A stretch of DNA of 64,000 nucleotides from Candidatus Parcubacteria bacterium (GTDB lineage: Bacteria; Patescibacteriota; Patescibacteriia; Patescibacteriales; UBA12075). The translations under genes were made by a program, and so were the position numbers. The notes beneath the pieces are model-generated. The model was not told the DNA's origin. It ran no database searches and worked only from the letters and a program-made list of their open reading frames with translations. The stretch is from NCBI GenBank assembly GCA_963814275.1, contig CAWFCE010000001.1:3307-67306 (forward strand). Reading direction: 5' to 3'. Within the stretch, counting starts at the first letter, position 1; each line of letters starts with the position of its first letter. Shown one piece after another: positions 1 through 64,000 of the stretch.

Positions 1-134
1 GGAGAAAAGCCGTTGTAATCTAGCGATTCCTCCCCTTACGAAGGGGAGGTGCCCCGCACGCTGCGGGGCGGAGGGGTAGGGGCGAGGGAACAGGGTAGCG
101 GGTGTGGCCGGAGGGATCAAACACGAATAAAAAT
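1..134. repeat. GC-rich nested-hairpin element, partial at window edge (leader of a DUF559 gene copy)
   Basis: Positions 1-78 are the reverse complement of about 19715-19792. The element contains perfect short hairpins CTCCCCTT-ACG-AAGGGGAG and CCCCGCA-CGC-TGCGGGG. Positions ~93-134 match the leader (~19857-19898) of the intact DUF559 gene. Confidence 0.7.
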
Positions 135-239
135 ATGACGATTATATACAATCAAGCCAAATACCGGCTATATAGAAAGATACTGAGGAAGAACGGTACG
201 GTAGCGGAACGGAATAATCAGGAAAATATTTGGATGTGA
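135..239 (+). pseudogene. Chimeric remnant: first ~26 codons of a DUF559 gene fused to the last ~8 codons of a RayT-like transposase gene
   Basis: The remnant reads MTIIYNQAKYRLYRK.LRKNGTVAE, matching 19899-19975. From ~210 it switches to ..NNQENIWM*, matching the RayT 3' end at 27577-27606. Confidence 0.75.
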
Positions 240-537
240 AAATAAATTATCAATATTCAATTATCAATGATCAATCAATTATCAATTAACCAATTAACTA
301 ATGATGTTAAAAATAGCCAATTAGATGATTAAATAATTAATTGGGTTACTGCTTGCCCGCCGAAGTATTAACGCAGGCGGGGGTTACTGAAAACTGATAA
401 TTAAAATTGTGATTATAACCGAAAACAATGAAATATATTGATAAAAAATCAATAAAAACCATCTTAGCAGCCGTCTTCACTCTCGCAATCCTAGCCGTTG
501 GGGCTTTGTGGTATTTTCACCATGGTAACGTGAAGGG
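210..537. repeat. Segmental duplication of 27577-27904 (RayT 3' end, AT-rich hairpin spacer, first 110 nt of a LamG paralog)
   Basis: The alignment has a constant offset of 27367 with no indels. I see only 2 mismatches (216, 281). Identity collapses abruptly after 537/27904. Confidence 0.9.
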
Positions 538-3500
538 AGTACAAGCGGGTTGGTGGGATGACAGCTGGAGTTACCGCAAAGCGATCGTGATCAATCACAG
601 CTACGTAACAGGTGATTTGGAGAATTTTCCAGTACTCATTAGTTTGACAGACACCTCCCTCGGCAGCCACGCCCAGGTGGACGGCGATGATATCATCTTT
701 ATTTCCGACAACGGCCAGAAATTCTCGCACGAGATCGAAGCCTTCGCCACTTCGACCGGCGTGCTGGTGGCCTGGGTGAAGGTACCGCAATTATCCAGTA
801 CCGTCGATACGCCGATCTATATGTATTATGGAAACGCGGGAGCGGGGAATCAGGAGGATGTAGCGAATGTATGGGATGAGAATTACAAAGGAGTTTGGCA
901 TTTGCGCGACAGTTCAACCGCGTCGACTTCGGAGAGCACGGGACGGGCCGTACCGTTGCAGGTGATGACCGGAAACGAATCGACCGGAACAGGCAAGGAC
1001 GACGGAGCGATGCTGGTCAATGCCAACGGCGAAGGTATGTATTACGATGGGGATTATCATATAAATTCCCAGGGTAGCATCGGCTTTTGGTATAAGGAAA
1101 CCGTAAATTGCACTACGTATAATAATTTCTTTTCCGACAACGACGATGGCTATCAATTCAGCCTGATGAGAAACGCTGACGGCGGAGCGGGCGACCAGCA
1201 TCTTATCTTCTATGTCAATGGAGATGCTGCATATTTCGATACCGCGCCTAATGTATTCAATGGAGGATGGCATTACATAAACGTAACCTGGGACGATGCC
1301 GCCAACCAGAGGAAGATCTTCGTTGACGGCTCTCAGCAGGATTCCGATACTTCTTCGTTTTCACTGGGAACCCAGGGCGAGATACTGTTGATCGGCCAGG
1401 GCGATGATTGGTGGTGGACGCCGATAGATGGTTATTTGGATGAATTTCGAATATCGTCGGAAGCGCGTTCAAATGAATGGTTTGCCGCTGAATATGCGAA
1501 CCAGAATGATCCGTCACATTTCTTTTCTATACAGTCCGAGGAGACCGGGCCGGGGCCGGTTGGGTACTGGTCCTTCGATGAAGGCCGGGGGCAGACCGCG
1601 CATGATGAAAGCGGACAAGGAAACGACGGCAGCCTGGGAGAGTCGGCTGCCAGCGGTCCCCAGGACCCCCAATGGCAGGACGCGAGCCAATGCGTCAGCG
1701 GCAATTGCTTGTGGTTCGACGGCGCGGACAACGTAGTGACCCTGGGCACCCCGGCTTCTTTGGGCAATCTGGACGAGAAGACAATTACCGCCTGGTTCCG
1801 CTTCAACGGCAGCGGCGGTGGAGGCTATGGCCGGATAATCCAAAAAGAGGATGAGGCCATCGGCGGCTGGGGGCTGTATTTGGACGGAAATAATCATGAT
1901 CTTATATATTTCCATGTATTCGACAGCACTGTCGGTATCTGGCATACGCCCGTAAATTCCGTCACGGCCACCAGTACCTGGTATTTCGTCGCTCTTACCT
2001 ACGACCGGACCGATGCCGGGAACGATCCGGTGATCTACCTGAACGGCGTAGCGCAATCGGTCGTCAGACAGCAGGCGCCTGAAGGAAGCGCCAAGGATGA
2101 CCTGGCCCAGCCGGCCTACATCGGCAACCGCTACAATTCGGGCAATTATGACCGGGCATTTGACGGCAATCTCGACGAAGTCAAGATCTACCCCTACTCC
2201 CGCACGGCGGATCAGATCCGGCAGGACTACGCCGCCGGCCTGGCTGGGATCAAGTCCAATTCTGGTGTGACCGCCAGCTTCGGCTCCCGCTCCGACTCGT
2301 GGATGAGCGACGGGCTGGTCGGGTATTGGAAATTCGATGAACCGGTAGGGTCATATGATGATGACAACGGCTATGAAGACGCAATCGATTCTTCCGGCAA
2401 CGGTCGAACCGGCGACGCAAACGGAAATGCCGACGTATCTGACGGGAAGTTCGGCAACGGCGCCGCTTTCGACGGCACTACAGATTATTTAAGTTATGCC
2501 ACGAACGATTTCGGAAATATATTTACAATTAGCGTATGGGCGAAACCGGGTAATGTTTCCAATATTGAAACCATTATTGCTAATACGGTCGGCGGGGGAT
2601 CGAATGACGGTTTTAAGCTATATATCAACCATTATTTGACGAATAACAGAGCGATCGAATTCGAGACGGGAAACGGAGGCGATGTGTCTACTAGTCTCAC
2701 AGAAGACGGGACGATCGGGTTTTCCCAATGGAACCATATCGTGGTTGTAGTTAACGAAATACTCGGTAAAGCGGCAATTTATGTTAACGGCATAGATCAG
2801 ACGAAAGATAGTGATATTTTAACAGATTTTAAAACCAGCGGTACCTGGCGAATCGGCTCATTTATGGACAATCAGTATTCATTCAACGGCAAAATCGACG
2901 AAGTCCGCATCTACAACCGCGCCCTGTCCGCGGACGAGGTGAAGAAATTATACGACTGGGCGCCGGGGCCGGTGGCGTGGTGGAAGTTCGACGAGAAGAG
3001 CGGAACGACCGCCTACGACTCGATCGCTTCAACGACATACTCGGGCGGTAACCACGGGACACTCGGCACTACGACTGCCAGCCAGCCGGCCTGGACACAG
3101 GGAGAATACGGCGGAGCGCTCAGATTTGACGGCAGTGACGATTTTATAGAATTGCCCGCAAAAGACGATTTGAATATAGCCGGCGCGATAACGATTTCCG
3201 CTTGGGTAAAAACCACGTCAGCGATAGCCGGGATCTTCGGCGGGCATTATTACACTGATCCTTTTAACGGTTATAGCATCTTTATCGGCGGCGGCGGGGT
3301 TTCTGACGGTAAAATCACCTTTTGGAGCTCTGCATACGGTTCGTGGGTGGCCTCCGACTCTACAGTCAATGACGGCAACTGGCACCATGTGGCCGTTGCT
3401 GTCTCCGGTTCAAGCGCGACATTTTATCGCGACGGCGTGAGCAATGGCACAAAAACTTCAGCACAACCGGATTCGTATTCCGGCATCAGGGCAATAGGCG

Positions 3501-5128
3501 CCAGATCGGACGGTGCATATCCTCTCGACGGTCTGATCGACGATGTCAAGATCTACAACTACGCCCGCACCCAGAAGCAGATTTTGGAAGATATGTCCGC
3601 CCGAGGCGGATCCGCCTCGGGCGGAGGCGCTTTAAATTTTCCCGTCCTCCACCTGACCTTCGACGAGGGCTACGGCGATACGGCTTTTGATTCTTCGATA
3701 TTCGGGAATAACGGCACGCTCAATGCCGGCGGGTCCGGGGATAATGACACGACGGCTAAAATGTGGGATTTGAACGGCAAATTCGGGAGGGCGATGGAGT
3801 TCGATGGGGTGAACGATCGTGTGGTCGTCGCACATGATACGGCCTTCGATATTACGTCGGATATCACCTTATCCGCATGGGTCAAACGAGATACTATTAA
3901 CGGCACTTACGACTCGATCATCGGCAAACATAACAATTCGGTATGGGATTATAACCTTTTCATATGCGGCACGGGATCTTCGTGCTACCCTGCCCATGAC
4001 GATCAATTGGTCTTTGAATCGGATGCGACCGATAAGCTTTACTCGACCGAGGCGATCACCGATAACGATTGGCATTTGGCGAGTTTCACCAGATCGGGAG
4101 ATGAGTATACCTTCTATATCGACGGCGTCCCGGCCGGCGGAGGGACGAACGGAACCGCATTTGATGCCGATAGTTATTCGATATATATCGGCACGGATGT
4201 TACGACGGTTACGGACACGTACTTTGACGGCCTGATGGACGAGATCTATGTATACAATTACGCCCTTTCTGAGGACGAGATAAAAAAGCTTTATAACGGT
4301 GGTATGGCTGCGGTTATGGGGGCACCCTCGACCCCTTCGGCAAGCTCAGGGCAGGCTGCCACTTCCAGTTTTTCCAAAAGTATAGAATATTGTGTACCTG
4401 GCAGCCTGGACTACTGCGCGCCGCCGGTCGGGGAATGGAAGTTCGATAAGAAGAGCGGGACCACGACTTATGATACTTCCGGGAACGGGAACGACGGTTA
4501 TTTCGTTTCCGCGGATACGAGCCCCGTACACCGCGGCGCCAACTACTGCCATGCCGGCGCCTGCCTGCAGTTTGACGGGAGTGACGACACTGTCTACACC
4601 GCGGATTCCAGCCTGCTTCATATGAATAATTCCGGGTCCATAACTTTTTCAGCCTGGATAAATACCGGCGGATATCTTTATTCTTCAGACGGGCAGGATA
4701 TAATCCGCTACGATGATGATGACAGCGGGGATGGCGATAGTCCGAACGATAGAAATCTGTATTTATTGAGAATCTACCACCCTTCCGATAAAATTGAATT
4801 TACATACGGGCCGTCTTCCGGGTTGTCTTCGATAAATTCGAATGCCACAATCAGCAGCAACCGATGGTATCACGTCGAAGTTACCAGAGACACGGGGAAT
4901 GATACGGAAAATATTTATATTAATGGCATATTGGATAATAGCGAGACCGATACCACAACCGGGTCTTGGGAAACGACCGGACAATATATGAAAATAGGGG
5001 CGTTCTGGGATGGCGGCAGTGATTATGAATTTTTTCACGGCCTGATCGACGACGTGCGTGTCTACAACTACGCTCGCACCCCGGCGCAGATCGCCTGGGA
5101 CTATAACCGGGGCGCGCCGATCGCCTAG
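428..5128 (+). CDS. DUF2341 + multi-LamG (Laminin_G_3) surface protein, paralog 1; ends at a premature TAG before the last module
   Basis: The ORF is 1566 aa. It has an N-terminal Lys-rich segment plus a hydrophobic anchor (ILAAVFTLAILAVGALWYF). The DUF2341 signature is WWDDSWSYRKAIVINH..DGDDIIF..WVKVP..IYMYYGN. Repeated ~200-aa units follow with FDGxxDY..SAWxK..WHH..LYxDG..IDEVRIYN, the LamG pattern. The TAG at 5126-5128 sits where paralogs read Glu/His. Confidence 0.9.
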   Translation: MKYIDKKSIKTILAAVFTLAILAVGALWYFHHGNVKGVQAGWWDDSWSYRKAIVINHSYVTGDLENFPVLISLTDTSLGSHAQVDGDDIIFISDNGQKFSHEIEAFATSTGVLVAWVKVPQLSSTVDTPIYMYYGNAGAGNQEDVANVWDENYKGVWHLRDSSTASTSESTGRAVPLQVMTGNESTGTGKDDGAMLVNANGEGMYYDGDYHINSQGSIGFWYKETVNCTTYNNFFSDNDDGYQFSLMRNADGGAGDQHLIFYVNGDAAYFDTAPNVFNGGWHYINVTWDDAANQRKIFVDGSQQDSDTSSFSLGTQGEILLIGQGDDWWWTPIDGYLDEFRISSEARSNEWFAAEYANQNDPSHFFSIQSEETGPGPVGYWSFDEGRGQTAHDESGQGNDGSLGESAASGPQDPQWQDASQCVSGNCLWFDGADNVVTLGTPASLGNLDEKTITAWFRFNGSGGGGYGRIIQKEDEAIGGWGLYLDGNNHDLIYFHVFDSTVGIWHTPVNSVTATSTWYFVALTYDRTDAGNDPVIYLNGVAQSVVRQQAPEGSAKDDLAQPAYIGNRYNSGNYDRAFDGNLDEVKIYPYSRTADQIRQDYAAGLAGIKSNSGVTASFGSRSDSWMSDGLVGYWKFDEPVGSYDDDNGYEDAIDSSGNGRTGDANGNADVSDGKFGNGAAFDGTTDYLSYATNDFGNIFTISVWAKPGNVSNIETIIANTVGGGSNDGFKLYINHYLTNNRAIEFETGNGGDVSTSLTEDGTIGFSQWNHIVVVVNEILGKAAIYVNGIDQTKDSDILTDFKTSGTWRIGSFMDNQYSFNGKIDEVRIYNRALSADEVKKLYDWAPGPVAWWKFDEKSGTTAYDSIASTTYSGGNHGTLGTTTASQPAWTQGEYGGALRFDGSDDFIELPAKDDLNIAGAITISAWVKTTSAIAGIFGGHYYTDPFNGYSIFIGGGGVSDGKITFWSSAYGSWVASDSTVNDGNWHHVAVAVSGSSATFYRDGVSNGTKTSAQPDSYSGIRAIGARSDGAYPLDGLIDDVKIYNYARTQKQILEDMSARGGSASGGGALNFPVLHLTFDEGYGDTAFDSSIFGNNGTLNAGGSGDNDTTAKMWDLNGKFGRAMEFDGVNDRVVVAHDTAFDITSDITLSAWVKRDTINGTYDSIIGKHNNSVWDYNLFICGTGSSCYPAHDDQLVFESDATDKLYSTEAITDNDWHLASFTRSGDEYTFYIDGVPAGGGTNGTAFDADSYSIYIGTDVTTVTDTYFDGLMDEIYVYNYALSEDEIKKLYNGGMAAVMGAPSTPSASSGQAATSSFSKSIEYCVPGSLDYCAPPVGEWKFDKKSGTTTYDTSGNGNDGYFVSADTSPVHRGANYCHAGACLQFDGSDDTVYTADSSLLHMNNSGSITFSAWINTGGYLYSSDGQDIIRYDDDDSGDGDSPNDRNLYLLRIYHPSDKIEFTYGPSSGLSSINSNATISSNRWYHVEVTRDTGNDTENIYINGILDNSETDTTTGSWETTGQYMKIGAFWDGGSDYEFFHGLIDDVRVYNYARTPAQIAWDYNRGAPIA

Positions 5129-5851
5129 TGGACGTTCGATGAATGCAGTGGCGGCACGATCCATGACTTCGCCCCCGGCGCGGACGGCAAGGCGGCGAAC
5201 GCCAATCCCGGCACAGCTCCACCTCGGTACGACCGGCGTGACCGCCACCGGCACCTGCGCTTCGTCGTCGGACAGTTTCTGGTACAACGGGAAAGATGGG
5301 AAAGTTGGGCATGCGGGGAGTTTTGACGGGATGAGCGATTATATAGATTTAGGCTCAAATCGAGATTTAGAACCTTCAAGTATAACATTTTCATTTTGGA
5401 TAAAAAGAACTACTAGTTGGAATGATGTAAGGTATGGTTTTATTTGGACTAAGGGTAACTCCTGGAATAATAATGGTATTACTATTAGGGTTTATGACCT
5501 TGGCGGACAAAAGAATTTTTGTACTTAGGCTGATGGACTAAATTCATGCCGCGTACTTGCTGAACCGGATGAATATTATCCTTTAAATACTTGGGTACAC
5601 ATGACAATGGTATTTGATACATATAATGATGCAAGTTGGATTTACAAAAATGCCATATCCCAGCCAGTCAATTATTGGAATTCACCGCAAACTCTAAGCA
5701 AGACCAGTAACACCAAATATTTGGGATATAATCAGGCTACGGCGAATACATTAACGGTCTGATCGACGACGTGAAGATATGGAATTATGCTTTAACTCCC
5801 GAGCAAGTGCGTACTGAATATAACGGCGGGGCGGTTAAATTCGGGAATTGA
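5129..5851 (+). pseudogene. Decayed last LamG module and tail of paralog 1
   Basis: Homology to paralog C-terminal modules continues here (WTFDECSGGTIHD.., QLHLGTTGVTATGTCASSSDSFWYNGKDGK, ..GLIDDVKIWNYALTPEQVRTEYNGGAVKFGN*). It is interrupted by TAG 5126, a frameshift at ~5210, TAG 5526 and a frameshift at ~5745. Confidence 0.85.
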
Positions 5852-6025
5852 TGAAGAATTTATAATTTATAATTTATACCTAGTGGCACTTTGTAAGTTG
5901 TAAACAATTTGTAATATCAAATACTAAATTTATAAACGTTTATTAATTAAATATTACAAATTGGAAATTGTTTATAAATTACAAATTACGCCTTACAAAT
6001 TAAAACCATTTTTATATCAATAAAC
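5852..6025. repeat. AT-rich imperfect inverted-repeat spacer (TTTATAAAT/TACAAAT word family)
   Basis: The arms TTGTAAACAATTTGTAA.. and ..ATTGTTTATAAATTACAAATTAC are complementary. The spacer is homologous to 11944-12070, 19242-19368, 19465-19591 and 43279-43439. Confidence 0.8.
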
Positions 6026-6187
6026 ATGGCCAGCATAACTAAAAAACATTTCAAAACCATCTTAATCTCGATCACCGCCCTCACGCTTATTACCGCCGGG
6101 ATTTTGTACTTGTTTACAAGAAAGACGTCCCTGAAGCATCGGCCGGCTGGTGGAACGATTCCTGGTCCTATCGCAAAGCGATCGTGA
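6026..6187 (+). pseudogene. Uncoupled N-terminal signal-anchor exon of paralog 2
   Basis: The ATG at 6026 encodes MASITKKHFKTILISITALTLITAGILY.., like the paralog 3 N-terminus. It runs into a TGA at 6185-6187 because the segment is 1 nt shorter than the in-frame paralog (AAA at 6121-6123 versus AAAA at ~12952). Confidence 0.75.
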
Positions 6188-9100
6188 TCGATCATAGCTA
6201 CGTAACAGGCGATCTGGAGAATTTCCCGGTGCTTATTTCTTTGACTGATGCCAATTTAGGAACCCATGCCCAGACGGACGGGGATGATATTATATTTATT
6301 TCCTCGAACGGCCAGAAATTGTCACATGAAATCGAAAGTTTTGCCACTTCTACCGGGGTGCTGGTGGCTTGGGTGAAGATACCTAGTTTATCCAGTACCA
6401 ACGATACACAAATATTTATGTATTACGGCAATGCGGGCGTCGGCAATCAGGAGGATGCGGCGAACGTCTGGGACGGCGATTACCGGGCGGTCTGGCATTT
6501 GCCCGACTCATCCGCCTCAACCGATGATAGCACGATCAACGGGGTCAACTTGACCAACACCGGCGCCAGCCCAACTGATTCCGGCCGGGCGGCCGGGGCA
6601 ATGGAATTTGACGGCTCCAGCGGATTCCTGAAATTCAGCAATGACGGCCAGATCGGCACCGCCGGTACGATGAGCTTTTGGTACAAGGAAACGACAAACT
6701 GCATCGGCTATGAAGCGTTTTTCGGTATAGAGAATGACGATAACGGATTCGGCCTGGAAAGAAACGGTTCGGATACGCAATTATTCGGATATATCAATAG
6801 CAGTATCGCATTTTACAATACGGCCAATTTATTCGATGGTAATTGGAAATATATTGCCTTCACCTGGAATGATGTGGCAAACCTAAGATCGTTAATCGTG
6901 AATGGCAGTTCACAGGATTCCGACAACAGCTCCTTTTCGATGGGCAACATAAACGTAATTCATATCGGCGATTATTATAACGGCGGCAATCAGATCAAGG
7001 GCATTATGGATGAGATCCGCATCTCTTCGACCATCCGTTCCCAGCAGTGGCTCCAAACCGAATTCAATAACCAGAATTCGCCGGAATCATTCCTCGCTGT
7101 CCAATCCGAAGAGGTCGGGCCCTCACCCATCGGCTATTGGTCCATGGACGAAGGCTACGGCACGACGGTGCATGACGAAAGCGGACAGGGCAATAGCGGC
7201 ACGTTAAGCGGCGGAACTTGGCAGGACGAGAGTATGTGTATTTCCGGCAAATGCTTGTTCTTCGACGGAACAAATGATTACATCAATATCCCGGACGCGG
7301 ATTCTCTTAACGTTACGGAGACTACGATCAGCGCCTGGGTTAAGAGCGCGACCACGACTGCCGGAAAGTACATCATCGGCAAGGATCCGGCCTATGTATA
7401 TAATGGCGTAATCGGAACCGACGCTGACGACGGCGCGATAGACGGATCAGGTGGAATCGGTTACCAATGGGAGCCAAGTGGTGAATCCGGGAACCTCGGT
7501 TATATGGGCGAATATGTGGCGAATAACCGCTATTACGGCTATTTCCGCTTTGTTCTCGACCAGGATATACCTTCCGGCGCAACCATTGATTCGGCGACGA
7601 TCGATATCTATGGTCATGAGCGCTGGCTTTGGGAAGTAGCCAGTGACGCCCTAAGGATATGGGGCCATGACAGCGCAGACGCGCCGCTAGTAAACAATAA
7701 AAACGATTATCCCGGGGATGCGGGCGGGACCACCTTGACAGATGCTTCAACCAGATGGCCTTTGTCCGGCGGCCTGAACTGGAATGACGCGGGCTGGAAC
7801 ACCTCGCCGGACTTCAAAGCTATTATCCAGGAATTGGTGGACGATAACGGCGGTTTGACGGAAAACCACCATATCCAGCTCTGGATCGCCAAAGATGTCC
7901 TGCAGAATACCGGCGAGGAGGTCGGCTATGAGGACTATGCTTACACGGGTAGTCAAAATTTGGCAGAGTTGACGATAAATTTTTCTACTTCAGGCGGTGG
8001 CGCTGGCGCTACGGATGTGCCGTACGCCCTGAGCACGGCCGGCGGCGGGCAGTTCATGACCATGTCAAGCAGTACGATTTATTCCGCTACCTCGACCACG
8101 GATCTGAACGACAACAGATGGCATTACGTGTCCGGGACTTATGACGGCTCCAGAATGAAAATATATATCGATGGCAACCTGGAAACGATCAATTCGAACT
8201 ATACCGGCGACTTGCCTACCAAGGCCGGGGCGCTCCATATCGGGGCCGATTATCAGACCACGCCGGACAATTTCTTCCACGGTTTTATCGATGAAGTGAA
8301 AGTCTATCCCTACGCCCGCACGGCGGATCAAATAAAACAGGACTATGCCGCCGGATTGGCCGGGGTCAAATCGAATAACGGCGTGGCCGCCTCGTTCGGG
8401 TCCAAATCCGATTCCTGGATGACCGATGGGCTGGTCGGGTACTGGAAGTTCGACGAGCCCTCGACCGCCTCAACCTACGAGGATTCCTCCGGCAACGGCA
8501 ATATTGGTACGGCAAACGATAATGCCTCGACCACGGCCGGGAAGTTCGGCAATAGCGCGGTATTTGACGGCGCTAATGATGGCGTATATACAAGCAAAAG
8601 TGTAATTGAACTCAATACCGTAACTACATGTGCCTGGGTTAATCCCGAAACGCCCGGTCAATTCAGTAGCGGCACAATTATCGCTAACGGCAGCTATTAT
8701 CTTTATATGAACACAGACAGCTGGATTATTACCAGCGATGCCAGAACGACCGAAACGTATTTCAATTCGATCGCCCCAGTATTGAATAGTTGGCAGTTTG
8801 TATGCGTTGTAAGACAGGCCGACGGTATCGCATCATTGTATGTGAACGGCGTGCAGTCCGGCGCGAGCCAGTTTACTGGGACGCCAGAGGTAGCTATGTG
8901 GGATGACGCAATAGGTAATCGGGGAGATGATTTATTCTGTTTCGATGGTAAAATCGACGAAGTCCGCATCTACAACCGCGCCTTGTCCGCGGACGAGGTG
9001 AAAAAGCTCTACGAATGGGCGCCCGGGCCGGTGGCGTGGTGGAAGTTCGATGAAAAGAGCGGTACGACCGCCTACGACTCGGCCGCTTCGACGACGTACT

Positions 9101-11943
9101 CTGGCGGCAACCACGGAGCGTTCGGCGGGGGCAGTAATAATCCGTCCTGGAGCACTGGAAAATACGGCGGGGCATTGAAGTTTGCCGGGAATGAATATAT
9201 TGATGCAGTCCATAGCCCCAAACTGGAGTTCGGCACCGGAAGTTTTACAGTATCGTATTGGATGAAACCATTCGCCTATCCGACTGATCAGGATTCATCT
9301 ACCGCTGGTTTGATCAATAAACAAGATGCCAGCCAGGCTACCGGCTGGCGGTTTGATTTTTTTAGTAATGGTGATTTTATATTCGCTAATGATGACGGAA
9401 CGACAGAACCACAGGAGTATATGGATGATGACGTGGTTTTGAACCAATGGTATTACGTTACCGGTGTTGTAGACCGAACCACTGACCATAATAAGTTGTA
9501 TATCAACGGGCAATTGCAAAGTGATATAGACGATATTTCCGGGTTGGGCAGTTTCGATTCGGCCGCTAGTAACGACCTATATATCGGTGCCGGTCGGTCG
9601 GATCATCGTTACTTCGACGGCCTGATCGATGATGTCCGCATCTACAATTACGCCCGTACCCAGAAGCAGATCCTGGAGGATATGAACGCCGGTGGACCGG
9701 CATTGAAGCAGCCGGTATTGCATTTGTCGTTCGACGAGGGCTACGGGTCGGTGGCCCATGATGATTCGATCTATGGGAACAACGGTACGCTGGTATCCGG
9801 CGGTTCAGGCGGTAATTCAACCGTAAGCGCGATGTGGGACCTTAACGGAAAATTTGGGAAGGCCATGGAGTTTGACGGGACGAATGATTATGTCTACACT
9901 ACGAATTCATTCGACTACCCGGCGGATTTCACAGTGTCAGTTTGGTTCAAGACGACAGTGGCGTCCGGCCACAAGCTGGTGGGCTTTGAGAACTTGCAGA
10001 CCGGAACCGGCAGTGGCAGTCATAGCGGACATATTTGGATGGGGACAGATGGCAAAATACGCTATGGGTGGTGGACTGGTTCAGCGTCTGTAAATTTGGC
10101 GTCCACTGCCACGCTGAACGACGGCCAGTGGCATCATGCAGTAGGCACTTATAGTATGGCTCCTCTGGGCAGCCTGTATATAGATGGGGTCTTACAGGAG
10201 TCGAGTAGCTTAGCAATGGGATCGTATTCATCTGTATATTGGAGGGTTGGCAGCTGGCGTCTGGCCACCAGTTATTGGACGAACGGCAGCGATGGTTATT
10301 TTAACGGTCTGATAGATGAGGTCAAGGTCTATAATTATACCCTGTCCGAGGACGAGATCAAGACGCTATATAACAGCGGCGCGAGCGCTGTCATGGGCGA
10401 TGATGCCAGCCGGGACAATGACGGCGCAGTCGTGACGGGCGCGTCCAAAGAATATTGCATACCTGGCGACACGGCGCAGTGTGACCCGCCGGTGCTCGAT
10501 CTCGATTTTGACGAAAAGACCGGTCAATACACCTATGATAAGAGCGGACATGGCAACAACGGCACCCTCGGTTCCGGCGCCACCGCCGATGCGGCCGACC
10601 CGGTTTGGAAATCGGCCCGCTTCTGCCATACTGGCGCCTGCTTATTGTTTGACGATAATGATGATTATGTCAGTATCAGTGACAATTCGAGTTTAACATT
10701 CGGTAACGGAACGGATGATCAGCCGTTTTCCGGATCAGCTTGGGCTTATATGTATGATGCCACAACTTTTAGCGTGCTTTATAAAGGGCAAAACGATATC
10801 GGCAACCTAGAATGGTGGTTTGGAACGGACGATGGTTCTGACAATCTAATGTGCAAACTTTATGATAATATAGGGAATCAGGGAATTTATCAACTAAGCG
10901 ATACTGCCTTAACCGATTATGAGAATACCTGGATAAATCTGGCATTTACCTATGACGGAACCGAATCGGAGGACGGCATCAAGCTTTATCTCAACGGTGT
11001 CCTGCTGGATTCTACCGGAACTGAACAGGGCACTTATGTAGCCATGCATGATGTCTCCAACGCGCCTTTGTCTATCGGCGCTTTTGCTCCGGAAGATCCG
11101 GTATATCGTGGTTTTTCTGATGGCCTGATTGACGGCGTGAAGATTTACAATTACGCCCGCACACCGGCGCAGATCGCCTGGGATTATAATAAGGGCGCGC
11201 CGATCGCGGAGTGGGATTTCGACGAATGCTCGGGCTCTACGATCCATGACGCCAGCGGCAACGGTAATAACGGCCAGCTTTATCTCGGTACCACCGGCGT
11301 CACCGCCACCGGTACTTGCGCCTCTTCTTCGGATAGTTTTTGGTATAATGGGAAGGATGGCAAGCGGAATGCGGCGGGGAGTTTTGATAATACTGATGAT
11401 ATTGTCCGGATACAGGATTCCGGAGCCGATAGTATATTGGATTTCGGCAGCGGCGATTCTATTACGATTGGTGCCTGGGTTAACATTTATGATTTTACGG
11501 ATGATTATCAAGTATTGGCCGGCAAGACATCAAGCGGCAATTATTATTTTGAAGTCAGTCCGGAATGCAGCAACGGAGATGCGAACTGCCGGATGTATTT
11601 CATATATAGGAATGCGGCCAACACGGCATGGCGCGAAGCTACATCGGATAATTTATTATTGCATCGAAATGAATGGCAGTATGTGGCAGTCAGTTTTACT
11701 TTCGGCGATCCTGATACGATCAAATTTTATTATAACGGAATGATGGATGAAGGGCATTGGATCGGCGCTATCGGCAGCGACGCCCCAAGAGAAACGAATG
11801 AGGACCTCGTTATGGGCCGTAATATAAGCGGTGGTGAAAATTTTAATGGTCTGATTGACGAAGTGAAGATCTGGGATTATGCTTTGACTCCGGAGCAGGT
11901 CAAAACTGAATACAATGGCGGCGCAGTTAAATTCGGAAACTAG
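6184..11943 (+). CDS. DUF2341 + multi-LamG surface protein, paralog 2 (body intact, N-terminal anchor frameshifted away)
   Basis: The ORF is 1919 aa. The same frame is open from 6043 and encodes ..AGWWNDSWSYRKAIV upstream of the first start codon (GTG 6184). It has the full set of linker classes and the tail KFGN* (TAG 11941-11943). Confidence 0.85.
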   Translation: MIDHSYVTGDLENFPVLISLTDANLGTHAQTDGDDIIFISSNGQKLSHEIESFATSTGVLVAWVKIPSLSSTNDTQIFMYYGNAGVGNQEDAANVWDGDYRAVWHLPDSSASTDDSTINGVNLTNTGASPTDSGRAAGAMEFDGSSGFLKFSNDGQIGTAGTMSFWYKETTNCIGYEAFFGIENDDNGFGLERNGSDTQLFGYINSSIAFYNTANLFDGNWKYIAFTWNDVANLRSLIVNGSSQDSDNSSFSMGNINVIHIGDYYNGGNQIKGIMDEIRISSTIRSQQWLQTEFNNQNSPESFLAVQSEEVGPSPIGYWSMDEGYGTTVHDESGQGNSGTLSGGTWQDESMCISGKCLFFDGTNDYINIPDADSLNVTETTISAWVKSATTTAGKYIIGKDPAYVYNGVIGTDADDGAIDGSGGIGYQWEPSGESGNLGYMGEYVANNRYYGYFRFVLDQDIPSGATIDSATIDIYGHERWLWEVASDALRIWGHDSADAPLVNNKNDYPGDAGGTTLTDASTRWPLSGGLNWNDAGWNTSPDFKAIIQELVDDNGGLTENHHIQLWIAKDVLQNTGEEVGYEDYAYTGSQNLAELTINFSTSGGGAGATDVPYALSTAGGGQFMTMSSSTIYSATSTTDLNDNRWHYVSGTYDGSRMKIYIDGNLETINSNYTGDLPTKAGALHIGADYQTTPDNFFHGFIDEVKVYPYARTADQIKQDYAAGLAGVKSNNGVAASFGSKSDSWMTDGLVGYWKFDEPSTASTYEDSSGNGNIGTANDNASTTAGKFGNSAVFDGANDGVYTSKSVIELNTVTTCAWVNPETPGQFSSGTIIANGSYYLYMNTDSWIITSDARTTETYFNSIAPVLNSWQFVCVVRQADGIASLYVNGVQSGASQFTGTPEVAMWDDAIGNRGDDLFCFDGKIDEVRIYNRALSADEVKKLYEWAPGPVAWWKFDEKSGTTAYDSAASTTYSGGNHGAFGGGSNNPSWSTGKYGGALKFAGNEYIDAVHSPKLEFGTGSFTVSYWMKPFAYPTDQDSSTAGLINKQDASQATGWRFDFFSNGDFIFANDDGTTEPQEYMDDDVVLNQWYYVTGVVDRTTDHNKLYINGQLQSDIDDISGLGSFDSAASNDLYIGAGRSDHRYFDGLIDDVRIYNYARTQKQILEDMNAGGPALKQPVLHLSFDEGYGSVAHDDSIYGNNGTLVSGGSGGNSTVSAMWDLNGKFGKAMEFDGTNDYVYTTNSFDYPADFTVSVWFKTTVASGHKLVGFENLQTGTGSGSHSGHIWMGTDGKIRYGWWTGSASVNLASTATLNDGQWHHAVGTYSMAPLGSLYIDGVLQESSSLAMGSYSSVYWRVGSWRLATSYWTNGSDGYFNGLIDEVKVYNYTLSEDEIKTLYNSGASAVMGDDASRDNDGAVVTGASKEYCIPGDTAQCDPPVLDLDFDEKTGQYTYDKSGHGNNGTLGSGATADAADPVWKSARFCHTGACLLFDDNDDYVSISDNSSLTFGNGTDDQPFSGSAWAYMYDATTFSVLYKGQNDIGNLEWWFGTDDGSDNLMCKLYDNIGNQGIYQLSDTALTDYENTWINLAFTYDGTESEDGIKLYLNGVLLDSTGTEQGTYVAMHDVSNAPLSIGAFAPEDPVYRGFSDGLIDGVKIYNYARTPAQIAWDYNKGAPIAEWDFDECSGSTIHDASGNGNNGQLYLGTTGVTATGTCASSSDSFWYNGKDGKRNAAGSFDNTDDIVRIQDSGADSILDFGSGDSITIGAWVNIYDFTDDYQVLAGKTSSGNYYFEVSPECSNGDANCRMYFIYRNAANTAWREATSDNLLLHRNEWQYVAVSFTFGDPDTIKFYYNGMMDEGHWIGAIGSDAPRETNEDLVMGRNISGGENFNGLIDEVKIWDYALTPEQVKTEYNGGAVKFGN

Positions 11944-12166
11944 AAAAGAATTTATAATTTGTAATTTATAATTTGTAAACAATTTGTAATATTAAATTTG
12001 TAAAAGGTTTATAAATTATAAATTGGATATTGTTTATAAATTACAAATTACGCCTTACAAATTTTTTCCTGGCCTGATCGACGACGTGAAGATCTGGAAT
12101 TACGCTCTGACCGCCGAGCAGGTTAAACAGGAATACAATGGGGGAGCGGTTAGGTTCGGAGAATAG
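11848..12166 (+). repeat. 223-bp unit x1.4: gene tail (96 nt), hairpin spacer (127 nt), then an orphan tail copy at 12071-12166
   Basis: Positions 12071-12166 encode GLIDDVKIWNYALTAEQVKQEYNGGAVRFGE* with no upstream ORF. The spacing 11848 to 12071 is 223 bp, the same as in the 19146-19687 array. Confidence 0.85.
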
Positions 12167-12259
12167 TTGAAAAAGGATACAAGGATACAAGATACAAGGA
12201 TACAAACAATATTCAAATTTCAAATCACAAATATCAAACATTTAACAATATAATTAATC

Positions 12260-12652
12260 ATGGAAAACAAGGAGGAAAATAAAATATATGATTTGGAAGA
12301 AAGGACAACCATTTTTGCCCAGCGAGTAATCAGATTATGCCGAGCCTTACCAAAAGATTCGGTTAATAACCGGTTATCGGGACAAGCAGTCGGCTCATCA
12401 GGTTCGGTCGGTGCCAATTACCGGGAAGCCAATGATGCTCTGGGTAAAAAAGATTTTCTCCATCGTTTGCGGATAGCCAGGAAAGAAGCCAAGGAAACGA
12501 TCCATTGGCTAAAACTAATCGAAACCGCCAATCCGGAATTCAGTCCGAGAATGCAGGATTTGCATAAAGAAGCCAACGAAATAAAAAATATACTATCAGC
12601 GATAATCAATAAAACGGAGAAGAAAAATGAAAAAAAAATGAATTATGAATAA
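12260..12652 (+). CDS. Four-helix-bundle protein (23S rRNA intervening-sequence protein family, PF05635/TIGR02436; Avd-like fold)
   Basis: The ORF is 130 aa. The family pattern is YDLEERTxxFAxRVIRLCRALPK..NRLSGQAVGSSGSVGANYREAN..GKKDFLHRLRIARKEAKETIHWLKLI. Confidence 0.85.
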   Translation: MENKEENKIYDLEERTTIFAQRVIRLCRALPKDSVNNRLSGQAVGSSGSVGANYREANDALGKKDFLHRLRIARKEAKETIHWLKLIETANPEFSPRMQDLHKEANEIKNILSAIINKTEKKNEKKMNYE

Positions 12653-12714
12653 GGATGCAAAAAATATGTGTAAAGAAACAAGGATACAAGATACAAGAAA
12701 TATGAAAAAGAAAC

Positions 12715-12819
12715 AAGGATACAAGATACAAACAAATTACAAATTTCAAATCACAAATATCCAAACGGTTTGGAAAATTGGGATTTGAAATTTGTAATTT
12801 GTTTGTATCTTGTATCCTT
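12715..12819. repeat. Perfect 38-bp-stem hairpin (GGATACAAG word family) just upstream of paralog 3
   Basis: Positions 12715-12752 are the exact reverse complement of 12782-12819. The loop contains the mini-palindrome CCAAACGGTTTGG. A third related arm at 12173-12235 lies upstream of the four-helix-bundle gene. Confidence 0.9.
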
Positions 12820-12859
12820 GTAACTTGTATCCTTAAAACCGTTATACAAAACGATAAAC

Positions 12860-15280
12860 ATGAATATACTCAAATCAAAACATTTCAAAACCATCCTGAT
12901 CTCGATCACCGCCCTCGCGCTGATAACCGCCGGGATTTTGTATTGGACAAGAAAAGACGCGACTCCCGCGGAGGCAGGTTGGTGGAACGATTCCTGGTCC
13001 TACCGCAAAGCGATCGTGATCAATCACGGCTACGTCACAGGGGATCTGGAGAATTTCCCGGTGCTTATTTCCCTGACTGATGCCAGTTTAGGAACCCACG
13101 CGCAGGCGGACGGGGATGATATTATTTTTATTTCTCAAAATGGCCAGAAATTATCGCACGAGATCGAAGCGTTTGATAACACAACGGGCAAACTGGCAGC
13201 CTGGGTGAAGGTGCCAAGCTTAAGCAGCGCGGATGATACGCAGATATTTATGTATTACGGCAATGCGGGCGTCGGGAATCAGGAGGATGCGGCGAATGTC
13301 TGGAACGAGAGCTATAACGGCGTCTATCATCTTGCCGGCGGGAGCGGGGCCGACTCGACCGGCTATCACCGCGACGGGACCGCCTCGATCGGCGCTTCCT
13401 CGACCGCCTATATCGGCGGCAGCGGCGTCTTTGCCACATTCGATCCGGGTGATCTCGACACCACCTGGGGCGGCGGCGGATACGCGGATTACGATAGCGG
13501 CGGCAACGATGCCGCATATGACGCCGTACAGGCGGCCGACGGGTCGGTATTCGTCGCCGGCTACTATGTGGGGAGCGGCGGGATCGACTGGATGATCCGG
13601 AAATACGCGCCGGGCGGCGCGATCGATACCGCCTGGGGGGACAACGGGATGATCATATATTCGAGCAGCGGCAGCCATAATGATTACGCCCAGGCAATCG
13701 CCCTCGATAGCGGCGGTTCGATCTATGTCGGCGGCTATTACTACAATATCGCCAATTCCGACCCGGACTGGATGGTCCGCAAATACGACGCCGACGGCAA
13801 GCTCTGCAACGGCTCGGGCACGAGCTGCACCTGGGGGCCGGGCGATGCCGGCTATGTTACCTACGAAAACGATACAACAACGCCATTACCCGACGAGATT
13901 ACCCGGCTTTACGCGGATGCGGACGGAAAATTATACGTCGGCGGTTTCTATTACCACCAAAGCTACAGCGACAACGACTGGCTCATCATAAAATACACGG
14001 CCACCGGCACCCCGGACTGGACCTGGGGCGGGGGCGACGGGATGATCGATTACCAGAACAATTACGGCGATAACAAAGTGCAGGGTATGGCCGTATCGAC
14101 CTCGACCGGGGAGCTTTATGCGGCCGGACCGGACAATGACGAATGGGGCGATCCGTTCTGGACAATGCGTAAATATACGGCGGCCGGCGTGCCGGACACG
14201 ACCTGGGGTACAAACGGGATCGTTACATATTATGCCGCGGCCTATAGCCAAGCCGTGGCAACGGCGCTTGCTTTATCCGCAACGGGCGAGATCTATGTGA
14301 CCGGCACTTACGATACGAGTAATGGCTGGATGATGCGCAAGTACGATGCCGACGGCAAGCTCTGCAACGGCTCGGGCACGAGCTGCTCCTGGGCGGGCGG
14401 CAACGGTTATGTAACATTTGCCGACAACTCGTCCAATTCTATGGACTTGGCGCTTAATTCGTCAGACGAGCTGTATGCCGCCGGCTCGGTCCGCAACGCC
14501 AGCGACGACTGGATGATCCGGAAATACGACTCAAGCGGCGTACTCGACGCCTCCTGGGGCAGCGGCGGCATCGTCGAGGAAGACCTGACTGCCGGCACCG
14601 ACAAGATCCAGAGTATTTATCTGGCGGCGGACGGAACGGTATTTGCCGCCGGCGTTTATAATACCTCGGACTGGATGGTGCGCAAATATTCTCCCGGCGG
14701 CGGCGGTTCGGTCGCGATCGGCCCGGCCGGCAGTATCAAAAGCGCGTCTTTCTGGATCAAGGCCGGTTCGACCAGCGAGCAGATCATCGATATAAACGGT
14801 AATGCCTATATCCAGGTAGCCGGCGGCACGCTCTCCGCTCCGGGCTGGTCTTCGCCGACGATCTATGTCGACGGCACGGCCGGCACGGCGCTCGACACCG
14901 GCTGGCATCTGGTCACTGTTACCTCGGCCACGGCCCTGGACGCCACCTCGACGGATCTGGGCGTCACTCCCGGCGGCTATTACAACGGCCTCTTGGACGA
15001 AACCAGGTTCAGTTCGACCGAATTGAGCGCCGCCTGGATCGCGACCGAATACAATACTGAGAACGCGCCGGAAACATCCCTCTCGGTCCAAGCCGAGGAG
15101 ACCGGGCCGGGGCCGGTGGGGTATTGGTCGTTCGACGACCCCTCGGCAGGCTCGGAGCAGGAGGGCGGCGTTCACGATGAGAGCGGCCAGGGTAATCATG
15201 GAACGAATTACGGGGCAGTGCAAGCAGGACGAGAGCATGTGCGTCTCCAGGAAGTGCCTCAGACTCGACGGTACGAATGA
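12860..15280 (+). CDS. Paralog 3 fragment A: anchor, DUF2341, 7-blade beta-propeller-like repeats, LamG
   Basis: The ORF is 806 aa. Seven repeats of ..DxxWGxxG..(Y/V)..DG..Y(V/A)(A/G)G....DWM(I/V)RKY..xG.. span ~13451-14700. Confidence 0.7.
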   Translation: MNILKSKHFKTILISITALALITAGILYWTRKDATPAEAGWWNDSWSYRKAIVINHGYVTGDLENFPVLISLTDASLGTHAQADGDDIIFISQNGQKLSHEIEAFDNTTGKLAAWVKVPSLSSADDTQIFMYYGNAGVGNQEDAANVWNESYNGVYHLAGGSGADSTGYHRDGTASIGASSTAYIGGSGVFATFDPGDLDTTWGGGGYADYDSGGNDAAYDAVQAADGSVFVAGYYVGSGGIDWMIRKYAPGGAIDTAWGDNGMIIYSSSGSHNDYAQAIALDSGGSIYVGGYYYNIANSDPDWMVRKYDADGKLCNGSGTSCTWGPGDAGYVTYENDTTTPLPDEITRLYADADGKLYVGGFYYHQSYSDNDWLIIKYTATGTPDWTWGGGDGMIDYQNNYGDNKVQGMAVSTSTGELYAAGPDNDEWGDPFWTMRKYTAAGVPDTTWGTNGIVTYYAAAYSQAVATALALSATGEIYVTGTYDTSNGWMMRKYDADGKLCNGSGTSCSWAGGNGYVTFADNSSNSMDLALNSSDELYAAGSVRNASDDWMIRKYDSSGVLDASWGSGGIVEEDLTAGTDKIQSIYLAADGTVFAAGVYNTSDWMVRKYSPGGGGSVAIGPAGSIKSASFWIKAGSTSEQIIDINGNAYIQVAGGTLSAPGWSSPTIYVDGTAGTALDTGWHLVTVTSATALDATSTDLGVTPGGYYNGLLDETRFSSTELSAAWIATEYNTENAPETSLSVQAEETGPGPVGYWSFDDPSAGSEQEGGVHDESGQGNHGTNYGAVQAGREHVRLQEVPQTRRYE

Positions 15281-16583
15281 TTATGTGGATACGGGCAGCA
15301 CCGTCCTCAACCGGGACGAACTGACGATCTCGGCCTGGTTCCGGACGCTCGATTTCGAATACGGCACCCATATTATCTGGGAAGGCGATTCCGCGGGGAA
15401 TGGCTGGGGCGGTGAAGAGGAAATACATCTTTCGATCGGCAATAATTCGATCAATTTCTACTACGGGGACGGGGATAACAGGTATGGCATGGGAGATTAC
15501 CTGGAAATAAATTTCGAAATAGCATCTTCATCGGCGTGGCACCATGCAGCGGCCGTTTTGGATCCGGGTGGCACCGGTATATCTCTATATCTGGACGGGC
15601 ATCTGGTCGGAACCGATAGCTATAGTACTTCCATGTCGCGCGCGAGCTGGGACACGGACGCCCTGATCGGCCGTCCCGGCGCGAATGAGCGGTATTTCCA
15701 GGGCTTTATCGACGAGGTCAAAATCTATCCCTACGCCCGCACGGCGGACCAGATCCGGCAGGACTACGCCGCCGGGTTGGCCGGGGTCAAGTCCAATTCC
15801 GGCGTGGCCGCCAGCTTCGGCTCGCAGTCCGACTCCTGGATGAGCGACGGGCTGGTCGGGTACTGGAAATTCGACGAGCCCTCGACCGCTTCGACCTACG
15901 AGGACTCCTCGGGCAACGGCAACACCGGCACGACTTACGGTAATGCCTCGACTACGGCCGGCCGATTCGGCAGCGCGGGCGTTTTCGACGGCAGCGGCGA
16001 CTATGTGGACGTCGGAAGCTCAAGCGCCCTGCAGCTGACCGGCAGCGCCACCTGGGCCGCCTGGGTCAACGCGGCCGCTTTGGTCTCGGGCCAGAAATAT
16101 ACGATCGTGGGCAAGGACGGCAGTTCAGCCGACACCGGCTGGCAGATGCGGCGCGGCGATGCCGATGCTTTCAGGATGAGGATCGCCGTAGTGGCCGATT
16201 CGGATATTGGCCGCGACTCAGCCACTATTCCCGTGACCGGCGCCTGGTACCATGTGGTTGGCGTTTATGACGCTGCCGCGCAAACACTCGATATCTATGT
16301 CAATGGCGTGCTTGATAACGGCGCCCTGGATGGCCCCGTACCGGCGTCGCAAAGGAATTCGGGCCAAAACGTCAATATCGGGAAAAAATCCTCGGCTGAT
16401 AATTATTACTGGAACGGCCAAATCGACGAAGTGCGCATCTACAACCGCGCCCTGTCCGCGGACGAGGTCAGGAAATTATACGAATGGGCGCCGGGGCCGG
16501 TGGCGTGGTGGAAGTTCGATGAGCTAGCGGCGCAGACTGTCTACGACAGCGTGCGCAAGTTCGACTTACTCCGGGGGAAATAA
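15177..16583 (+). CDS. Paralog 3 fragment B: two LamG modules with linker classes b and c
   Basis: The ORF is 468 aa and contains YPYARTADQIRQDYAAGLAGVKSNSG and IYNRALSADEVRKLYEWAPGPVAWWKFDE. Confidence 0.65.
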   Translation: MRAARVIMERITGQCKQDESMCVSRKCLRLDGTNDYVDTGSTVLNRDELTISAWFRTLDFEYGTHIIWEGDSAGNGWGGEEEIHLSIGNNSINFYYGDGDNRYGMGDYLEINFEIASSSAWHHAAAVLDPGGTGISLYLDGHLVGTDSYSTSMSRASWDTDALIGRPGANERYFQGFIDEVKIYPYARTADQIRQDYAAGLAGVKSNSGVAASFGSQSDSWMSDGLVGYWKFDEPSTASTYEDSSGNGNTGTTYGNASTTAGRFGSAGVFDGSGDYVDVGSSSALQLTGSATWAAWVNAAALVSGQKYTIVGKDGSSADTGWQMRRGDADAFRMRIAVVADSDIGRDSATIPVTGAWYHVVGVYDAAAQTLDIYVNGVLDNGALDGPVPASQRNSGQNVNIGKKSSADNYYWNGQIDEVRIYNRALSADEVRKLYEWAPGPVAWWKFDELAAQTVYDSVRKFDLLRGK

Positions 16584-17019
16584 CGCCAGTATTGGCGGCG
16601 GCAGCGCCAATCTGCCCGTTTGGACACAGGGGAAATACGGCGGAGCGCTTAAATTCGATGGCGGATAATGATTACATCGGCTCCGGTAAAGATATTCTAA
16701 AGTTGTCGTCCGGCCAGGGGACGATAACGTTCTGGATGAAATATACTGCCTGGCCAGTACTGTAGACGATCTTATGCATTTTTATACAATGCTTATAATG
16801 ATCATCTGGATCTATATTTCAACGGTACCAGCCACAATGTTAACTTAAAGGCTGAAGATGCCGGCGCCACGGTTTTGGAATATGGATATGATCTGGATAA
16901 TCTGGAGGGCGGTTTTCAGGAGAAATGGTATTATGTGACGTTTCAGGATCGGCAACAGCCCGAAGCTGTATATCGACGGGATAGAAAGAACGCTGAGCGG
17001 AACTAACGGCGGTTACTGG

Positions 17020-18120
17020 ATGAACCATTTTAATGTCAATAATATAACTATCGGAAAAAGCGTTTGGGGAGCATTCGGCGGCCTGATCGACGACGTGCGT
17101 GTCTACAACTACGCCCGCACCCAGAAGCAGATTTTGGAGGATATGGGCGAGGGCCCGGCCCTGAACCAGCCGGTTCTCCATCTCACCTTCGACGAGGGCT
17201 ATGGCGATACGGCTTATGATTCTTCGGTTTTTCATAATAACGGCACCCTGTATCCGGTCGGGGGCGCCGGGTCGAACGATACGGTCAGTGATATGTGGGA
17301 CAAGAACGGCAAATTCGGGGGAGCGATGGAGTTCGACGGGGTGAATGATTATGTAGACATAAACGATAATGCCTCTCTTGATACATTAACTGCCAATTTT
17401 ACAATATCAGCTTGGGTTGCGCCGGATACTTTTGGGGCGTGGCGCTTTATTTATCAATCAGGAACGCAGACTAATTATTGGGCTGTGGGACTTGAAGATA
17501 CGGGCGACGGACATATCGATTTTTCTGAACATGGAATTGCAGATTATATCTCAACTTCGGCTATAAGCGATTCCAATTGGCATCATATTGTAGTTGTAAA
17601 AGATGGGAATAGTGGAGTTAATATCAGGTTTTACCTTGATGGAACAGCAGATGGTACAGCATCAGTAGGAACAGTCGCGACTCCATCGGGAGCAAAAAGA
17701 ATAGGTCGTGAATCTAATGGGGCCTCCCCGTTTAACGGCCTGATCGATGAGGTTTATGTTTACAACTACGCCCTGTCCGCGGACGAGATAAACACCCTCT
17801 ATAATCAAGGCCAGGCGGCGGTCATGGGCGATGACGCCAGCCGGGATAACGACGGCACGGCCGTCACCGGCAAGTCCAAGGAGTATTGCATTCCCGGCGA
17901 CACCGCGCAATGCGATCCGCCGGTCGGGGAATGGGATTTTGACGAAGGCACGGGGACGACCACCCATGACAAATCCGGGAATGGGAACGACGGGCAGTTT
18001 GTAACTGCCGCCACCAGTCCCGCCTGGAGCGCTACGGCAAACACAACTATGGTTTGCAGTTTGACGGGAATGATGATTACATTAGCACCGGTAATGATCC
18101 CGTACAAACCAATACTATAA
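17020..18120 (+). CDS. Paralog 3 fragment C: LamG modules with linker classes d and e
   Basis: The ORF is 366 aa and contains YNYARTQKQILEDM and YNYALSADEINTLYNQG..CIPGDTAQCDPPVGEWDFDE. Confidence 0.65.
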   Translation: MNHFNVNNITIGKSVWGAFGGLIDDVRVYNYARTQKQILEDMGEGPALNQPVLHLTFDEGYGDTAYDSSVFHNNGTLYPVGGAGSNDTVSDMWDKNGKFGGAMEFDGVNDYVDINDNASLDTLTANFTISAWVAPDTFGAWRFIYQSGTQTNYWAVGLEDTGDGHIDFSEHGIADYISTSAISDSNWHHIVVVKDGNSGVNIRFYLDGTADGTASVGTVATPSGAKRIGRESNGASPFNGLIDEVYVYNYALSADEINTLYNQGQAAVMGDDASRDNDGTAVTGKSKEYCIPGDTAQCDPPVGEWDFDEGTGTTTHDKSGNGNDGQFVTAATSPAWSATANTTMVCSLTGMMITLAPVMIPYKPIL

Positions 18121-19241
18121 CAGCCTGTTCCTGGATCAAACCTTATGCCGGCGATATAGTAAGAGTAATTGTTTCTAATGTTGATTTCCTATTTTATGTT
18201 TATGTAGGCAGTGATCCGACCGAAAAGCTAGTTGTTACAAGCGACAATGGCAGCCATGGCGTATCATCAGACACTCATTCCATAACTTTAAACGCATGGC
18301 AATATGTTTGCGCTAAACGGTTAAGCGATGGGAAAACCACTTTTTATATTAATGGTATCCAATCCGGTGCCGCCGACCAGGATAGTGGGACTCCTACTGA
18401 TATCTCTAGTACAGGTTTAAGTATCGGAGCGAGATATGATGGGGCTTATAGTTTTTCAGGCTTGGTCGATGACGTGAAGATCTATAACTACGCCCGTACG
18501 CCGGCGCAGATCGCCTGGGATTTTAACGGCGGCAAGCCGGTCGCGGAGTGGGATTTCGATGAATGTTCCGGCGGCACCATCCATGACAGCGCCGTCTCCT
18601 GGAACGGCGGCACGGCCAACAACGGCCAGCTTTATCTCGGCACCTCCGGCGTCACCGCCACCGGCACTTGTGCTTCTTCTTCGGATAGTTTTTGGTATAA
18701 TGGGAAGGACGGGAAAGTGAATCATGCGGGGAGTTTTGATGGGACGAATGATTATGTTGATATAAGTGATCTGGACTTTATGGACGGTGTAAGCCAATTG
18801 ACAATTTCCGCTTGGATGAAACGCAATACCCTTAATGCTAAGGTAAACTTAGGCAAGTATTTCAATTCAAATAACTATACCACAATAACCATGTATACCG
18901 ACGGAAATATTATTTTTGACATAGGCAATGGGGCGGGCCAAAACGGTTATGTGGCAAACAACAATACGGACTGGCAGCATGTCGTGTTAGTATTCGACGG
19001 CACCCAATCAGGTAATGCGAACCGTTTGAAAGGGTATATAAACGGCGTACAGCAAGAATTGAATTGGGACGGAACTATCCCATCCAGCACTTATAATAGT
19101 AGCGCTAATTTTATGATAGGGAGAGTATATACACACTATACCAACGGCCTGATCGACGACGTGAAGATCTGGAATTACGCTTTAACTCCCGAGCAGGTTA
19201 AACAGGAATATAACGGGGGAGCGGTTAAATTTGGAAACTAG
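18054..19241 (+). CDS. Paralog 3 fragment D: last two LamG modules and tail
   Basis: The ORF is 395 aa and contains YNYARTPAQIAWDFNGGKPVAEWDFDECSGG and the tail WNYALTPEQVKQEYNGGAVKFGN*. Confidence 0.65.
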   Translation: MQFDGNDDYISTGNDPVQTNTITACSWIKPYAGDIVRVIVSNVDFLFYVYVGSDPTEKLVVTSDNGSHGVSSDTHSITLNAWQYVCAKRLSDGKTTFYINGIQSGAADQDSGTPTDISSTGLSIGARYDGAYSFSGLVDDVKIYNYARTPAQIAWDFNGGKPVAEWDFDECSGGTIHDSAVSWNGGTANNGQLYLGTSGVTATGTCASSSDSFWYNGKDGKVNHAGSFDGTNDYVDISDLDFMDGVSQLTISAWMKRNTLNAKVNLGKYFNSNNYTTITMYTDGNIIFDIGNGAGQNGYVANNNTDWQHVVLVFDGTQSGNANRLKGYINGVQQELNWDGTIPSSTYNSSANFMIGRVYTHYTNGLIDDVKIWNYALTPEQVKQEYNGGAVKFGN

Positions 19242-19687
19242 AAAAGAATTTATAATTTGTAATTTATAATTTGTAAACAATTTGTAATATTAAATTTGTA
19301 AAAGGTTTATAAATTATAAATTGGATATTGTTTATAAATTACAAATTACGCCTTACAAATTTTTTCCCGGCCTGATTGACGATGTGAAGATCTGGAATTA
19401 TGCGTTAACTCCCGAGCAGGTTAAACAGGAATATAACGGGGGAGCGGTTAAATTTGGAAATTAGAAAAGAATTTATAATTTGTAATTTATAATTTGTAAA
19501 CAATTTGTAATATTAAATTTGTAAAAGGTTTATAAATTATAAATTGGATATTGTTTATAAATTACAAATTACGCCTTACAAATTTTATCCCGGCCTGATC
19601 GATAACGTGAAGATCTGGAATTATGCGTTAACTCCCGAGCAGGTTAAACAGGAATATAATGGAGGAGCGGTTAAATTCGGTAATTAG
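19146..19687 (+). repeat. Tandem array of the 223-bp unit (96-nt gene tail + 127-nt hairpin spacer), 2.4 copies; orphan tails at 19369-19464 and 19592-19687
   Basis: Unit starts are at 19146, 19369 and 19592. Each orphan keeps an open 32-codon frame ending in TAG. Differences between copies are mostly synonymous third-position changes. Confidence 0.9.
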
Positions 19688-19699
19688 ATTACTATAGGC

Positions 19700-19870
19700 A
19701 TCTCCCGCGCCCGCTACCCCTCCGCCCCGCAGCGTGCGGGGCACCTCCCCTTCGTAAGGGGAGGAATCGCTAGATTACAACGGCTTTTCTCCCCTTACGA
19801 AGGGGAGATGTCCCGCTTGCCCGCCGTAGCCTTGGCGTAGGAGGGAAGGGACAGAGGGGTAGCGGGTGTG
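19700..19870. repeat. GC-rich nested palindromic leader of the DUF559 gene
   Basis: The outer arms CCGCTACCCCTC / GAGGGGTAGCGG are complementary. Internal hairpins are CCCCGCA-GCG-TGCGGGG, CTCCCCTT-CGT-AAGGGGAG and CTCCCCTT-ACG-AAGGGGAG. The left half is the reverse complement of window positions 1-78. Confidence 0.8.
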
Positions 19871-19898
19871 GCCGGAGGGATCAAACACGAATAAAAAT

Positions 19899-20249
19899 AT
19901 GACGATTATATACAATCAAGCCAAATACCGTCTATATAGAAAAATGCTGAGGAAGAACGGCACGGTGGCGGAATGGATGTTATGGCAGAGGTTGAAAAAC
20001 AAACAGCTGGGGGCCAGATTCAGGCGGCAATACAGCATCGGTTATTATATCGCCGATTTTTGTTCGCCACGCAAAAAATTAGTGATTGAACTGGACGGCG
20101 GGGTACATGACGACGAAGGCGCTAGATACTACGATAAAGAACGGCAAGAAACCATCGAAGAGATGGGTTTCAAAATATTACGTTTCAGAAACGAAGAAGT
20201 GGAAAAAGATATCGAAAATGTCGTAAATAAAATTAAAACATTCATATAA
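19899..20249 (+). CDS. DUF559 (Vsr-like) endonuclease-domain protein
   Basis: The pattern E..LWQRLKNKQLG.RFRRQYSIGYYIADFCSPRKKLVIELDGGVHD......DKERQETIEEMGFKILRFRNEEV is the classic DUF559 pattern. I prefer ATG 19899 over the ORF-track GTG 19866, which lies inside the hairpin leader. Confidence 0.9.
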   Translation: MTIIYNQAKYRLYRKMLRKNGTVAEWMLWQRLKNKQLGARFRRQYSIGYYIADFCSPRKKLVIELDGGVHDDEGARYYDKERQETIEEMGFKILRFRNEEVEKDIENVVNKIKTFI

Positions 20250-21389
20250 CCATGAAACTAAAACCAATTTCCAATTTCAAATTTTTAATTTCCGCGTTGT
20301 TGCTCGTACTGGCTATGGCAACGGCATGGATTTGGTTTACCCGAAAAACGCCTGAAGTAATAGCCGGCTGGTGGAACGATTCCTGGTCCTACCGCAAAGC
20401 GATCGTGATCAATCACGACTACGTACAGGTGATCTGAGAATTTCCCGGTATTAATATCCCTGACTGATACCATTCCTCGGCGCCCACGCCCAGGCGGACG
20501 GGGACGATATTATTTTCATATCCGACAATGGCCAAAAACTATCCCACGAGATAGAATGTTTCACCACCCGACCGGGGGTGCTCGTCGCCTGGGTGAAAAT
20601 ACCGAGCCTGTCCAGCACGGATGATACGCCGATATATATGTATTATGGCAATGCGGGAGTGGGGAATCAGGAGGATGTGGAAAATGTCTGGAGATAATGC
20701 ATATCGCGGTGTGTGGCATGTGCCGAATGACGGTGCCGCCGCCATCGAAGAAACGCACGTCAAATTTACAATGACGGGAATGCGGAAGGAACGGCTTCCG
20801 CTAAAATCGTCCGCGCAGGTGGACGGTGCGTTCGACTTAGATTGGCGGCATCGAGTACGTGAAGTCGGCACCGATGAGAATTTCAATATAAGTGATTTCA
20901 TGGTATCAATGTGGATTAAAACCGCTGACACAGTCAGCAACATATGAGTTTTGCCGGAAGAGCGAACAACGGATATTATATAGATTCCGGTGAGCAGGGG
21001 ATTATCTGGTAATCAGAGATATAGTCCGGAGAAGACACGTTTCAGTCCAATGAAGTGGGAGCATCAATAATCTTCTAATGCAGTAGACGGGAAGGTAGAC
21101 AATACGTGGCACTATGCGGTTGGTGTAAAAAATCAACGGATTATACATTATACGTGGATGGTATGCGATGGAAGATTCTAATACCGTTCAATTGGGTCAT
21201 AAGCAATGCTGCGCAAAATTTCAGTATTGGTAATGATCGTAACATCAGAGATTTTAATGGAACTCTTGACGAAATCCGAGTCTCCAGCGACATGTCCGCT
21301 CCGACGACTGGATCGCGACCGAATACGCGAACCAAAACTCGCCCCCAACCTTCCTTTCCGTCCAGGCCGAGGAAACCGGGCCGGGGCCG

Positions 21390-24300
21390 GTGGGGTATTG
21401 GTCGTTCGACGACCCTTCGGCAGGCTCGGGGCAGGGGGCTGCGGTACATGATGAATCGGCGCAGGGCAATAATGGCACAGTACAGGGGAATCCGGTCCAG
21501 CAGGACGATTCGATGTGCATTTCCGGCAAATGTTTGTATTTTGACGGGATAAACGATTATATCAACATCCCGGACGCGGATTCCCTGAACGTTACCCAGA
21601 CCACGATCGCCGCCTGGGTGAAGAGCGCGACCACGACCGCGGGCAAGTATATAATGGCTAAGAGCCCGCCGTCCACTATCGGCCCGTTGCATTCAGCCGC
21701 CGTCAATGATGACTGGATGTTGTATTACGAAAGCGGCGCCTGGAATTACGGTACCGGCGGCATAGCCTGGTGGGGGCGCTACGGCGGCAAGGGCGAGTAC
21801 TCCGGCTGGCGTTTCGCCCTGGACAGGGCTATTCCCGCCGGCACGGACATTGATATGGCCGGCACCAAGCTCGAGATCTATAAGCCGTCGGGCGAAGCGG
21901 ATATCGATGATTTTTATATCTATGTCGCCGACAGCGCTGATCCGGGGCAGATCACGGGCATCGCGGCCCGTCCCGTCATGGAGGGGGGCTCGACCGCCAC
22001 ATATCCGAATACGAAAGAAGGCGCGGGCGCGGTCAACCATACCGGCTGGTCCGACGGCTGGAACACGATCTTGGTCGGTCCGCTTATCCAGTATCTGGTC
22101 GATACCTATGGCGGCTTGGCGGATGGCGCGCATATCCTGATCCTGGGCGCGGGCGCGGCCTCGGAGCCGGATAATTCCGAATCGATCTGGGCCGGCTTCG
22201 AAAACGGCAGCTATATTCCGAAGTTAACGATAGTTTATACGGATAACAGCGGGAGCGGCCCGGACGTGCCCTACGCCCTGAGCACGGTCGGCGGCGGCCA
22301 ATTCATGGCCCGCGATAGCGGTACGACCTACTCAGCCACTTCAACAACCGATTTGAACGATAACGGATGGCATTATGTGGCCGGCACTTATGATGGCTCC
22401 GATATGAAGATCTATGTAGACGGCAATCTGGAAACGACCAATACGGATTTCTCCGGCGCTTTGCCGGTTATGGCCGGCGTTTTGCGCATTGGCGGCGATT
22501 ACCAGGCCACGCCGGCTAATTTCTTCAATGGTTTCATCGACGAAGTAAAGATTTACCCCTACGCCCGCACGGCCGACCAGATCCGGCAGGACTACGCCGC
22601 CGGCCTGGCCGGGATCAAGTCAAATTCCGGCGTGGCCGCCTCGTTCGGCAGCAAGAATGATAGCTGGTTGACCGACGGGCTGGTCGGGTATTGGAAATTC
22701 GACGAACCCTCGACTGCCGGTACCTACGAGGATTCCTCCGGCAACGACAATACCGGCACGGCCGCCGGCAACGCCTCGACCACCGCCGGGAAGTACGGCA
22801 ATGGCGGGGTGTTTGACGGGGATGGGGACTATATAGATGTTGATAATCCTACGACCGCCATGGATGTGTCGAACGTGACAATATCGGTTTGGGTCAAGCC
22901 AAATGATGTTACATTTGAAGGAGGCATCGTGGTATCACCAATAGATTTTAACAACAAATGGGGGTTGATATGGAATGACGATAGCGGGGGACAACCGATC
23001 GTGGTATCAGATTTGGGGCCTGATATAACAGGGCGGCAGGCGAATATCGCGCCAACCAGGAATCAGTGGCATCATATTGTAGCGATCCCCAGTTCCCACA
23101 AGCTATACGTCGATGGCAGTGAGGTTGAAACACGCGACATTACAGAGAGTTGGATGAGTTATAACGGTAAACTCGGGATCGGCCGTCATTATGATTCTAT
23201 TAATTTTAACGGCCAGATCGACGAAGTTCGCATCTACAACCGCGCCCTGTCGCCGGACGAGGTGAAAGAATTATATGAATGGGCGCCCGGGCCGGTGGCC
23301 TGGTGGAAGTTCGACGAGCTTAATGGCGCGACCGCTTATGATTCGGCCGCTTCGACCGACTACTCGGGCGGGAATAACGGGTATATTAGCGGCGGGGCGA
23401 CGACGTTTCCCACGAACGGAGTACTCGATGACTTTAATCGTAGTAATACAGGGCCGCCGCCGTCAGCGAGCTGGAGCAATTACCTTAATGGCTTATCTGT
23501 TTATAATAATACCGTCGTCAGGGGAAGCGGTTCGGAAAATATCAGTTACTGGAATGAGGATATGGGACTGGACCAGGAGGCGTATTTTACCTTTAACGGC
23601 GCGGCAGGGGTTAGTATGGGTGTCGTACTCAAATTCGACCCCAGCGCCGGTACCGGTTATATTATTTTCTATTACTCCGGAAACGGTAACGTATATATCG
23701 GCAAACTGACCGATAGCTCGACCGCCACTATCTATTCCCGGTGCGTGAACGGCAGCGCTACCTGCACCAGACTTGATTATTTCAGCGCCGGCAGTTTTGC
23801 CGCCGGCGATTCCCTGGGCGCGCACATCGACGCAGCCGGACATATCGCTGTTTACAAGGAAAGCGGCGGTACCTGGACAGAAGTCGGCAACGTGACAGAC
23901 GGCACATATGCCGTCGGGAAGATTGGTCTGCAGATAACCAGCAACTCAACTGTGGCCGGCGCTTTGGCTGACGATTTCGGCGGCGGCAATGCCGCGGGCG
24001 CCCCCCCTGAACCGGCCCTGGGTAAATTCGGGGGAGCGATCGAATTCGACGGCAATGACAATGCCGTGACCGTACCGCCAAGCGCGAAACTGAGTCCGGG
24101 TAACGGATCCTGGACCGCTGCAGCCTGGGCTAAGCCGGAGGATGAAAACCAGCACGCCGTATTGATAATGAATTATGTGGATAGCGACAATTCGCAATGG
24201 AGCCTCTCGTTCAGTAATAGCAGCTGGAGTGGAGCCGGTAAAAGGCTGTGGGGTATGTATACAGAGAGTGAACCAAGCGCTATCTACCGGGCTTCGTACA

Positions 24301-24635
24301 GTACGACTGACCAGATAGACGGCGATTGGCATTTTTATTCCATGATAGCCGACAAGGAGGCGGACGAAGTTAAACTATATGTTGACGGAGTGGAAATAAG
24401 CAAGTCCACCGTTAATTCTGGGGTCTGGCCCGATGTCGATACTTCGGCACATGTCACCAATATCGGCGATTTATCAGGCAGTTATAATTTTAAGGGTCTA
24501 ATCGACGACGTGCGTGTCTACAACTACGCCCGCACCCAGAAACAGATCCTGGAGGACATGGGTAACGGCCCGGCCATTAAAGCAGCCGGTCCTGCACCTG
24601 ACTTTCGACGAGGGCTACGGCGGGACGGCTTATGA
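21390..24635 (+). CDS. Paralog 4 longest intact fragment (LamG modules, nested insert domain, extra jelly-roll domain)
   Basis: The ORF is 1081 aa and contains linker classes a, b, c and d. Confidence 0.65.
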   Translation: MGYWSFDDPSAGSGQGAAVHDESAQGNNGTVQGNPVQQDDSMCISGKCLYFDGINDYINIPDADSLNVTQTTIAAWVKSATTTAGKYIMAKSPPSTIGPLHSAAVNDDWMLYYESGAWNYGTGGIAWWGRYGGKGEYSGWRFALDRAIPAGTDIDMAGTKLEIYKPSGEADIDDFYIYVADSADPGQITGIAARPVMEGGSTATYPNTKEGAGAVNHTGWSDGWNTILVGPLIQYLVDTYGGLADGAHILILGAGAASEPDNSESIWAGFENGSYIPKLTIVYTDNSGSGPDVPYALSTVGGGQFMARDSGTTYSATSTTDLNDNGWHYVAGTYDGSDMKIYVDGNLETTNTDFSGALPVMAGVLRIGGDYQATPANFFNGFIDEVKIYPYARTADQIRQDYAAGLAGIKSNSGVAASFGSKNDSWLTDGLVGYWKFDEPSTAGTYEDSSGNDNTGTAAGNASTTAGKYGNGGVFDGDGDYIDVDNPTTAMDVSNVTISVWVKPNDVTFEGGIVVSPIDFNNKWGLIWNDDSGGQPIVVSDLGPDITGRQANIAPTRNQWHHIVAIPSSHKLYVDGSEVETRDITESWMSYNGKLGIGRHYDSINFNGQIDEVRIYNRALSPDEVKELYEWAPGPVAWWKFDELNGATAYDSAASTDYSGGNNGYISGGATTFPTNGVLDDFNRSNTGPPPSASWSNYLNGLSVYNNTVVRGSGSENISYWNEDMGLDQEAYFTFNGAAGVSMGVVLKFDPSAGTGYIIFYYSGNGNVYIGKLTDSSTATIYSRCVNGSATCTRLDYFSAGSFAAGDSLGAHIDAAGHIAVYKESGGTWTEVGNVTDGTYAVGKIGLQITSNSTVAGALADDFGGGNAAGAPPEPALGKFGGAIEFDGNDNAVTVPPSAKLSPGNGSWTAAAWAKPEDENQHAVLIMNYVDSDNSQWSLSFSNSSWSGAGKRLWGMYTESEPSAIYRASYSTTDQIDGDWHFYSMIADKEADEVKLYVDGVEISKSTVNSGVWPDVDTSAHVTNIGDLSGSYNFKGLIDDVRVYNYARTQKQILEDMGNGPAIKAAGPAPDFRRGLRRDGL

Positions 24636-25158
24636 TTCTTCGGTTTTTCATAATAACGGCACCCTATATCCGGTCGGGGGCGCCGGGTCGAACGATACGG
24701 TCAGCCAGATGTGGGACAAGGGCGGGAAATTCGGGGGGGCTATGGAGTTCGATGGAGAAAACGATTATGTGAGCGTTTCCGATAGTCCCGTGTTCGATCT
24801 GGCGACCGCGAACGGTTATACCTGGTCTGCGTGGATCAAACCGGATAATTTCGATGAATTTAGCGAAGTATTCAGCATGGAAGAAACATTAAATAAAGCA
24901 TTATATCTGTATGTGCATACGACGACTGATGCTGATCTCGGTCCGGTAACAGCCGGAGTTTCGGCTATGTGGGAGAGTGATGCTGACACGGATTTCCTTT
25001 CGGCGCATTCTGTTGACAATGTATTCACGACCGGAAAATATTACCATCTTATTGTCCGTTATGACGGATCACAGACAGTTACAAACAGGTTCCGTATTTA
25101 TGTCGACGGAAATGATGTAACCGATTTAGGGGACGTCGGTTATTCAGAGCATGTCTGA
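24514..25158 (+). CDS. Paralog 4 fragment (LamG module after linker d)
   Basis: The ORF is 214 aa. KQPVLHLTFDEGYGGTAYDSSVFHNNGTL matches the paralog sequence downstream of linker d. Confidence 0.55.
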   Translation: MSTTTPAPRNRSWRTWVTARPLKQPVLHLTFDEGYGGTAYDSSVFHNNGTLYPVGGAGSNDTVSQMWDKGGKFGGAMEFDGENDYVSVSDSPVFDLATANGYTWSAWIKPDNFDEFSEVFSMEETLNKALYLYVHTTTDADLGPVTAGVSAMWESDADTDFLSAHSVDNVFTTGKYYHLIVRYDGSQTVTNRFRIYVDGNDVTDLGDVGYSEHV

Positions 25159-25313
25159 TATTTCTCCCGGAAATATAAGCGTTGGTATTGATTCATATTA
25201 TGCTTCAGATATTTTCGACGGTCTAATCGACGAAGTTTACATATACAACTACGCCCTGTCCGAGGACGAAATCAACACCCTCTATAACCAGGGCCAATCC
25301 GCGGTCATGGGCG

Positions 25314-26867
25314 ATGACGCCAGCCGCGACAACGACGGCACGGCCGTCACCGGCAAGTCCAAGGATTATTGCATTCCCGGCGACACGGCGCAATGCGACC
25401 CGCCGGTCGGGGAATGGAAATTCGACGAGCTCGGCGGCACGACCGCCTACGACACGAGCGGGAACGGGAATGACGGCAGTTTTGGGCGGCGGTACGCCCG
25501 GCTACCGGCCGCAGTGGTGGGATATCGGCCACCAGGGCGGCGCGCTTATGTTTGACGGCAATGATGATTATGTGAATATCAATGACAGTTCAGTTTTAAG
25601 CCTTAATTCGGCTAATGACTATACATGGGAATTTTGGGTAAATTCTACCGACCTGGGTGAAGAGTGGAATGCTGTCTGGTGGCAGGGTTCGGATGCGAAT
25701 AATTATTTTATGATTTTTGCCCATACGATCGACGATACTTACTGGGGAACGGTAAATAACGGATTGAGCGCTGGCTGGACAAACGGCGGCTCTATGTGTT
25801 CACAAAGAAATTCCGTAGATAATTACTTATCACCGAATGAATGGGGGCATGTGGCGGTAACTTATGATGCTTCTAAGGCGGCGGGATCGCGCATCGATTT
25901 CTATATCAACGGGCGATACGCTACCGAAAGCAGAACCAATACCCAGTGTTCCCCGGCCAGCATCAACCCGGATACGATCTGGATCGGGAATGATTCAGAA
26001 TGGCCGGATGAGGAATTCAAGGGGATGGTCGATAATTTTCGGTATTATAATTATCTGCGCACCCCGGCGCAGATCGCCTGGGATTATAATAAAGGCGCGC
26101 CCATCGCCCACTGGACCTTTGACGAATGTTCCGGCGGGACGATCTACGACCAGTCGCGGACCTGCAAGGACACCGGCGACTGCAACAACGGCCAGCTTTA
26201 TCTCGGTACTACTGGCGTCACCGCCACCGGCACCTGCGCCTCGTCGTCGGACAGTTTCTGGTACAACGGGAAGGATGGGAAAGTGAATCATGCGGGGAGT
26301 TTTGATGGGGTAAGTGATTATTTGAGCATTTTGGGTGAATCTGACTTTGATTTTGAGTACAACGATCCATTCTCTATTTCTGTCTGGGTTAAGCGCGATA
26401 CCGCCAATACTCTCGATCAGATTATAGAAAAATTACTTCCTTCAGGCTCCTGGCCGGGTTTATCTTTTTATCTGCCTGGCTCTGATGTCGCATGCAACAA
26501 TTGTGTCAGAATGGATATAAATACCGACACTTTTGGTTATAATTTTACGGCCCAAACAGCTGACAATGCGATTTCGACCGGCGTTTGGTATCATATTGTC
26601 GTAACTTATGATGGTATCCGTATTGATAATCATGATACAGATTGTATAAAGATTTATATTAACGGAGTAACCCAAAATTTAATAACTTCGGAAGAAAACT
26701 TACTTATACATTCGATTCTCAACGATAACGATGTTTTAATCGGTTATGATCCTGACGGATATTATTTCGACGGAAAGATTGACGATGTGAAGATCTGGAA
26801 TTATGCGTTAACTCCCGAGCAGGTTAAACAGGAATATAATGGGGGAGCGGTTAAATTCGGGAATTGA
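25314..26867 (+). CDS. Paralog 4 fragment (last two LamG modules and tail)
   Basis: In this 517-aa ORF, homology starts at about aa 60 (ALMFDGNDDYVNI..). It contains YYNYLRTPAQIAWDYNKGAPIAHWTFDECSGG and the tail KFGN*. Confidence 0.6.
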   Translation: MTPAATTTARPSPASPRIIAFPATRRNATRRSGNGNSTSSAARPPTTRAGTGMTAVLGGGTPGYRPQWWDIGHQGGALMFDGNDDYVNINDSSVLSLNSANDYTWEFWVNSTDLGEEWNAVWWQGSDANNYFMIFAHTIDDTYWGTVNNGLSAGWTNGGSMCSQRNSVDNYLSPNEWGHVAVTYDASKAAGSRIDFYINGRYATESRTNTQCSPASINPDTIWIGNDSEWPDEEFKGMVDNFRYYNYLRTPAQIAWDYNKGAPIAHWTFDECSGGTIYDQSRTCKDTGDCNNGQLYLGTTGVTATGTCASSSDSFWYNGKDGKVNHAGSFDGVSDYLSILGESDFDFEYNDPFSISVWVKRDTANTLDQIIEKLLPSGSWPGLSFYLPGSDVACNNCVRMDINTDTFGYNFTAQTADNAISTGVWYHIVVTYDGIRIDNHDTDCIKIYINGVTQNLITSEENLLIHSILNDNDVLIGYDPDGYYFDGKIDDVKIWNYALTPEQVKQEYNGGAVKFGN

Positions 26868-26955
26868 TGAAGAATTTATAATTTATAATTTATAATTTTC
26901 AAACAATTTATAATATCAAATACTAAATTTATAAATATGACACAGGGAGGGAAAA

Positions 26956-27606
26956 ATGAAGAACGGTTTATTTAAAAACAAATACCGCATCGATTCCAGC
27001 AGGTTAAAAGGACATGATTATTCCGGTGATGGATTGTATTTTATAACGATCTGCACGCATGACAGGGAATTATTTTTCGGCGACGTGGTCGATAATAAAA
27101 TGATTTTGAATGATTTGGGGCAAATGGCGGAAAAATATTGGTTGGAAATCCCACAGCATTTTGAAAATATAGAATTAGACGAATTCATCATCATGCCGAA
27201 CCATGTTCACGGGATAATCGTGATCGATAATACCGCGGATGGCGGAAAACACCGGGTGCGATGCGATGCCCGCGGTTTCACCGATGCCCGCGTCCGTAGA
27301 GACGCGATTAATCGCGTCTCTACGGACGCGGCGCAACATACGGACACGAATGACAATCACACCGGCGGCATTACGGGAAAATATAATCCAATGGGCAAAA
27401 AATCGTTGGGCGAAATTGTCCGGTGGTTTAAAGGCCGTTATAAATTTGAATCAAAAACCATCAATCCCGCATTTGCCTGGCAAACCAGATTTTATGACCA
27501 CGTTGTCCGCAATGAAAATTCGTTGGATAATATCAGACAATATATCATAAATAACCCGGCCCAATGGGAAAATGACCGGAATGATCAGGAAAATATTTGG
27601 ATGTGA
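26956..27606 (+). CDS. IS200-like / REP-associated tyrosine transposase (RayT-type Y1 HUH enzyme), intact copy
   Basis: The ORF is 216 aa. It has FKNKYRIDSSRLKGHDYS..GLYFITICT, the HUH motif in MPNHVHGIIVI, and the C-terminal WQTRFYDHVVRNE carrying the catalytic-type Tyr. GGAGGG lies 6 nt upstream of the ATG. Confidence 0.8.
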   Translation: MKNGLFKNKYRIDSSRLKGHDYSGDGLYFITICTHDRELFFGDVVDNKMILNDLGQMAEKYWLEIPQHFENIELDEFIIMPNHVHGIIVIDNTADGGKHRVRCDARGFTDARVRRDAINRVSTDAAQHTDTNDNHTGGITGKYNPMGKKSLGEIVRWFKGRYKFESKTINPAFAWQTRFYDHVVRNENSLDNIRQYIINNPAQWENDRNDQENIWM

Positions 27607-27794
27607 AAATAAATTATCAATATTCAATTATCAATGATCAATCAATTGTCAATTAACCAATTAACTAATGATGTTAAAAATAGCCAATTAGATGATTAAA
27701 TAATTAATTGGGTTACTGCTTGCCCGCCGAAGTATTAACGCAGGCGGGGGTTACTGAAAACTGATAATTAAAATTGTGATTATAACCGAAAACA

Positions 27795-29099
27795 ATGAAA
27801 TATATTGATAAAAAATCAATAAAAACCATCTTAGCAGCCGTCTTCACTCTCGCAATCCTAGCCGTTGGGGCTTTGTGGTATTTTCACCATGGTAACGTGA
27901 AGGGTGTAGAAGCCGGCTGGTGGAATGATTCCTGGTCCTACCGCAAAGCCATCGTGATCAATCACAGCTACGTAACAGGAGATCTGGAGAATTTCCCGGT
28001 GCTTATTTCCCTGACTGATGCTAGTTTAGGATCCCACGCCCAGGCAGACGGCGATGATATTATTTTTATCGACGACGAAGGCAAAAAGTTAAGCCACGAG
28101 ATCGAAACCTTCGCCACCTCGACCGGGGTGCTTGTCGCCTGGGTGAAGATTCCGAGTTTGTCCTCGACCGACGATACACCGCTCTATATGTATTACGGCA
28201 ATGCGGGCGTCGGGAATCAGGAGGATTCGACGAACGTGTGGAATGATGATTACCAGGCGGTCTGGCATATGAATAATACCGATATGGCCACCTCGACCGA
28301 TTCCACCAGTCATGGGAATGACGCATATGGAAACGGATCGCCGCTTGCTTATCCGAACGGTCAAATAGGCGGCGGACTCGAATTTGATGATGAGAATGAT
28401 CTTTACTATCAAGCTACCGGAACTTCATTGGAATTTAACGGCGATATAATTGTTAGTTTTTGGATGAATACTTCCGGGTTGAGCGAAACCCAGCATACCG
28501 GGATAGTCGAAAGAAGCGATTGGGGCGTGCATACCGGCTGGGATTTTTTCGATAACGGCGGGGAATTGAGCTTTGCCGTTCTTGGCAACGGAACATTCTA
28601 TGAGGCCAAAATTGACCATGATATAGTCAATGACGGCGAGTGGCACTATATAAACGGAATCAGATTAGGCACGGATGTATATCTATATATCGACGGCCAA
28701 AATATAGCCCAGGATAATTCAACTAATTTTGATCTCTGCACGACAGAATATATGACATACGGCTGGGTTTATGGAGCGACTTCAGATACGATTTTACTTG
28801 ATGAGCTGAGAATTTCCGATACGGTACCTCCGGAAGAATGGGTAGAGACCGAATTCAACAACCAAAACTCGCCCCAAACCTTCCTCTCCGTCCAGGCCGA
28901 GGAGGTCGGGCCGGGGTCGGTCGGGTACTGGTCGTTCGACGAGGGGTACGGCACAACCGCGCACGACGAGAGCGGGCAGGGCAATGACGGCACGATCACG
29001 GGAGCCGAGTGGCAGGATGAGAGCATGTGCGTGAGCGGCAAGTGTCTGATGCTCGACGGCAGCGGCGATTATGTCGAGGTGGGGGATGTGGATTTTTAA
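27795..29099 (+). CDS. DUF2341 + LamG paralog 5, truncated 5' part (stops just after linker class a)
   Basis: The ORF is 434 aa. The first 110 nt are identical to paralog 1. It ends ..CLMLDGSGDYVEVGDVDF* exactly where a hairpin-led insertion begins. Confidence 0.85.
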   Translation: MKYIDKKSIKTILAAVFTLAILAVGALWYFHHGNVKGVEAGWWNDSWSYRKAIVINHSYVTGDLENFPVLISLTDASLGSHAQADGDDIIFIDDEGKKLSHEIETFATSTGVLVAWVKIPSLSSTDDTPLYMYYGNAGVGNQEDSTNVWNDDYQAVWHMNNTDMATSTDSTSHGNDAYGNGSPLAYPNGQIGGGLEFDDENDLYYQATGTSLEFNGDIIVSFWMNTSGLSETQHTGIVERSDWGVHTGWDFFDNGGELSFAVLGNGTFYEAKIDHDIVNDGEWHYINGIRLGTDVYLYIDGQNIAQDNSTNFDLCTTEYMTYGWVYGATSDTILLDELRISDTVPPEEWVETEFNNQNSPQTFLSVQAEEVGPGSVGYWSFDEGYGTTAHDESGQGNDGTITGAEWQDESMCVSGKCLMLDGSGDYVEVGDVDF

Positions 29100-29105
29100 A
29101 ATTTT

Positions 29106-29207
29106 TAATTCACCTAATTCCATATTCACCTAATAAAATGTCCAGTAACCAAATAATTTATTTTCGAATTAGATATTATGGAATTTTATTGGAAATTAGG
29201 TGAATTA
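29106..29207. repeat. Inverted repeat at the left edge of the insertion that splits paralog 5/6
   Basis: TAATTCACCTAATTCC (29106-29121) pairs with GGAAATTAGGTGAATTA (29191-29207), with one bulge and a ~69-nt loop. Confidence 0.7.
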
Positions 29208-29243
29208 GATAAATTAGAAATTAATAACAACCAGTTTAGAATA

Positions 29244-32200
29244 ATGAAATCTATAAAATTCACAATCTACTTCTTCGCCTTTCTGATCTCGTTCAGCCTT
29301 GTTAAGCCTGCCTTTGCCGCGCGCCTCTGGTCGTCGGGGTTCGAGCTGGACAGCCTGACCGCCGGCATGGAGTGGACTGCGATCGAAAATACCGGCGCTA
29401 CCATGTCTATCCAGGGGACGACCAAGCGGAGCGGAGATTATGCTTTGCGCTGCAATCCCAACGGCACGAATTGGGGTACTGTCCAATTCCAATCGTCCGC
29501 CCTGGGCGGCTATACCTATTATGTCAGAACATACCTGAATATCCACACCAGCATGTCGACCGAAGACGCGATCGCGATTTTAGGAACCAGTAATTATTCG
29601 AGCTCCGTCGGTTTGGCGCTCAATACTGACGATACGATCGATCTATATTATTATAGCGGTTCCGTTCATGTTCTCGGAACAAGCGATCTTTTGGAAAAAG
29701 ACACCTGGTATATGTTGGAATTTTCCTATAATTACAGCACCGGAGCCGTCGCCGCCAGATTGAACGGCAGCCAGTTCGCCGGCGGATCGTCGGTAGCCTC
29801 GCAAGCCTGGAATTATTTGTTTATCGGCGAAGGCTTCGGCAGCGGTTATACCGGCGACATATATTTCGACGATGTCGCGTTTAACGATTCAACCGGTTCG
29901 GACCAGAATTCCTGGCCCGGCGAGGGCAGTATCGTGCATGTTTATCCCGACTCCGCGGGCGATAATGACGATTCGGCACAAAGCCCGAATGGCTATCTGG
30001 AGGTAGACGAACAGCCGACTCCGGATGGCGACACCAGTTATGCCAATATCGATAATAACAGCGATATACTCGATGTCGACTGTGAATCATATTCGAGTGC
30101 GGGGATCGGGTCCGGCGATACGGTCACGCTGGTCCAGGTCGGCTACCGGGCCAGGGGTGCTGACGCAACCAGCCGGGCCGGTGTTCTTCGCATCAAAGGA
30201 ACGCCCGGCGGAACGATTTCGGAAAGTTCGACCCTGACGCGAAGCTCCGGAAGCTACCAGACCAATGCCCCGAGCCCGTACGGCTATAAATTGACCGCAT
30301 ATGTCAACCCTGAGGATAGCTTAGCCTGGGAGCCGAATGATATCAGTTCAATGCAGATCGGTTTTCGGGCAACGGACGCGGCACCGGATATCTACCTTAC
30401 CTCTCTCTGGGCCTTGGTCGAGTACGTACCGGTCGGGGGCGGAGGCGGCAGCGATGAAGAAACGGCTGAAGCGATGGTCTTTACGGTTTCCGCCTGGGTC
30501 AAGCCGATCGGCAGTATCGCGAATAAAGCGATCGCGGTCAAAGATGATGAGATCCGGCTGGTCACGGACTCAAGCGGACATCCGTTATGCCAAATACATG
30601 ACGGGACAAGCTGGCGCGCGGCCGCTACTTCGAGCCAGGCACTCGCGCTGAACGAATGGGCGCACGTGGCCTGCGCCTATGACCGGTCAAATCTGAAAAT
30701 CTACGTCAATGGCAGCGAGACCGCGAGCCGGGAGGAAACGAGCGACGTCTATAACACAGCCAATTCCTGGTTTTTCGGCCATGACGAAAGCGCCGCGTAC
30801 GGCGATTTCCAGGGCTCGATCGACGAATATAAAATCTACCCCTACGCCCGGACGGCCGACCAGATCCGGCAGGACTACGCCGCCGGTTTGGCCGGGATCA
30901 AATCAAATAGCGGCGTGGCCGCCAGCTTTGGGTCGCGGTCCGACTTGTGGATGAGCGACGGGCTGGTCGGGTATTGGAAATTCGACGAGCCGACGACTGC
31001 CGAGACCTACGAAGACTCCTCCGGTAACGGCAACACCGGCACGGCTGCCGGCAATGCCTCGACCACGGCCGGGAAATACGGCAACGGCGGGGTGTTTGAT
31101 GGGGACGGGGATTATGTAGAAATTTCTGATTTAGATGCATTTAAAACTATTTCATTTTGGGTTAAACCGGAAATAAGAAGCGGCTATGATTATTATTTTG
31201 TTACAGATTATGACGGATCTGATTTTGAAATTTCTGTTGATGATCATGGGTATCTGGTTGTCGGTGATTTTATATATAAAAATGGAACTTATTTGGATAT
31301 AGATGACTATATCGACACATGGAATCATATCGTTGTGTCCTTAGAAAACAATAAATACAGGTTTTATTTTAACGGTGAATTTATTCAGGAGGGTAATTTT
31401 GGCAGTTTTACAGGTTCTCATCCAGCTTATATCGGCGTATGGGGGACTGATTATAGCAGCGGTGACTTGCATTATTTCAACGGCCAAATCGACGAAGTCC
31501 GCATTTACAACCGCGCCCTGTCCCCGGACGAAGTGAGGAAATTATACGACTGGGCGCCGGGGCCGGTGGCGTGGTGGCGCTTCGACGAGCTCAGCGGCTC
31601 CACTGTCTACGACAGTGCCGCAAGTTCGACTTATTCGGGCGGCAACCACGGAAGTTTTGGTGGCGGCAGCGCCAACCCGACTTGGACACAAGGGAAGTAT
31701 GGCGGGGCGCTCAGATTTGATGGGAGTGATGATTATGTGTCATTGCCCGATTCCATGGTCCTTAACAGCCTTGATACGAGCCTGACCGACGTTACGGTCG
31801 GCGCCTGGGTGAAACTGAATTCCGATCCCGACGCGAGAGTCGGAATCATTTCCCTGGGCGATGTCGGCAACGACTACTGGGCCGCGACTGTCGGTACGGA
31901 TGTAGATAACAATAAATTCTCATACTATGTCGATCAGACAGGCAGCGGGACCAGTTCCGCTACGGCTTTGCCGGTCGGCGAATGGCATTACGTGGCCTTT
32001 TCCCGGACCGTGGACGGAACGGTTAATTTCTACTATGACGGGAATCCGGACGGGACGGAAACGGGTACGGTCAGCTCGGCGGCAAACGGAACGAAGTCGA
32101 TCGGCATCAGGCTGGAAGCGCCGGTTTCTTTCAACGGTCTGATCGACGATATCAAGATCTACAATTACGCCCGCACCCAGAAACAGATACTGGAAGACAT

Positions 32201-33200
32201 GACTAACGGCCCTGCTCTTAAATCTCCAATCTTAAATTTTAAATTTGAAGAGGGCTACGGCGATACGGTTTATGATTCATCCGGGAACGGGAAGAACGCT
32301 ACGCTTCATCCCGGCGCGACCGGCGGCAATCAGAGCGTGTCCGCGATGTGGGACCAGGGCGGCAAATTCGGCAAAGCGGTCGAATTCGACGGACTCAGCG
32401 ATTATATATCCTTCCCGTTCGACGATATTTACGGAACTTCTTTCGAACGGAACAATACGGTAGCGGCCTGGTTCAAGACGTCCAGCACGAGTTTCCAGGC
32501 GATATTCGGCGCCCGGGAATCGGTCGAGGGAAGCGAAGATTTGTACAGGCTTGATACTAACGAAGGACGCGTTGAGGCGGTGATACGCACCGAGCGCTAC
32601 ACCGGAGACGGAGATGCGGTCTTCGTCCGGACTCCGGTTGCCTATAATGACAGCGAGTGGCACCAGGCCGCCATGACCATGAACGACAGGATATTGTCGC
32701 TTTATGTCGACGGGGTGAAGCAGGGATCGACGGCGGTCGCCGGATATAGCTCCGAGATAAACGTCAACTACATCGGCGCCGAGGAAAACGACGGCGGGCC
32801 GGGCAACGGTTATGGCAGCTTCTTCGAGGGCCTGATCGACGATGTCCGCATCTACAACTACGCCCTCGACGAGGACGAAGTGAAAACCCTCTATAACCAG
32901 GGCGCGGCCGCGGTCATGAGCGCGCCCCAGCCCAAAGACAACGACGGCACGACCGTGACCGGCGCGGCCGGGAAATACTGCATCCCCGGCGACACGGCGC
33001 AGTGCGACGCCCCGGTCCTCGAGATGGATTTCAACGAAATGGCCGGCACGACCACGCATGACCGGTCCGGCCATGGCAATGACGGATATTTCGTTAGTCA
33101 GGCCAGCTCGCCGGTCTGGAAAGAGGCCAATAATTGCCATTCCGGTTCGTGCCTCATGTTCGACGGGAGCGATGATTATATTAGCTATAATTCAAGTTAA
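29244..33200 (+). CDS. Secreted protein: novel ~400-aa N-terminal jelly-roll-like domain fused to LamG modules 1-5 of the paralog scaffold
   Basis: The signal peptide MKSIKFTIYFFAFLISFSLVKPAFA starts at ATG 29244; the ORF-track start 29178 lies inside the hairpin. From ~30470 the sequence resumes LamG module 1 (MVFTVSAWVKP..) and then linker classes b to e. It ends at an in-frame TAA (33198-33200) inside a LamG module. Confidence 0.8.
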   Translation: MKSIKFTIYFFAFLISFSLVKPAFAARLWSSGFELDSLTAGMEWTAIENTGATMSIQGTTKRSGDYALRCNPNGTNWGTVQFQSSALGGYTYYVRTYLNIHTSMSTEDAIAILGTSNYSSSVGLALNTDDTIDLYYYSGSVHVLGTSDLLEKDTWYMLEFSYNYSTGAVAARLNGSQFAGGSSVASQAWNYLFIGEGFGSGYTGDIYFDDVAFNDSTGSDQNSWPGEGSIVHVYPDSAGDNDDSAQSPNGYLEVDEQPTPDGDTSYANIDNNSDILDVDCESYSSAGIGSGDTVTLVQVGYRARGADATSRAGVLRIKGTPGGTISESSTLTRSSGSYQTNAPSPYGYKLTAYVNPEDSLAWEPNDISSMQIGFRATDAAPDIYLTSLWALVEYVPVGGGGGSDEETAEAMVFTVSAWVKPIGSIANKAIAVKDDEIRLVTDSSGHPLCQIHDGTSWRAAATSSQALALNEWAHVACAYDRSNLKIYVNGSETASREETSDVYNTANSWFFGHDESAAYGDFQGSIDEYKIYPYARTADQIRQDYAAGLAGIKSNSGVAASFGSRSDLWMSDGLVGYWKFDEPTTAETYEDSSGNGNTGTAAGNASTTAGKYGNGGVFDGDGDYVEISDLDAFKTISFWVKPEIRSGYDYYFVTDYDGSDFEISVDDHGYLVVGDFIYKNGTYLDIDDYIDTWNHIVVSLENNKYRFYFNGEFIQEGNFGSFTGSHPAYIGVWGTDYSSGDLHYFNGQIDEVRIYNRALSPDEVRKLYDWAPGPVAWWRFDELSGSTVYDSAASSTYSGGNHGSFGGGSANPTWTQGKYGGALRFDGSDDYVSLPDSMVLNSLDTSLTDVTVGAWVKLNSDPDARVGIISLGDVGNDYWAATVGTDVDNNKFSYYVDQTGSGTSSATALPVGEWHYVAFSRTVDGTVNFYYDGNPDGTETGTVSSAANGTKSIGIRLEAPVSFNGLIDDIKIYNYARTQKQILEDMTNGPALKSPILNFKFEEGYGDTVYDSSGNGKNATLHPGATGGNQSVSAMWDQGGKFGKAVEFDGLSDYISFPFDDIYGTSFERNNTVAAWFKTSSTSFQAIFGARESVEGSEDLYRLDTNEGRVEAVIRTERYTGDGDAVFVRTPVAYNDSEWHQAAMTMNDRILSLYVDGVKQGSTAVAGYSSEINVNYIGAEENDGGPGNGYGSFFEGLIDDVRIYNYALDEDEVKTLYNQGAAAVMSAPQPKDNDGTTVTGAAGKYCIPGDTAQCDAPVLEMDFNEMAGTTTHDRSGHGNDGYFVSQASSPVWKEANNCHSGSCLMFDGSDDYISYNSS

Positions 33201-33206
33201 TCTAAT

Positions 33207-34967
33207 TTGAATTTTGTAGCCCCTGCTACGATTTCGTTTTGGATGAAATCAGGCTATGATCCAGGTAATCAAGCTGAAAGGGTTTATAGTATTAGTCAAG
33301 GGGGTGCCACCAGTAACTATTTTTATATTACTTTGGGGAAGCCAAGCGCATCCGGATTGAGCAACCAACTTGTTTGTATCGCATCAACCGTAGGGGGAAC
33401 AAATTCCGCTTGTTACACAACATCAGACCGTAATCAGCTTTTTAATAATGAGTGGCACCAGGTGGCAATCGTTACCGACGGCTCTGAATGGAAACTTTAT
33501 ATCGATAATACGGAGAAAACCTTATCTGACGATTTGGGTAGCGGCAATATCGGCACATACGGAGCGGTTAGTTTTGCTAATAATATCAAAATCGGTTCTT
33601 ATTACGGAAATACCAATTCAGATTTTTATCTTGGTATGTTGGACCATTTTAGTATCTTCAACTACGCCCGCACCCCGGCGCAGATCGCCTGGGATTATAA
33701 CGGCGGCAAGCCGATCGCCGAATGGCGGTTCGACGAATGTTCCGGAGGGATCATCCACGATGAAAGCGGGAATGGATATGACGGCACGCTTAACCTTGGC
33801 GTTACCGGAATTATTACAGTTGGCACTTGCGCCAGCTCAAGCAATTCATTCTGGTATTTAGGCAAGAACGGCGCCTATAAAGCGGCTGGGAGTTTCGACG
33901 GGGCCAGCGACTATATTGACATCGGCGATACAAACCTCAATATCGAATCCATCGGTTTTTGGATATTCCCGCACAACACAACCAATTACGTCATCGACCT
34001 GGACGGCGGCACCCATACCGTCGCCCTCGCGAACGGACGAATAAGCGCCAACGGCTTTGCCGATCCGCAGATCTATGTAAACGGAAAATCAGGCAGGAGC
34101 ATTACCCGGATGGCCTGGCAGCACGTGTTAATAACGACGGATACCGCTTTCGAAGCGAGTAATCTCCGCCTCGGCCGGATCGGCGGCAACTATTACGACG
34201 GCCTGATCGACGACGTCAGATTCTTTAATTACCCCCTGACGCCGGAACAGATCAAGACCGAATATACGGGAGGAGCGATGCGCATTGGCGGCGTACCCTC
34301 GCAGACCGTGGTTACCGCCGGCACCTGCACCCAGCGATTCAGCGACGACTTCAACCGGCCGGATAACGACAATATCGGTCCGGACTGGATTGAGAACGGA
34401 AGCGGCAATTTAAAAATCGCCAGCAATGTATTGCGTTTCGATAAGGACGCCGATTACGAATGGGGCAGTGCCGACTCCGTATCCGAGCTTATGTCCGATA
34501 CCCAATATGCGAAGTTCACGATTACTGATTTCGGCGGTTATGTTTTGCCAAATTCCGCAGAATTAATTTTGAGAAGCGGTGCGGTGCAATATTTGATTTA
34601 TATAAGCCGGGACTCAAGCGATAATATTTACTGGAAGGACAATGTGGGCGATATCCAGGGAACTACTATCAGCGTGGATAACGGCGTATCCGTCGCCGCC
34701 ATGGTCAGAGGCGCGGGCGATGACACCAACGTGAGCATTTGGCTGGATATGACCGAAAATACGCCTTTCAGCTCCGGCGCGCTTTGCCTTGATACCGGCA
34801 AGCCCTGCTGGGATTCGGCTTCGGACGCGCCGGATATTTATTTTACCAATAATCCCGTAAATGCCGCGGACGACGGAAAAAATTTCGGGATCGGCGTCTG
34901 GGAGACTTACGGTGTTCTTGGCAACAATATAGATATCGATGATTACTTCGCCGGGGACTGCGAGTGA
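33207..34967 (+). CDS. Continuation of the 29244 gene after a single in-frame TAA: LamG modules, linker f, tail-like motif, extra C-terminal jelly-roll domain
   Basis: This ORF is in the same frame as 29244..33200. ..DGSDDYISYNSS*SNLNFVAPATISFWMK spans a single LamG module. It contains FNYARTPAQIAWDYNGGKPIAEWRFDECSGG and FFNYPLTPEQIKTEYTGGAMRIGG, then a ~225-aa extra domain. Confidence 0.75.
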   Translation: MNFVAPATISFWMKSGYDPGNQAERVYSISQGGATSNYFYITLGKPSASGLSNQLVCIASTVGGTNSACYTTSDRNQLFNNEWHQVAIVTDGSEWKLYIDNTEKTLSDDLGSGNIGTYGAVSFANNIKIGSYYGNTNSDFYLGMLDHFSIFNYARTPAQIAWDYNGGKPIAEWRFDECSGGIIHDESGNGYDGTLNLGVTGIITVGTCASSSNSFWYLGKNGAYKAAGSFDGASDYIDIGDTNLNIESIGFWIFPHNTTNYVIDLDGGTHTVALANGRISANGFADPQIYVNGKSGRSITRMAWQHVLITTDTAFEASNLRLGRIGGNYYDGLIDDVRFFNYPLTPEQIKTEYTGGAMRIGGVPSQTVVTAGTCTQRFSDDFNRPDNDNIGPDWIENGSGNLKIASNVLRFDKDADYEWGSADSVSELMSDTQYAKFTITDFGGYVLPNSAELILRSGAVQYLIYISRDSSDNIYWKDNVGDIQGTTISVDNGVSVAAMVRGAGDDTNVSIWLDMTENTPFSSGALCLDTGKPCWDSASDAPDIYFTNNPVNAADDGKNFGIGVWETYGVLGNNIDIDDYFAGDCE

Positions 34968-35025
34968 TCGATTTGATTAGGTTAGGACGGAATATAACGG
35001 CGGAGCGGTTAAATTCGGTAATTAA
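34964..35025 (+). pseudogene. Internally deleted orphan copy of the LamG gene tail
   Basis: Positions 34990-35025 encode EYNGGAVKFGN*. The upstream ..GATCGATTTGATTAGGTTAGGACG is a deleted version of the GLIDDV..EQVKQ portion. Confidence 0.7.
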
Positions 35026-35168
35026 TAATCCAATGATCCAATGATCCAGTGACCCAATCAATATTTAATATCAAATATATAATTTTCAAACCGACGAAGT
35101 GTTTAAATATTTGATATTGAATATTAGATATTGATTGGATCATTGGGTTACTGGATTATTGAAAATTA
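35026..35168. repeat. AT-rich imperfect inverted repeat (CCAATGAT/AATAATCCA word family) upstream of the dead RayT copy
   Basis: The left arm AATAATCCAATGATCCAATGATCCAGTGACCCAATCAATATTTAATATCAAATAT pairs with the right arm ATATTTGATATTGAATATTAGATATTGATTGGATCATTGGGTTACTGGATTATT. Confidence 0.8.
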
Positions 35169-35459
35169 ATGGAAGGGTTATTTAAAAATAAATACCGTAT
35201 CGATTCAACCAGATTAAAAGATTATGATTATTCGCAAGACGGATCATATTTCGTAACGATTTGCACGAAGGAAAGGGAATTGTTTTTCGGGGAGGTCCAA
35301 AATAATAAAATGATTTTGAATGATTTGGGGGTAATAGCGGAAAAATATTGGTTGGAAATCCCACAGCATTTTGAAAATACAGAATTAGACGAATTCATCA
35401 TCATGCCGAACCATATTCACGGGATAATCGTGATCGATAATGACCGCGGACGGCGGTGA
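35169..35459 (+). pseudogene. RayT-type transposase, dead copy (N-terminal half only)
   Basis: This 96-aa ORF matches 26956-27240 up to the HUH motif (MPNHIHGIIVIDN). It then has a frameshift and no C-terminal Tyr-containing half. The next gene starts at 35736. Confidence 0.8.
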
Positions 35460-35484
35460 TGCGGCCGATCGTGGCAACGAAAAT

Positions 35485-35700
35485 GTCCGTGGTAGAGACG
35501 TTGCAATGCAACGTCTCTACGCGGCGCAACCCACCGAACCCGAATGCCGGTCTGGCGATATCAATCGCACCGTCCGTGGTAGAGACGTTGCAATGCAACG
35601 TCTCTACGCGGCGCAACCCACCGAACCCGAATGCCGGTCTGGCGATATCAATCGCACCGTCCGTGGTAGAGACGTTGCAATGCAACGTCTCTACGGACGC
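35485..35700. repeat. Tandem 87-bp repeat x2.5, each unit carrying the palindrome GTAGAGACGTTGCAATGCAACGTCTCTAC
   Basis: Unit starts are at 35485, 35572 and 35659 (period 87 = 29 codons). The repeat occupies the position of the intragenic palindrome of the intact RayT (27291-27328). Confidence 0.9.
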
Positions 35701-35735
35701 GGATACCGCAATAATCATCGTTCCTACCGCGTGCA

Positions 35736-38700
35736 ATGAAAAAATCAAAAAATAAAATAACGGAAATAATGAAAAAATACAATAAAATAATATTAATAAT
35801 TTTTGCCATATCCGCGATCGTAACGGTTGGTTTTGTATTTTTTTCCAGAAAAGACGCGCAAGAGGCAAAAGCAGGATGGTGGAACGATTTCTGGTCCTAC
35901 CGCAAAGCGATCGTGATCAATCATAGCTACGTAGCAGGGGATCTCGAGAATTTCCCTGTGCTTATTTCCCTGACCGACACTAGTCTCGGCGCCCATGCCC
36001 AGGCGGACGGGGACGACATCATCTTTATTTCCGACAACGGCCAAAAACTCTCCCACGAGATCGAGTCCTTCGCCACTTCGACCGGCGTGCTGGTGGCCTG
36101 GGTGAAGATACCAAATTTGTCCAGCGGTGATGATACGGTGATAAATATGTATTACGGCAATGCCGGAGTCGGCAATCAGGAGGATGTCGGTAACGTCTGG
36201 GACGATAATTATCGGGCGGTGTGGCATATGGATAACACTACGGACAGTTCAAATAAGGGGGTTACTTTAACCGCCAACGGCGGGGCGAGCGTGAGCGGGT
36301 CTGGGAAAATGAGCAGCGCTTATCTGATTGACGGAGCTAATGAAAATCTGTCTTTTTCAGAAAACAATCAGATCGCGACTGCCGGTACGATCAGTTTTTG
36401 GTATAAGGAAACGACCGCCGCAGCCGGCTATAATAATTTTTTTGCCGCCAGCAATAACCAGTACCGCTTCATGATATATCGTAATAACGATGATGATGTT
36501 CTTATGTCCGGAATAGGCGATGATTCGTATGCTTATTTCGGAACCGTAAATGTCTTTGATGGAAGCTGGCGCTATGTGACGTTTACCTGGGATGACGCGA
36601 GCAACGAACGTAAAATATTCGTAAACGGCAGCCAGCAGAGCAGCACAGATACGACTTCTTTCTCAATTGATCCTATTACCACCTTCCGGATCGGTAATGA
36701 ATATGACGGCGGCGGCCAGCCAATTAACGGTCTAATGGACGAATTCCGCATTTCTTCTGTTATCCGATCTGATACCTGGTTTGAAACCGAGTTCAACAAC
36801 CAAAACTCCCCCGCCACCTTCCTCTCCGTCCAAACCGAGGAAACCGGGCCGGGGCCGGTCGGGTATTGGAGTTTCGACGAAGGCTACGGCACGACCGCGC
36901 ATGACGAGAGCGCGAGCGGGAACGACGGGACGATCACGGGCGCGACCTGGCAGGACGAGAGCATGTGCGTGAGCGGGAAGTGTCTGTATTTCGATGGGAG
37001 CAATGATTTAGTCGAAATAAACAATGAATCTAATTTTGATAATTTCGATGAAATTACTATTTCTGCCTGGGTAAAGAACCTGGAAACACCCGGCGATCAT
37101 CAGATCATCAGCAAAAGAAGCGCTTGGGATAGCACTGGCATACCTTTTGAAGTTCAGCAAAGCACTGATTATGCGGGAGACGTGTTTACATGGTTGATCA
37201 GAGGGAATGCCAATGATTTATATGGTCCGATCGGAGAAGCTAATAAATGGTACCATGTGGTTACGACTTGGGATGGTACTACCATGTTTATGTATATTAA
37301 CGGAATATTATCACAAACCAAGACAGCCGGCGTTTCCATCACGGATAATAATGAAAAAGTTACAATTGGCTCATTGCCGGGAGGCGGGGAATATTGGAAG
37401 GGCTATATTGATGAAGTAAAAATTTATTTTTATGCGAGAAATGCAGACGAAATCAAGCAGGATTATGCGGCCGGTCTGGCCGGGATCAAGTCCAATTCCG
37501 GCGTGGCCGCCTCCTTCGGCTCCAAATCCGACTCCTGGATGAGCGACGGGCTGGTCGGGTATTGGAAATTCGACGAGCCGACGACTGCCGAGACCTACGA
37601 AGACTCCTCCGGTAACGGCAATAGCGGAACAGCCCATGACAACGCTTCGACCACGGCGGGAAAATACGGTAATAGTTTTGTGGGAGGCGGAGTAGGCAGT
37701 AGCGACCGGGTTTTACTTGATAATACGGATATTTATGATGATTTGTCCGAAGGTACGATTGCTGCTTGGGTAAAATGGGACAGTAATTCAAGCTATGACG
37801 AAATATTCGGAGCGGGTAGCGCTATGGAATTCGAATTTGCTATGAGCTCAAATAATAAATTCGAAATATGGTCTAGAAATACCTGTGATGGCGGCCAGCT
37901 AAATGCCGAAGTAACCGTGTCGAATCCTTCCGACTGGCACCATCTCGTTTATACAACGAACAGCGCCGGTAATAATATGTATGTTGATGGGGAATTGCAG
38001 CAGCCAAATTATATTTCCGGATCAGCTGCAACGAACAAGTTTTTTCGCCATTGCAATACTGGTGTGACTCATTATCAGGTTGGAGCGGTTTATAATAATA
38101 TTTTAACGCCTATTGAGATATTCGACGGCCGGATTGACGAAGTCCGCATCTACAACCGCGCCCTGTCCGCGGACGAGGTGAAGAAACTCTACGACTGGGC
38201 GCCGGGGCCGGTGGCGTGGTGGCGCTTCGACGAGCTCAGCGGCTCCACCGTCTACGACAGTGCCGCAAGTTCGACTTACTCCGGTGGGAACCACGGCCAG
38301 TTCGGCGGCGGGGACGCCAATCCGGCCTGGACGCAGGGGAAATACGGCGGGGCACTCGAGTTTGACGGGTACGACGACGAAGTAAACGTCGGTGATATAA
38401 CCGCTCTTAATAATGCATCGGCTTTTACTTTTTCCGCCTGGCTTAAGCAGGATGTGCTAAATGCAAAAGCAGGATTTCTATACAAATGGGTTGATAGTTC
38501 CAATATGATTGTTGGTGAGACATGGTCAGATGGACATTTGTTTTTTCAAATTTCCAATGGAATTGCCTGGAGAGACAGAAGGATTCTAAACTATTCGAAT
38601 TATGTAAAAAGTAATGAATGGTTTTATTTTTCAGCAGTTTATGACGGGCATGGTGCAACTGATAATGATAAACTTAAACTATTTATAGACGGCATAAGTC

Positions 38701-41033
38701 GTGGCTCAAATTCTGGCAGCCCGATCCCAACAACAACAAGCGCTAGTTTGAATAGCGTCGATCTACTTCTTGGGGTAGGCGAGATTGACGGAGGAAGCGA
38801 AGTGAACTGGAATGGCTCAATTGATGACGTCCGCATCTACAACTACACCCGCACCCAGAAGCAGATTTTGGAGAACATGGCTAACGGTCCTGCTCTTCAA
38901 TCTCCAATCTTAAATCTTAAATTTGATGAGGGCTATGGTGATACGGCTTATGATTCGAGCGTATTTAAAAATAACGGTACATTGAATTCGGGCGGAAGCG
39001 GCGCCAACGATTCGAATACTAAAATGTGGAACAAGAACGGGAAAATCGGCGGAGCGATGGAGTTTGACGGGAATGATAGCGTATCAGTCACCACGGATGC
39101 AAGCCTGGAGTTGCCTGGTTCCGGAACAGTAGCCGCATGGTTCAAAAAATCATTATCCAGCGGGTCGGATAATGCTTATTTAGCCGGTAATTGTAATTGG
39201 TCAACTGACCGGAACGGTTATTGCCTGGTTTTTTATGGTAATACTTTAACCGGAGAGTTGGCCAGCGCTTCAAACTCCCAAAGATTATCAACTGCAAAAG
39301 TATATAATGACAATCAGTGGCATTTCGGGGTATTTACCTGGGATGGTAATGAACTTTCCCTGTATGTCGATGGTCGGCATGCTGTCTCGTCGATATCTCA
39401 AACGTTAACTCCGGTATATGTCAATGACTTAATGGTCGGAAAAAATTCCGCAACAGATGGATATTATTTCGGTGGTTTGATCGACGACGTCCGCGTCTAC
39501 AACTACGCCCTGTCCGATGACGAAATAAAAACCCTTTATAACCAGGGTGCGGCTACTGTCCTGGGGTCGGTTGGAAGCACGGCCGGGTCATCCGATCCGG
39601 CTGCGACTAGCAGCAATGCCGCTAGTCTTGCCTACTGCGTCCCCGGCTCGGACGACTACTGCGCACCACCGGTGCTCGAGCTCAACTTTGAGGAAATGGG
39701 CGGGGGGACAAATTACGATACCAGTGGTAGCGGAAATAACGGCACTTTGGGCGGAGGTACCTCAGCTTATCGGCCGGAATGGGAACGTGTCGGAAAAGTC
39801 GGGCATGCCTTGCGGTTTGACGGTAATGATGATTATACGATTTTATCAGTCAATGCTTACAACTCGTTAAGCGAAGGCACTATTTCTTTGTGGTTCAAAT
39901 CAGAAAGCACAGGGAATGATTACGGAAATATGTTTGCCGCCGACGGCACCTCCGAACCTTGGCTGGAATTGGGTTATGAGAGATCAAGCCAGCGAATATA
40001 TTTCGGTATGGAGGACGGATTCTGTGCGAGCGACTATTATGGTTTTGCTCCAGTTCCGGGCAATGGGAACGACTGGCATCAGGCCGTTTGGACCGTTGAT
40101 AACGGCGGTAATGCCCTTTATATCGACGGCGTAAAAAGCACGCCGTCATACGATCGAGGTGATTCGTCCGGAACCTGTTTCTTCGCTGACGCTTTCGGGA
40201 TACATTCGATTTATTATGCAGTCGGCTGTGACTGGAGGCCCAGCTCGTGTTATTTGCCGGAAATGTATGGCGGTTTGATCGACCAAGTCAAGATCTACGA
40301 CTACGCCCGCACCCCGGCGCAGATCGCCTGGGATTATAATGGCGGGGCGCCGATCGCGCACTGGACCTTTGATGAATGCAGTGGCGGAGTGATTCATGAT
40401 GAATCAGGCAATGGCAATGACGGCCAGCTTTACCTTGGTACGACCGGTGTCGCTGCCACCGGCACATGCGCCTCGTCGTCAGACAGTTTCTGGTATAACG
40501 GACGAGAAGGGAAATATAATAGCGCCGGGAGCTTTGACGGGGTGAGTGATTACGTAAAGATCAGCAATAATACTAATTTGGACCTGCAAGCGCCGTTATC
40601 GGTATCGGTTTGGGTCAATCCGGATGATAATGATGCGGATCTGTTCACCCACGGCAAACAGGACGCCTCGCCGTTCCTTGAATATCAGCTGATGCTCCTC
40701 GATACCGATGATCGCGTCCGCTGGTCCGTATCCACCGGCGGCGTCTTGAAAAATCTGGACAGTAAAAGCGTTTATACGACCGGCCGATGGATGCACATAA
40801 TAGGAACCTGGGACGGCGCGACCATGAAATTGTACATTAACGGAGTACTCGATAATGAAACCGCCAAGTCCGGTACGATCGGTGAATTGAACCAGGACAG
40901 CTATATCGGCGGCTGGACCGATTACGAGCGGTTAACCGGGAAATTGGATGATGTCAAAGTTTATAATTACGCTTTGACTCCTGAACAAGTTAAGACTGAG
41001 TATAATGGGGGAGCGGTGAAATTCGGGTATTAA
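35736..41033 (+). CDS. DUF2341 + seven-LamG surface protein, paralog 7, the only fully intact copy
   Basis: The ORF is 1765 aa, with an alternative start at ATG 35769. It has the anchor IILIIFAISAIVTVGFVFF, the DUF2341 signature, all six linker classes in order, and the tail ..YNYALTPEQVKTEYNGGAVKFGY*. Confidence 0.9.
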   Translation: MKKSKNKITEIMKKYNKIILIIFAISAIVTVGFVFFSRKDAQEAKAGWWNDFWSYRKAIVINHSYVAGDLENFPVLISLTDTSLGAHAQADGDDIIFISDNGQKLSHEIESFATSTGVLVAWVKIPNLSSGDDTVINMYYGNAGVGNQEDVGNVWDDNYRAVWHMDNTTDSSNKGVTLTANGGASVSGSGKMSSAYLIDGANENLSFSENNQIATAGTISFWYKETTAAAGYNNFFAASNNQYRFMIYRNNDDDVLMSGIGDDSYAYFGTVNVFDGSWRYVTFTWDDASNERKIFVNGSQQSSTDTTSFSIDPITTFRIGNEYDGGGQPINGLMDEFRISSVIRSDTWFETEFNNQNSPATFLSVQTEETGPGPVGYWSFDEGYGTTAHDESASGNDGTITGATWQDESMCVSGKCLYFDGSNDLVEINNESNFDNFDEITISAWVKNLETPGDHQIISKRSAWDSTGIPFEVQQSTDYAGDVFTWLIRGNANDLYGPIGEANKWYHVVTTWDGTTMFMYINGILSQTKTAGVSITDNNEKVTIGSLPGGGEYWKGYIDEVKIYFYARNADEIKQDYAAGLAGIKSNSGVAASFGSKSDSWMSDGLVGYWKFDEPTTAETYEDSSGNGNSGTAHDNASTTAGKYGNSFVGGGVGSSDRVLLDNTDIYDDLSEGTIAAWVKWDSNSSYDEIFGAGSAMEFEFAMSSNNKFEIWSRNTCDGGQLNAEVTVSNPSDWHHLVYTTNSAGNNMYVDGELQQPNYISGSAATNKFFRHCNTGVTHYQVGAVYNNILTPIEIFDGRIDEVRIYNRALSADEVKKLYDWAPGPVAWWRFDELSGSTVYDSAASSTYSGGNHGQFGGGDANPAWTQGKYGGALEFDGYDDEVNVGDITALNNASAFTFSAWLKQDVLNAKAGFLYKWVDSSNMIVGETWSDGHLFFQISNGIAWRDRRILNYSNYVKSNEWFYFSAVYDGHGATDNDKLKLFIDGISRGSNSGSPIPTTTSASLNSVDLLLGVGEIDGGSEVNWNGSIDDVRIYNYTRTQKQILENMANGPALQSPILNLKFDEGYGDTAYDSSVFKNNGTLNSGGSGANDSNTKMWNKNGKIGGAMEFDGNDSVSVTTDASLELPGSGTVAAWFKKSLSSGSDNAYLAGNCNWSTDRNGYCLVFYGNTLTGELASASNSQRLSTAKVYNDNQWHFGVFTWDGNELSLYVDGRHAVSSISQTLTPVYVNDLMVGKNSATDGYYFGGLIDDVRVYNYALSDDEIKTLYNQGAATVLGSVGSTAGSSDPAATSSNAASLAYCVPGSDDYCAPPVLELNFEEMGGGTNYDTSGSGNNGTLGGGTSAYRPEWERVGKVGHALRFDGNDDYTILSVNAYNSLSEGTISLWFKSESTGNDYGNMFAADGTSEPWLELGYERSSQRIYFGMEDGFCASDYYGFAPVPGNGNDWHQAVWTVDNGGNALYIDGVKSTPSYDRGDSSGTCFFADAFGIHSIYYAVGCDWRPSSCYLPEMYGGLIDQVKIYDYARTPAQIAWDYNGGAPIAHWTFDECSGGVIHDESGNGNDGQLYLGTTGVAATGTCASSSDSFWYNGREGKYNSAGSFDGVSDYVKISNNTNLDLQAPLSVSVWVNPDDNDADLFTHGKQDASPFLEYQLMLLDTDDRVRWSVSTGGVLKNLDSKSVYTTGRWMHIIGTWDGATMKLYINGVLDNETAKSGTIGELNQDSYIGGWTDYERLTGKLDDVKVYNYALTPEQVKTEYNGGAVKFGY

Positions 41034-41073
41034 TTAAACAAAACGTTGATAATTTTTAAATAAATGATAACGA

Positions 41074-41211
41074 ATTTTTAAATTTTGTAATTTTTAATTT
41101 TTAAATAAATTTTAAATCTTAATTTTTAAAGTCTAACTAAGTAGTACAGTAGTTTAAGACATTAAAAATTTAGATTTATTTACAAAATTAAAAATTAAAA
41201 ATTTAAAAATT
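41074..41211. repeat. AT-rich imperfect inverted repeat (TTTTTAAA/AATTTT word family) downstream of paralog 7
   Basis: The left arm GAATTTTTAAATTTTGTAATTTTTAATTTTTAAATAAA.. is complementary, with bulges, to the right arm ..TTTATTTACAAAATTAAAAATTAAAAATTTAAAAATTC. It may function as a terminator. Confidence 0.65.
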
Positions 41212-41252
41212 CTATCACGATGAAAGTTTCAGGCAATTATGTCTGTTTTTTG

Positions 41253-41281
41253 TTGCCCTAAATACCCAAAAATGTTATAAT
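41253..41281 (+). promoter_or_regulatory. Candidate sigma70-type promoter with extended -10
   Basis: The elements are TTGCCC (41253-41258), a 17-nt spacer containing TG at 41273-41274, and a perfect TATAAT (41276-41281). The site is ~270 nt upstream of the 41549 ORF. The call rests on sequence pattern only. Confidence 0.35.
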
Positions 41282-41548
41282 TGTGGATAATAAGGGTTAA
41301 CAAAAAATATATTAAAATAATATTAAGGTAATTAAAAGATAATATAAACACTAAAATAGGGCTAAAATTAAAATAAAATTACCAAAATAAAAAGCTATAC
41401 TGCCTAAAGTACGGCTTTTTTGTTTAATTAGAGAACAGAGGGAGTTCGTTTATTTTCTTGTTGATAAGTATATAAACGATCAATCCCTGATTGGCCGCTT
41501 AATTTATATTAAACACGAATATTAGATAATAAGCAGCCAAAGAGCCCC

Positions 41549-42010
41549 ATGCCCCTACCCCAAGCGCAAGATAAACTCGTGCCCTTACGGAAATTCTCCT
41601 CACCCGGAGTTTATTCGGCTGCTTATCTGTCCCAACTGGTCCAGCGCAAGAAACTCAAGGCCAAGAAGGTCGGCCGCAATTATTTCACCTGCGAAACCTG
41701 GTTCAATGAGTATCTGGAAACCTATGCCCGCGACGCCAAACAGGCAGCCTATATTGAAGAGAAAAAACAAGATATTCCGGAAATCACGGACGATAACGCG
41801 AACGTTATTGCCGTCGAATCCTCCGCCATCATCAGCCGCCCGATCGCCAAGCGTCTTAACCTGATAGCCATTTCGATGGCTATTTTTGTTTTGCTTTCTA
41901 TTTTGGTAAATATTTTCATTTATCTTGATTCGAAGAAAGGGACGGTGGCGGGGGAGAGTGAGAATTATGGTGTGGCGACAAGTTCCGAGTATAGAGATCT
42001 GCGTAATTGA
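41549..42010 (+). CDS. Small membrane-anchored protein with putative N-terminal helix-turn-helix (excisionase/MerR-like) segment
   Basis: The ORF is 153 aa. It has LVPLRKFSSPGVYSAAYLSQLVQRKKLKAKKVGRNYFTCETWFNEYL and a TM helix LIAISMAIFVLLSILVNIFIYL. The HTH assignment is pattern recollection only. Confidence 0.5.
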   Translation: MPLPQAQDKLVPLRKFSSPGVYSAAYLSQLVQRKKLKAKKVGRNYFTCETWFNEYLETYARDAKQAAYIEEKKQDIPEITDDNANVIAVESSAIISRPIAKRLNLIAISMAIFVLLSILVNIFIYLDSKKGTVAGESENYGVATSSEYRDLRN

Positions 42011-42030
42011 ATATATTGTTTATCTATTAT

Positions 42031-42517
42031 CCAATTTTCAATAATCCAATAATTCAATCAATATTTAATAATTAATTTTCAATTAATATATGGCAAGGAG
42101 GAAATGCTCTTTCGGTTATGACCTCGAAGAAAGACTAGCCCAATTCGGGGAACAAGTGATCGATCTGGCGAAAAAACTGCCCAAGAACTCAATTAACCAA
42201 AGACTCGTACCCCAGGCAGTGAGTTCCGCCGGTTCGTCTGGTGCCAATTACTGCGAAGCCTGTGAGGCGGAAAGCAAAAAAGATTTCCGCCACAAGATCG
42301 GAATTACCAAAAAAGAAATACGCGAAAGCAAGCATTGGCTAAGGCTTATCGCTCGAGCTAATGAACAGTATGCCGAGGATTGCCGCCGCCTCTGGCAGGA
42401 GGCCCACGAACTGCTACTGATATTTTCCAAAGTTCTACAGTCAAGCAAAACCAATTAAATATTAGATATTATATATTAATTGAAAATTGGATTATTGGAT
42501 TATTGAAAATTATTAAT
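42031..42517. repeat. Inverted-repeat bracket around the second four-helix-bundle gene (arms 42031-42089 and 42457-42517)
   Basis: The outer 21 nt AATTTTCAATAATCCAATAAT (~42033-42053) pair with the complementary 21 nt at ~42495-42515. The inner AATTTTCAATTAATATA (~42073-42089) pairs with TATATTAATTGAAAATT (~42471-42487). Confidence 0.75.
42090..42458 (+). CDS. Four-helix-bundle protein (23S rRNA IVS protein family / Avd-like), second copy
   Basis: The ORF is 122 aa. The pattern is YDLEERLAQFGEQVIDLAKKLPK..NQRLVPQAVSSAGSSGANYCEACEAESKKDFRHKIGITKKEIRESKHWLRLI. Confidence 0.85.
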   Translation: MARRKCSFGYDLEERLAQFGEQVIDLAKKLPKNSINQRLVPQAVSSAGSSGANYCEACEAESKKDFRHKIGITKKEIRESKHWLRLIARANEQYAEDCRRLWQEAHELLLIFSKVLQSSKTN

Positions 42518-42588
42518 AAATTTAATCATATAAATCATATGAATCTCTGCTAAATATTTGCAAAGATTTATAATATTTATAAGAAAAT

Positions 42589-43278
42589 ATGGACAAAGAA
42601 AACATCAAAAAATTAAAGGAGGAAGCCCTGCCCAAGCAGGAGCTGGACGCAGAAAGCGAACTGCCATCCCCCAAATGGTGGGAGCGGGTGCTGGAAATCA
42701 TCCGGCGCCATTCGACCAGACGCAATCTGGTAATTTTGGGAGTTGTGCTGGCCGTGATAATTATCGGCGTTCTTCTGCGCGTATTCGTCTTCAAACCGGC
42801 GCCGAAGCAGCTCTATGCCGTGGCCGTGGTGGTCAGAAGCCAGTCGAACAAAAACGATCCGGTCGAGGATGCCCGCAGCAGTCTCAAAGCAGGCGACGTG
42901 CTCCTGGTCACCGATCCGGACCACAAATGGTCCAAGACCGAATCGATCAGCTATCTGATGCTCAAAATGAACCTGACCGAAGACCAGAAGCAGAAGCTGA
43001 CCCAGGGAGAAGAACGCGAGATCCCGGACAGCGAACTCTCGGATGAGGAAAAGCAAAGAATAGCGGATGAAAAAAAGCAGGCCAAGGACGAGGGCCGCGA
43101 CTATCAGCCGGAACCGCGGACTGAAACCCTGCGGGCGCGGGAATATCATATCGACCTGACCAAAAAACCGTTTACGGATTTCAAAGCGATTGACCTGATG
43201 AACGGCCAGCCCTTTGCCGACCAGACGTTTGACTGGGGGATCGTGAGTAAGAAGAAGAGCGTTTTGAAGGAGAAATAA
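42589..43278 (+). CDS. Hypothetical single-pass membrane protein with charged (Lys/Glu-rich) C-terminal region
   Basis: The ORF is 229 aa with a TM helix LVILGVVLAVIIIGVLLRVFVF. The overlapping minus-strand ORF and the alternative + frame look like antisense or Arg-rich artefacts. Confidence 0.6.
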   Translation: MDKENIKKLKEEALPKQELDAESELPSPKWWERVLEIIRRHSTRRNLVILGVVLAVIIIGVLLRVFVFKPAPKQLYAVAVVVRSQSNKNDPVEDARSSLKAGDVLLVTDPDHKWSKTESISYLMLKMNLTEDQKQKLTQGEEREIPDSELSDEEKQRIADEKKQAKDEGRDYQPEPRTETLRAREYHIDLTKKPFTDFKAIDLMNGQPFADQTFDWGIVSKKKSVLKEK

Positions 43279-43439
43279 AATAAAATTTATAGGTAATAAT
43301 TTATACCCTCGGGGCACTTTGTAATTTATAAACAATTTGTAAGTAATAATACTAAATTTGAAAAAAGAATTTATTGATTATTACAAATTAGATATTTGGT
43401 ATTGTTTATTCATTACAAATTACAAATTATAAATTTATC
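43279..43439. repeat. AT-rich inverted-repeat spacer, same family as 5852-6025, immediately upstream of the beta-helix mega-gene
   Basis: It shares the string AATTTATACC..GGCACTTTGTAA.TT.TAAACAATTTGTAA and the right arm ATTGTTTAT.CATTACAAATTACAAATTA with the spacer upstream of LamG paralog 2. Confidence 0.75.
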
Positions 43440-46400
43440 ATGAAGTTTATTAAGCCGACAATCTATGCGATCATGATAACGGTATCCGCCATACTGCTGC
43501 TTAACCGTGCCTGGGCGGCGGATAATGTGATTTTCACGGAAACCTGCAACAGCGTTCCGGAGGCAGAGCTGCCGGTTTCAACGACTGTCACGGTGGGCAG
43601 CGGCTGGAGTTCGAGGATAATACTTGACGGGACGCCTGACGCTACCACCACTTCTGGCCTGCTGGGGACGGCAACGTGCGGCTCTACTTTGGACGAAACC
43701 AATGACGGGTTCGGCTATATTATGAGTCCTGCCCCCACCACTGACGAGTATTATGTGGATTACAAATTCATTGACAGGGGGAGCGTGGCGGCCGCCGCCG
43801 CGGAAGGCGCGCTGCTTAATTTTATCGATGGCGCCACTGATTATTATTACGCCTGCTATACCGATGATGATGCTTCCGGCGCCGTGGACGCGAAGATCGC
43901 CAAGATATCTTCCGGCGGAAATTCGATCCTGAGCCAGTCTCTGAACATAGCAAGAACTTTAAACAATGACACGATAGAATGCCGGATCGATTACAGCGGA
44001 GCGAATCCGGTGATTACCATGACCGATATTACCGAGTCGGCCGTGCTTGTGACCGCGACCGATTCGTCAAGCCCGTTAGCGAAGACAAAAGCGGCCGGAA
44101 TTTTTACCGGCTCTACCCCGACGGCAACGGGCGATGATATCGACGGCCAGCTGGGCTTCGATAATATCCGCCTGGTGGAAGTACTGCCACCGAATCCACC
44201 GACTATTACCGTGTCCACCGCCGATACTCCGGACCCGGTCAACCGGGGCAGTGATGTCACTTTTCAGGCGACGGCCACGGACGCGGAAGGCGACCAATGG
44301 TATCTGGCGGTCTGTACTACGGCCGCGGTTACGGCCGGCACGCCGCCGGCCTGCGATGCCGGCGCATACTGCGTGTCCTCTTCGGCGGTCAATTCCGGCT
44401 CGTCCAATTCCTGCAGCTGGACGAGCGACGGCTCCGGCGCGCAAAATTGGTACGCTTTTGCCTGCGACAACAACGCCAGCCCGACCTGCACCAGCACCCC
44501 GGATACGGCCAATTCACCGGTTACGGTGGTTGTGCCGACCGAATTCACCGCTATCGTCGATCCGGACAACGGGGCCAATACGGATTTCACTTCGCTCGAG
44601 GCCTGGCAGGAAGCGACCAAGGGGGACCTGACCGCGGCCGCGACCAAAGTGTTCTCGATCTCGGCTTCAGCCGGCTGGTGGCCGGTCGGCGCCGACGTGA
44701 CCGGCGCGAATTCGGGTGCGACCGCCTCGACCACCTATATTTCCTCGTCATCGCAGATTTTGCTTTATAATATTTCCGGCATCTTCGAAAACGGCGAAGT
44801 AGTAGAGCTTGACGGCGCCACCGGCAATAACGCCACCCTATCCTCGACCGGCACTCCGGCAGTTGCCGTAGCTAAGTGCCGCTCGACCGGGGGATCGGTT
44901 GACGACCAAATGGCTTTTATTAATGGCTGGACTACGGACGAGGATCACTATGTCAAGATTTGGGCTGACCCGGAAGATCCTTATGGCCGGCATGACGGTA
45001 CAGTCAACGGTGGCGGTTATACTATGAGATCGACCGATTCCAGCGATTATACCGACAATATTCTGATCGGACAACCGTTTACGGTTGTCGACGGCATAAA
45101 AATTATCAGGACAGACGATAACTGGCCATATGGTTCTGCTATATATCTGGACCAAGGATATAATGCTTACGGTTCCATAATCAGGAATAATTTATTAATA
45201 CAGGAGAGTGGAGGTGATTATGGCAATTTGTTCGGTTATTCCCATAATGCTTTTTATACGGGTGGAGTTAGATTTTATAATAATTTCATAATCAGTTTGT
45301 CCGGTGGCACCGGAAGCGGTGTAAGGTTTGCGATTGACGGTGCTGGATCAGATAATAAGAGTTTTTTTGTTAATAATACGATTTTTGGCCAATTTGCCAA
45401 CGAAGCGATAGAGATAGAGGTTATAAATACAGGCAGTGATACCTACAAACCCTTGGTATATAACAACTATGTTGCTAACACAGGATCCGGAATCGGTTAT
45501 AGATTCACGAGCCAATACAGTAGTGCCCAGGCAAATTTTAAATATAATTATTCCAATGATACTACCGCCGGCACAAATAATAACAACGGACAGATCACGC
45601 TTGACCAGGCAAATTTCAAAAATACGAACGATGATCAGCCCGATCTCCATATAACGGCCGAGTCGCCGCTAAAGAATCGGGGATTATCGACGCCATTTTA
45701 CGGTGATCCCTCAACTGCCGTCCGTTTTCAGGATGATATCGACGGCACGGCCCGAGGCTGGGGGATCGATATCGGGGCAGACGAAGTGCCGGTCGAATTC
45801 GTGTCCACGATCTGTGAGAATAAAAACGCGGGAGGGGACTGCGCGAATAAGGATTATAATGCGCTTTGGGGGTGGAATAACGCATTCGATGTCGGTTTTA
45901 ACCTTAGTGCAACCACGACTCGCGTCTTTTCCGGATTTATTACCGGTTCGCTCAGCCATAACGCTATCCTTAACGTCTGCGACGGTTCAACTGACACCGG
46001 CATTGATGTAACGGTTGAAGCAACCACTTCGGATCAGATTATCGTGGAAGACGTAACCGGCACCACTTCACCCCTGATCGTCAGTTCCGGCTGGACTTTC
46101 CACAGCGGTAACTGCGCCACCGGTAACTACTGGACAGTCAGCGGCAGCGGCGACGGTCTCGGTGCTTCGGCGATCCTGACCGCGAAGATTGATGGTGCCT
46201 GGTCAGGAGCTGACGACGGCAATGTCTGGCTGGGCAGCTTCGGCCAGGATTCGGACAATTATGTAAGGATATACACGACCCCGACAGCCAGGCATCAGGG
46301 TTATTGGGACGATACGAAATACCGTATCAAGGAATCCGCCACCAATAATACAGATTACTGTGTCAGAACGGATGACGGCGATATCTGGATTGACGGCTTA

Positions 46401-48419
46401 CAATGTGAAATAACTAACAATGATTATAATTATACTGAAGGGATTATTGTCTGGGAATCTGATGAAGATGATGTTATTCGAATATCCAATAATATTATTA
46501 GCGGTGTATATTCAAGCACTAATGAGGACAGTTTATTCGGGATCATAACGAATACAGACGGAACTCCGACCACTTACTATGTCTGGAACAATATTGTTTA
46601 TGGTATCGACCCGGCGGGAGTCTACTGGGGTTCGGTCGGCATAATCCTTTATGGCCGCGCTTATGTATATAACAACACGGTATATGACAGTAACTATTGT
46701 TATCGCGTTCTGCCGAATACAGTCGGTGATATCATTTTCGCTAACAATATTGCGCAGAAATGCAACGGTGATTATTATGAATCGTCCCAATTCGACAGTC
46801 ATTCCGTATATAATTTAACAGATATATCGCCAGGTTCATCCGATGCGCCTCCGGCCAATGCGATTTATTCGGCCACGGTCGAATTCGTCTCGACGTCGAC
46901 AGGCGTATTCCGCTTAGCGGATAGCGATACCGCTGCCCGCGACCAGGGCTTCGATATTACCTCGAGCTCGACCCTGAACGTGGTCCCCGGCATTACGGCC
47001 GACTATGACGGCGACCGCCGGCCCTATGGCTCCGCCTGGGATATCGGCGCGGACGAGTGGGACCCGCCGACGGCGATCTACCGCAGTGTCGGACCGGACC
47101 AGGACTACGCCCTCCAGTGCGGCGGCGGCGCGAACGCGATGAATATCACCAGTACTTCGTCAATTTCCAATTTCCAATCTCCAATTTCCAATGAAATCGG
47201 GGTCGGGGACGTGATAGTCTATAATTCCTCATCGACTATTGCCTTTATCTCCGGCCGTAATTCCAATACAAATTATGATGTCCGCAATTTCCGCGGCGCC
47301 TCTTCGAGCCCGGCGAGTTTCGGCGATACCGGCTGGTGCATTTTCCGGGCTTACGATGAAATCCAGCATATAGCAAATTATTTTTATGGCAACGACGAGA
47401 ATGACGGTTTGCCCAACGCAGTGGAGAATTTCGATACTTTCACGATCGGCCGCGACCTTGTTGCTAATAATGAACAATGGAACATCGCCTGTTATGCTGG
47501 GATCGCCACCGATACCGATGGGATCGCCCTGAGTGATGACTGGCAAACCGGTTCATCATCATATCTAAAAATCTATACCCCGACCGAACCAAGAGAGGTT
47601 GGCATCAGCCAGCGCCATAGCGGTAAATGGAGCTACGACAAATACCGCCTGACCCACGACTCCGGCGCTAATATCGAAGCTAATACGTCAGGTTATATCA
47701 AGATAATCGGCCTGCAAGTTGATACACACAATACGTATTGTGTGTCAGCTGCCGGGGTTACGAATCTGGATTTGTCAGATAATATATTACAGGGAAATGG
47801 TAATAATTTTGGAATTCTGACCTATTCGAATTATGGAAAAATATATAATAACATAATTTACGGATTTACACAGAGTGGCAGTTCCCGCGGCATTTTCGCG
47901 GGTGGAGGAACCAGTAATTTCTATATTTATAACAACACGGTTTACGACTGTTCGATCGGCATTGAGTCAGAGCATATTACCAATATTGCATCCAACAATA
48001 TTGTTCAAAATACCAGTGGCAATGCTTTTACCGGTTCTTTCAGCGATATCTCGGGGTATAATATCAGCGACGATGCCACCTATGCTTCTTCGACATCAGA
48101 CGATATCAGCGCTTCGGTCGATTTCGTCTCCACGACCGCCGGTTCTGAAGATTTCCATCTGGCCTCGACCGATACGACCGCCCGCGACCAGGGGACAGAC
48201 CTGTCGAGCGACCCGTACATAAGCTTTTCGACCGATATCGACGGCAATACCCGGCCCTTTAACGGCGTTTGGGACATCGGCGCGGACGAGTTCACTGCAG
48301 GCTACGATCTACCGCAGTGTCGGACCGGGAAGTACCGGGGCGTTACAGTGCGGCGGCGGAACCAACGAAATGGATATTTCCGGTTCAATTTCCAATTTCC
48401 AATTTCCAATTTCCGATAA
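43440..48419 (+). CDS. Giant secreted parallel beta-helix repeat protein, ORF A (signal peptide, jelly-roll-like domain, Cys-rich Ig-like segment, four beta-helix modules)
   Basis: The ORF is 1659 aa with signal peptide MKFIKPTIYAIMITVSAILLLNRAWA. PbH1-type rungs recur (NNxI.G.., IYNNT.Y.C..G., NNI.Q). Each module ends DFHLxxxDTAARDxG......DIDGxxR....WDIGADE. Confidence 0.85.
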   Translation: MKFIKPTIYAIMITVSAILLLNRAWAADNVIFTETCNSVPEAELPVSTTVTVGSGWSSRIILDGTPDATTTSGLLGTATCGSTLDETNDGFGYIMSPAPTTDEYYVDYKFIDRGSVAAAAAEGALLNFIDGATDYYYACYTDDDASGAVDAKIAKISSGGNSILSQSLNIARTLNNDTIECRIDYSGANPVITMTDITESAVLVTATDSSSPLAKTKAAGIFTGSTPTATGDDIDGQLGFDNIRLVEVLPPNPPTITVSTADTPDPVNRGSDVTFQATATDAEGDQWYLAVCTTAAVTAGTPPACDAGAYCVSSSAVNSGSSNSCSWTSDGSGAQNWYAFACDNNASPTCTSTPDTANSPVTVVVPTEFTAIVDPDNGANTDFTSLEAWQEATKGDLTAAATKVFSISASAGWWPVGADVTGANSGATASTTYISSSSQILLYNISGIFENGEVVELDGATGNNATLSSTGTPAVAVAKCRSTGGSVDDQMAFINGWTTDEDHYVKIWADPEDPYGRHDGTVNGGGYTMRSTDSSDYTDNILIGQPFTVVDGIKIIRTDDNWPYGSAIYLDQGYNAYGSIIRNNLLIQESGGDYGNLFGYSHNAFYTGGVRFYNNFIISLSGGTGSGVRFAIDGAGSDNKSFFVNNTIFGQFANEAIEIEVINTGSDTYKPLVYNNYVANTGSGIGYRFTSQYSSAQANFKYNYSNDTTAGTNNNNGQITLDQANFKNTNDDQPDLHITAESPLKNRGLSTPFYGDPSTAVRFQDDIDGTARGWGIDIGADEVPVEFVSTICENKNAGGDCANKDYNALWGWNNAFDVGFNLSATTTRVFSGFITGSLSHNAILNVCDGSTDTGIDVTVEATTSDQIIVEDVTGTTSPLIVSSGWTFHSGNCATGNYWTVSGSGDGLGASAILTAKIDGAWSGADDGNVWLGSFGQDSDNYVRIYTTPTARHQGYWDDTKYRIKESATNNTDYCVRTDDGDIWIDGLQCEITNNDYNYTEGIIVWESDEDDVIRISNNIISGVYSSTNEDSLFGIITNTDGTPTTYYVWNNIVYGIDPAGVYWGSVGIILYGRAYVYNNTVYDSNYCYRVLPNTVGDIIFANNIAQKCNGDYYESSQFDSHSVYNLTDISPGSSDAPPANAIYSATVEFVSTSTGVFRLADSDTAARDQGFDITSSSTLNVVPGITADYDGDRRPYGSAWDIGADEWDPPTAIYRSVGPDQDYALQCGGGANAMNITSTSSISNFQSPISNEIGVGDVIVYNSSSTIAFISGRNSNTNYDVRNFRGASSSPASFGDTGWCIFRAYDEIQHIANYFYGNDENDGLPNAVENFDTFTIGRDLVANNEQWNIACYAGIATDTDGIALSDDWQTGSSSYLKIYTPTEPREVGISQRHSGKWSYDKYRLTHDSGANIEANTSGYIKIIGLQVDTHNTYCVSAAGVTNLDLSDNILQGNGNNFGILTYSNYGKIYNNIIYGFTQSGSSRGIFAGGGTSNFYIYNNTVYDCSIGIESEHITNIASNNIVQNTSGNAFTGSFSDISGYNISDDATYASSTSDDISASVDFVSTTAGSEDFHLASTDTTARDQGTDLSSDPYISFSTDIDGNTRPFNGVWDIGADEFTAGYDLPQCRTGKYRGVTVRRRNQRNGYFRFNFQFPISNFR
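47161..47188 (+). repeat. Heptanucleotide tandem repeat (CAATTTC)x4, one mismatch, inside coding sequence
   Basis: Direct reading gives CAATTTC CAATTTC CAATCTC CAATTTC, encoding SISNFQSPISN. Confidence 0.9.
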
Positions 48420-51400
48420 TATCGGCGTCGGTGACGCGATCGTCTATAACGCTTCCAGCTCCATCATGTTCATCTCCGCCCGGGCCAGCTCGACTTCATA
48501 CACAGTACAGAAAGCCGCCGGAGACGCGCCCGCCGACGTCGCCAATGACACCGGCTGGTGCATTTTCCGGGCCTATACTTCGCTCGCCAATGCGGTCGAT
48601 ACTGACGACGGCGGCACGGAAAATACCGGCATTCCCGGCGCGGTCAGCGACTTCGACAGCTGGAGCGGCGGACGGGATCTGGTATCCAACAACGAACAGT
48701 GGAACATCGCTTGTTATGGGGATGCGGCAGATACTGAGACGGTCACAATTGGCGGCTGGATCACCAGCGAAGCTAAATATCTGCGCATCTATACACCGTT
48801 TCTGTCTACTGAAGTGGGGGTAAGCAAGCGGCATAGCGGCGTCTGGGATGATACTAAGTACCATTTGGCGCCTGTAGACGATTCGGTAACAATGTTTCGT
48901 ATAGACAATCCGTATGTGACCGTGGACGGGCTGCAGTTGAAAAATACTACCTACGATAGTGCCGGTAGAGGAGTTATAACGCCCGGTGCCGGCGCCGCCA
49001 CAATTACCGACAATTTAATCAGTGAGGCGAATAGCATCGGTAGCGGCCCAAGATACGGGATATTTTTAAGCTATTGGGCTGATTATGAATCGGTTATTAA
49101 AAATAACATCATTTACGGTTTTGGCTCCGCCGATAGTGTCTGTATTCATACCGATTCCGGCGATAACGGAATGGGTTATCAGACGAATTATATTTACAAC
49201 AATACCTTAAATGATTGTTATTATGGCTTCGAAAACCATTATACTTATGATGCGGTTATTATTAATAATATTGTTCAGAATTGCGGTTCTGATTGCTACG
49301 ACACCTATACGACCGACTCTTCAAATAATATATCATCCGACGATACGGCACCAGGGACTAATTCGCAAACTAATGTAACTTTGAATTTTGATGATGCCGC
49401 GAATAACGATTACCATCTGGCCGACAACGACAGGGCCGCGATCGATGCGGGCAGTTCGAGCCTTGCCAGCGTCATAACCTACGACATCGACGGCGATTAC
49501 CGCTTCTCGGGCGCCGGCTGGGATATCGGCGCCGACGAGTCGCGCGGCCCGGTCGAATACGTCGCCACCGTCGACCCGGACGATGCCTTCGGTACGGACC
49601 ATACTTCGCTTAACGCCTGGGAAGGGGTGACGGACGTCAATCTCACCCTGGCCTCGACCCAGGTCTTCAGCTACTCGACGGCATCCGGCACCCTGGCCGA
49701 TAACACGAGCGTAATCGGGCAGAACTCGGGCGCGACCGCGGTCCTCATGCACATGACCGCTTCTTCAACCAGCGCCCAGGCGCTTATGAAAACCGTGTCC
49801 GGTGCCTTTATCCCGGGCGAAGCGGTCTACGAAGCCGGCACCGACGCCTCTTCGACCTATATCGTCCTGGCCAATGCCGGCGACGAAGTGATCGCCACGG
49901 CCAAATGCCGCAGTACCGGCGGAAGTGAGGATGACCATAATGTTTCTATTAACGGCTGGACCACGGACGCGGACCACTACGTTAAAATCTGGACTGATCC
50001 GGACGACCCGTACGGGCGGCATCACGGGGTGTGGGACGACAGTAAATATCGTCTCGGAAATAGCATTATGGTAGGTGATATTTTAGCTAATGAAGAGGAT
50101 TATACTGTCATTGACGGATTGCAGATAACGGGAAGCGGTGGCGATGGATCAACTATTGCAATAAATTTAAGTGGAAATTCATCCTGGGCATCAAATAATA
50201 TAGTTCAATCGATTTATTCCGGGATAAGGTTAGACGGCGACACTGGCAATAGATTTGTTTCGGGGAATATCATTTACAACACAACGGTGTTTGGTATAGT
50301 ACTATATGGTTGGAGTAATAAATATGTATATAACAATACGATTATAGATGCTGATGAAGGTATTTACCATGATTCATATGAGGATGCAACGGTAAATAAT
50401 AATTTAGTACAAAGTTGTAATACCGATTACGAGAGTTATAACGAAAATTGGAACGGCAATTCATCGAATAATATTTCCTCAGATTGGACCGCGCCCGGCA
50501 ATAACTCCCAGACGACAACCACCGTAGCTTTCCTTAACGCCGCTAATGATGATTTCCATCTCTCGCCCTCCGACACCGCCGCCCGCAATGCCGGCACTTC
50601 TAGCGTATTCTGGGACGCGAACGCGCCGGTGCAGTATGACATCGACGGTACGGCCCGGGGCTGGGGGATCGACATCGGCGTGGACGAAGTGCCGGTCGAG
50701 TTCGAATCGATCATCTGCGAAACGACAACATCCGGCGGGGATTGCGCGGACCGGGACTATTCGCATCTTGATGATTGGCGTTTTGACCTTACTTACGGCT
50801 CGGAAGGGCTTGATCTGACCGCCATGGCGACGCGTGTTTTTTCCGGCACGATCACCGGCGAACTGGCCGGACATGATGACGTCAATCTTTGTAACGGTTC
50901 GACCGATCTGGGGGTAGACGGCACGGTCGCGGCCACAACCAGCGACCAGATACTGATCAAAGGGATCACCGGCACGACTACGCCTATTATCGCCGTTTCC
51001 GGCTACCGCTGGTCGTACGAAGCCTGTGGCTCTGCCGCTAATTACTGGACTATCTCCGGAACAGGGGATGGCCTCGGCGCTTCGCCGATCGCGGTCGCCA
51101 AGATCGACGGCTCCTGGAGCGCGAGCGACACCCAGACTTTTATAACCTATTTTGACGGCGATACCGACAACTACGTCAAGGTTTATACCGCCCCGGCTGC
51201 CCGCCACCCGGGCTATTGGGATTACGCAAAATACCGCATCGCACACACTTCAACGTCTTGCGGTAGTAACGTCACCACGCTCAATCTTTATGACGATTAT
51301 ATCGTAATTGACGGCTTGCAGGTTTATCTCGATAATGCCGCCGAATGCCAGTATGTTAACGCGGTGGCAGTCGATTATGTATACAATCCGCAGAGTTTGA

Positions 51401-54400
51401 TAACTCTGTCTAATAATCTTATCCGAAATTCGAAAAACGGCACGGCCGGGGATAATGGCATCGGTATTTTCGCCAATGGCAGCTTTTCGTCCAATGTGAA
51501 TATATACAATAATGTAATATATGATTTTATTTTCAGTGCCAGCATTTTAGACTGGGAGAGCGGAGAAACATATATTTATAATAATACTGTCTATAATTGC
51601 GAAATCGGCATTTATGGTGGCAATGTTTTGATCAATAATCTGGTGGCCAGCTCGACGACCGCTTGGTACGGTGATTTTGATATCCGATCCGATTATAACG
51701 CCACGGACAACGATGAAACGCCGAGCGGCGGCGGTATCCATAACGCGGCCAACGCAACCTTTAATTTTATTTCTGCTGGCGACTCGATATTCCGTCTGGC
51801 CGAGGATGACAGCGGCGCCCGCGACCAGGGGTTCGATATTACCTCGAGTTCGACCCTGAACGTAATCCCCGGCATAACGACCGATATCGACGGCAATACC
51901 CGGCCCTTTAACGGCGTTTGGGACATCGGCGCGGACGAGTTCATGCAGTCGACGATCTACCGCTCGGTCGGACCGAACAAAACCACCTATCTCTCCCGCG
52001 GCAACGGGTCGGTCGGATTGACCATCTCCGGCTCGACCGCCACCTTCACGAGCGGCCGGCCGAACAATGTCGGCGTCGGCGATGCGATCGTTTATAATTC
52101 CTCGAATAACATAGTCTTCATCTCAGGCAGAACGGATTCGACCCATTATACCGTCCAGGACGCCGACGGCACCGCGCCCGACACGGCCGCCAGCGGCGAT
52201 ACCGGCTGGTATATCTACCGCGCCTATACTTCGCTTGATGATGCCGAATCCGGCATAGAAAACACCGGCATCCCGTCAGGCCTGCGGAATTTCGACGACT
52301 GGGAATCGGGCGGGACCGCGGCTAGCGATGACTTCGGCCGCGACCTGGTCGCCAACAACGAACTGTGGAATATCGCCTGTTACGGCGACGCGGAAGACGC
52401 GGATTCAGTCGATTTCAACGGCTGGACGACAAGTGCAAGCAATTATCTGAAAGTATACACGCCGGACTACTCTTCCGAAGTCGGCGCCAGCCAGCGCCAC
52501 AGCGGCGTCTGGGACTCGAGTAAATACGTGATCAGCGAAACCCAGGAGCCGACGATCGATGTCAATATCGATTATATCCGGATTGAAGGTCTGCAGGTTA
52601 AAAATGACGATCCTGGCGGTAGTACATATGGAATTAGATTAAGCTCAGGTAACGGCGACGCCTATATTAGTGAAAATATTTTTAATGGCTATAATAATGC
52701 CGGCTACGGCGTTTTTGGGGCATATGAAGACGGGCATACTGCGAATGTTTACAGCAACATTATCTTTGACTGGAGCAATTGGGGCGCGTTTTTTTATCAG
52801 GAAACAAATTTATATAATAATACGATCATCAATACCGGCAGCGGTGTATATAGCAACGGCGGCGTCGAGGCGGTTAACAATATCGTCCAGCAGGTCGATA
52901 CCGGTTTTGTCCTTAATTCCGGCACCTGGAATTCATCAGGTTATAATTTGAGCTCCGACAATACCGCGCCCGGATCAGGGTCAATACAGAATACCGTCCT
53001 CTTGTTCTTTGACGGCCAAAATAATGATTACCACCTTAGTCCGGATGATGCCGCCGCCCTGGACGCAGGTTCGGCTTCAGTCTCCTCAGTCGTTGCCACC
53101 GATATCGACGGCGATCCCATCCATACCTACGACATCGGCGCGGACGACGGGGCGCGGTATTTCGAATCGACCGTGATGGAATCAGGCGGTGATTTCTCGG
53201 GTCTGGCGGCCTGGGAGAATGCCAACGACGGCCTCGGCGATATCGACCTGACCGCGACTTCGACGCTGGTCTTCAACTGCGCGAGCGCCAACGGCGCGGT
53301 CAGCGCCGGGACGTATATGTTCGGCGAGACCAGCGGCGCCTCCGGCACGGCCACGGTCCTCTCCACCGTCACGAACCAGATCCTCCTCTATAATATCAAA
53401 GCCAGCTCCACCACCGGCGGCTATTTCCAGTCCGGCGAGAAGATCTATGTCCAGGGCGCTTCCCCGGCCAGCAATTACTGCATTACCGCGAACGCCGGCA
53501 ATCCGGCGATAGCGGTCGCCAAGATCGACGGGGCGTGGAGCGATTCGGATGATGCACCGGTCGGAATCATCGGCTGGACGACCGGAAAATATAATTATAT
53601 TAAAATATATACGACCGAAACGGCGCGTCACCAGGGGAAATGGGACGACAATAAATATAATTTGTATGCCCAACCCGGTGGACTTTACGGCTTAATTGAA
53701 GTTAGCGAGGATTATGTTGATATCGAAGGCTTGCAGTTAGGCTTTGGATACTTCGGTTCGAATAAAGGTGAAATTTACGTAAAGGATACCTGTCATGGTG
53801 TTATCAGTATAAATGACAACATATTTAATGCCGGTTATGGTTATAATATCTATGGTGGCGACGGAATCTCGATTTATTATTTAACCGATAGCGATCTGAC
53901 CATAATAATAAGTAATAATATCATTTATGATTTCGGCGGCGATGACAGCAGTGGCATCCGGGCCTGGGGCGTGTCTACAAAATATATTTACAATAACACT
54001 ATTTATGGTTGCAGTACCGGAATCGCCGGCTCAAATCCGGCCATTGCGATAAATAATATCGTCAACGGCGGCGGCGGATACGGTGGCAGTTTCACTGGTT
54101 CTTCATATAATATTGCCGATGACGACTCTGCGCCCGGCACCAATCCGAAAAACAGCACCAGCGTTTCTTTTGTCGATTCCGCCAACGGCGATTTCCACCT
54201 CGACCCCTCCGACACCGCCGCCCGTGATTCAGGCACTTCTACTGCCTACAGCCTACTGCTTACAGCCTATGATATAGACGGCACTGCCAGAGGCGGAGCA
54301 CTCGATATCGGCGCGGACGAAGTACCGGTCGAATATATATCAACTATCTGCGAAACCCCGGGTAGCGGAGGAGATTGTGCGACCGACATGGATTACAGCC

Positions 54401-57400
54401 ATCTCTCTGACTGGGAAGTGGCTCTGGCGCCGGACGGTCAGAATACCAGTCTGGCCAGTTTCACCACTAGGGTATTCGGCGGTTCGATAACAGGGACAAT
54501 GGATGCCGATGACCAGGTTAGCTTAATTTATCCGAATTATGGCACTACTACAGTAACCGGCTATGTCATAGCCACTACTTCAGACCAAATATTGATCGAC
54601 GGTATCACCGGTACTACCACGCCGCTGGTCGGAGTTACGGGTTCCCAGCTATGGGTTACGAGCGGCAATTACTGGACGATTTCCGGCACTGGCGACGATC
54701 TCGGAGCATCACCGATCGCGGTGGCCAAGATTGATGGGAGCTGGAGCGCTAGCGATACTCCTACAAGCATGTTGTATATCGAGAATTGGATTACGGATAA
54801 TGACAATTTTATAAAAATATATACGACCGATGCTGCCCGGCATAATGGTGTTTGGGATTATACGAAATATCGCCTGTATTGTAACGATGTCGGTAATGGC
54901 TGTATCAGGATATATGCTGATTATATAAGATTGGACGGCCTGCAGGCGAAAATCACCAGGTCCGGGAATAATTGGGGCTCATTGATGCAAATTTATTCAG
55001 ATACGAAAGATTCAGATTTACGGATATCTAATAATCTAATGACCGCAGATTTTTCGTCGTTGGATCACTATGGCGATGCGATCGGGGCAGGTCCTTCAGA
55101 AAGCCATTTGGAGGTTTGGAATAATATTGCTTATGATTTCTTCTCCAGCGATGGCAACAGCAGCTTTATAAGCTTAAACGGCGGTGGAACGGCACATATA
55201 TACAATAATACGGTTTATAATTGTAATTATGGAATCGCGAATTATAACCAGGGTGTTGTTGCCAGTAACAATTTGATTGCCAGCACTACTGATTCGTTTT
55301 ATGATGCTACAGGTTTTTCGCCTTATTCAGCCAACAACGCCACCGATGATTCCGATAGTGCGTCCGGACTCGTAAATACATACAATAACCAGACATTCGG
55401 TTTTATTGATGCGGATAACGGCGATTTCCATCTGACCTTATCCGATACCGGCGCCAAAGACAAGGGCATTGACCTCTCATCCACCTCCACTTTATCATTC
55501 AGCGACGACATCGACGGCGACATCCGACCCTTTAACGGTACCTGGGACATCGGGGCGGACGAGTATGCATTGTATACTATTTACCGCAGTGTCGGACCTG
55601 GCCGGACGACACCGCTGCAATGCGGCGGAGGCGCCAACTCCATGGATGTGTCGTCCGGAATAACCAATTTCCAGGATACAATAACCAATATAGTCGGTGT
55701 CGGAGATGCAATAGTATATAACGCTTCATCGTCAATAATGTTTATCTCAGGACGGGCTTCTTCGACCCAATATTCGGTCCAAGACGCCGCCGGTGTTACA
55801 CCGGATGCAGTGTCCGATGATACCGGCTGGTGCATTTTCCGGGCTTATACGTCGCTGGCCAGAGCCGAGAATGGTATAACCAACACCGGTATTCCCGGCA
55901 CAGTCAGCTTTGATTCCTGGTCCGATGGTCGTGATTTGGTTGCCAATAAAGAGCAGTGGAATATCGCTTGTTACGCAGACGCTGTGGATACCCATGCCGT
56001 AGATACCAGCGGCTGGACAACCAGCGCTAAAAACTTTTTACGGTTCTACACTCCCGTACAGCCGAACGAAGTCGGTATCAGCCAACGCCATACCGGCCAG
56101 CCTGGTACAGGCTATATTCTGCGTCCGACCAATCATGTCGGTTGCCAAGCACTAATCACATACGGGATCGATTATCTTAAAATTGACGGCCTGGAGATAG
56201 ATGCTTCCAATTCGGATATGTCTGAAGGAACCGGCTATAGTGGTGCTATCAACACCCGTTGCGGTTACGGCATGGATGGTGATCTGTATATTTCTAATAA
56301 CCTTATTCACGGCAGTATCGAGCATGGTATTTACCTATATTATAATGAGACTTACAACGCTTATGTATACAATAACATAGTGTATGACAATAATGATGTC
56401 GGGATCTATTGCTTAGCCGGAAGTATCACTCAAACCGTCTATGTCTTTAATAATACGGTCTTAAATAACGGCGACAAAGGTATTTCTCAGTTTAATGACC
56501 CGAATTCCGGTAGCTACATAATAAATAACATATCCATCAATAACAATAACAATGATTTTGGCAATCTTTCCACATACCCAACTAATCACGTCCTTAATAA
56601 TTTATCAGGCGACAATACGGCTGATGACAACGGAGGAGTCGGCAACCAGATAAATAAAACAATATACTTTTTTGACAAATTGAATAACGACTACCACCTT
56701 TCCCCCGAAGACACCGCCGCCCTCGACGCCGGCACGTCATCGGTCTCCGATATCGTCACCACCGACATCGACGGAGCGCCGATCCATACTTACGACATCG
56801 GCGCGGACGACGGCTCTCAGTATTTCGTTTCAAGTATCAAGTATCAGGGAGTGGATGCCGAGTTCGGCACGCTCTCAACCTGGGAAGATGCCAATGACGT
56901 CGATCTGACCGCGACCACCACGCTCGTCTTCGATATCGACGCCACCACCGGCTTTATCCCGTTCGGTGCCAGCGTATACGGCACGAGTTCCTTTGCCGTC
57001 GCCTCGGTAACGGTAGTAGCGACGACTTCTAACCAGATATTGCTCTATGATATAGCCAGCTCAACTTTCCAGGACGGTGAGTGGGTCTGCCTCGAGGGCG
57101 CACCCGCCAACTGCGTCCGCCTGGCCGACGCCGGCAACCCGGCCATTGCCGTCGCCAAGATCGACGGCGCCTGGGCTGGGGCGGATACGAATACTTTCGA
57201 CATAAACGGCTGGACCACCGGGAAATATAACTATATCAAATTATATACAACCGATGCAGCCAGGCATCAGGGTAAGTGGGACGACGATAAATATAGACTA
57301 AGTATCACCAGTTCTTCTGGAGCAATTGACGTTTATAGTAATTATGTGAGGTTTGAAGGACTCCAGATTAAATATGCCCTGTCAACCGCCGCAAGTCGCT

Positions 57401-58401
57401 GGGCAATATCATTGGTGGGATCAGGTGAGTATTACATTGTGGACAATATTATACAAACCGAATCGATCGGTGACGGAAGTGTTGGGGGAGTATACATCAC
57501 AAATAATGATTTAGCGGCTATTGGCAATAATATCATTTACCAGGCGGGCATAGCTAACGCCAGCGGAATTAGCGTAAATACTATTTCATGCAATAATTTA
57601 ATTTATAATAATACAATAATTGGCGATCTTAACGCCGTTTACGCTTCACCTTCATTATGCACAGTATTGAAAAACAACATCAGTCAAAATAGCACTAACG
57701 GTTTTAACGGTACATTCGGTTCCGAATCTGATTATAATGTTTCCGACATCAGCGGCGACACGACAAATATTTCACCATCATACGAAGAAGGTAATGTCGT
57801 GTCGGTAAGTTTTGTTGATAGTGTAAACAAAGATTTCCACCTCTCATCCTCCGACACCGCCGCCCGTGATTCAGGTACAACCACGATCTACGATTTACGA
57901 TCTACGATTTACGATATCGACGGCACTGCCCGGGGCGGAGCATTCGACATCGGCGCGGACGAGGTGCCGGTCGAGTATGTTTCGACTATCTGCGAGAATA
58001 CGGCCGCGGGCGGAGACTGCGCTGATATGGATTATAGCGACCTGGCTGACTGGGAAGACGCGGTCGAGGCCGATATCGCTTCCAGCGCTACCCGTATTTT
58101 CTCCGGCTCCGGCGTCGGCGAATTGAGCGAGAATGACAGCGTCTCGCTCTACTGGGGCGGCGCAACCGATTCCGGCATTGCCGGCACCGTGGTCGCCACC
58201 ACCTCGGACCAGATCATGGTCGACTGGATAACCGGCACCACTTCGCCGGTAATCGCCCACGCCTCGGACACCTGGCGCAAGGACGCCTCGAACTACTGGA
58301 CCATTTCCGGCACCGGCGACGCCCTCGGCGCTTCGCCGATCGCGGTGGCCAAGATCGACGGGAGCTGGACAGCGAGTGATACGCAGTCGGTAAGGTTTTA
58401 A
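48370..58401 (+). CDS. Giant parallel beta-helix repeat protein, ORF B (continuation of ORF A after a frameshift near 48308)
   Basis: The ORF is 3343 aa. This frame already encodes the homologous IYRSVGPGSTGALQCGGG from ~48310. It holds eight beta-helix modules in the repeating order alpha (IYRSVGP..), beta (YFES../VEYVATVDPDD), gamma (VPVEY.STICE..GGDCA). Confidence 0.85.
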   Translation: MDISGSISNFQFPISDNIGVGDAIVYNASSSIMFISARASSTSYTVQKAAGDAPADVANDTGWCIFRAYTSLANAVDTDDGGTENTGIPGAVSDFDSWSGGRDLVSNNEQWNIACYGDAADTETVTIGGWITSEAKYLRIYTPFLSTEVGVSKRHSGVWDDTKYHLAPVDDSVTMFRIDNPYVTVDGLQLKNTTYDSAGRGVITPGAGAATITDNLISEANSIGSGPRYGIFLSYWADYESVIKNNIIYGFGSADSVCIHTDSGDNGMGYQTNYIYNNTLNDCYYGFENHYTYDAVIINNIVQNCGSDCYDTYTTDSSNNISSDDTAPGTNSQTNVTLNFDDAANNDYHLADNDRAAIDAGSSSLASVITYDIDGDYRFSGAGWDIGADESRGPVEYVATVDPDDAFGTDHTSLNAWEGVTDVNLTLASTQVFSYSTASGTLADNTSVIGQNSGATAVLMHMTASSTSAQALMKTVSGAFIPGEAVYEAGTDASSTYIVLANAGDEVIATAKCRSTGGSEDDHNVSINGWTTDADHYVKIWTDPDDPYGRHHGVWDDSKYRLGNSIMVGDILANEEDYTVIDGLQITGSGGDGSTIAINLSGNSSWASNNIVQSIYSGIRLDGDTGNRFVSGNIIYNTTVFGIVLYGWSNKYVYNNTIIDADEGIYHDSYEDATVNNNLVQSCNTDYESYNENWNGNSSNNISSDWTAPGNNSQTTTTVAFLNAANDDFHLSPSDTAARNAGTSSVFWDANAPVQYDIDGTARGWGIDIGVDEVPVEFESIICETTTSGGDCADRDYSHLDDWRFDLTYGSEGLDLTAMATRVFSGTITGELAGHDDVNLCNGSTDLGVDGTVAATTSDQILIKGITGTTTPIIAVSGYRWSYEACGSAANYWTISGTGDGLGASPIAVAKIDGSWSASDTQTFITYFDGDTDNYVKVYTAPAARHPGYWDYAKYRIAHTSTSCGSNVTTLNLYDDYIVIDGLQVYLDNAAECQYVNAVAVDYVYNPQSLITLSNNLIRNSKNGTAGDNGIGIFANGSFSSNVNIYNNVIYDFIFSASILDWESGETYIYNNTVYNCEIGIYGGNVLINNLVASSTTAWYGDFDIRSDYNATDNDETPSGGGIHNAANATFNFISAGDSIFRLAEDDSGARDQGFDITSSSTLNVIPGITTDIDGNTRPFNGVWDIGADEFMQSTIYRSVGPNKTTYLSRGNGSVGLTISGSTATFTSGRPNNVGVGDAIVYNSSNNIVFISGRTDSTHYTVQDADGTAPDTAASGDTGWYIYRAYTSLDDAESGIENTGIPSGLRNFDDWESGGTAASDDFGRDLVANNELWNIACYGDAEDADSVDFNGWTTSASNYLKVYTPDYSSEVGASQRHSGVWDSSKYVISETQEPTIDVNIDYIRIEGLQVKNDDPGGSTYGIRLSSGNGDAYISENIFNGYNNAGYGVFGAYEDGHTANVYSNIIFDWSNWGAFFYQETNLYNNTIINTGSGVYSNGGVEAVNNIVQQVDTGFVLNSGTWNSSGYNLSSDNTAPGSGSIQNTVLLFFDGQNNDYHLSPDDAAALDAGSASVSSVVATDIDGDPIHTYDIGADDGARYFESTVMESGGDFSGLAAWENANDGLGDIDLTATSTLVFNCASANGAVSAGTYMFGETSGASGTATVLSTVTNQILLYNIKASSTTGGYFQSGEKIYVQGASPASNYCITANAGNPAIAVAKIDGAWSDSDDAPVGIIGWTTGKYNYIKIYTTETARHQGKWDDNKYNLYAQPGGLYGLIEVSEDYVDIEGLQLGFGYFGSNKGEIYVKDTCHGVISINDNIFNAGYGYNIYGGDGISIYYLTDSDLTIIISNNIIYDFGGDDSSGIRAWGVSTKYIYNNTIYGCSTGIAGSNPAIAINNIVNGGGGYGGSFTGSSYNIADDDSAPGTNPKNSTSVSFVDSANGDFHLDPSDTAARDSGTSTAYSLLLTAYDIDGTARGGALDIGADEVPVEYISTICETPGSGGDCATDMDYSHLSDWEVALAPDGQNTSLASFTTRVFGGSITGTMDADDQVSLIYPNYGTTTVTGYVIATTSDQILIDGITGTTTPLVGVTGSQLWVTSGNYWTISGTGDDLGASPIAVAKIDGSWSASDTPTSMLYIENWITDNDNFIKIYTTDAARHNGVWDYTKYRLYCNDVGNGCIRIYADYIRLDGLQAKITRSGNNWGSLMQIYSDTKDSDLRISNNLMTADFSSLDHYGDAIGAGPSESHLEVWNNIAYDFFSSDGNSSFISLNGGGTAHIYNNTVYNCNYGIANYNQGVVASNNLIASTTDSFYDATGFSPYSANNATDDSDSASGLVNTYNNQTFGFIDADNGDFHLTLSDTGAKDKGIDLSSTSTLSFSDDIDGDIRPFNGTWDIGADEYALYTIYRSVGPGRTTPLQCGGGANSMDVSSGITNFQDTITNIVGVGDAIVYNASSSIMFISGRASSTQYSVQDAAGVTPDAVSDDTGWCIFRAYTSLARAENGITNTGIPGTVSFDSWSDGRDLVANKEQWNIACYADAVDTHAVDTSGWTTSAKNFLRFYTPVQPNEVGISQRHTGQPGTGYILRPTNHVGCQALITYGIDYLKIDGLEIDASNSDMSEGTGYSGAINTRCGYGMDGDLYISNNLIHGSIEHGIYLYYNETYNAYVYNNIVYDNNDVGIYCLAGSITQTVYVFNNTVLNNGDKGISQFNDPNSGSYIINNISINNNNNDFGNLSTYPTNHVLNNLSGDNTADDNGGVGNQINKTIYFFDKLNNDYHLSPEDTAALDAGTSSVSDIVTTDIDGAPIHTYDIGADDGSQYFVSSIKYQGVDAEFGTLSTWEDANDVDLTATTTLVFDIDATTGFIPFGASVYGTSSFAVASVTVVATTSNQILLYDIASSTFQDGEWVCLEGAPANCVRLADAGNPAIAVAKIDGAWAGADTNTFDINGWTTGKYNYIKLYTTDAARHQGKWDDDKYRLSITSSSGAIDVYSNYVRFEGLQIKYALSTAASRWAISLVGSGEYYIVDNIIQTESIGDGSVGGVYITNNDLAAIGNNIIYQAGIANASGISVNTISCNNLIYNNTIIGDLNAVYASPSLCTVLKNNISQNSTNGFNGTFGSESDYNVSDISGDTTNISPSYEEGNVVSVSFVDSVNKDFHLSSSDTAARDSGTTTIYDLRSTIYDIDGTARGGAFDIGADEVPVEYVSTICENTAAGGDCADMDYSDLADWEDAVEADIASSATRIFSGSGVGELSENDSVSLYWGGATDSGIAGTVVATTSDQIMVDWITGTTSPVIAHASDTWRKDASNYWTISGTGDALGASPIAVAKIDGSWTASDTQSVRF
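48386..48413 (+). repeat. Heptanucleotide tandem repeat (CAATTTC)x4, perfect, inside coding sequence
   Basis: Direct reading shows four perfect units. They encode SISNFQFPIS in the ORF B frame, at the homologous position of the next alpha module. Confidence 0.9.
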
Positions 58402-59036
58402 TTGATGACTGGAGTACGGATAATGATAATTATATTAAAATATATACGACCAGCCGCGGCCCGACACGATGGAGTGCATGGGATTATACAAATATCGACT
58501 GCGTATTTCTACATAAGCAGTAATAATGACATTAACGTCAGCTTGAGGAATAATGCCGGCTTCGGACGGATTACAAATTTCGAGCGGATCTGGTCTCCGG
58601 CGGCGCAATTACCCGAAATCGATAGATTTACCGCGTATCGATAATCGGTCGATTCCGACATCAGGATATCGAACAATATAATAAAGGCTGATTTTGAATG
58701 GTTGACCGGCGTGGTTATGGCTATGGCATTAATGCCGGCTAATTGGAGTGATGAACAGATTAATTTAAAGATTTGGAATAATGTATTTTATAACTATACG
58801 TGCAAATAGGCGGCAATTCGCGTATAATGAACTGTGGATCAAGGAAATGAATATAAAAATATATAACAATACTATATATAATTCCGAATCAGGCATCAAC
58901 GGATGAGCGGCGGTACTTCGATTTTCGCTACATAAATAATTTGATGGCATCGACGATACGAGCCTATAGCGCTTCTGGTACTTTGCGGCGCGTCCGGTAC
59001 AACCAACAATGCGACCGACATCGCTGACAATCCTAG
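58402..59036 (+). pseudogene. Decayed patch inside the beta-helix mega-gene
   Basis: The patch aligns to the intact counterpart at ~62030-62700 (..DNDNYIK.YTT..ARHDG.WDYT..) but carries multiple stops and frameshifts. Confidence 0.75.
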
Positions 59037-62000
59037 TGTCGGCACCAATTACCAAACCAGACTTTCAGTTTCATCGATGCGGATAACGGAGATTTCCATC
59101 TGACCTTATCCGATACCGGCGCCAAAGACAATGGCATTGACCTCTCGTCCACCTCCACTTTGTCCTTCAGCGACGACATCGACGGCGACACCCGCCCCTG
59201 GCCGGCCGGGGGAGCCTGGGACATCGGCGCTGACGAGTATTCGTTCGCGACGATCTACCGCTCGGTTGGGCCGAACAAAACCACCTATCTCTCCCGCGGC
59301 AACGGTTCGGTCGGATTGACCATCTCCGGCTCGACCGCCACTTTCACGAGCGGCCGGCCTGACAATATCGGGGTAGGGGACGCGATCGTCTATAACTCGA
59401 ACGCCAATATCGTCTTCATCTCCGGCCGGGCCTCTTCCACAGTCTACACCGTCCAGGACGCCGACGGCACCGCGCCGGACACGACCGCTTCGGGCGATAC
59501 CGGCTGGTATATCTACCGCGCCTATACCTCGCTTGATGCTGCCGAATCCGGGGAGGAAAACACCGGCATTCCGAGCGGTATCCGCAATTTCGACGATTGG
59601 GAGCCGGGCGGGACAGCGGCTAGCGACGATTATGGCCGCGACCTGGTCGCCAACAACGAACTGTGGAATATCGCCTGTTATGCCGACGCGGCGGATACGG
59701 TCCGTGTAATATTCGGCGGTTGGAATACCGGACCGGAGAATTATTTGCGGGTTTATACGCCGTATTTACCCGGTGAAGTGGGAGCCAGCCAGCGCCATAA
59801 CGGGGTTTGGGATGACGATAAATACAAACTGCAAACCAGCGGCGTTTCGTATTCGATCGATAATTCCGTAAAATATATCAGGATCGATGGTTTGCAAATT
59901 GAAACCACCCAGACAACCACGCTTGGTGTGCCTGCCCGGGCAATTTTAAACCGGGTGGACGGGATTATTTATATAAGCAATAATATCGTATTCGGTAATG
60001 TTGACGGCGCAGGATATTGGGAGGCTATTTCGATATTTAACGGTGATGAAACCGCCTATATTTGGAATAATATAATCTATAACTGGGGCACAGGCATATA
60101 TAGTTATGGCAGATCGTATGCATACAATAATACCATTATCAATTGCGAATACGGTATATCAGAAGATTATCCGGCAGTTGTAGCCGCGAATAACATCACC
60201 CAGGATTGCACGGGCGATGCTTTTGACGGAACTTTTTTGTCCGGCTCAGGCAATAATATTTCCGATGACGATACCGCGCCGGGTTCCAACTCAGCCATCA
60301 ATACGACGCTGAATTTCTTCGATCGCCAAAACAAGGATTTCCATCTCAGCCCGGATGATGCTGCAGCTCTGGACGCCGGTACTTCGTCGGTATCGGATAT
60401 CGTCACCACCGACATCGACGGTGCACCCATCCATACCTACGACATCGGCGCGGACGACGGGAGCCAGTATTTCGAATCGACCGTGATGGAATCAGGCGGT
60501 GATTTCTCGGGTCTGGCGGCCTGGGAGAACGCCAACGACGGCCTCGGCGATATCGACCTGACCGCGACTTCGACGCTGGTCTTCAACTGCGCGAGCGCTA
60601 ACGGCGCGGTCAGCGCCGGGACGTATATGTACGGCGAAACCAGCGGCGCCTCCGGCACGGCCACGGTCCTCTCCACCGTCACGAACCAGATCCTCCTCTA
60701 TAATATCAAAGCCAGCTCCACCACCGGCGGCTACTTCCAGTCCGGCGAGAAGATCTATGTCCAGGGCGCTTCCCCGGCCAGCAATTACTGCATTACCGCG
60801 AACGCCGGCAACCCGGCCATTGCCGTCGCCAAGATCGATGGGGCGTGGAGCGGAGCGGATAATAGCCGGCTCACGATCAACGGCTGGACTACCGGGGAAT
60901 ATAATTATATAAAAATCTATACGACCGATACTGCCCGGCATCAGGGAAAATGGGACGATAACAAATATCGTCTCAGCAGTACCAACCACCAAATCGTAAT
61001 TAACGCATCGTATGTCAAAATCGACGGTTTACAGATATATCTGCTCGATGACAGTACAGGATTTTACGTGGAGGGCGATAATTCCGGCACGGCCGACATC
61101 AGTAATAATATTATCCGAAGCAGTGACAATAATAACGGTACGGGTATCGGTCAAATTTATGAAAATAGTCTAAGCCTTAATGCTTATAATAACTTGATCT
61201 ACGACTGTAAAATAGGCATGAACCTGTATGCATCTGCCGATGTGTCCCGAATTTATAGTAATACTTTATATAATATCCATTCGAAAGGGATGTGGATTGA
61301 CAATACGATCGGTTACAGCGTTATGAATAATGTCGTAATAATGGAATCAGGAGATGCTTTCGATGGTTACAGCGGCGGCTGGGAGGCGGATGATGATTAC
61401 AACATTTCCAATGACGGTAGCGCGCCGGGCGTGCATTCGAAGACGGGCGCATCCGTTAGTTTTCTCGACTCCGCTAATAATGATTTTCATCTATCACCGA
61501 GCGACACCGCCGCCCGTGATTCAGGCACTTCTACTGCCTATAGCCTATTGCCTACAGCCTATGATATCGACGGCACTGCACGCGGCGAAGCATTCGATAT
61601 CGGCGCGGACGAGGTGCCGGTCGAATATGTATCGACTATCTGCGAGAATACGGCCGCGGGCGGGGACTGCGCTGATATGGATTATAGCGACCTGGCTGAC
61701 TGGGAAGACGCGGTCGAGGCCGATATCGCTTCCAGCGCCACCCGTATTTTCTCCGGCTCCGGCGTCGGCGAATTGAGCGAGAATGACAGCGTCTCGCTCT
61801 ACTGGGGCGGCGCAACCGATTCCGGCATTGCCGGCACCGTGGTCGCCACCACCTCGGACCAGATCATGGTCGACTGGATAGCCGGCACCACTTCGCCGGT
61901 AATCGCCCACGCCTCGGACACCTGGCGCAAGGACGCCTCGAACTACTGGACCATTACCGGCACCGGCGACGCCCTCGGCGCATCGCCGATCGCGGTCGCC

Positions 62001-64000
62001 AAGATCGACGGCGCCTGGAGCGCGAGCAGTACTTATTTGGATATCGACGGTTGGAGCACGGATAATGACAATTATATAAAGGTCTACACCACTGATACAG
62101 CCAGACACGATGGAAAATGGGATTACACGAAATTCCGGTTTTTGAGAGACTCCACCGATGGCTGGGCGGCAATCGATATTTCCGAGGAATATGTCTGGCT
62201 CGACGGTTTGCAGATCATGCGCGGGGCCGGCGCGGGCGGGCAAAATTACCCCCGGACAGTATGGACTTGGGTCGATAATCCGGATTCGGATATAAAATTA
62301 TCCAATAATATCTTTAGGGCTGATTTTGTCCTGCTAAGCGGTGCCGGCAGCGGATCCGGGATCGAAGCCGGGGACTTCAGCGACGAGCAAGTCAATCTCA
62401 AACTCTGGAATAATATTTTTTACGATTTCACCAGCCCGGGAGCTGCATACTCGAACGCGATCTATTTTAAATCCGGTTACGGCGAATTTTATAACAATAC
62501 TTTTTATAACAACGATTTCGTTATTACGGCCAGCGGACTGTCTTATGCGGTCGTGGTCAATAACCTGGCCGCCAATACTACTGCTTCTGTTTATACAGGG
62601 AGTTGCGACACCGGTTCCGGTTATAACGCGTCCGATAATACCGATACCTGCGGTACGAACAGCCGCACGAACCAGACTTTTAGTTTCGTGTCCACGACCG
62701 CCGGCGCCGAGGATTTCCATCTGGCCGCAAACGACGGCGGCGCCAAAGATTATGGCACAAGTACGCCCAGCAGTCTGTTCTCGACCGATATCGACGGCAA
62801 CAGCCGCCCCTGGCCGGCCGGGGGAGCCTGGGATATCGGCGCGGACGAGTATTCCTTCGCCACGATCTACCGTTCGGTCGGACCGGATAATACCACCTAT
62901 CTCTCCCGCGGCAACGGGTCGGTCGGATTGACCATCTCCGGCTCGACCGCCACCTTCACGAGCGGCCGGCCTGACAATATCGGGGTAGGGGACGCGATCG
63001 TCTATAACTCGAACGACAATATCGTCTTCATCTCCGGCCGGGCCTCTTCCACAGCCTACACCGTCCAGGACGCCGACGGCACCGCGCCGGACACGACCGC
63101 TTCGGGCGATACCGGCTGGTACATCTACCGCGCCTACACTTCGCTTTATAACGCGGAATACGGGATAGAGAATACCGGCATCCCTTCCGGTCTCCGGAAT
63201 TTCGACGACTGGGAACCGGGCGGGACCGCTGCGAGTGAGGATTACGGCCGCGACTTGGTGGCCAACAAAGAGAGCTGGAATATCGCTTGTTACGCGGACA
63301 CTGAATACAGCGGAGGCGGCGTGACGATCGATGATTGGACCACCGGCCCGAGCAATTATTTGAAGATCTATACGCCGTACCTGCCGACCGAGGTCGGCGA
63401 GAGCCAGCGCCATAACGGCGCCTGGGATACGAGCAGATACCGGCTTAAAGCCACGGCCAGCGGCAGCAGCTATACTTATACTTTAAAATTTTTGTACACC
63501 TATATCTGGGTTGATGGCCTGCAGATCGAAATCGCCGGTGAGACGACTAATGAAGAGCATGCCATTGTAGTTAATCCCGGTTCCAACGGCAACGCGAAAA
63601 TCAGCAATAATATCATCCGTAATACGACTACCGCAACGGGCTGGAATGCGGGTATTATCCTGAACTATACCGCAACGGTTTGGGATAATATTGTTTATGA
63701 TTTCGGAAATGAGGGTATCCTGGCCTGGGGCTGGGCTGGTTCTACCGGGTGGATATATAATAATACGGTAATTAACTGTAACATCGGGATCAGCCGCGAT
63801 AACAGCAATTTTAACGAAAATGTGCGCAATAACATTGTCCAGGGCTGTGACACTGGCTTCTATCATCACAGCGGTTGGAACAGTAATTCGTATAATAATT
63901 TGTCGGATGACGATACTGCGCCCGGTTCAAATTCAGTCATCAATACGACGCTGAATTTCTTCGACCGCCAAAACAAGGATTTCCATCTCAGCCCGGATGA
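59037..64000 (+). CDS. Giant parallel beta-helix repeat protein, ORF C (open to the window end, partial)
   Basis: In the segments I translated (59037-59260, 60120-60185, 62220-62340, 62865 and 63951 onward), the frame with codon starts divisible by 3 is open after the TAG at 59034-59036. It encodes FIDADNGDFHLTLSDTGAKD..WDIGADEYSFATIYRSVGPNKTTYLSRG.. It is absent from the ORF track, presumably because it lacks a stop inside the window. Confidence 0.8.

Follow-up and report, generated by a model that had tools for sequence, protein, structure and literature searches.

A tandem array of DUF2341-LamG genes in a Candidatus Parcubacteria genome: conserved junctions, divergent cores and probable cassette shuffling

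Introduction

The locus described here raised the question of why gene copies built on one scaffold, most of them broken, stand in tandem in a Candidatus Parcubacteria genome. The window, i.e. the whole stretch of DNA that was analysed, comprised 64,000 nucleotides (GCA_963814275.1 CAWFCE010000001.1:3307-67306). A first-pass annotation had recognized in it the logic of gene-conversion surface variation (pilE/pilS, vlsE, msp2), with conserved linkers, variable cores and mostly silent copies. DUF2341 has been described in very large proteins of Patescibacteria, and concanavalin/LamG proteins have been considered putative attachment factors (PMC11809585; PMC12911398). A literature search found no paper on the junction/core mosaic and recombination of DUF2341-LamG proteins.

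Architecture of the array

Positions 428-41033 of the window were occupied by a tandem array, the unit of which consisted of a signal peptide, DUF2341 and seven, or in one case eight, Laminin_G_3 modules (Table 1). PF10102 (DUF2341) and six to eight PF13385 (Laminin_G_3) matches were found at all loci by a Pfam scan, and one 1763-column scaffold of the family HMM map fitted every locus co-linearly. Hence, the shared scaffold of anchor, DUF2341 and seven LamG modules, as first annotated, was confirmed, with eight modules in L2. PF10102 was located near the N-terminus with 39-47 bits in L1, L2, L3 and L6 (gathering cutoff 23.4). Seven PF13385 stretches were recorded in L6, the modules of which were also scanned one by one, and eight in L2. 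Full-length homologs at 30-44% identity spanned 98-100% of the query and retained the seven-module order and the junction motifs. By these features and by their N-terminus, the array genes are assigned to the DUF2341-Laminin_G_3 family of the Patescibacteria type. The translations and the family alignment revealed a hydrophobic N-terminal signal/anchor followed by A-x-A and GWWNDSWSYRK, and cleavage and export of the array proteins are predicted.

A total of 613 homologs were obtained at E<=1e-10, mostly of 1700-1900 aa, from Falkowbacteria, Parcubacteria, WWE3 and Roizmanbacteria. The array genes belong with these giant DUF2341 and Laminin_G_3 proteins of Patescibacteria/CPR, which databases annotate as 'DUF2341 domain-containing protein' or 'LamG domain-containing protein'. 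Intact tandem arrays of two to three copies occurred in other genomes. The window held 6-7 copies in tandem, the majority with interruptions, whereas the five DUF2341-LamG contexts inspected elsewhere held 1-3 copies, all intact. As part of the overall explanation preferred below, the array is probably a lineage-specific tandem expansion of a family widespread in Patescibacteria (CPR), with ~1750 aa per protein.

Tail-like debris was observed 5' of L1 in the sibling contig L001, and the array may extend past the window start. Genes of the four-helix-bundle / 23S rRNA-IVP family also stood immediately 5' of the homologous LamG genes of L013, L014, L016 and L017, and homologues of the REP-associated tyrosine transposase-like gene flanked LamG genes in L013, L014, L017 and L018.

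Table 1. Features of the array and its spacers in window coordinates (HMM, columns of the family scaffold; RAYT, REP-associated tyrosine transposase).
Feature	Position	Strand	Description
Tract common to L1 and L5a	207..537 = 27574-27904	+	3 mismatches in 331 bp; ~76% identity from 538
L1	428..5851	+	Signal/anchor-DUF2341-7xLamG gene; Pfam, HMM map, comparison with sibling contig L001
L1 cassette tract	800..2345	+	First LamG core after DUF2341, linker a, next core, linker b; ~identical to an otherwise different L002 gene
L1 linker f	5039..5130	+	Window/L001 divergence step: 2 differences in the 5 kb before it, ~2.5% plus indels from here
L2	6026..11943	+	Anchor ATG 6026 out of frame with body, 1-bp shift near 6122; Pfam, HMM map
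Orphan C-terminal tail	12047..12160	+	HMM 1725-1762, after L2; GGCCTGATCGACGACGTG motif match at 12071
Four-helix-bundle / 23S rRNA-IVP family gene	12254..12652	+	Spacer upstream of L3; Pfam, TIGR02436
L3	12860..19241	+	Pseudogene as it stands; HMM map, Pfam
Tandem repeat	19145..19688	+	223 bp, 2.4 copies, 95%; gene tail and AT-rich downstream element duplicated
Orphan tails	19345-19461, 19571-19684	+	Within the 223-bp repeat
DUF559 (Vsr-like endonuclease fold) gene	19863..20249	+	Spacer upstream of L4; Pfam, NCBIfam
L4	20252..26867	+	Pseudogene as it stands; at least 6 frame changes; HMM map
RAYT-like gene (IS200/Y1, HUH motif)	26956..27606	+	216 aa; Pfam, NF047646
L5a	27795..29099	+	5' part of split gene, HMM 7-440
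L5 insertion	29085..30462	+	1.36 kb; AT-rich spacer, new signal peptide, ~400-aa domain
L5b	29244..34967	+	New N-terminus fused to HMM 445-1761
Conserved-tail remnant (..YNGGAVKFGN*)	34987..35026	+	After L5b
RAYT-like gene and repeats	35163..35695	+	Truncated RAYT-like gene (35163-35459), then 2.4 perfect 87-bp repeats, just 5' of L6
L6	35736..41033	+	Sole uninterrupted copy, 1765 aa, DUF2341 and 7 Laminin_G_3

Junctions and cores

Conserved blocks alternated in the window loci with cores of 7-35% amino-acid identity, in agreement with the earlier description of the cores as barely alignable. The 18-mer GGCCTGATCGACGACGTG was present in four exact copies (5039, 12071, 17080 and 19146) and in seven further copies with <=2 mismatches. 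It terminated modules of differing classes, as had been claimed, when no such occurrence was expected by chance. The linkers, however, were found to be far from conserved nearly to the nucleotide. Their column-wise nucleotide identity between window paralogs was 66-89%, local BLAST identity was 75-90% over 100-560 bp, and the pooled junction dS was 0.8-1.8. The longest exact matches between loci lay mostly in the range of 25-50 bp and peaked at 86 and 110 bp.

The same junction motifs were kept in 14 distant full-length homologs. Since the motifs are conserved in distant Patescibacteria with one to three intact copies, no archive is needed to explain them. Among 88 homologs, the median identity was near 0.5 in the junctions and near 0.2 in the cores (95th percentile <=0.30), and the identity profile among the window paralogs equalled the profile against other genomes. 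The junction omega was 0.12-0.26 in this dS range and was slightly raised in the broken copies (0.20-0.26 versus 0.12-0.16). Each junction is, as far as the alignments indicate, position-specific and held by purifying selection family-wide. Junctions agreed more closely at synonymous sites within the genome than across genomes, which fits either a younger common ancestry or an old concerted evolution.

Two neighbouring LamG modules of L6 (nt 37446-38978) were modelled with AF2 (pLDDT 80), and the model contained two beta-sandwiches joined by a strand-helix-strand junction. The junctions are structural elements, in which the last strand of one module (..IDEVRIYNxAL..) leads through a short helix into the first strand (..W.FDE..) of its successor. 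The closest solved folds found by Foldseek, likewise ligand- or receptor-binding beta-sandwiches, were laminin LG4-5, neurexin LNS (LNS2-6) and the receptor-binding domain of clostridial toxins (lectin-like domain of neurotoxin Hc), with E 3e-12 to 1e-10 and a probability of 1.0. Identity to these folds was 9-15% and the two-domain TM-scores were 0.2-0.36, low enough that the single-domain fold alone, and not the domain arrangement, is common to both.

Recombination tracts

Against L002, dS was 0.02 in the cores of the L1 cassette tract. The N block had a dS of 1.0, and past 2345 the two genes did not align. The difference profile bounded this 1.5-kb tract by the DUF2341 block and linker b. 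The window and L001 were near-identical over 1-5000 and diverged from linker f. The 331-bp tract of L1 and L5a was 99% identical, covered the upstream region and the signal peptide, and included the 110-bp exact match; it was interpreted as the product of a recent duplication or conversion within the genome, ending where the AGWWNDSW block starts. In the sibling contigs L001, L002 and L015, tracts with breakpoints in conserved blocks were observed, whose partners were not the supposed archive copies of the window, and none of the sibling-haplotype cores was drawn from the window's own copies.

The sharing of cores was incongruent between loci. The core just 5' of linker b was shared, at 58.5% identity, by L2 and L4 only, and the first LamG core was common to L1, L2 and L6. 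In L5, the last core matched, at 54% identity, the last core of a gene on L013 (the second of its tandem genes), which belongs to another genome, and this foreign-looking core had a GC3 of 59% there, compared with 26-34% in its neighbours. Among the window cores, GC3 varied between 30 and 80%, the background being 57-64%. These anomalies suggest imported cores. In the set of 88 homologs, pairs with one core in common shared the others just 0-50% of the time, and the PHI test gave p<0.001. Recombination at the junctions is real, and the in-register homologous exchange at linkers proposed in the first-pass annotation gained support from the tracts, the breakpoints, the incongruent core sharing and the PHI test.

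No sign of hypermutation was detected in the recently shared cores, in which changes were few and omega was below 1. Because of this, and because no nucleotide similarity was detectable between cores, the cores are indirectly indicated to have diverged anciently, with the limit that alignments at ~20% identity are unreliable.

Lesions of the copies and the intact gene

The L1 ORF (428-5128) stopped at an in-frame TAG (5126-5128), and the frame was broken at 5215-5738 by one extra and four missing bases relative to L001. The counterpart in L001 was intact (1808 aa) and had TGG in place of TAG. In L2, the body ORF 6184-11943 (1919 aa) was intact, with the extra module at about 7383-7861, and the same offset between anchor and body frames was present in L002. 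The L3 frame changed near 15210, 16550 and 18030 (at least three frameshifts), its third LamG module after DUF2341 was decayed (16662-16957), and a DUF5122 beta-propeller was inserted in frame at 13408-14792. In the sibling contig L015, the L3 frame was intact over HMM 700-1103 with an extra C at 18029, and the first 367 aa of L4 formed an uninterrupted ORF. The L4 frame changes of the window were placed at about 20430-20476, 20692, 20930-21288, 24570, 25119-25169 and 25480. L5 was split at HMM 440/445 by the insertion, whose ~400-aa domain had no match in Pfam or NCBIfam; L5b contained an in-frame TAA (33198-33200) and an extra C-terminal extension of ~225 aa (34290-34964).

With the lesions of L1-L5 mapped, L6 was, as annotated, the only fully intact copy in the sequence as it stands. 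The claim that most copies are broken held in part: L1-L5 all carry lesions in this sequence, but several are absent from the sibling haplotypes L001 and L015. The broken state is therefore recent, strain-specific or partly artefactual. All lesions would be real on our reading, but the frameshifts of L1, L3 and L4 may instead be consensus errors of a strain-heterogeneous long-read assembly. The indel contexts were neither homopolymers nor simple-sequence repeats, unlike those of a phase-variable contingency locus.

No L6 core was shared with the other window loci, the L6 cores being 16-47% identical in amino acids to the other copies. Compared with the rest of the window, 0% of L6 was found at >=95% nucleotide identity and 61% of it had no nucleotide match. 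Since L6 had no core in common with other copies, there was no trace of conversion from an archive to an expression site, and the sequence comparison gave no indication of a recent relationship between L6 and a donor. Each 87-bp repeat upstream of L6 carried the palindrome GTAGAGACGTTGCAATGCAACGTCTCTAC.

Discussion

It is proposed that the array represents a family of adhesin-like proteins under birth-and-death dynamics, in which cassette shuffling generates the diversity, and not a pilE/pilS-type system; judged on the sequence comparisons, this explanation as a whole is on balance the probable one. Homologous recombination would start in the conserved junction DNA and swap whole cores, and such shuffling would be the main source of variants. 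Cassettes would pass from paralog to paralog and from strain to strain, and occasionally across lineages, over population and evolutionary time scales. Turnover of the array by duplication, unequal crossing-over, which would yield the orphan tails and the eighth module, and domain insertion would be accompanied by an inactivation of copies that is recent and strain-specific. The majority of the copies resemble duplicates in recent decay rather than a dedicated silent archive. A point against this explanation is that some 30 kb of dead DNA is more than a streamlined genome usually carries, which could be a sign that a function has been retained.

The reading put forward in the annotation was programmed gene conversion, with L6 as the expression site and L1-L5 as maintained silent donors copied via the linkers. 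Neisseria pilE/pilS, Borrelia vlsE/vls, Anaplasma msp2 and Mycoplasma genitalium MgPa/MgPar are likewise multicopy surface families with conserved regions around variable segments, and they share with the window array non-functional copies and recombination between copies. A tandem array with a single intact copy, stretches of 25-86 bp that L6 shares exactly with other loci, situated in linkers and long enough for RecA, the breakpoints in conserved blocks of the sibling haplotypes and the recent L1/L5a tract would all suit such a system. The palindrome-bearing repeats could in principle start recombination. However, the silent donors of pilE/pilS- and vlsE-type systems are promoterless, 5'-truncated cassettes, whereas the supposed donors here are full-length genes, and each of L1-L5a has a signal peptide and an upstream spacer of its own. 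The flanks are not near-identical here (66-89% nucleotide identity and dS 1.0-1.8 for L6 versus the others), and junction conservation is at the protein level, family-wide, and extends to single-copy genomes. Frameshifts or stops lie in cores and junctions of L3, L4, L1 and L5b, so donors would pass on the damage, and the lesions differ between haplotypes. Chimeric junctions and population heterogeneity were indeed seen, though with partners outside the window's copies, and the variant cores of the sibling contigs are absent from this array. With no donor-derived core in L6 and such divergent linkers, the pilE/pilS, vlsE and msp2 logic was not sustained and is considered quite improbable. The broken state could alternatively be largely an artefact, a mixed-haplotype long-read consensus having added 1-bp indels and some substitutions to copies mostly intact in each cell; the loci would then be hypervariable among coexisting strains. 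This would explain why L001, ~identical over 5 kb, has TGG for TAG and differs by seven 1-bp indels over 5215-6122, and why L015 supplies the base missing at 18029 and has both the third LamG module after DUF2341 and the 5' end of L4 intact. The contig_NNNNN names and deletion-rich small contigs suggest a nanopore/Flye assembly, and the omega of broken-copy junctions is only slightly raised. Against this, no frameshift occurs in L6, in the L2 body or in the neighbouring giant genes (1659, 3343 and >1654 aa), which take up 20 kb; the indels lie outside homopolymers, the L2 anchor frameshift recurs in an independent contig (L002), and the 1.36-kb insertion of L5 and the TAA/TAG nonsense codons are atypical of consensus errors. 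An artefact on this scale was judged unlikely.

Plain divergence of old tandem duplicates, with constrained junctions and with cores drifting or positively selected, would account for a family-wide junction/core pattern through protein constraint and for the synonymous divergence of the junctions. It is contradicted by the near-identical tracts with sharp bounds and does not account for core sharing that is incongruent even with another genome, for the shared core with its GC3 anomaly, for the PHI result or for the low co-sharing of core pairs among the 88 homologs, and it is held to be very improbable. Hypermutation targeted at the cores, whether by a diversity-generating retroelement or another mutator, was brought to mind by the Avd-like four-helix-bundle gene adjoining LamG genes in the window and at four other loci, and by the A-biased substitutions between the window and L001 at 5127-6020. 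Yet the cores differ by indels and over their full length, and recently shared cores are ~identical with omega <1. The Pfam/NCBIfam scans of the window's named ORFs contained no reverse transcriptase, and the window self-BLAST contained no template/variable repeat (TR/VR) pair. Such a retroelement combines a reverse transcriptase with TR/VR showing A-specific differences; the Avd-like gene alone was present, and hypermutation is scarcely credible.

Cassette shuffling resembles a different class of systems. The Plasmodium var/PfEMP1 genes and the mosaic tail-fibre genes of phages recombine at conserved 'homology blocks'. The array is like them in the alternation of blocks with diverse segments, in breakpoints within the blocks, in incongruent segment sharing across genes and genomes and in diversity on the population scale. 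Organism, fold and scale differ, the present case being LamG beta-sandwich modules of a CPR bacterium, and the likeness is one of analogy. Unlike in those families, exchange here is held in register by seven ordered, position-specific junction classes.

The array proteins are most likely extended lectin-like adhesins displayed on the surface of an episymbiont. Their ~150-aa cores, almost unique to each gene, would form the ligand-binding faces, and the diversity of these cores may be maintained by selection from hosts or phages.

Array Composition and Family Membership

Six to seven paralogous genes were arranged in an array on the plus strand between positions 428 and 41033 (the copies L1 to L6, Table). 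In the Pfam search, PF10102 (DUF2341) was placed near the N-terminus and followed by 6-8 PF13385 (Laminin_G_3) domains in L6, the L2 body and the first ORF of L1; DUF2341 was present in L3 too. Seven complete Laminin_G_3 domains were obtained in L6 when its modules were scanned singly. A family HMM of 1763 columns was made from 14 full-length homologs, and every locus mapped onto it co-linearly. Based on the Pfam hits and this map, the array anatomy given by the first-pass annotation was correct, and an 18-mer that it had placed at the ends of modules of different classes was confirmed.

At E ≤ 1e-10, 613 homologs were found, mostly of 1700-1900 aa, and most of them covered 98-100% of L6 at 30-44% identity. 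They originated from Falkowbacteria, Parcubacteria, WWE3, Roizmanbacteria and other Patescibacteria. The window proteins are ordinary members of the Patescibacteria DUF2341-LamG family. Tandem arrays with intact copies were present in other genomes (three copies at locus L016, two each at L013 and L017), and the window array looks like a larger, partly decaying form of an ordinary arrangement. Single-copy genomes are also known (L014 and L018). Upstream of L1 (550-620 of the sibling contig L001; window 1-427), a degenerate tail fragment ending in GGAVKFGN and a stop was accompanied by the 3' end of a gene of REP-associated tyrosine transposase-like (RAYT-like) type. It is probable that the array, with its debris, reaches past the window start.

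Table. Features of the array, with homologous features in other Patescibacteria loci (L013-L018).
Feature	Positions	Strand	Description
L1 first ORF	428-5128	+	in-frame TAG 5126-5128
L2	ATG 6026; body 6184-11943	+	body 1919 aa; signal/anchor out of frame, body otherwise intact; eighth LamG module
L3	12860-19241	+	three frame changes; third LamG module after DUF2341 decayed
L3 beta-propeller insert	13408-14792	+	in-frame, ~460 aa; DUF5122/Reg_prop repeats; ~60% GC
L4	20252-26867	+	at least 6 frame changes
L5	27795-34967	+	one gene, split at HMM 440/445 by 1.36-kb insertion 29085-30462
L6	35736-41033	+	1765 aa, intact
Orphan tails	12047-12160, 19345-19461, 19571-19684, 34987-35026	+	copies or remnants of the C-terminal tail
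223-bp unit	19145-19688	+	tandem repeat of tail and AT-rich downstream element
Four-helix-bundle gene	window 12254-12652; L013 15307-15693; L014 9601-9981; L016 9652-9996; L017 9789-9992
RAYT-like gene	window 26956-27606, 35163-35695; L013 9316-9972; L014 15514-16164; L017 15450-16136; L018 9186-9839, 15675-16313
AT-rich downstream repeat	11949-12025, 19247-19323, 19470-19546, 26873-26898

Junctions and Cores

The linkers had been described as nearly invariant in nucleotides, which did not hold. The identity of the junctions on the HMM columns was 66-89%, and a pooled junction dS of 0.8-1.8 with an omega of 0.12-0.26 was determined between the window loci. In self-BLAST the linkers were 75-90% identical over 100-560 bp, the exact matches being mostly 25-50 bp long (the largest 86 and 110 bp).

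The position-specific junction motifs were also kept in distant family members among the 14 full-length homologs. They included EETGPGPVGYWSFDEGYG, IDEVKIYPYARTADQIKQDY..GLVGYWK, IDEVRIYNRALS..LYEWAPGPVAHWKFDE, YNYARTQKQILEDM, YNYARTPAQIAWDYN and the ..EYNGGAVRFG tail. Along the protein, identity followed the same profile among the window paralogs as against the genes of two other genomes: junctions were 65-90% identical within the window and 55-83% between genomes, when cores were 7-35% identical in both comparisons. Among 88 full-length homologs, the median identity was near 0.5 for junctions and near 0.2 for cores (95th percentile ≤0.30).

Further, two adjacent LamG modules of L6 (nt 37446-38978) were modeled by AlphaFold2 as two beta-sandwiches (pLDDT 80, pTM 0.77). 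In the model, the junction ran from the last strand of one domain through a helix and APGP into the first strand of the domain that follows. Low confidence was confined to a stretch of linker b, which in view of the model is probably flexible. The nearest solved folds were laminin LG4-5, neurexin LNS and clostridial neurotoxin receptor-binding domains, and a sequence search of the PDB gave one weak LamG match only (4qvs_A). As the motifs were kept in distant members and the junction was modeled as strand-helix-strand, it was concluded that the junction/core pattern is a structural, family-wide property. The pattern was also present in the single-copy genomes.

The GC3 was higher in junctions than in cores at all loci, with junction values of 60-88% in the window and 49-70% in lower-GC genomes (L013, L014). 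Such high junction GC3 is what GC-biased gene conversion would give at hot spots of recombination; a codon-usage effect is another possible source.

Recombination at the Junctions

Recombination at the junctions, as proposed in the first-pass annotation, was supported by tracts shared with sibling contigs, by cores shared among loci and by the PHI test. The sibling contigs were obtained from ENA analysis ERZ25039495 and were found for L1/L2 and L3/L4 only; the clusters for L2, L5, L6 and the remaining recorded L3/L4 ORFs were singletons. L001 showed 2 differences from window positions 1-5000, was ~2.5% different with indels from linker f (5039-5130) on, and was unrelated beyond ~6500. The sibling contig L002 carried a different gene that shared a nearly identical 1.5-kb tract with L1 (window ~800-2345), with a dS of 0.02 in both cores. 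Its left boundary was the DUF2341 block (dS 1.0) and its right boundary was where linker b ends; beyond linker b, the junctions of L002 were L3/L4-like. The next gene on this contig was 97.5% identical to L2. Within the window, the upstream region and signal peptide of L1 and L5a, the part of L5 before its insertion, differed at 3 of 331 positions (207-537 vs. 27574-27904), and the identity fell to ~76% at the start of the AGWWNDSW block.

Core types were shared incongruently among the loci. The core that immediately precedes linker b was common to L2 and L4 only (58.5% identical; 78% in nucleotides, 8012-8570 vs. 22261-22819), and the first LamG core after DUF2341 was common to L1, L2 and L6 (43-47%). 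L3 was closest to L4 in junctions d, e and the tail, and L5 was closest to L6 in junctions a and c. The last core of L5 was 54% identical to that of the second tandem gene at L013, in another genome, where the GC3 of the shared core was 59% against 26-34% for its neighbors in the gene. The GC3 of cores within single window genes varied from 30 to 80%, with a local background of 57-64%. The PHI test gave p<0.001 (495 informative junction sites, six loci). Among the 88 homologs, pairs that shared one core above 45% shared each other core 0-50% of the time.

Recently shared cores were nearly unchanged, with an omega <1, the dN/dS estimates covering the alignable segments, since different cores were saturated or unalignable. 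Therefore, the core diversity is old and shuffled, not freshly generated. A DGR was rejected, as Pfam/NCBIfam scans of the named ORFs gave no reverse transcriptase and self-BLAST of the window gave no TR/VR pair.

Lesions of the Interrupted Copies

The lesions either arose recently in particular strains or are in part artefacts of a consensus made from mixed strains and, judging by the contig names, from long reads. Several comparisons favored a contribution of the consensus. L001 carried an intact 1808-aa L1 with TGG in place of the window TAG; within the gene (5215-5738), the window L1 had one base more than L001 and lacked four others, which broke the frame, and the two sequences were seven 1-bp indels apart over 5215-6122. 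A base absent from the window at 18029 was present in the sibling contig L015, in which the frame was open across the module that had decayed in L3, as were the first 367 aa of L4; L015 itself was deletion-rich in other parts. Moreover, the junction omega of the broken copies was just slightly raised. However, 20 kb of neighboring giant genes, L6 and the L2 body were frameshift-free, the indels lay outside homopolymers, the offset between the L2 anchor and body was common to the window and L002, and the L5 insertion and the TAA/TAG nonsense codons were unlike consensus-type errors. With the L5 insertion, the L5b part gained a new signal peptide along with a domain of ~400 aa (29244-30470). L5b was also interrupted by an in-frame TAA at 33198-33200 and was extended by ~225 aa at its C-terminus (34290-34964); no Pfam/NCBIfam match was found for the domain or the extension. 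The beta-propeller insert of L3 was located between DUF2341 and the LamG modules, and the other copies were without it.

Between otherwise identical sequences (window 5127-6122 and L001 5871-6871), 12 of 16 substitutions were A in the window, which lacked six single bases and had one extra. These A-biased differences could stem from decay toward AT, from sequence imported out of a decayed copy or from an error of the consensus.

An alternative genetic code or stop-codon recoding was rejected: the real gene ends used TAG, TGA and TAA, and the internal stops were one TAG and one TAA, the rest being frameshift-induced. Phase variation by repeat slippage was rejected as well, the indels not being in repeats. 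Hypervariable loci in long-read metagenome-assembled genomes can mimic pseudogene fields, and sibling haplotypes are worth checking before any 'archive' is called.

Neighboring Genes and Elements

A gene for a four-helix-bundle/23S rRNA-IVP (Avd-like, TIGR02436) protein was found directly upstream of DUF2341-LamG genes with a gap of ~5-210 bp, a synteny seen in the window and four unrelated Patescibacteria loci. A RAYT-like (HUH/Y1) gene of ~215 aa flanked the LamG genes in several genomes. The one beside L6 was truncated and followed by 2.4 perfect 87-bp repeats with a 29-bp palindrome, situated 40 bp ahead of the L6 start codon. Between the L5b tail remnant and this truncated gene lay an AT-rich inverted repeat, long and imperfect (35027-35160; ..AATCCAATGATCCAATGATCCAGTGACCCAATCAATAT.. 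/ ..ATATTGATTGGATCATTGGGTTACTGGATTAT..). An AT-rich repeat of AATTTATAATTTGT units followed the stop codons of L2, L3, L4 and the orphan tails, and this conserved element is possibly a terminator. Upstream of L6, a scan for sigma-70 promoters and for terminators gave 1 match vs. 3.2 expected, and tRNA and Rfam scans of the window gave no hits. After the array (43440-64000), three giant right-handed beta-helix/NosD-like proteins of 1659, 3343 and >1654 aa were encoded, all intact and mutually paralogous, with repeated blocks 79-89% identical (e.g., 53005-53658 vs. 60315-60968).

Archive and Reservoir Models

The first-pass annotation was mostly right in its observations and half right in their interpretation: junction recombination was upheld, when a silent archive feeding one expression site was not supported. 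The L6 cores showed no resemblance to those of any other window copy (16-47% amino-acid identity), 61% of L6 had no similar nucleotide sequence in the rest of the window, where no part of L6 was matched at 95%, and the junction DNA of L6 differed from the others by a dS of 1.0-1.8. The interrupted copies were complete genes with their own 5' ends, and their frameshifts lay inside the cassettes. The variant cores of L001 and L002 were not found in the window array. The evidence says that the array is not an expression-site/archive system. In the defining tests the array differed from a pilE/pilS-type system, and its working is like that of mosaic surface-protein families in which recombination takes place at conserved homology blocks. 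Recent use of an archive by L6 is excluded, and any use by L6 would be occasional.

We consider it rather improbable that the array is a working cassette reservoir, in which the junctions would serve as in-register anchors and the interrupted copies would be kept for their movable intact cores. Under such a model, these cores would move into an expressed gene, the palindrome-bearing RAYT remnant beside L6 might promote the transfer, and the junction GC3 would be as GC-biased gene conversion gives. If true, the reservoir would let an uncultivated episymbiont switch host range or antigens by recombination.

Biological Significance

Host recognition and attachment of Patescibacteria are largely unknown, and almost none of these bacteria are cultivable. 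The literature mentions DUF2341 in giant proteins of Patescibacteria, as well as a putative attachment role of concanavalin/LamG proteins (PMC11809585, PMC12911398). The junction/core mosaic or its recombination was not found described in the literature on DUF2341 with LamG, CPR with LamG and pseudogenes, or concanavalin with Patescibacteria. The family spans the phylum. Its cores, nearly unique to each gene, lie between seven junctions of fixed structure and order, and whole-core exchange was caught here between genes, strains and lineages. Therefore, the DUF2341-LamG family is a concrete candidate for what varies in the surface that CPR bacteria present to hosts or phages, and junction-anchored primers or long reads could read out its cassette combinations in natural populations.

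Follow-up and report, generated by a model that had tools for sequence, protein, structure and literature searches.

Start-less LamG gene tails in 223-bp tandem units as probable recombination scars in a Candidatus Parcubacteria genome

We analyzed a window of 64,000 nucleotides from Candidatus Parcubacteria bacterium (GCA_963814275.1 CAWFCE010000001.1:3307-67306), and the distribution of tails and of the spacer S-B was read from these 64 kb of a 457,738-bp contig. The window contains tandem LamG paralogs together with three start-less 96-nt copies of a LamG gene tail, one downstream of paralog 2 (O2a) and two downstream of paralog 3 (O3a and O3b), and each of these orphan tails lies directly 3' of a 127-nt AT-rich hairpin, with a period of 223. 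The features are as follows:

5756-6026, + strand: 'normal' reference layout, with the paralog-1 tail (5756-5851), an S-A variant of the spacer (5852-6003), a 23-nt leader and the paralog-2 ATG (6027)
11848-11943, + strand: genuine tail of paralog 2 (ORF 6184-11943), KT-type (..VKTEYNGG..)
11944-12070, + strand: spacer S-B copy 1, AT-rich hairpin of 127 nt, one of a family of palindromes dispersed between genes
12071-12166, + strand: orphan tail O2a, KQ-type as in paralogs 3 and 4, unlike the adjoining paralog-2 tail
12167-12859, + strand: four-helix-bundle (23S_rRNA_IVP) cassette, gene at 12260-12652
19146-19241, + strand: genuine tail of paralog 3 (last ORF piece 18054-19241)
19242-19368, + strand: spacer S-B copy 2, core positions 1-120 the same as in copies 1 and 3, junction TTTTTTCCC
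19369-19464, + strand: orphan tail O3a, without private states
19465-19591, + strand: spacer S-B copy 3, junction variant TTTTATCCC
19592-19687, + strand: orphan tail O3b, four private changes (three synonymous, one D>N)
19688-20249, + strand: GC-rich palindromic element (19688-19865) and DUF559 endonuclease-like gene (19890-20249), directly after O3b
26772-26936, + strand: paralog-4 tail (26772-26867) and the left arm only of S-A (26868-26936)
34981-35025, + strand: decayed tail remnant at the end of paralog 5, 14 codons, VRTEYNGGAVKFGN and stop
43283-43436, + strand: S-family hairpin away from LamG tails, directly 5' of the start codon of ORF 43440-48419 (beta-helix protein)

The tail is 96 nt long (GLIDDVKIWNYALTPEQVKQEYNGGAVKFGN and stop), and its 31 conserved codons form the C-terminus of the protein, that is, the last strand of the final LamG domain and the ending ..EYNGGAV(K/R)FG(N/E/Q) before the stop. 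In the arrays, tails start at 11848 (paralog 2), 12071 (orphan), 19146 (paralog 3), 19369 and 19592 (orphans), and other genuine tails start at 5756, 26772 and 40938; the tail pattern had 0 matches in any shuffle of the window. A first-pass annotation of this DNA had proposed a 223-bp unit with extra copies, one behind paralog 2 and two behind paralog 3, and this was borne out by the coordinates and by Tandem Repeats Finder (19145-19688, period 223, 2.4 copies, 95% matches, score 1004). The units lie head-to-tail at a constant period and share a common junction, as in a tandem repeat, such that the hairpin is surrounded by 96-bp direct repeats, two or three in number, which are 223 bp apart and 90-95% identical. 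Upstream of each orphan, three in-frame stop codons were found within the spacer and no ATG, in agreement with the proposed lack of an upstream ORF. The orphans were further said to begin at a motif that ends every LamG module; they do begin at GGCCTGATYGA (G-L-I-D), but the exact motif has only 11 occurrences (seven at internal module ends, three in the orphans and one in the paralog-3 tail), compared with about 38 ends of LamG modules. Homology of the orphans may reach a few bases further 5', past GGCC (in-frame F-F-P-G-L-I-D), which leaves the exact breakpoint ambiguous.

Exact repeat blocks of 125-135 nt, running from tail position 88 or 94 through the spacer, are present in the arrays, and short homopolymers in the paralogs contain frameshifts, suggestive of a long-read assembly that retains some errors. 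Both features would fit a repeat that was mis-expanded during metagenome assembly. However, a noisy assembly from another ENA sample (L005; ERZ25039495 contig_104206) contains an array in the same tail-hairpin-tail-hairpin-tail order, its three tails, both spacers and the variants specific to each copy matching the window, so that the diagnostic and junction variants of every copy are reproduced, and its error profile (68 gap openings in 4.2 kb) suggests that long reads spanned the array. An assembly artefact, which the first-pass annotation had named as a refuting outcome, is accordingly very unlikely. The D>N change of O3b is missing from L005. No copy-number difference was seen between the two assemblies; array instability, which the recombination reading developed below predicts, was not observed between them. 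Genome and metagenome scans found no close relatives.

We then considered the spacer (S). Folding, suggested as a check by the first-pass annotation, gave one long hairpin for S-B (RNA -35.9 kcal/mol, z = -5.95; DNA z = -4.0), with 63-nt arms and an AT-rich 60-bp stem followed by T6, which is non-canonical for a Rho-independent terminator. A consensus scan detected no Rho-independent terminators in the arrays, and Rfam gave 0 matches in the window at the gathering score, with only sub-threshold matches to hairpins of the miRNA-precursor type. The palindrome family to which S belongs is multi-copy and intergenic, about 120-155 nt in length, with arms conserved within and between genomes. A profile search located S at 5853-6001, at 43284-43435 (in a non-LamG context) and, partially, at 26869-26936, where the S-A of paralog 4 is cut off by an IS200-like/RAYT-like gene (26956-27606). 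The usual place of S is the gap from a stop codon to the next start codon, usually abutting that start; in the relative L004, it lies between LamG, peptidase-M16 and UvrD-type genes.

In being multi-copy, intergenic and palindromic, the S family resembles REP/BIME-, ERIC- and MITE-like elements. Unlike them, it has no GTAG-headed short REP unit, its ordinary copies show no terminal inverted repeat combined with a short target-site duplication, it does not lie beside a transposase of its own, and it is placed precisely from stop to start codon. A REP/BIME element mobilized via RAYT does not apply, S being a single 127-nt hairpin and not a short (20-40 nt) GTAG-headed palindrome; the MITE reading appears doubtful: the family is dispersed, and no short flanking duplication was seen in the 64-kb window at the copies 5852-6003 or 43283-43436. 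An integron array was also rejected, with no recombinase domain in the scanned ORFs, and the ends of S (AAAAGAATTT... / ...ACAAATTTTTTCC) are without the R''/R' core sites (RYYYAAC ... GTTRRRY) of attC. Probably, S itself is either functional or a selfish element of intergenic DNA.

In all three orphans, the spacer joins the tail in the same manner: ACAAATT is followed by TTTT(T/A)TCC(T/C) and then by GGCCTGAT (in copy 1, spacer positions 121-127, TTTTCCT, form the junction to O2a), whereas the ancestral S, as in the spacer between paralogs 1 and 2 and in L004, reads on from ACAAATT as AAAACC..ATG. Since 3/3 orphans carry one spacer-to-tail join, a single origin of the junction is indicated. 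Moreover, the S core shows 0 differences across 3 x 120 nt, compared with 5-17/96 differing sites in the tails that flank it (Fisher P = 4e-7 to 0.016), and up to the very start of the tail, paralogs 2 and 3 share only about 40-60% identity in their last LamG modules. The core being identical while tails and gene bodies have diverged, recent copying between unrelated contexts is implied, although the perfect identity could alternatively stem from strong constraint, from S transposition or from homogenisation during polishing of a long-read assembly.

These observations also bear on the possibility that three separate, once complete LamG paralogs lost their bodies in independent deletions, with only the tails left as orphans. 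S normally precedes a gene start, so that S plus tail would imply a missing body; differences that are only synonymous fit divergence while functional, and decayed remnants exist in paralog 5 and in the relatives L003 and L001. Nevertheless, the same non-homologous join occurs three times, which three independent deletions of 6-7 kb would not reproduce, and the 100% identity of the S copies contrasts with 40-60% between the paralog bodies. We regard this possibility as improbable.

The nucleotide differences among the tails were subsequently compared. As the first-pass annotation had noted, they are mainly synonymous: within the trio of paralog-3 tail, O3a and O3b, pN/pS was 0-0.04, and of the approximately 11 substitutions that separate the three, only one is non-synonymous (P = 1e-6 to 2e-5 on a neutral expectation). 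The open frame was uninformative (P(no stop) about 0.5). The alignment of tails revealed patchworks of states present in other tails. O3a was already thought to match the tail of another paralog, and it is indeed identical to the paralog-4 tail over positions 6-68 (63 nt), where it differs from its neighbour at four sites, and to the paralog-3 tail over positions 37-92; its 5' states are thus O3b/paralog-4-like and its 3' states paralog-3-like. The first 36 nt of O2a equal the paralog-3 tail, and its private changes are concentrated at the 3' end, which runs into the resident four-helix-bundle cassette downstream; such clustering is what an out-of-register crossover within the tail would be predicted to leave. 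The final 9 nt of the paralog-2 tail are the same as in the paralog-3 tail. In the four-gamete test, 60/105 informative site pairs failed, with a PHI-like permutation p of 0.32, and the formal signal for gene conversion inside the 96-nt tails is weak; homoplasy at saturated synonymous sites may be a source of the mosaic.

The adjoining non-coding hairpin having zero divergence, hardly any mutation can have occurred since the copies arose. The tails are patchworks of functional states and S is undiverged; therefore, the arrays are young, and inheritance from functional tails explains the synonymous-only differences better than changes gained after orphaning or selection on the orphans.

On this basis we evaluated the proposal of the first-pass annotation that the orphans are 3' donor cassettes, that is, silent tails for recombination into the expressed gene, in the manner of antigenic variation or of orphan Rhs/CdiA-CT modules. 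Orphan rhs/cdiA C-terminal modules downstream of main genes have been described by Koskiniemi et al. 2014 (PMC3967940), and orphan rhs-CT fragments recombine with the main gene (PMC3967940). Those modules resemble the LamG orphans in that they are start-less 3' fragments that closely follow a full-length gene on the same strand, start within a conserved motif, and arise from and can undergo homologous recombination with the main gene; the LamG orphans likewise have an open frame, although that is expected by chance. The Rhs/CdiA-CT orphans, however, encode different toxins with their own immunity genes, and recombination alters the phenotype, whereas the LamG orphans specify the same 31-residue peptide, have a hairpin behind them and offer no apparent gain from exchange. 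Compared with the paralog-3 tail, the orphan peptides carry 0 (O3a), 1 (O3b) or 3 (O2a) conservative changes, leaving no diversity to donate and no C-terminal domain distinct from the main gene's (0 to 3/31 residues). The C-terminal differences are P/A, K/R, N/E and D/N. Nor is an immunity-like or partner gene linked specifically to each orphan, as only the hairpin or, after the last orphans, the 23S_rRNA_IVP or DUF559 cassette lies downstream, both of which are also present elsewhere. The donor-cassette proposal was thus not supported, and a functional system of this kind has little chance of being correct. The alternative suggestion of recombination landing pads survives only in the passive sense in which homologous recombination can use any 96-bp repeat.

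We consider the 223-bp units to be probable scars of recombination, not translated, which lie at the 3' ends of tandem DUF2341/LamG paralogs (surface-protein genes) in a genome of the Patescibacteria type; as to the orphan tails, untranslated scars are most likely, not a working cassette system, and no function need be assumed. The initial idea that they are products of unequal exchange is supported by the one common junction, by S cores that are identical against gene bodies of 40-60% identity, and by the patchwork tails. We infer that a single illegitimate join at the level of microhomology would have linked the 3' edge of S to the first tail codons, removing whatever intervened and yielding tail-S-tail. 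As the sequence pattern suggests, out-of-register homologous events between the 96-bp tails flanking the hairpin would then have produced the second unit behind paralog 3 and copied an S-tail unit behind paralog 2, the body of which is unrelated at the DNA level; candidate routes are unequal sister exchange, slipped or SDSA-type repair, and loop-out with re-integration. The array tails are, as the alignment shows, patchworks of functional-tail states beside an undiverged S.

Tandem duplication, expansion and contraction via misaligned direct repeats flanking a palindrome, by slipped or unequal sister exchange, belong to established bacterial genetics. Related experimental work on such repeats appears to be covered in PMC3519483. 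The LamG arrays agree with this scheme in their 96-bp repeats around a hairpin, head-to-tail units and one common junction, and differ from it in that the unit was also copied to a second locus with an upstream gene unrelated at the DNA level, and in that the repeats, having come from a set of functional gene ends, differ only synonymously. Patescibacteria have been shown to be capable of natural competence and of homologous recombination (PMC10633639), which makes recombination in this ultrasmall bacterium plausible.

Relatives showed orphan or partial tails behind palindromic elements in L008, L007, L003 and L001. L008 has tail remnants of 22 and 8 codons, in which AVRFSD is encoded via six-fold codons (CGT/AGA, AGT/TCG) unlike those of the adjoining full tail; therefore, these remnants stem from different functional tails that diverged long ago. 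In L007, 24 nt of the tail end recur as a near-duplicate on the flank of a 111-nt palindromic element, and in L003 and L001 the tail remnants are decayed.

Such layouts raise the possibility of tail displacement, in which invading cassettes (S, GC-rich MITE-like elements, four-helix-bundle, DUF559 and RAYT-like genes) would use the conserved tail as a one-sided homology anchor, by homology-facilitated illegitimate recombination or by Campbell-type integration of a fragment with both tail and element on it. Each invasion would rebuild an intact tail and shift the old one, whole or partial, downstream, so that the orphans would be a layered record of invasions. A different cassette lies directly after the tail stop codon in every case, in relatives, partial tails 8 to 22 codons long come after palindromic elements, the L008 codons and the L007 near-duplicate fit, S is identical while the tails differ, and Patescibacteria can be competent. 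Homology-facilitated illegitimate recombination is an established route in competent bacteria, and was reportedly described by de Vries and Wackernagel in 2002. It would similarly give one homologous anchor (the tail), which is duplicated, and one non-homologous junction (from S edge to tail start); for the LamG orphans it is a candidate route, and the donor could equally be an intragenomic paralog instead of imported DNA. However, displacement overlaps with the scar explanation, differing mainly in what starts the events; no donor molecule or recombinase was identified, only a handful of loci were sampled, and identical S-B copies were seen within the window in the tandem context only. We judge displacement unlikely, though deserving of consideration.

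The gene after O2a (12260-12652) is bracketed by inverted repeats (12172-12237 and 12778-12843), and its cassette is followed by the paralog-3 leader (ATG 12860). An untranslated copy of a gene 3' end is a hallmark of template repeats, and with this four-helix-bundle gene beside O2a and a bAvd-like domain fused to a LamG remnant in L001, the orphans might be regarded as template repeats of a DGR-like system that diversifies the gene tail. In Pfam, the gene matches 23S_rRNA_IVP and not bAvd, the bAvd-like match being confined to L001. However, no reverse transcriptase was detected in the Pfam-scanned ORFs of the 64-kb window, a set that covered the small ORFs in part. The differences between orphans and genes are not at adenines but mainly third-position C/T and synonymous, the opposite of DGR mutagenesis; this substitution pattern refutes the DGR reading, which is barely credible.

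Finally, a deleted version of the unit had been placed at 34964-35025. A remnant does exist, but it spans 34981-35025 (14 codons) at the end of paralog 5, a gene that contains an internal tail-like motif (34200-34289) followed by an additional 225-aa segment. GTAG-headed hairpins were observed in 87-bp repeats at 35485-35695, inside a RAYT-like gene.

The first 41 kb of the window hold six tandem paralogs of a surface protein (5.6-7.9 kb each), each composed of an N-terminal signal/TM segment, a DUF2341 domain and ~7 Laminin_G_3 domains. Their best non-self homologues are only ~40% identical, and the named ones belong to Patescibacteria (Falkowbacteria, Parcubacteria and others). Every gap between paralogs carries a different small cassette directly after the stop codon of the tail (the last 96 nt of the gene), as follows.

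Cassettes in the gaps between paralogs
5852-6003: bare hairpin (S-A)
12167-12859: 23S_rRNA_IVP four-helix-bundle gene within inverted repeats
19688-20249: GC-rich palindrome and DUF559 gene
26956-27606 and from 35169: IS200-like/RAYT-like genes

We located 96-nt tail copies in the window at 5756, 11848, 12071, 19146, 19369, 19592 and 26772, with a more diverged copy at 40938, and the tail pattern gave zero matches in shuffled windows. The copies at 12071 (O2a, behind paralog 2), 19369 and 19592 (O3a and O3b, behind paralog 3) have no start codon, and three in-frame stops lie upstream of them inside the 127-nt spacer, in agreement with the first-pass annotation, which had called them orphans lacking an upstream ORF. 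These positions, together with the Tandem Repeats Finder result for 19145-19688 (period 223, 2.4 copies, 95% matches), also confirm its 223-bp tandem units. Its claim that the orphans begin at a motif ending every LamG module was too general, as exact GGCCTGATYGA occurs at 11 sites compared with ~38 module ends, and the homology may reach a few bases upstream of GGCC, in the frame K-F-F-P-G-L-I-D. The deleted version reported near 34964-35025 does exist, but as a 14-codon remnant at 34981-35025. The orphan feature is real and its anatomy is clear.

A called ORF of 31 residues (P0121) led to a second assembly of the region (L005, ENA ERZ25039495 contig_104206, 5195 bp), which spans the end of paralog 3, the spacer, the DUF559 gene and the start of paralog 4. 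This contig is noisy (93.5% identical, 68 gap openings). It has the same layout as the window, with three tails separated by two spacers, and both junction variants (TTTTTTCCC, TTTTATCCC) recur in it along with the states specific to O3a and to O3b; no difference in copy number was seen. The common layout and copy-specific states argue against an assembly artefact, which we regard as very unlikely, and the array is reproducible.

Folding of the spacer, previously described as an AT-rich inverted repeat, yielded a single, extended hairpin (RNA, -35.9 kcal/mol, z = -5.95; DNA, z = -4.0) with arms of ~63 nt that are 76% complementary. A search profile built from four copies of this palindrome family (S; the spacer copies are S-B) matched the following elements.

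S-family elements matched by the profile
5853-6001: S-family element
Before each of the three orphans: three S-B copies
26869-26936: left arm only
43284-43435: element directly upstream of a beta-helix protein gene, a non-LamG context
Three to four places in a related contig (L004, GCA_025490955.1): elements between LamG, peptidase-M16 and UvrD-type genes

Rfam returned no match for S, which disposes of a known RNA family, and consensus terminator and promoter scans were not above shuffles, which speaks against a canonical terminator or promoter; given these results, S is an ordinary dispersed intergenic palindrome of the lineage, and its occurrence in non-LamG contexts is directly seen. Covariation of an RNA structure was likewise rejected, since the arms are kept at the sequence level and only 1/37 pairs are compensatory. 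An assignment to RAYT/REP elements fails because S has no REP features, and one to integron attC sites because no integrase was found among the scanned ORFs and S has no core sites. The element typically ends a few bases short of the start codon of the next gene, and no Shine-Dalgarno sequence is visible before the start codon adjoining the palindromes at 43283-43439 and at 11775-11914 and 14111-14236 of L004. These features suggest that the right arm serves as the 5' leader of the next gene or, alternatively, that RNA is processed at the hairpin. Where a tail, and not a gene start, comes after S, this marks the loss of a gene body. Translational bypass or a micro-ORF was also rejected: a TTG lies in frame within the hairpin and codon 6 of the tail is a GTG, but there is no ribosome-binding site, and the product would only duplicate a partial beta-strand. 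The orphan units are most likely non-functional. Exact S and degenerate tail patterns gave 0 matches among the genome contigs searched, S and tail patterns gave 0 in viral contigs, and in metagenome contigs the tail pattern occurred in one short contig only (L001).

We compared the spacers with the tails that flank them. The S cores (positions 1-120) show 0 differences among the three copies and the last 7 nt at the spacer-to-tail junction 1-2, whereas the flanking tails differ at 5-17 of 96 positions (Fisher P = 4e-7 to 0.016 versus S), and the last LamG modules of paralogs 2 and 3 are ~40-60% identical up to the tail. Exact blocks of 125-135 nt run from tail position 88 or 94 through S. Identical S elements beside diverged tails and gene bodies show that the S-tail unit was recently copied, junction included, between the divergent loci of paralogs 2 and 3 and was not inherited through duplication of the loci. 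All three orphans share one junction, in which ACAAATT is followed by TTTT(T/A)TCC(T/C) and then by GGCCTGAT; in the spacer between paralogs 1 and 2 and in L004, S continues from ACAAATT as AAAACC...ATG. Because the orphans share this junction and other S elements continue differently, a single non-homologous join, as judged from sequence, appears to be older than all three. It probably used a few bases of microhomology, its breakpoint being ambiguous within ~11 nt. Independent deletions of paralogs, each leaving a tail behind, would have to arrive at an identical junction and an identical S, and we consider this origin unlikely.

The unequal exchange proposed at first reading is therefore borne out as far as copying of S and its junction between loci is concerned; the course that we think most likely is as follows. 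A single illegitimate join would create a tail-S-tail arrangement, whose tails, as 96-bp direct repeats around a hairpin, would permit out-of-register homologous events that would add a unit behind paralog 3 and install one behind paralog 2. The lesion that would have set off these events may have been breakage of the hairpin, or it may trace to a nuclease gene close by or to imported DNA. Patescibacteria are known to be naturally competent and to carry out homologous recombination (PMC10633639). If a crossover fell within the tail, the left tail should combine a resident 5' with a donor 3' part and the right tail a donor 5' with a resident 3' part. Paralog 2 fits this prediction, as its tail is KT-type (VKTEYNGG) to position 87, while O2a belongs to the KQ type and joins the resident cassette through a private 3' end; O3a fits it loosely.

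The differences among the tails are biased towards synonymous changes. Among the paralog-3 tail, O3a and O3b, only 1 of ~11 substitutions is non-synonymous (P <= 2e-5 under neutral mutation), namely D>N in O3b, which is absent from the second assembly; the differences are thus mainly synonymous, as noted at first reading. Since the adjacent S has no substitutions at all, these differences did not accumulate in the orphans but were inherited from tails evolved under protein-level selection. The open frame, also pointed out earlier, is indeed kept; its retention is uninformative, with a chance probability of P ~0.5. The sequences show that the tails were drawn from functional ones. O3a carries no state of its own: it equals the paralog-4 tail at positions 6-68, which accounts for its reported ~60-nt identity to another paralog, and the paralog-3 tail at positions 37-92. 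O2a shares the KQ type of paralogs 3 and 4, whereas the paralog-2 tail beside it is KT-type; of the three amino-acid states private to O2a, two (A and R) are those of functional tails in the relatives L003 and L004. A four-gamete count on the 96-nt tails found 60 of 105 pairs incompatible, in keeping with recombination, but a permutation test (p = 0.32) does not tell this from homoplasy. The suggestion that the orphans are 3' donor cassettes did not hold, as they offer no coding diversity, and we judge it highly improbable. A diversity-generating retroelement (DGR) is more improbable still, because no RT was found in any ORF scanned in the window and the differences are non-adenine and synonymous.

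In homologues from related contigs, the tail peptide is kept at the C-terminus of proteins whose bodies are ~35-40% identical. L008 contains a 22-codon orphan 42 nt after a full tail, which resembles the tail of the other paralog, and three 8-codon remnants (AVRFSD/AARFTD) behind palindromic elements, some using other six-fold codons (CGT/AGA, AGT/TCG) than the adjacent tail. L007 has a GC-rich palindromic element of 111 nt flanked by 24 nt that nearly duplicate the end of the tail, and L003 has a decayed orphan after a four-helix-bundle gene that is itself truncated. A single ORF of L001 (901-1554, minus strand) fuses a bAvd-like/four-helix-bundle N-terminus (PF22296, 2e-11) to a LamG remnant of ~95-105 last residues with the conserved tail. 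In L002, L003 and L008, four-helix-bundle genes either separate LamG paralogs or adjoin them.

Four-helix-bundle (23S_rRNA_IVP) mini-genes in relatives
L002: 9601-9981
L003: 15307-15693
L008: 5669-6010, 12141-12506 and 14692-15042

The recurrence of full tail, palindromic element and partial tail in several related genomes suggests a general turnover process at LamG loci. An origin of the orphans by cassette invasion and tail displacement is compatible with these relatives and is not separable here from recombination between tails; we hold it to be possible but doubtful. Equally tentative is a broader reading in which a guild of selfish elements from the intergenic regions (S palindromes, GC-rich MITE-like palindromes, and four-helix-bundle, DUF559, RAYT-like, PD-(D/E)XK and GIY-YIG mini-genes) would use the conserved LamG tail as a portable anchor of homology, spreading from one surface-protein paralog to the next and from one Patescibacteria genome to another. 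With each invasion the tail would be made whole again and its predecessor pushed aside, orphan strings would be a readable invasion stratigraphy, and tail DNA conservation would be kept partly by this traffic.

In architecture the array resembles the displaced orphan C-terminal modules of rhs/cdiA loci, but the divergent C-terminal domain and linked immunity gene of those loci (PMC3967940) are both absent here. The class that suits it best is gene-end duplication, tandem or ectopic, made by repeat-mediated recombination; it is a further instance of an already known kind of event and reveals no new molecular system. As a clean example that can be dated, it illustrates the remodelling of large adhesin-like surface-protein arrays in ultrasmall, host-dependent bacteria through repeated gene ends and intergenic palindromes: the hairpin is young and perfectly conserved, and the tails around it are older and filtered by selection. 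The case likewise cautions that open frames and synonymous-only differences do not prove fragment function where copying from functional paralogs is possible. Its interest is modest, and lies in the recurrence of orphan tails behind palindromic elements in several Patescibacteria and in a synonymous-only divergence that is, in this array, inherited and not maintained.

Several further observations concern the related contigs. GC-rich palindromic MITE-like elements (TGTCATTGCGAG...CTCGCAATGACA and relatives) stand directly after LamG tails in L008 (5374-5668, 11495-12140) and L007 (6968-7130), and after each of them the end of the tail appears again as a copy of 8 codons (GAVRFSD / GAVRFGE). 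Beyond the L001 fusion ORF come a series of repeated units of 41 nt and a pair of PD-(D/E)XK (PDDEXK_3) mini-genes. Downstream of the LamG array, L002, L004, L006, L007 and L008 share, in this order, two small unannotated genes, peptidase M16 and a UvrD/PDDEXK (AddA-like) helicase, and the synteny reaches PheS in L002 and L006; the window end differs, with giant beta-helix proteins of 1659 and 3343 aa.

The window's four-helix-bundle (23S_rRNA_IVP) mini-genes are at 12260-12652 and 42090-42458, the former enclosed by 66-nt inverted repeats resembling an intervening-sequence stem. A search with the four-helix-bundle protein returned 5019 relatives, the best listed being ~70-80% identical, and a second assembly of the paralog-2 locus was not found among the matches listed. 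Exact-protein look-ups gave no record for the DUF559 protein (two alternative starts), the four-helix-bundle protein or P0001. Paralogs 1-4 contain frameshifts at short homopolymers (6095-6150, 15195-15235, 18005-18060, 20420-20460, 24565-24600 and 25120-25150), for example AAA in paralog 2 versus AAAA in paralog 3 at the signal-peptide boundary. They may be long-read errors and not pseudogenes, because related assemblies bear Flye-style contig names and L005 is very noisy.

The intergenic cassettes recombine with one another, as indicated by a chimeric window start. Bases 1-89 correspond to 19703-19792 in reverse complement (97.8%), which means that ~90 bp of the GC-rich element found upstream of DUF559 are inverted; a DUF559 5' fragment at 19786-19977 is matched by bases 27-213 (85%), and the RAYT 3' end with the paralog-5 leader by bases 207-430 (98.7%; region 27574-27797). 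In paralog 5 (34200-35025), an internal tail-like motif (GLIDDVRFFNYPLTPEQIKTEYTGGAMRIG) is continued in frame by 225 extra residues that match no Pfam family, followed by a decayed tail remnant, an order of tail, insert and old tail in which the insert is coding. The RAYT-like gene that begins at 35169 contains 2.4 copies, 100% identical, of an 87-bp unit (35485-35695); each unit carries a REP-like, GTAG-headed perfect hairpin (GTAGAGACGTTGCAATGCAACGTCTCTAC), and the array interrupts the IS200-like/RAYT-like ORF. A similar hairpin (GTAGAGACGAGGCATGCCTCGTCTCTAC) lies between a LamG tail and a RAYT-like gene in L002. Finally, 300-nt repeats (77-94% identical) at 51876-52402, 59174-59700 and 62786-63312, which lie in or behind the gene for the 3343-aa beta-helix protein and also farther downstream, point to a second family of recombining surface-protein paralogs.

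What the first reader, a model, noticed from the sequence alone, without database searches (positions are those of the whole stretch)
12173..12836. Four-helix-bundle (23S-IVS/Avd-like) gene enclosed by long inverted repeats outside any rRNA
The 130-aa PF05635-type ORF (12260-12652) is bracketed by a left arm at 12173-12235 and a right arm at 12782-12836, both from the GGATACAAG word family. A second copy of the left arm (12715-12752) forms a perfect 38-bp hairpin with the right arm.

A stem enclosing this ORF is the classical layout of 23S rRNA intervening sequences, where RNase III cuts the stem. Here the flanks are protein-coding giant genes, not rRNA. If co-transcribed, the stem would be an RNase III-type processing site that releases the small mRNA and separates the giant-gene transcripts. 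The alternative pairings (left arm 1 or left arm 2 with the right arm) give two mutually exclusive structures.
Basis: partly seen in the sequence, partly recalled or inferred. Interest (0 to 1): 0.6.

Follow-up and report, generated by a model that had tools for sequence, protein, structure and literature searches.

The report
Hairpin-bounded four-helix-bundle gene cassette
A small, highly conserved gene of unknown function sits inside a long palindrome between large surface-protein genes. It is one copy of a widespread self-contained cassette, the same kind of unit that is called an "intervening sequence" when it lies in 23S rRNA, but cutting of its stem by RNase III is still untested.

Summary
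ORF 12260-12652 is a PF05635/TIGR02436 four-helix-bundle (4HB) gene. It is bracketed by a left arm L1 (12169-12238) and a right arm R (12768-12843). A second left-arm copy L2 (12707-12766) forms a perfect 40-bp stem with R.

The layout is not chance and not generic AT-rich DNA:
- A second 4HB gene (42090-42458) is enclosed by arms of unrelated sequence.
- None of the other 21 window genes has enclosing repeats.
- Among homologous loci from other genomes, 45/70 4HB genes have enclosing inverted repeats, against 7/153 neighbouring genes (p=8e-20). None is in rRNA.

The arms are built of 7-nt NNNNCAA units. They are A/C-rich on the 5' side in 53/54 loci, and they covary between genomes.

Near-identical copies in one Moranbacteria genome, and cassettes from different genomes, lose similarity at the outer arm ends. 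Arms plus ORF are therefore a discrete duplicative unit. Cassettes lie in sense orientation between co-directional genes (51/54).

Best reading: this is an IVS-type palindromic cassette outside rRNA, probably read through and cut by RNase III. The cutting is inferred. The mismatches show no RNA-specific G-U bias. The L1/L2 alternative pairing is lopsided and not conserved.

The parts
12169..12238 (+). Left arm L1 (5' terminal inverted repeat). It has GGATACAAG/GATACAA tandem units, then CAAATTT-type heptamers. It is A/C-rich and G-poor.
   Evidence: It aligns with the left arms of L081, L082, L002 and L001.
12260..12652 (+). Four-helix-bundle protein gene (130 aa; PF05635/TIGR02436). There is no Shine-Dalgarno sequence upstream.
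   Evidence: 5040 homologues, 70-80% identical across Patescibacteria; the closest solved structure is 2RLD; no SD upstream.
12672..12698 (+). Partial extra copy of the left-arm words (AAAGAAACAAGGATACAAGATACAAG).
   Evidence: family D3, inverted repeat I14.
12707..12766 (+). Second left-arm copy L2, 79% identical to L1. Together with R it forms an almost loop-less palindrome.
   Evidence: D4, I1; perfect 40-bp stem 12713-12752 with 12782-12821. L2:R duplex -71.8 kcal/mol.
12768..12843 (+). Right arm R (3' terminal inverted repeat, T/G-rich). It is complementary to both L2 and L1. Its outer 11-13 nt pair with the start of L1 in the MFE fold.
   Evidence: The right terminus CCTTGTATCCTT is homologous to the L081, L082 and L002 termini.
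12860..15280 (+). Downstream gene (806 aa, DUF2341 + DUF5122). It starts 17-24 nt after the cassette, leaving little room for a promoter of its own outside the arm.
12023..12166 (+). Upstream flank: an orphan copy of a LamG gene 3' end. It is 79% identical to 11841-11943, and its stop codon lies 3 nt before the cassette.
   Evidence: (D2).
42026..42091 (+). Left arm of the second cassette in the window (AATAATCCAAT-type words, unrelated to the arms of copy 1).
   Evidence: I2, I9, I15. In one search the MFE closes the ORF with a stem of about 45 bp.
42090..42458 (+). Second four-helix-bundle gene (122 aa; 43% identical to the first in the alignment).
42461..42511 (+). Right arm of the second cassette.
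   Evidence: arm duplex -43.3 kcal/mol.

Best explanation
The region 12169-12843 is one copy of a family of small (about 0.5-0.7 kb), self-contained palindromic cassettes. Each carries a PF05635 four-helix-bundle (Avd-like) gene bounded by terminal inverted repeats of 40-70 nt. The repeats are built from degenerate heptamers (NNNNCAA on the sense 5' side and its complement on the 3' side). This is the same kind of unit that is called an ORF-bearing intervening sequence when it sits in 23S rRNA. Here it sits in the spacer between co-directional protein genes.

Shown:
- The arms, and their specificity to this gene family.
- The heptamer periodicity and the strand asymmetry.
- Covariation of the arms between genomes.
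- Sharp cassette boundaries in paralogues and between genomes.
- Sense orientation between co-directional neighbours.

Inferred:
- The cassette has no room for a promoter of its own and is transcribed by read-through.
- The A/C-rich 5' arm cannot fold on itself. It would let ribosomes load without a Shine-Dalgarno sequence while the RNA is being made.
- Once the 3' arm is transcribed, the two arms would form a long duplex that covers or abuts the start codon. This is a substrate for RNase III, as demonstrated for 23S IVSs.
- Cleavage would detach the small mRNA from the neighbouring transcripts and limit its translation.
- In this particular copy the extra arm L2 captures R. The expected cut would therefore be in the 40-bp L2-R stem between the 4HB gene and the downstream gene.

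How the cassette moves is unknown.
For: - Enclosing inverted repeats (local alignment score >=30): 54/78 loci, against 5/78 in a parallel-orientation control and 53/234 cross-locus pairs.
- 45/70 4HB genes against 7/153 neighbouring genes in the same loci, Mann-Whitney p=8e-20.
- In the window only the two 4HB genes score high (72 and 51; the other 21 genes score <=29).
- None of the 20 best loci lies in rRNA, and no 23S motif occurs in any of the 80 loci.
- 7-nt periodicity: autocorrelation 0.41 at lag 7 against 0.265 in controls; 223 CAA-CAA spacings of exactly 7 nt.
- The 5' arm has A>T in 53/54 loci (p=6e-15).
- Covariation across 14 cassettes: 91.2% of cells paired against 83.9% in shuffles (0/500 shuffles as high); 27 double-change cells against 11.8 (0/500); slid controls 32-51% paired.
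- Discrete unit: L081 and L082 lie in one Moranbacteria genome in unrelated contexts. They are 94% identical over 605 nt, the identity stops at the outer arm ends, and they differ by an 8-nt GATACAAG indel.
- Inter-genome similarity ends 40-90 nt upstream and 45-95 nt downstream of the ORF.
- The window arms are homologous to those of L081, L082, L002 and L001.
- Orientation: 51/54 in sense when the flanking genes are co-directional, p=1.5e-12. Median gaps are 68 and 88 nt.
- The stem covers the ATG or ends within 12 nt upstream of it in 38/58 loci. There is no SD in most loci.
- Precedent: the Coxiella IVS has a 28-bp stem, is cut by RNase III, and has GACAGAT heptamers abutting the S23p start codon (PMC4990558).
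Against: - No transcript data exist, so RNase III cleavage is purely inferred.
- Arm mismatches show no excess of G-U over A-C types (48 vs 43, p=0.68). This fits neutral decay of DNA repeats better than selection on RNA pairing.
- No transposase, integrase or target-site duplication was found, so mobility rests only on boundaries and paralogues.
- About one third of the loci have weak arms or none.
- The orientation bias could also come from a strand-specific DNA insertion mechanism.
- In this copy the ORF-enclosing pairing is 24.6 kcal/mol worse than the L2-R hairpin.
Confidence: 0.6

Rival explanations
1. This is a purely DNA-level mobile element. The arms are terminal inverted repeats with sub-terminal heptamer binding sites for a transposase supplied in trans (MITE-like, with a passenger gene). 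Any RNA stem is incidental and has no role.
For: - Sharp cassette boundaries and dispersed near-identical copies.
- G-U:A-C mismatch ratio about 1.
- A perfect 40-bp L2/R palindrome beside a decayed L1/R pair suggests DNA-level copying.
- A RAYT-like gene and REP-like palindromes lie in the same window.
Against: - No target-site duplication and no cognate transposase were found.
- Arm sequences differ completely between family members while the pairing is kept.
- The strong sense-orientation bias (51/54) and the tight packing between genes mean the stem will be transcribed in any case.
- 23S-resident relatives are known RNase III substrates.
Confidence: 0.2
2. This is a vertically inherited regulatory stem. 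The 4HB gene is an ordinary chromosomal gene, and its mRNA carries a long 5'-3' panhandle for stability or translational control. No mobility is involved.
For: - Covariation and family-wide conservation of the stem.
- The start codon lies in or next to the stem.
- The protein is highly conserved.
Against: - Two 94%-identical copies lie in unrelated contexts in one genome.
- Similarity between genomes stops at the arm ends while the flanks are unrelated.
- There is no G-U bias.
Confidence: 0.1
3. This is a diversity-generating retroelement accessory gene (avd). The 4HB protein serves a DGR reverse transcriptase, and the nearby repeated LamG 3' ends are variable/template repeats.
For: - PF05635 includes Avd.
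- One related cassette (L053) is the avd of a canonical DGR: VR 2626-2808, TR 3983-4165 (92% identical), RT 4405-5646.
- The window has repeated LamG 3' ends next to the gene.
Against: - No reverse transcriptase was found among the window ORFs scanned with Pfam.
- A phmmer search with the L053 RT found no other RT in the window or in the other loci.
- Mismatches between the LamG fragments are not adenine-specific: at most 7 of 16.
Confidence: 0.05
4. The arms are chance complementarity in generic AT-rich, low-complexity intergenic DNA.
For: - The window has several other AT-rich palindromes.
- Cross-locus arm pairs score above the parallel-orientation control because the arms share words.
Against: - Neighbour-gene control: 7/153 against 45/70.
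- Window control.
- Covariation and slid controls.
- Sharp boundaries.
Confidence: 0.02

Closest known systems
ORF-bearing 23S rRNA intervening sequences (Leptospira, Coxiella burnetii, Xanthomonas and Brucella type)
   Same: - The same protein family in the loop (PF05635, 'S23p').
- Terminal complementary sequences that enclose the ORF.
- Similar size: Coxiella 428-444 nt; a typical cassette here is the ORF plus about 105 nt.
- Tandem heptamers running up to the start codon, and a poor or absent SD (PMC4990558).
- Sporadic distribution suggesting transfer.
   Different: - The cassette is not in rRNA. It lies in spacers between protein genes.
- The protein is strongly conserved rather than decaying.
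- The arms are longer (a median of 44 nt and up to about 100 nt, against 28 bp).
- RNase III excision is unproven here.
Correia/NEMIS elements of Neisseria and ERIC/IRU elements of enterobacteria (from my own knowledge, not checked here)
   Same: - Small elements bounded by inverted repeats in intergenic spacers and co-transcribed with neighbours.
- Their TIR hairpins are cleaved by RNase III and alter mRNA stability.
   Different: - Those elements are 100-150 bp with no ORF.
- They have a TA target duplication and hundreds of near-identical copies per genome.
- The cassettes here carry a conserved gene, show no duplication of the target, and have diverged arms.
Avd, the accessory protein of diversity-generating retroelements
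   Same: - A homologous four-helix-bundle fold and family.
- One related cassette (L053) is the avd of a complete DGR.
   Different: - There is no RT and no TR/VR with adenine-specific differences at this locus.
- 81 of 82 related loci lack an RT within the fetched 2-3 kb flanks.
REP elements with RAYT transposases, and palindrome-associated MITEs of IS200/IS605
   Same: - Palindromic intergenic repeats, no target duplication, and strand or orientation bias.
- A RAYT-like gene and GTAG...CTAC palindromes are present in the window.
   Different: - REPs are short self-folding palindromes of 20-40 nt.
- Here each arm cannot fold alone, and the two arms pair across about 400 nt of coding sequence.
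- The heptamer vocabulary is unrelated to the window's REP-like sequence.

Membership tests
PF05635 / TIGR02436 four-helix-bundle protein | Sequence match above the curated thresholds | tested here: met
   PF05635: 59.4 bits against a cutoff of 33.8. TIGR02436: 82.5 bits against 24. The PDB relative is 2RLD, E 1.5e-14.
23S rRNA intervening sequence (ORF-bearing type) | Inserted within a 23S rRNA gene (helix 25 or 45) | tested here: not met
   No Rfam family or rRNA in the window. The flanks are LamG/DUF2341 protein genes. The related loci are also outside rRNA.
23S rRNA intervening sequence (ORF-bearing type) | Terminal complementary sequences forming a stem that encloses the ORF | tested here: met
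   L1/R: 66 nt, 76% complementary. In copy 2 the MFE stem encloses the ORF. The feature is family-wide. In copy 1, L2 competes for R.
23S rRNA intervening sequence (ORF-bearing type) | Excision from the precursor RNA by RNase III | not testable with these tools
   This needs transcript end mapping or an in-vitro cleavage assay. Only the duplex length and quality are compatible (a 40-bp perfect stem in copy 1 and a stem of about 45 bp in copy 2).
Diversity-generating retroelement (Avd component) | Adjacent reverse transcriptase, plus a template/variable repeat pair with adenine-specific differences | tested here: not met
   No RT was found. The repeated LamG ends differ at all bases.
MITE / Correia-like inverted-repeat element | Terminal inverted repeats with sharp element boundaries and dispersed copies | tested here: met
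MITE / Correia-like inverted-repeat element | Target-site duplication | tested here: inconclusive
   No consistent duplication at eight inspected boundary sets or in the L081/L082 pair. The termini are A/T runs, which blur the exact ends.
MITE / Correia-like inverted-repeat element | Non-coding miniature element (no ORF) | tested here: not met
   The cassette carries an intact, conserved 130-aa ORF. The L2-R palindrome (12707-12843) would be the ORF-less form.

The most novel reading that the evidence does not exclude
PF05635 cassettes may be a widespread and so far undescribed class of small autonomous selfish elements. In this reading the Avd-like pentameric protein recognises the heptamer-repeat arms of its own transcript or DNA and promotes its propagation, for example through an RNase III-trimmed panhandle RNA copied by a reverse transcriptase in trans, or through a single-stranded hairpin intermediate. 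The classical 23S rRNA intervening sequences would then be only the rare copies that landed in rRNA.
Probability: 0.15. Interest if true: 0.85.

Novelty: new variant of a known kind. Interest (0 to 1): 0.6.

Why it matters
The PF05635 'four helix bundle protein' is one of the commonest unexplained small genes in bacterial genomes, with thousands of hits in Patescibacteria alone. The origin of 23S intervening sequences has been open since about 1990.

If the gene normally travels as a discrete cassette bounded by heptamer-repeat arms, then:
- The IVS becomes a special case of a general element.
- There is a concrete sequence signature for finding the cassettes.
- Testable roles follow: RNase III punctuation of operons in organisms with very few regulators, or a mobility or RNA-binding role for Avd-like proteins outside DGRs.

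The analysis also warns annotators that the low-complexity N- and C-terminal tails of these proteins are translated arm repeats.

Tried and rejected
- The first statistics script hung on my own dinucleotide shuffle.
- RNAduplex energies gave a signal: median z -3.5, and 45/78 loci with z<-3. Long interior loops made them hard to read, so I replaced them with local alignment scores.
- Rfam, tRNA, PADLOC and PHROGs searches were all empty.
- The sigma-70 promoter and intrinsic terminator scan of 11800-13000 was not above the shuffles.
- The DGR reading was rejected.
- The G-U versus A-C test for RNA-level selection gave no bias.
- A search for target-site duplications found nothing consistent.
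- A conserved L1/L2 alternative-pairing switch was rejected. A local hairpin beside the ORF occurs in only 2 other loci of the 79 scanned, and only one of them is of arm type.
- Literature searches found no description of stem-enclosed PF05635 genes outside rRNA. The library lacks most subscription-journal papers, including the original Leptospira IVS papers.
- Genuine 23S IVS stems from the same genome could not be compared, because the window has no rRNA.

Full report
**What is at the locus**

ORF 12260-12652 encodes a 130-aa protein. It matches PF05635 (23S_rRNA_IVP) and TIGR02436 ('four helix bundle protein') well above the thresholds. Its nearest solved structure is the pentameric 2RLD.

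- A left arm L1 (about 12169-12238), made of GGATACAAG/GATACAA units followed by CAAATTT-type units.
- A right arm R (12768-12843).
- A second copy of the left arm, L2 (12707-12766), 79% identical to L1.
- A partial third copy (12672-12698).

L1 and R are 76% complementary over 66 nt. L2 and R are 92% complementary over 59 nt, with one base between them, and contain a perfect 40-bp stem (12713-12752 with 12782-12821).

Exact GGATACAAG words occur nowhere else in the 64 kb.

The window contains no rRNA, tRNA or other Rfam family. The neighbouring genes are LamG_3/DUF2341 surface-protein genes of 1919 and 806 aa. The DNA that actually touches L1 is an orphan copy of a LamG gene's last 103 nt.

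**Is it more than AT-rich noise?**

Four controls say yes.

1. The window holds a second four-helix-bundle gene (42090-42458; 43% identical in the alignment). Its flanks (42026-42091 and 42461-42511) have a quite different sequence, but they pair and close the whole ORF in the minimum-energy fold.
2. Of 23 genes scored in the window, only these two have complementary flanks: scores 72 and 51, all others 29 or less.
3. I fetched 80 loci encoding relatives from one-genome-per-species contigs (Patescibacteria, Omnitrophota, Desulfobacterales, Planctomycetota and others). In 54 of 78 scorable loci, the 160 nt upstream and the 220 nt downstream contain an inverted repeat scoring at least 30. The figure is 5 of 78 when the downstream flank is taken in parallel orientation, and 53 of 234 for flanks paired across loci.
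4. With one pipeline applied to every ORF in those loci, 45 of 70 four-helix-bundle genes reach that score, against 7 of 153 other genes (Mann-Whitney p = 8e-20). One of the seven is itself a distant PF05635 gene (L021).

None of the 20 best loci overlaps an rRNA. A universal 23S motif is absent from all 80 loci.

**Anatomy of the arms**

- **Composition.** The arms are not arbitrary palindromes. The sense-strand 5' arm is A/C-rich and G-poor: 1237 A, 433 C, 118 G and 417 T over 54 loci. A exceeds T in 53 of the 54 (p = 6e-15).
- **Periodicity.** Both arms have a 7-nt period. Autocorrelation is 0.41 at lag 7 and 0.36 at lag 14, against 0.26 in control DNA. Successive CAA triplets are exactly 7 nt apart 223 times.
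- **Shared vocabulary.** GATACAA occurs in 18/79 loci, TAACCAA in 21/79 and ATTCCAA in 20/79. The vocabulary is shared across phyla while the actual arm sequences differ.
- **Relation to the start codon.** The heptamers run up to and through the start codon, often as ...CAATGACCAA.... Most loci have no Shine-Dalgarno sequence.
- **Position of the stem.** The stem covers the ATG in 17 of 58 loci and ends within 12 nt upstream of it in 21 more. The median arm length is 44 nt. The outer ends lie about 46 nt before the ATG and 59 nt after the stop.
- **Covariation.** In an alignment of 14 cassettes from different genomes, the CAA positions are invariant and the variable positions covary. 91.2% of cells are paired, against 83.9% in shuffles (0/500 as high). 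There are 27 double-change cells against 11.8 (0/500). Controls with the 3' partner slid by 1-3 columns are 32-51% paired. These sequences are related and the structure came from the same alignment, so the shuffle counts are not probabilities.

**The arms are the ends of a discrete unit**

Two paralogues lie in one Moranbacteria genome (GCA_034522495.1). One sits between two glycosyltransferase genes at 1.01 Mb. The other sits between polA and a permease gene at 0.33 Mb.
- They are 94% identical over 605 nt.
- The identity starts abruptly at the outer end of a GGATACAAG-type left arm and stops at the outer end of the CTTGTATCC-type right arm. The DNA beyond is unrelated.
- The two copies differ by one 8-nt GATACAAG unit.

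Between genomes the same holds. With 500 nt of flank available, nucleotide similarity extends only 40-90 nt upstream and 45-95 nt downstream of the ORF. The transition from ordinary flank to heptamer arm is sharp.

The window's arms align with those of L081, L082, L002 and L001. The shared termini read roughly AAAAAAGGATACAAGG...CCTTGTATCCTTTTTT.

I found no target-site duplication and no transposase. The way the unit spreads is therefore unknown.

**Genomic setting**

The cassettes are wedged between genes. The median gaps to the neighbours are 68 nt upstream and 88 nt downstream, which is about the length of the arms. Often the left end directly follows the upstream stop codon.

Both neighbours are on the cassette's strand in 51 of 69 loci. 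Where the two neighbours are co-directional, the cassette is in sense orientation in 51 of 54 (p = 1.5e-12). Baseline co-orientation of adjacent genes in these loci is 0.76.

In the window, the first cassette starts 3 nt after a stop codon and ends 17-24 nt before the next ATG. The second starts 16 nt after a stop codon. The promoter and terminator consensus scan found nothing above the shuffles.

**How it probably works**

The following is inference. With no room for a promoter of its own, and a consistent sense orientation, the cassette is most simply transcribed by read-through.
- The 5' arm cannot fold on itself, because it has almost no G and little U. It would therefore be an open, SD-independent ribosome landing site while the RNA is being made.
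- About 400 nt later the 3' arm appears and the two arms zip into a duplex of 40-60 bp that covers or abuts the start codon.
- Duplexes of this length are the substrate of RNase III. For the same protein family in 23S rRNA, this cleavage has been shown: the Coxiella IVS has a 28-bp stem with ends mapped in mid-stem, and GACAGAT heptamers of variable number abut the start codon (PMC4990558).
- Cleavage would separate the small mRNA from its neighbours and would limit its translation.

This accounts for the fixed strand asymmetry, the missing SD and the position of the stem.

It is not supported by the one RNA-specific test I could run. Among arm mismatches, G-U types are no commoner than A-C types (48 vs 43; p = 0.68). 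That is what neutral decay of DNA repeats would give. I therefore hold the cassette (DNA-level) part of the explanation with more confidence than the RNA-processing part.

**This particular copy**

- L2:R (-71.8 kcal/mol) beats L1:R (-64.6 kcal/mol). L2 is also adjacent to R.
- The full-region MFE (-172.7 kcal/mol) uses L2-R plus an outer L1-R stem of only 11-13 bp.
- Blocking L2 costs 24.6 kcal/mol.

Only 2 other loci of the 79 scanned have a local hairpin beside the ORF, and only one of those (L018) is built from arm-type words. L001 and L003 carry a second left-arm-like repeat after the ORF, and L037 and L070 carry a duplicated right arm. The arms are therefore prone to duplication. The near-perfect, loop-less L2-R palindrome looks like a recent DNA-level copying event, or an ORF-less miniature of the cassette, rather than a conserved switch.

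**Rejected readings**

A DGR was a serious candidate, because PF05635 includes Avd and repeated LamG 3' ends lie next to the gene.
- No reverse transcriptase turned up among the window ORFs scanned with Pfam. A phmmer search of the window and the related loci with the L053 RT found only L053 itself.
- The LamG fragments do not differ specifically at adenines.

Interestingly, one related cassette (L053) is the avd of a complete DGR, with a 183-nt VR/TR pair and an RVT_1 gene, and it still has long heptamer arms.

Chance, generic low complexity and rRNA location are excluded by the controls above.

**Novelty**

I found no description of stem-enclosed PF05635 genes outside rRNA in the searchable literature. 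A 2024 survey of CPR rRNA insertions only notes rare 23S_rRNA_IVP ORFs inside rRNA (PMC11270868). The library lacks many older subscription papers, so prior mention cannot be excluded.

I rate this a new variant of a known kind: the IVS-type unit, generalised to a discrete heptamer-armed cassette in operon spacers across several phyla.

Noticed in passing
window 11841-12166 and 19140-19690: The last 103 nt of LamG genes, stop codon included, are repeated in tandem. The copies are separated by a nearly identical 120-nt AT-rich palindrome (ATTTGTAATTTATAATTTGTAAAC...), with a period of 223 nt. There are 2.5 units at 19146-19690 and 1.5 units at 11841-12166. The copies are 77-91% identical and do not differ specifically at adenines, so this is not a DGR. 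It looks like an element that inserts into the gene's end while supplying a replacement 3' end, or like silent 3' cassettes.
   Followed up: partly
window 5890-5985, 11944-12063, 19254-19361, 19474-19587, 35031-35161, 41072-41212, 43283-43436: ORF-less AT-rich palindromes of 100-140 nt lie after or before most giant genes. Some use the same heptamer vocabulary (ATTACAA, ATTATAA) as the cassette arms, but with the T/G-rich arm first.
   Followed up: partly
window 35492-35694 and 26956-27606: There are three exact copies of the palindrome GTAGAGACGTTGCAATGCAACGTCTCTAC, spaced 87 nt apart (REP-like, with GTAG...CTAC ends). A 216-aa ORF matches REP-associated tyrosine transposase at 57.8 bits, below the 80-bit cutoff.
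   Followed up: partly
window 19736-19816 and 19866-20249; L032 2100-2660: A DUF559 (Vsr-like endonuclease) gene is preceded by a GC-rich 31-nt inverted repeat. In L032 a DUF559 gene is enclosed by GC-rich inverted repeats scoring 102. DUF559 may be a second kind of small hairpin-bounded cassette in these genomes.
   Followed up: no
L053 1844-5646: This is a complete DGR in a Moranbacteria MAG: a target gene with VR 2626-2808, avd 2983-3345, TR 3983-4165 (92% identical to the VR) and RT 4405-5646. The avd gene is itself enclosed by heptamer arms of about 100 nt (inverted-repeat score 72).
   Followed up: partly
window 12270-12276 and 42095-42101: Both four-helix-bundle genes carry AAGGAGG a few codons after the annotated ATG and have no SD before it. 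No in-frame start codon follows at a usable distance. This is unexplained.
   Followed up: no
window 12249-12254: A perfect TATAAT hexamer ends 5 nt before the ATG of the first 4HB gene. It would fit a leaderless transcript starting at the ATG. It is not seen in the second copy or in most related loci.
   Followed up: no
L056 4519-4956; L076 1067-2056: A nusB gene and a 329-aa gene that I read as DHH-family from its sequence (not scanned against Pfam) also have heptamer-type complementary flanks (scores 36 and 35). The arms may occasionally enclose other cargo, or solo arms may lie nearby.
   Followed up: no
L040 2562-3351: Two PF05635-like ORFs lie in tandem and overlap by 14 nt (2562-2978 and 2965-3351). 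Neither has clear arms.
   Followed up: no
protein alignment A1: The variable low-complexity N- and C-terminal tails of database homologues (for example MTNNQ......KKQDTN......NNQDTRNKNQ) are translations of the heptamer arms. Annotated starts and stops of this family are therefore often set inside the repeats.
   Followed up: partly

Follow-up and report, generated by a model that had tools for sequence, protein, structure and literature searches.

About 1.37 kb of unrelated DNA lies in frame inside one DUF2341-LamG paralog of the window (the whole stretch of DNA analyzed, 64 kb in length) and cuts this gene into an upstream stub and a downstream chimera. We consider it probable that the arrangement arose by a single insertion of an ordinary gene fragment of ~1.37 kb into a formerly continuous paralog, through one-off illegitimate recombination. 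The features of the region are collected in Table 1.

Table 1. Features of the split paralog and its insert; positions refer to the window.
Position	Strand	Feature	Basis
27795-29099	+	Truncated paralog (displaced stub, 434 aa): TM helix at the N-terminus, DUF2341, LamG module 0, linker a, and of LamG module 1 only the first strand	PF10102 aa 85-148, PF13385 aa 201-349
28839-29077	+	GC-rich conserved linker a, common to other paralogs	80% identity to 36777-37015; more matches at 15035, 7057, 1532, 21299
29043-29096	+	CLMLDGSGDYVEVGDVDF, first strand of LamG module 1 (~profile positions 1-17), ending ORF 27795-29099	PF13385 alignment of healed construct
29097-29099	+	TAA stop closing the stub	ORF translation
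29100-29243	+	AT-rich spacer (144 nt, 21.5% GC) with long imperfect palindrome, apparently brought with the insert	Composition, repeat and folding analysis
29244-29318	+	Signal peptide MKSIKFTIYFFAFLISFSLVKPAFA, start ATG 29244, predicted cleavage before ARLW	Homolog comparison; AF2 helix residues 2-18
29244-33200	+	Chimeric ORF, 1318 aa: signal peptide, inserted unit, module 1 without first strand, linkers b-e, three further LamG modules	ORF and Pfam
29319-29918	+	Domain 1 (aa 26 to ~225), LamG/ConA-like jelly roll resembling Cip1	AF2 pLDDT >90; Foldseek; Pfam
29919-30431	+	Domain 2 (aa 226-396), second β-sandwich ending in family motif LWALVEYVP	Alignment, AF2, BFVD matches
30432-30470	+	VGGGGGSDEETAE, Gly-rich disordered junction zone	pLDDT <50 at aa 401-409; paralog alignments start at EAMVF/TVSAWVK
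30471-30866	+	Remainder of LamG module 1, resuming at AMVFTVSAWVKP (~30471)	PF13385 profile positions 19-150
33198-33200	+	In-frame TAA between FDGSDDYISYNSS and SNLNFVAPATISFWMK, in a later module, within the loop joining strands 1 and 2	ORF comparison
33207-34967	+	Rest of the same paralog, same frame, without own export signal	ORF and Pfam

Split of one paralog inside LamG module 1

The initial annotation had stated that ORF 27795-29099 stops at the start of LamG module 1 after linker a, and that the downstream gene re-enters the same module at about 30470; both statements held. The break point lies inside the folded LamG domain, 20 nt past the conserved linker a, with the left junction somewhere in 29091-29115 and the right junction somewhere in 30432-30470. 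Analyzed alone, the truncated module 1 matched positions 19-150 of the PF13385 profile (LamG_3 / Laminin_G_3) with 99.7 bits. When the two halves were joined in silico, the healed protein aligned with positions 1-150 at 107.4 bits, and another version of it with positions 3-150 at 101.6 bits. The upstream fragment contributes about the first 17 profile positions and the downstream fragment the rest.

Alignment to paralog 7 showed all six linkers to be collinear, with offsets for linkers a to f of 7938, 6588, 6645, 6678, 6645, and 6639. Only one step, of 1350 nt, was found; it lies between linkers a and b, and the remaining offsets stay within 90 nt (6588-6678). Measured against paralogs 1 and 3, the same step amounted to 1287 and 1307 nt, and apart from the insert the flanks are collinear with the uninterrupted paralogs. 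Furthermore, positions 27600-28271 are 87% identical to positions 233-904 of paralog 1, the healed gene would encode about 1930 aa, which is near paralog 2 (1919 aa), and the ORFs at 27795, 29244, and 33207 share a common reading frame. In 19 other modules of the window, the motif FDGxxD..(9-24 aa)..T[IV]S.W.K is uninterrupted, as described before, although the spacing is wider than the 9-15 aa given then. Because the profile match ends at about position 17 and resumes at 19, the offsets show a single step, and the healed length is close to that of a paralog, ORF 27795-29099 and the downstream ORF are, judged from their sequences, the parts of one formerly continuous paralog rather than unrelated genes. 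No empty-site allele was found; identity to the healed junction reached only 43% in its best relative.

The linker offsets and the split PF13385 match also back the earlier description of the products as a truncated DUF2341 protein and a chimeric secreted LamG protein. Whether the N-terminus swap then proposed is a functional one is uncertain, as the chimera is itself interrupted by the in-frame TAA at 33198.

This TAA (33198-33200) had been overlooked in the initial annotation. It is located within a 25-nt hairpin (33189-33213), in a loop equivalent to the insertion loop. At the 3′ end of the same gene, the conserved gene end is present twice, with an extra segment or domain in between.

Because of the premature TAA and the remodelled 3′ end, the chimeric paralog may be decaying and drifting towards a pseudogene. 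In the chimera's favour, the inserted unit retains every family-invariant residue and models confidently; the right join had a one in three chance of being in frame without selection.

The inserted unit and its spacer

As had been annotated, the insert has its own start codon and a cleavable signal peptide in frame with the rest. The predicted cleavage point falls exactly where homologs lacking a signal peptide begin (M-ARLW). About one third of the family members carry a signal peptide which ends in AxA directly before ARLWSSG; the others start with M-ARLW.

The AF2 model of the unit reached a pLDDT of 92.4, with the fold ending at about aa 396. Over its whole length, structural matches to phage virion proteins were found in BFVD (TM to query 0.66-0.70, 368-395 columns). 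Domain 1 matched 3zyp (Cip1) in Foldseek (E = 1.6e-7, TM to target 0.67), and PF13385 (E = 8e-5) and PF21340 in Pfam, both below threshold; this N-terminal half of the inserted unit is a remote member of the LamG/ConA-like superfamily. The initial annotation had described an unrelated jelly-roll-like domain of ~400 aa. It was right that the sequence is foreign to module 1, but instead of a single unrelated domain there are two β-sandwiches, the first with remote kinship to LamG. That the unit is a variant of LamG module 1 was rejected: tblastn against the window returned nothing below E = 0.4, and likewise no further copy of the unit in the window.

Database searches placed the unit in a family found in phages and CPR bacteria. 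It matched phrog_14065 with E = 5e-51 over aa 26-397, and 175 homologs were found, most of them 385-445 aa long and covering 90-98% of the query. Homologs begin with ARLWSSGFE, preceded or not by a signal peptide, and end with WALVEY plus 13-48 aa. Both ARLWSSGFE and LWALVEYVP are present in the window copy, which keeps 12 of the 12 invariant columns of an 82-sequence alignment. In tblastn, the unit was 33-35% identical over 100% of its length to products of the Streptomyces phages Hiyaa (gp13), Keanu, Spocter, and Galactica. Homologs occurred in phage context (loci L001, L002, and 35 IMG/VR loci; phage genomes of ~35-50 kb) as well as in cellular context (loci L003 and L013-L020; CPR contigs), and the family is also found as tandem modules inside giant Patescibacteria proteins. 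Among the window ORFs scanned, no phage hallmark genes were detected. The usual tail of 13-48 aa and the stop codon are absent from the window copy; here, VEYVP is followed by 13 disordered residues and then directly by LamG strand 2. On this comparison, the insert is best read as a complete two-β-sandwich member, ~390 aa in length, of a phage/CPR family, minus tail and stop codon.

Additionally, codon usage of the insert was compared. Its RSCU correlation with the large ORFs of the window was 0.86, above 95% of host 1.2-kb chunks, whereas homologs elsewhere gave correlations from -0.58 to +0.47. The insert uses host codon preferences and is at home in this genome. No donor copy of the unit is visible within the 64 kb. 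The donor may be a phage with host-like codon usage or an intragenomic gene; the two are inseparable because the unit's nearest relatives, at 46-47% identity, come from viral contigs and identity to cellular ones goes up to 39%.

Upstream of the unit, the inverted repeat annotated at 29106-29207 was found again, with perfect arms of 14 nt (29106-29119 / 29194-29207) inside a longer imperfect palindrome (29092-29119 / 29194-29221). The motif ATTCACCTAAT forms a direct repeat at 29108 and 29124 and has an inverted copy at 29195-29205. Folded as single-stranded DNA, the spacer region gave -18.1 kcal/mol (z = -3.3), and only one of 200 shuffles folded as well. Most intergenic regions in the window are ordinarily filled with long AT-rich palindromes, each composed of a short motif, and these typically follow paralog stop codons; those that recur are unrelated in sequence to the spacer palindrome. 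The exact ATTCACCTAAT motif has no other occurrence in the 64-kb window, and neither spacer nor motif has a second copy there or in 64 related loci. In style, the spacer with its palindrome resembles native intergenic regions, and the spacer presumably serves as terminator and promoter. Thus, the hairpin described as leading the insertion is real, but such palindromes are too common in intergenic regions for it to be read as the head of a mobile unit.

Origin of the arrangement

In the course of events we favour, the ancestral DUF2341-LamG paralog would have run without a break, in collinearity with paralogs 1, 3, and 7. A fragment consisting of an AT-rich intergenic region with a genome-typical palindrome, a start codon, a signal peptide, and the complete two-domain body would have entered LamG module 1 in the loop that connects its first two strands. 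This fragment would have been cut just past its last conserved motif, with loss of tail and stop codon. The right join would be in frame by chance, and translation from the new ATG would continue through the LamG modules that follow. The former N-terminal part (TM anchor, DUF2341, LamG0, and linker a) would be left as an upstream orphan stub ending at the first stop in the AT-rich DNA, and the remainder would form a signal-peptide-led chimera, the first LamG domain of which lacks its first strand. As mechanism we infer illegitimate recombination, either non-homologous or by microhomology, or else that a break captured a DNA fragment; the donor would be a gene that had long resided in the same genome or was adapted to its codon usage. 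The history may also be older and more complex, since unit-LamG / unit-DUF2341 fusions occur naturally elsewhere (P0082; L014).

The same layout could have been produced, without any insertion, by two independent deletions in an ancestral tandem of paralog A, a free-standing signal-peptide-plus-unit gene, and paralog B, one deletion removing the 3′ part of A from module 1 onwards and the other fusing the unit gene to B at its module 1. We regard this as unlikely. The paralogs do stand in tandem, several of them being fragmented or rearranged, the unit is ordinarily a free-standing gene, and the spacer resembles a native intergenic region with a palindrome of the kind usually placed after paralog stops. 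However, the two unrelated ends would have to agree within about 2 residues in homologous modules (profile ~17 versus 19), and the product would have to match one paralog exactly in linker order and total length, whereas one insertion accounts for the same data by a single event.

Less likely still is an assembly artefact, i.e. a chimeric metagenome join with a junction absent from the genome. Linkers are 80-87% identical across the window and many paralogs are fragmented, a type of region badly handled by assemblers. Moreover, no independent copy of the junction was found: the protein of ORF 27795-29099 was missing from the protein collection searched, and the 24-mer adjoining the junction was absent from both contig collections searched. 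On the other hand, both junctions lie outside repeated sequence. Exact repeats in common with other parts of the window are at most 20 nt long near the left junction, at a distance of 58 nt upstream, and at most 13 nt long at the right junction; a repeat-driven misjoin is therefore unlikely. Two misjoins would also need to restore both frame and collinearity, and the insert resembles the host genes in codon usage, unlike homologs from other organisms.

Signs of a mobile element were largely lacking. The right end of the insert has no hairpin or inverted repeat (fold z = +0.96), the search for a target-site duplication returned only chance-level matches of 4-6 nt (GATG, GTCGAG) that are not present at both ends, no recombinase or transposase is encoded by the insert, and multiple copies sharing its ends were found neither in the window nor in 64 related loci. 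The idea of a cassette insertion, raised in the initial annotation, is consequently not supported. Genes for REP-associated tyrosine transposases (RAYT) are located at 26956-27606 and 35169-35459.

Known kinds of element were rejected as well: an intein by the stop codons at 29097, 29106, and 29115; a self-splicing intron by Rfam, where no family reached the gathering score for the insert region; an IS200/IS605 or REPIN-type element by the presence of one hairpin only, without further copies in the window or in 64 related loci; and an integron gene cassette by the absence of a core site (no GTTRRRY or complement in the spacer, read by eye) and of an integrase among the ORFs scanned, and by the hairpin lying 5′ of the insert ORF and not 3′ as in such a cassette.

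We give very little credence to the proposal that either a cassette of spacer, signal peptide, and unit, targeting the strand 1-strand 2 loop of LamG modules and possibly mobilised by RAYT, brings about a programmed swap of the anchoring or export end of giant surface proteins, or stub and chimera complement each other by a strand. In the former case, the TAA at 33198, which lies in a hairpin within the corresponding loop, may be a related footprint; in the latter, the free first strand of the stub may complete the LamG domain of the chimera and tether the phage-type binding unit to the membrane anchor. Least credible of all is a mobile cassette of hairpin, signal peptide, and unit moving together into the first LamG loop, by means of the flanking RAYT via single-stranded DNA or of an integron-like system: the significant left-end hairpin, the two RAYT genes, another lesion of the same gene in the corresponding loop, located in a small hairpin whose AATTCA..TGAATT core is similar, and the segment inserted between duplicated gene ends at the 3′ end are outweighed by the bare right end, the missing target-site duplication, core site and integrase, the single-copy state of motif, spacer, and unit, the recurrence in the window of palindromes of unrelated sequence only, and a coding sequence without own stop and tail, which is atypical for a cassette.

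Meaning and relation to known systems

A single insertion would make this locus a clean example of how modular CPR/Patescibacteria-like surface proteins gain new ends, a membrane-anchored giant being converted into an orphan stub and an exported chimera. It would represent ordinary domain shuffling, or gene fission and fusion, and not a new mobile element, and is known from one metagenomic contig. Furthermore, the analysis brought to light an uncharacterised two-domain unit of ~380 aa which heads phage virion proteins, including Hiyaa gp13 and those of many uncultivated phages of 35-50 kb. Since the same unit heads phage virion proteins and occurs in tandem in giant CPR proteins, our data suggest that adhesion or glycan-binding modules are common to CPR bacteria and phages, many of them on Patescibacteria-binned contigs.

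With REPIN/RAYT and IS200/IS605 systems, the locus shares an AT-rich hairpin at one end of the insert and RAYT genes on both sides of the gene, at 1.5 kb upstream and 0.2 kb downstream. It differs in having one hairpin instead of two, in being single-copy, and in a coding cargo of 1.2 kb without transposase; the spacer hairpin is also unrelated to the GTAGAGACG..CGTCTCTAC hairpins near the RAYT genes.

Phrog_14065 and Hiyaa gp13 ('minor tail protein') share with the insert an N-terminal unit of ~380 aa, a full-length sequence match, the same terminal motifs, and the same two-β-sandwich fold. The phage versions, mostly without signal peptide, stand at the head of proteins with fibre-like repetitive C-terminal extensions and are encoded between capsid and head-tail adaptor genes, whereas the window copy carries a signal peptide, lies in a cellular island without phage genes, and is fused to LamG modules.

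In Rhs/CdiA-type polymorphic proteins, a new end is recombined beside a conserved boundary and the displaced old end is kept as a truncated orphan. The present case resembles them in concerning large surface proteins with multiple paralogs, where a new end has entered and the old end survives next door as an orphan; the extra domain between two conserved copies of the gene end at the 3′ end has their classic form. In contrast to these systems, the N-terminus is replaced here and not a C-terminal toxin tip, no toxin/immunity pair is present, the break falls within a folded domain and not at a dedicated motif, and there is no sign of recurrence.

Natural fusions in Patescibacteria (P0082; ORFs in L014, L016, and L018) likewise join signal peptide and unit to LamG and/or DUF2341 in one polypeptide. 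They show clean module boundaries, and in P0082 the unit is followed by a complete WWKLDDGSGT linker and a complete LamG. Unlike in these fusions, the join in the window cuts LamG behind the first strand, and the matching half remains upstream.

LamG module 1 split by an inserted segment

The first ORF of the split DUF2341-LamG gene (ORF1) ends with TAA 29097-29099 immediately after ..CLMLDGSGDYVEVGDVDF, and a chimeric ORF of 1318 aa is opened by ATG 29244; both share their reading frame with the third ORF of the gene, starting at 33207. The initial annotation had correctly described a new start, a signal peptide and an N-terminal body in frame with the LamG remainder. In 19 other LamG modules of the window, the pattern FDGxxD, 9-24 residues and T[IV]S.W.K is uninterrupted, as proposed, with the spacing wider than the 9-15 residues originally stated. 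In the split gene, ORF1 ends with the first half of this pattern, and the other half (..AMVFTVSAWVKP) lies about 1.37 kb downstream. A Pfam search assigned the downstream piece to positions 19-150 of the LamG_3 profile (99.7 bits). Joining it in silico to the end of ORF1 gave a healed module covering positions 1-150 (107.4 bits), equal to the intact module 1 of paralog 7 (99.2 bits over positions 1-151), which confirmed that module 1 is split.

DNA-level conservation among the paralogs is confined to the GC-rich linkers a-f between the LamG modules. Relative to paralog 7, the offsets of these linkers are 7938, 6588, 6645, 6678, 6645, and 6639, which amounts to a single step of 1350 nt between linkers a and b; the corresponding step is 1287 and 1307 nt relative to paralogs 1 and 3. 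Apart from a single insert of about 1.37 kb, the split gene thus follows the same linear order as its paralogs. The junctions fall within the ranges given in the table, and candidate healed joins take out 1365-1371 nt. The first 18 nt past the ORF1 stop (DF-stop-NF-stop) are identical to the NFDNFD loop of paralog 7 at 12 of 18 nt; this low-complexity, AT-rich similarity is not decisive and merely widens the range of the left junction.

Feature coordinates, window and related loci
Feature	Position	Remarks
ORF1	27795-29099	TM helix, DUF2341 (PF10102), one LamG_3 domain, conserved linker a
Left junction	29091-29115	range
Right junction	30432-30470	range
Intergenic AT-rich palindromes	5890, 11945, 12673, 19243, 19454, 35031, 41072, 43310	examples
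Recurrent palindromic element	5890-5990, 11945-12063, 19243-19361, 19466-19590, 43310-43430	partial copy 26870-26930
Palindromes of the same style	12673-12826, 27600-27700, 35031-35161, 41072-41212	unique sequence
RAYT genes	26956-27606, 35169-35868	IS200-like REP-associated tyrosine transposases, either side of the split paralog
Tandem-unit ORFs	L016 2314-12423, L018 2341-8367	related loci

The inserted unit and its relatives

The 409 aa from 29244 gave no Pfam match above threshold and no relative elsewhere in the 64-kb window; 175 database homologues were found (35-47% identity), most of them 385-445 aa long and covering 90-98% of the query. On these grounds, the reading of the insert as a variant of LamG module 1 was rejected. 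About two thirds of the homologues begin with M-ARLWSSGFE; in about one third, a signal peptide with a terminal AxA directly precedes ARLW. The window copy is of the latter type, with AxA immediately preceding ARLW. All homologues end with ..LWALVEY(VP), beyond which there is either a 13-48-aa tail or a long extension. No invariant residue is missing from the window copy, which spans the full conserved length and lacks the tail and a stop codon: VEYVP is followed by 13 residues, GGGGGSDEETAE (AF2 pLDDT <50), and then directly by LamG strand 2. The predicted chimeric protein includes the stretch VEYVPVGGGGGSDEETAEAMVFTVSAWVK. A tail motif (..LNL.G.LKI.GG..I..) is common to the four signal-peptide members inspected (P0018, P0023, P0028, P0035); it was not seen in the M-ARLW phage-type members of the family alignments A1/A2 and is absent from the window copy. 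This tail may serve in sorting or anchoring.

In the AF2 model (pLDDT 92.4), the unit folds into two beta-sandwich domains. The first of them, a jelly roll of ConA/LamG type, has Cip1 (3zyp) as its nearest solved structure and gives sub-threshold matches to PF13385 and PF21340. Instead of the one jelly-roll-like domain of about 400 aa initially proposed, the insert holds two domains, which form the complete body of the family. The search for relatives proposed earlier furthermore led to phages: the whole model resembles phage virion proteins in BFVD (TM 0.66-0.70), the unit matches phrog_14065 (E = 5e-51), and its full-length alignment with gene 13 of Streptomyces phages Hiyaa, Keanu, and Spocter and with gene 11 of Galactica shows 33-35% identity. 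The annotation reads "minor tail protein" for the Hiyaa and Galactica genes and "hypothetical protein" for those of Keanu and Spocter; gene 13 of Hiyaa lies between the major head protein and head-tail adaptor genes. Ordinary LamG modules of the window match PHROGs too, so that such a match by itself does not prove a phage origin.

Homologues occur on phage-type contigs (locus L001 with an SU10-type adaptor and an SLT domain, L002 with a terminase and a Mu-like protease) and at 35 IMG/VR loci on contigs of 30-50 kb, where the unit is usually N-terminal in proteins with extensions of 130-1450 aa. Cellular Patescibacteria carry it as free-standing, signal-peptide-led genes (L003/L005), and near-complete Patescibacteria genomes contain two to three tandem copies within ORFs of 2000-3400 aa (L013, L015, L016, L018-L020). 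The unit is combined with DUF2341 and LamG_3 in one 1732-aa protein (L014, 5812-11010) and precedes a complete linker and LamG in protein P0082. It is thus a module common to phages and CPR surface proteins, and the recognition of this uncharacterised module is a useful by-product of the analysis. The window copy is closest to viral relatives, with 46-47% identity, compared with at most 39% for cellular ones.

Further lesions and the surrounding island

An in-frame TAA at 33198-33200 cuts the chimeric ORF (FDGSDDYISYNSS-stop-SNLNFVAPATISFWMK, window 33159-33248) in the loop of a later LamG module equivalent to the insertion site. It lies within a near-perfect 25-nt hairpin (33189-33213, AATTCAAGTTAATCTAATTTGAATT), which is the most structured among 19 module loops tested (z = -3.4). 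An alternative genetic code or read-through was rejected, as TGA, TAG, and TAA all end the same conserved gene end across the paralogs. The 3' end is remodelled as well (34225-35026): a diverged version of the canonical paralog end (..TPEQIKTEYTGGAMRIGG) precedes an additional domain of about 225 aa lacking a Pfam match; then come a TGA and, 17 nt on, a near-canonical second copy of the end in another frame (TEYNGGAVKFGN with two stops). This arrangement resembles the result of an insertion that displaced the gene end and left it as an orphan.

After paralog stops or before starts, an AT-rich palindromic element of about 120 nt recurs (TTTGTAAACAATTTGTAAT...ATTACAAATTG..TGTTTATAAATTACAAATTACGCCTTACAAAT), which resembles a REPIN or MITE; at 19200-19700, the canonical gene end plus this element forms a tandem array (period 223 nt; copies at 19205, 19428, and 19651). 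A perfect 22+22-nt palindrome (27288-27331) lies within the ORF of the first RAYT gene; the second gene, which is truncated, precedes three 87-nt repeats that all contain GTAGAGACGTTGCAATGCAACGTCTCTAC (35492-35694). The paralogs at 12860-19241 and 21390-26867 are each broken up into three or four ORFs that overlap or adjoin, for example by a frameshift in linker a (~15177-15280); the breaks reflect either pseudogene formation or errors of sequencing or assembly in this repetitive island. Between 27800 and 41000, linkers with 75-87% DNA identity alternate with unrelated variable LamG modules of 31-60% GC (31% at 31100-31400, 60-66% in linkers), which suggests gene conversion on the linkers or module exchange. 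Beyond the LamG island and ahead of a pair of giant beta-helix proteins (43440-48419 and 48370-58401, the second with 3343 aa), a 122-aa ORF (42090-42458) matches PF05635, the family of 23S rRNA intervening-sequence proteins (E = 1e-12).

Origin of the insert and fate of the products

Codon usage of the unit correlates with that of the large genes of the window (RSCU r = 0.86, above 95% of the host 1.2-kb chunks; -0.58 to +0.47 for homologues elsewhere), hence the donor had probably been long resident in, or adapted to, the host genome. The ORF1 protein was absent from the protein collection searched, the 24-mer TATGTCGAGGTGGGGGATGTGGAT was absent from the genome-contig and metagenome-contig collections, and a search with the healed-junction protein returned nothing above 43% identity.

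The arrangement is best explained by a single event of illegitimate recombination or fragment capture. An intergenic region, signal peptide and unit, devoid of tail and stop, would have landed in the first loop of LamG module 1, the right join being in frame by chance. Two deletions within a tandem array are less parsimonious, as their end points in homologous modules would have to coincide to within two residues. Misassembly is disfavoured: neither junction falls in repetitive sequence (the longest exact repeats are 20 nt, located 58 nt away, and 13 nt), and codon usage of the insert fits the host.

A targeted mobile cassette would be the most interesting reading and is the least supported one. 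The 144-nt spacer between ORF1 and ATG 29244 (21.5% GC) harbors a palindrome, ATTCACCTAAT, and the inverted repeat is real (perfect arms of 14 nt, fold z = -3.3). However, AT-rich palindromes built from direct and inverted copies of a short motif fill most intergenic regions of the window, typically just after paralog stops. The spacer therefore resembles an ordinary intergenic region of the host genome and looks like one that travelled with the inserted gene. Folding revealed no hairpin at the right end, a target-site duplication was not found around the insert, and no second copy of the motif or spacer was detected by motif search in the window and related loci or by blastn-short with the spacer, nor was there a second unit in the window. 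An Rfam scan matched no RNA family, the insert contains no recombinase, and the flanking RAYT genes go with unrelated GC-rich palindromes. The right-hand tail was considered as a partial target duplicate (DGSGDY..F and GGGSDE..F, equal spacing); the similarity, 22/39 nt by hand, is not significant. The hairpin not being special and the other tests being negative, the "hairpin-led" "cassette" mechanism of the initial annotation is unsupported.

Signal peptide and unit now head the LamG remainder, as the proposed N-terminus swap implies, but its function is uncertain: since the first LamG domain of the chimera lacks its first strand, TAA 33198 interrupts the ORF and the 3' end is remodelled, the gene is no less likely to be decaying into a pseudogene than to represent a functional swap. 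The event is of a known type, namely domain shuffling with gene fission and fusion, in which a displaced orphan end remains.
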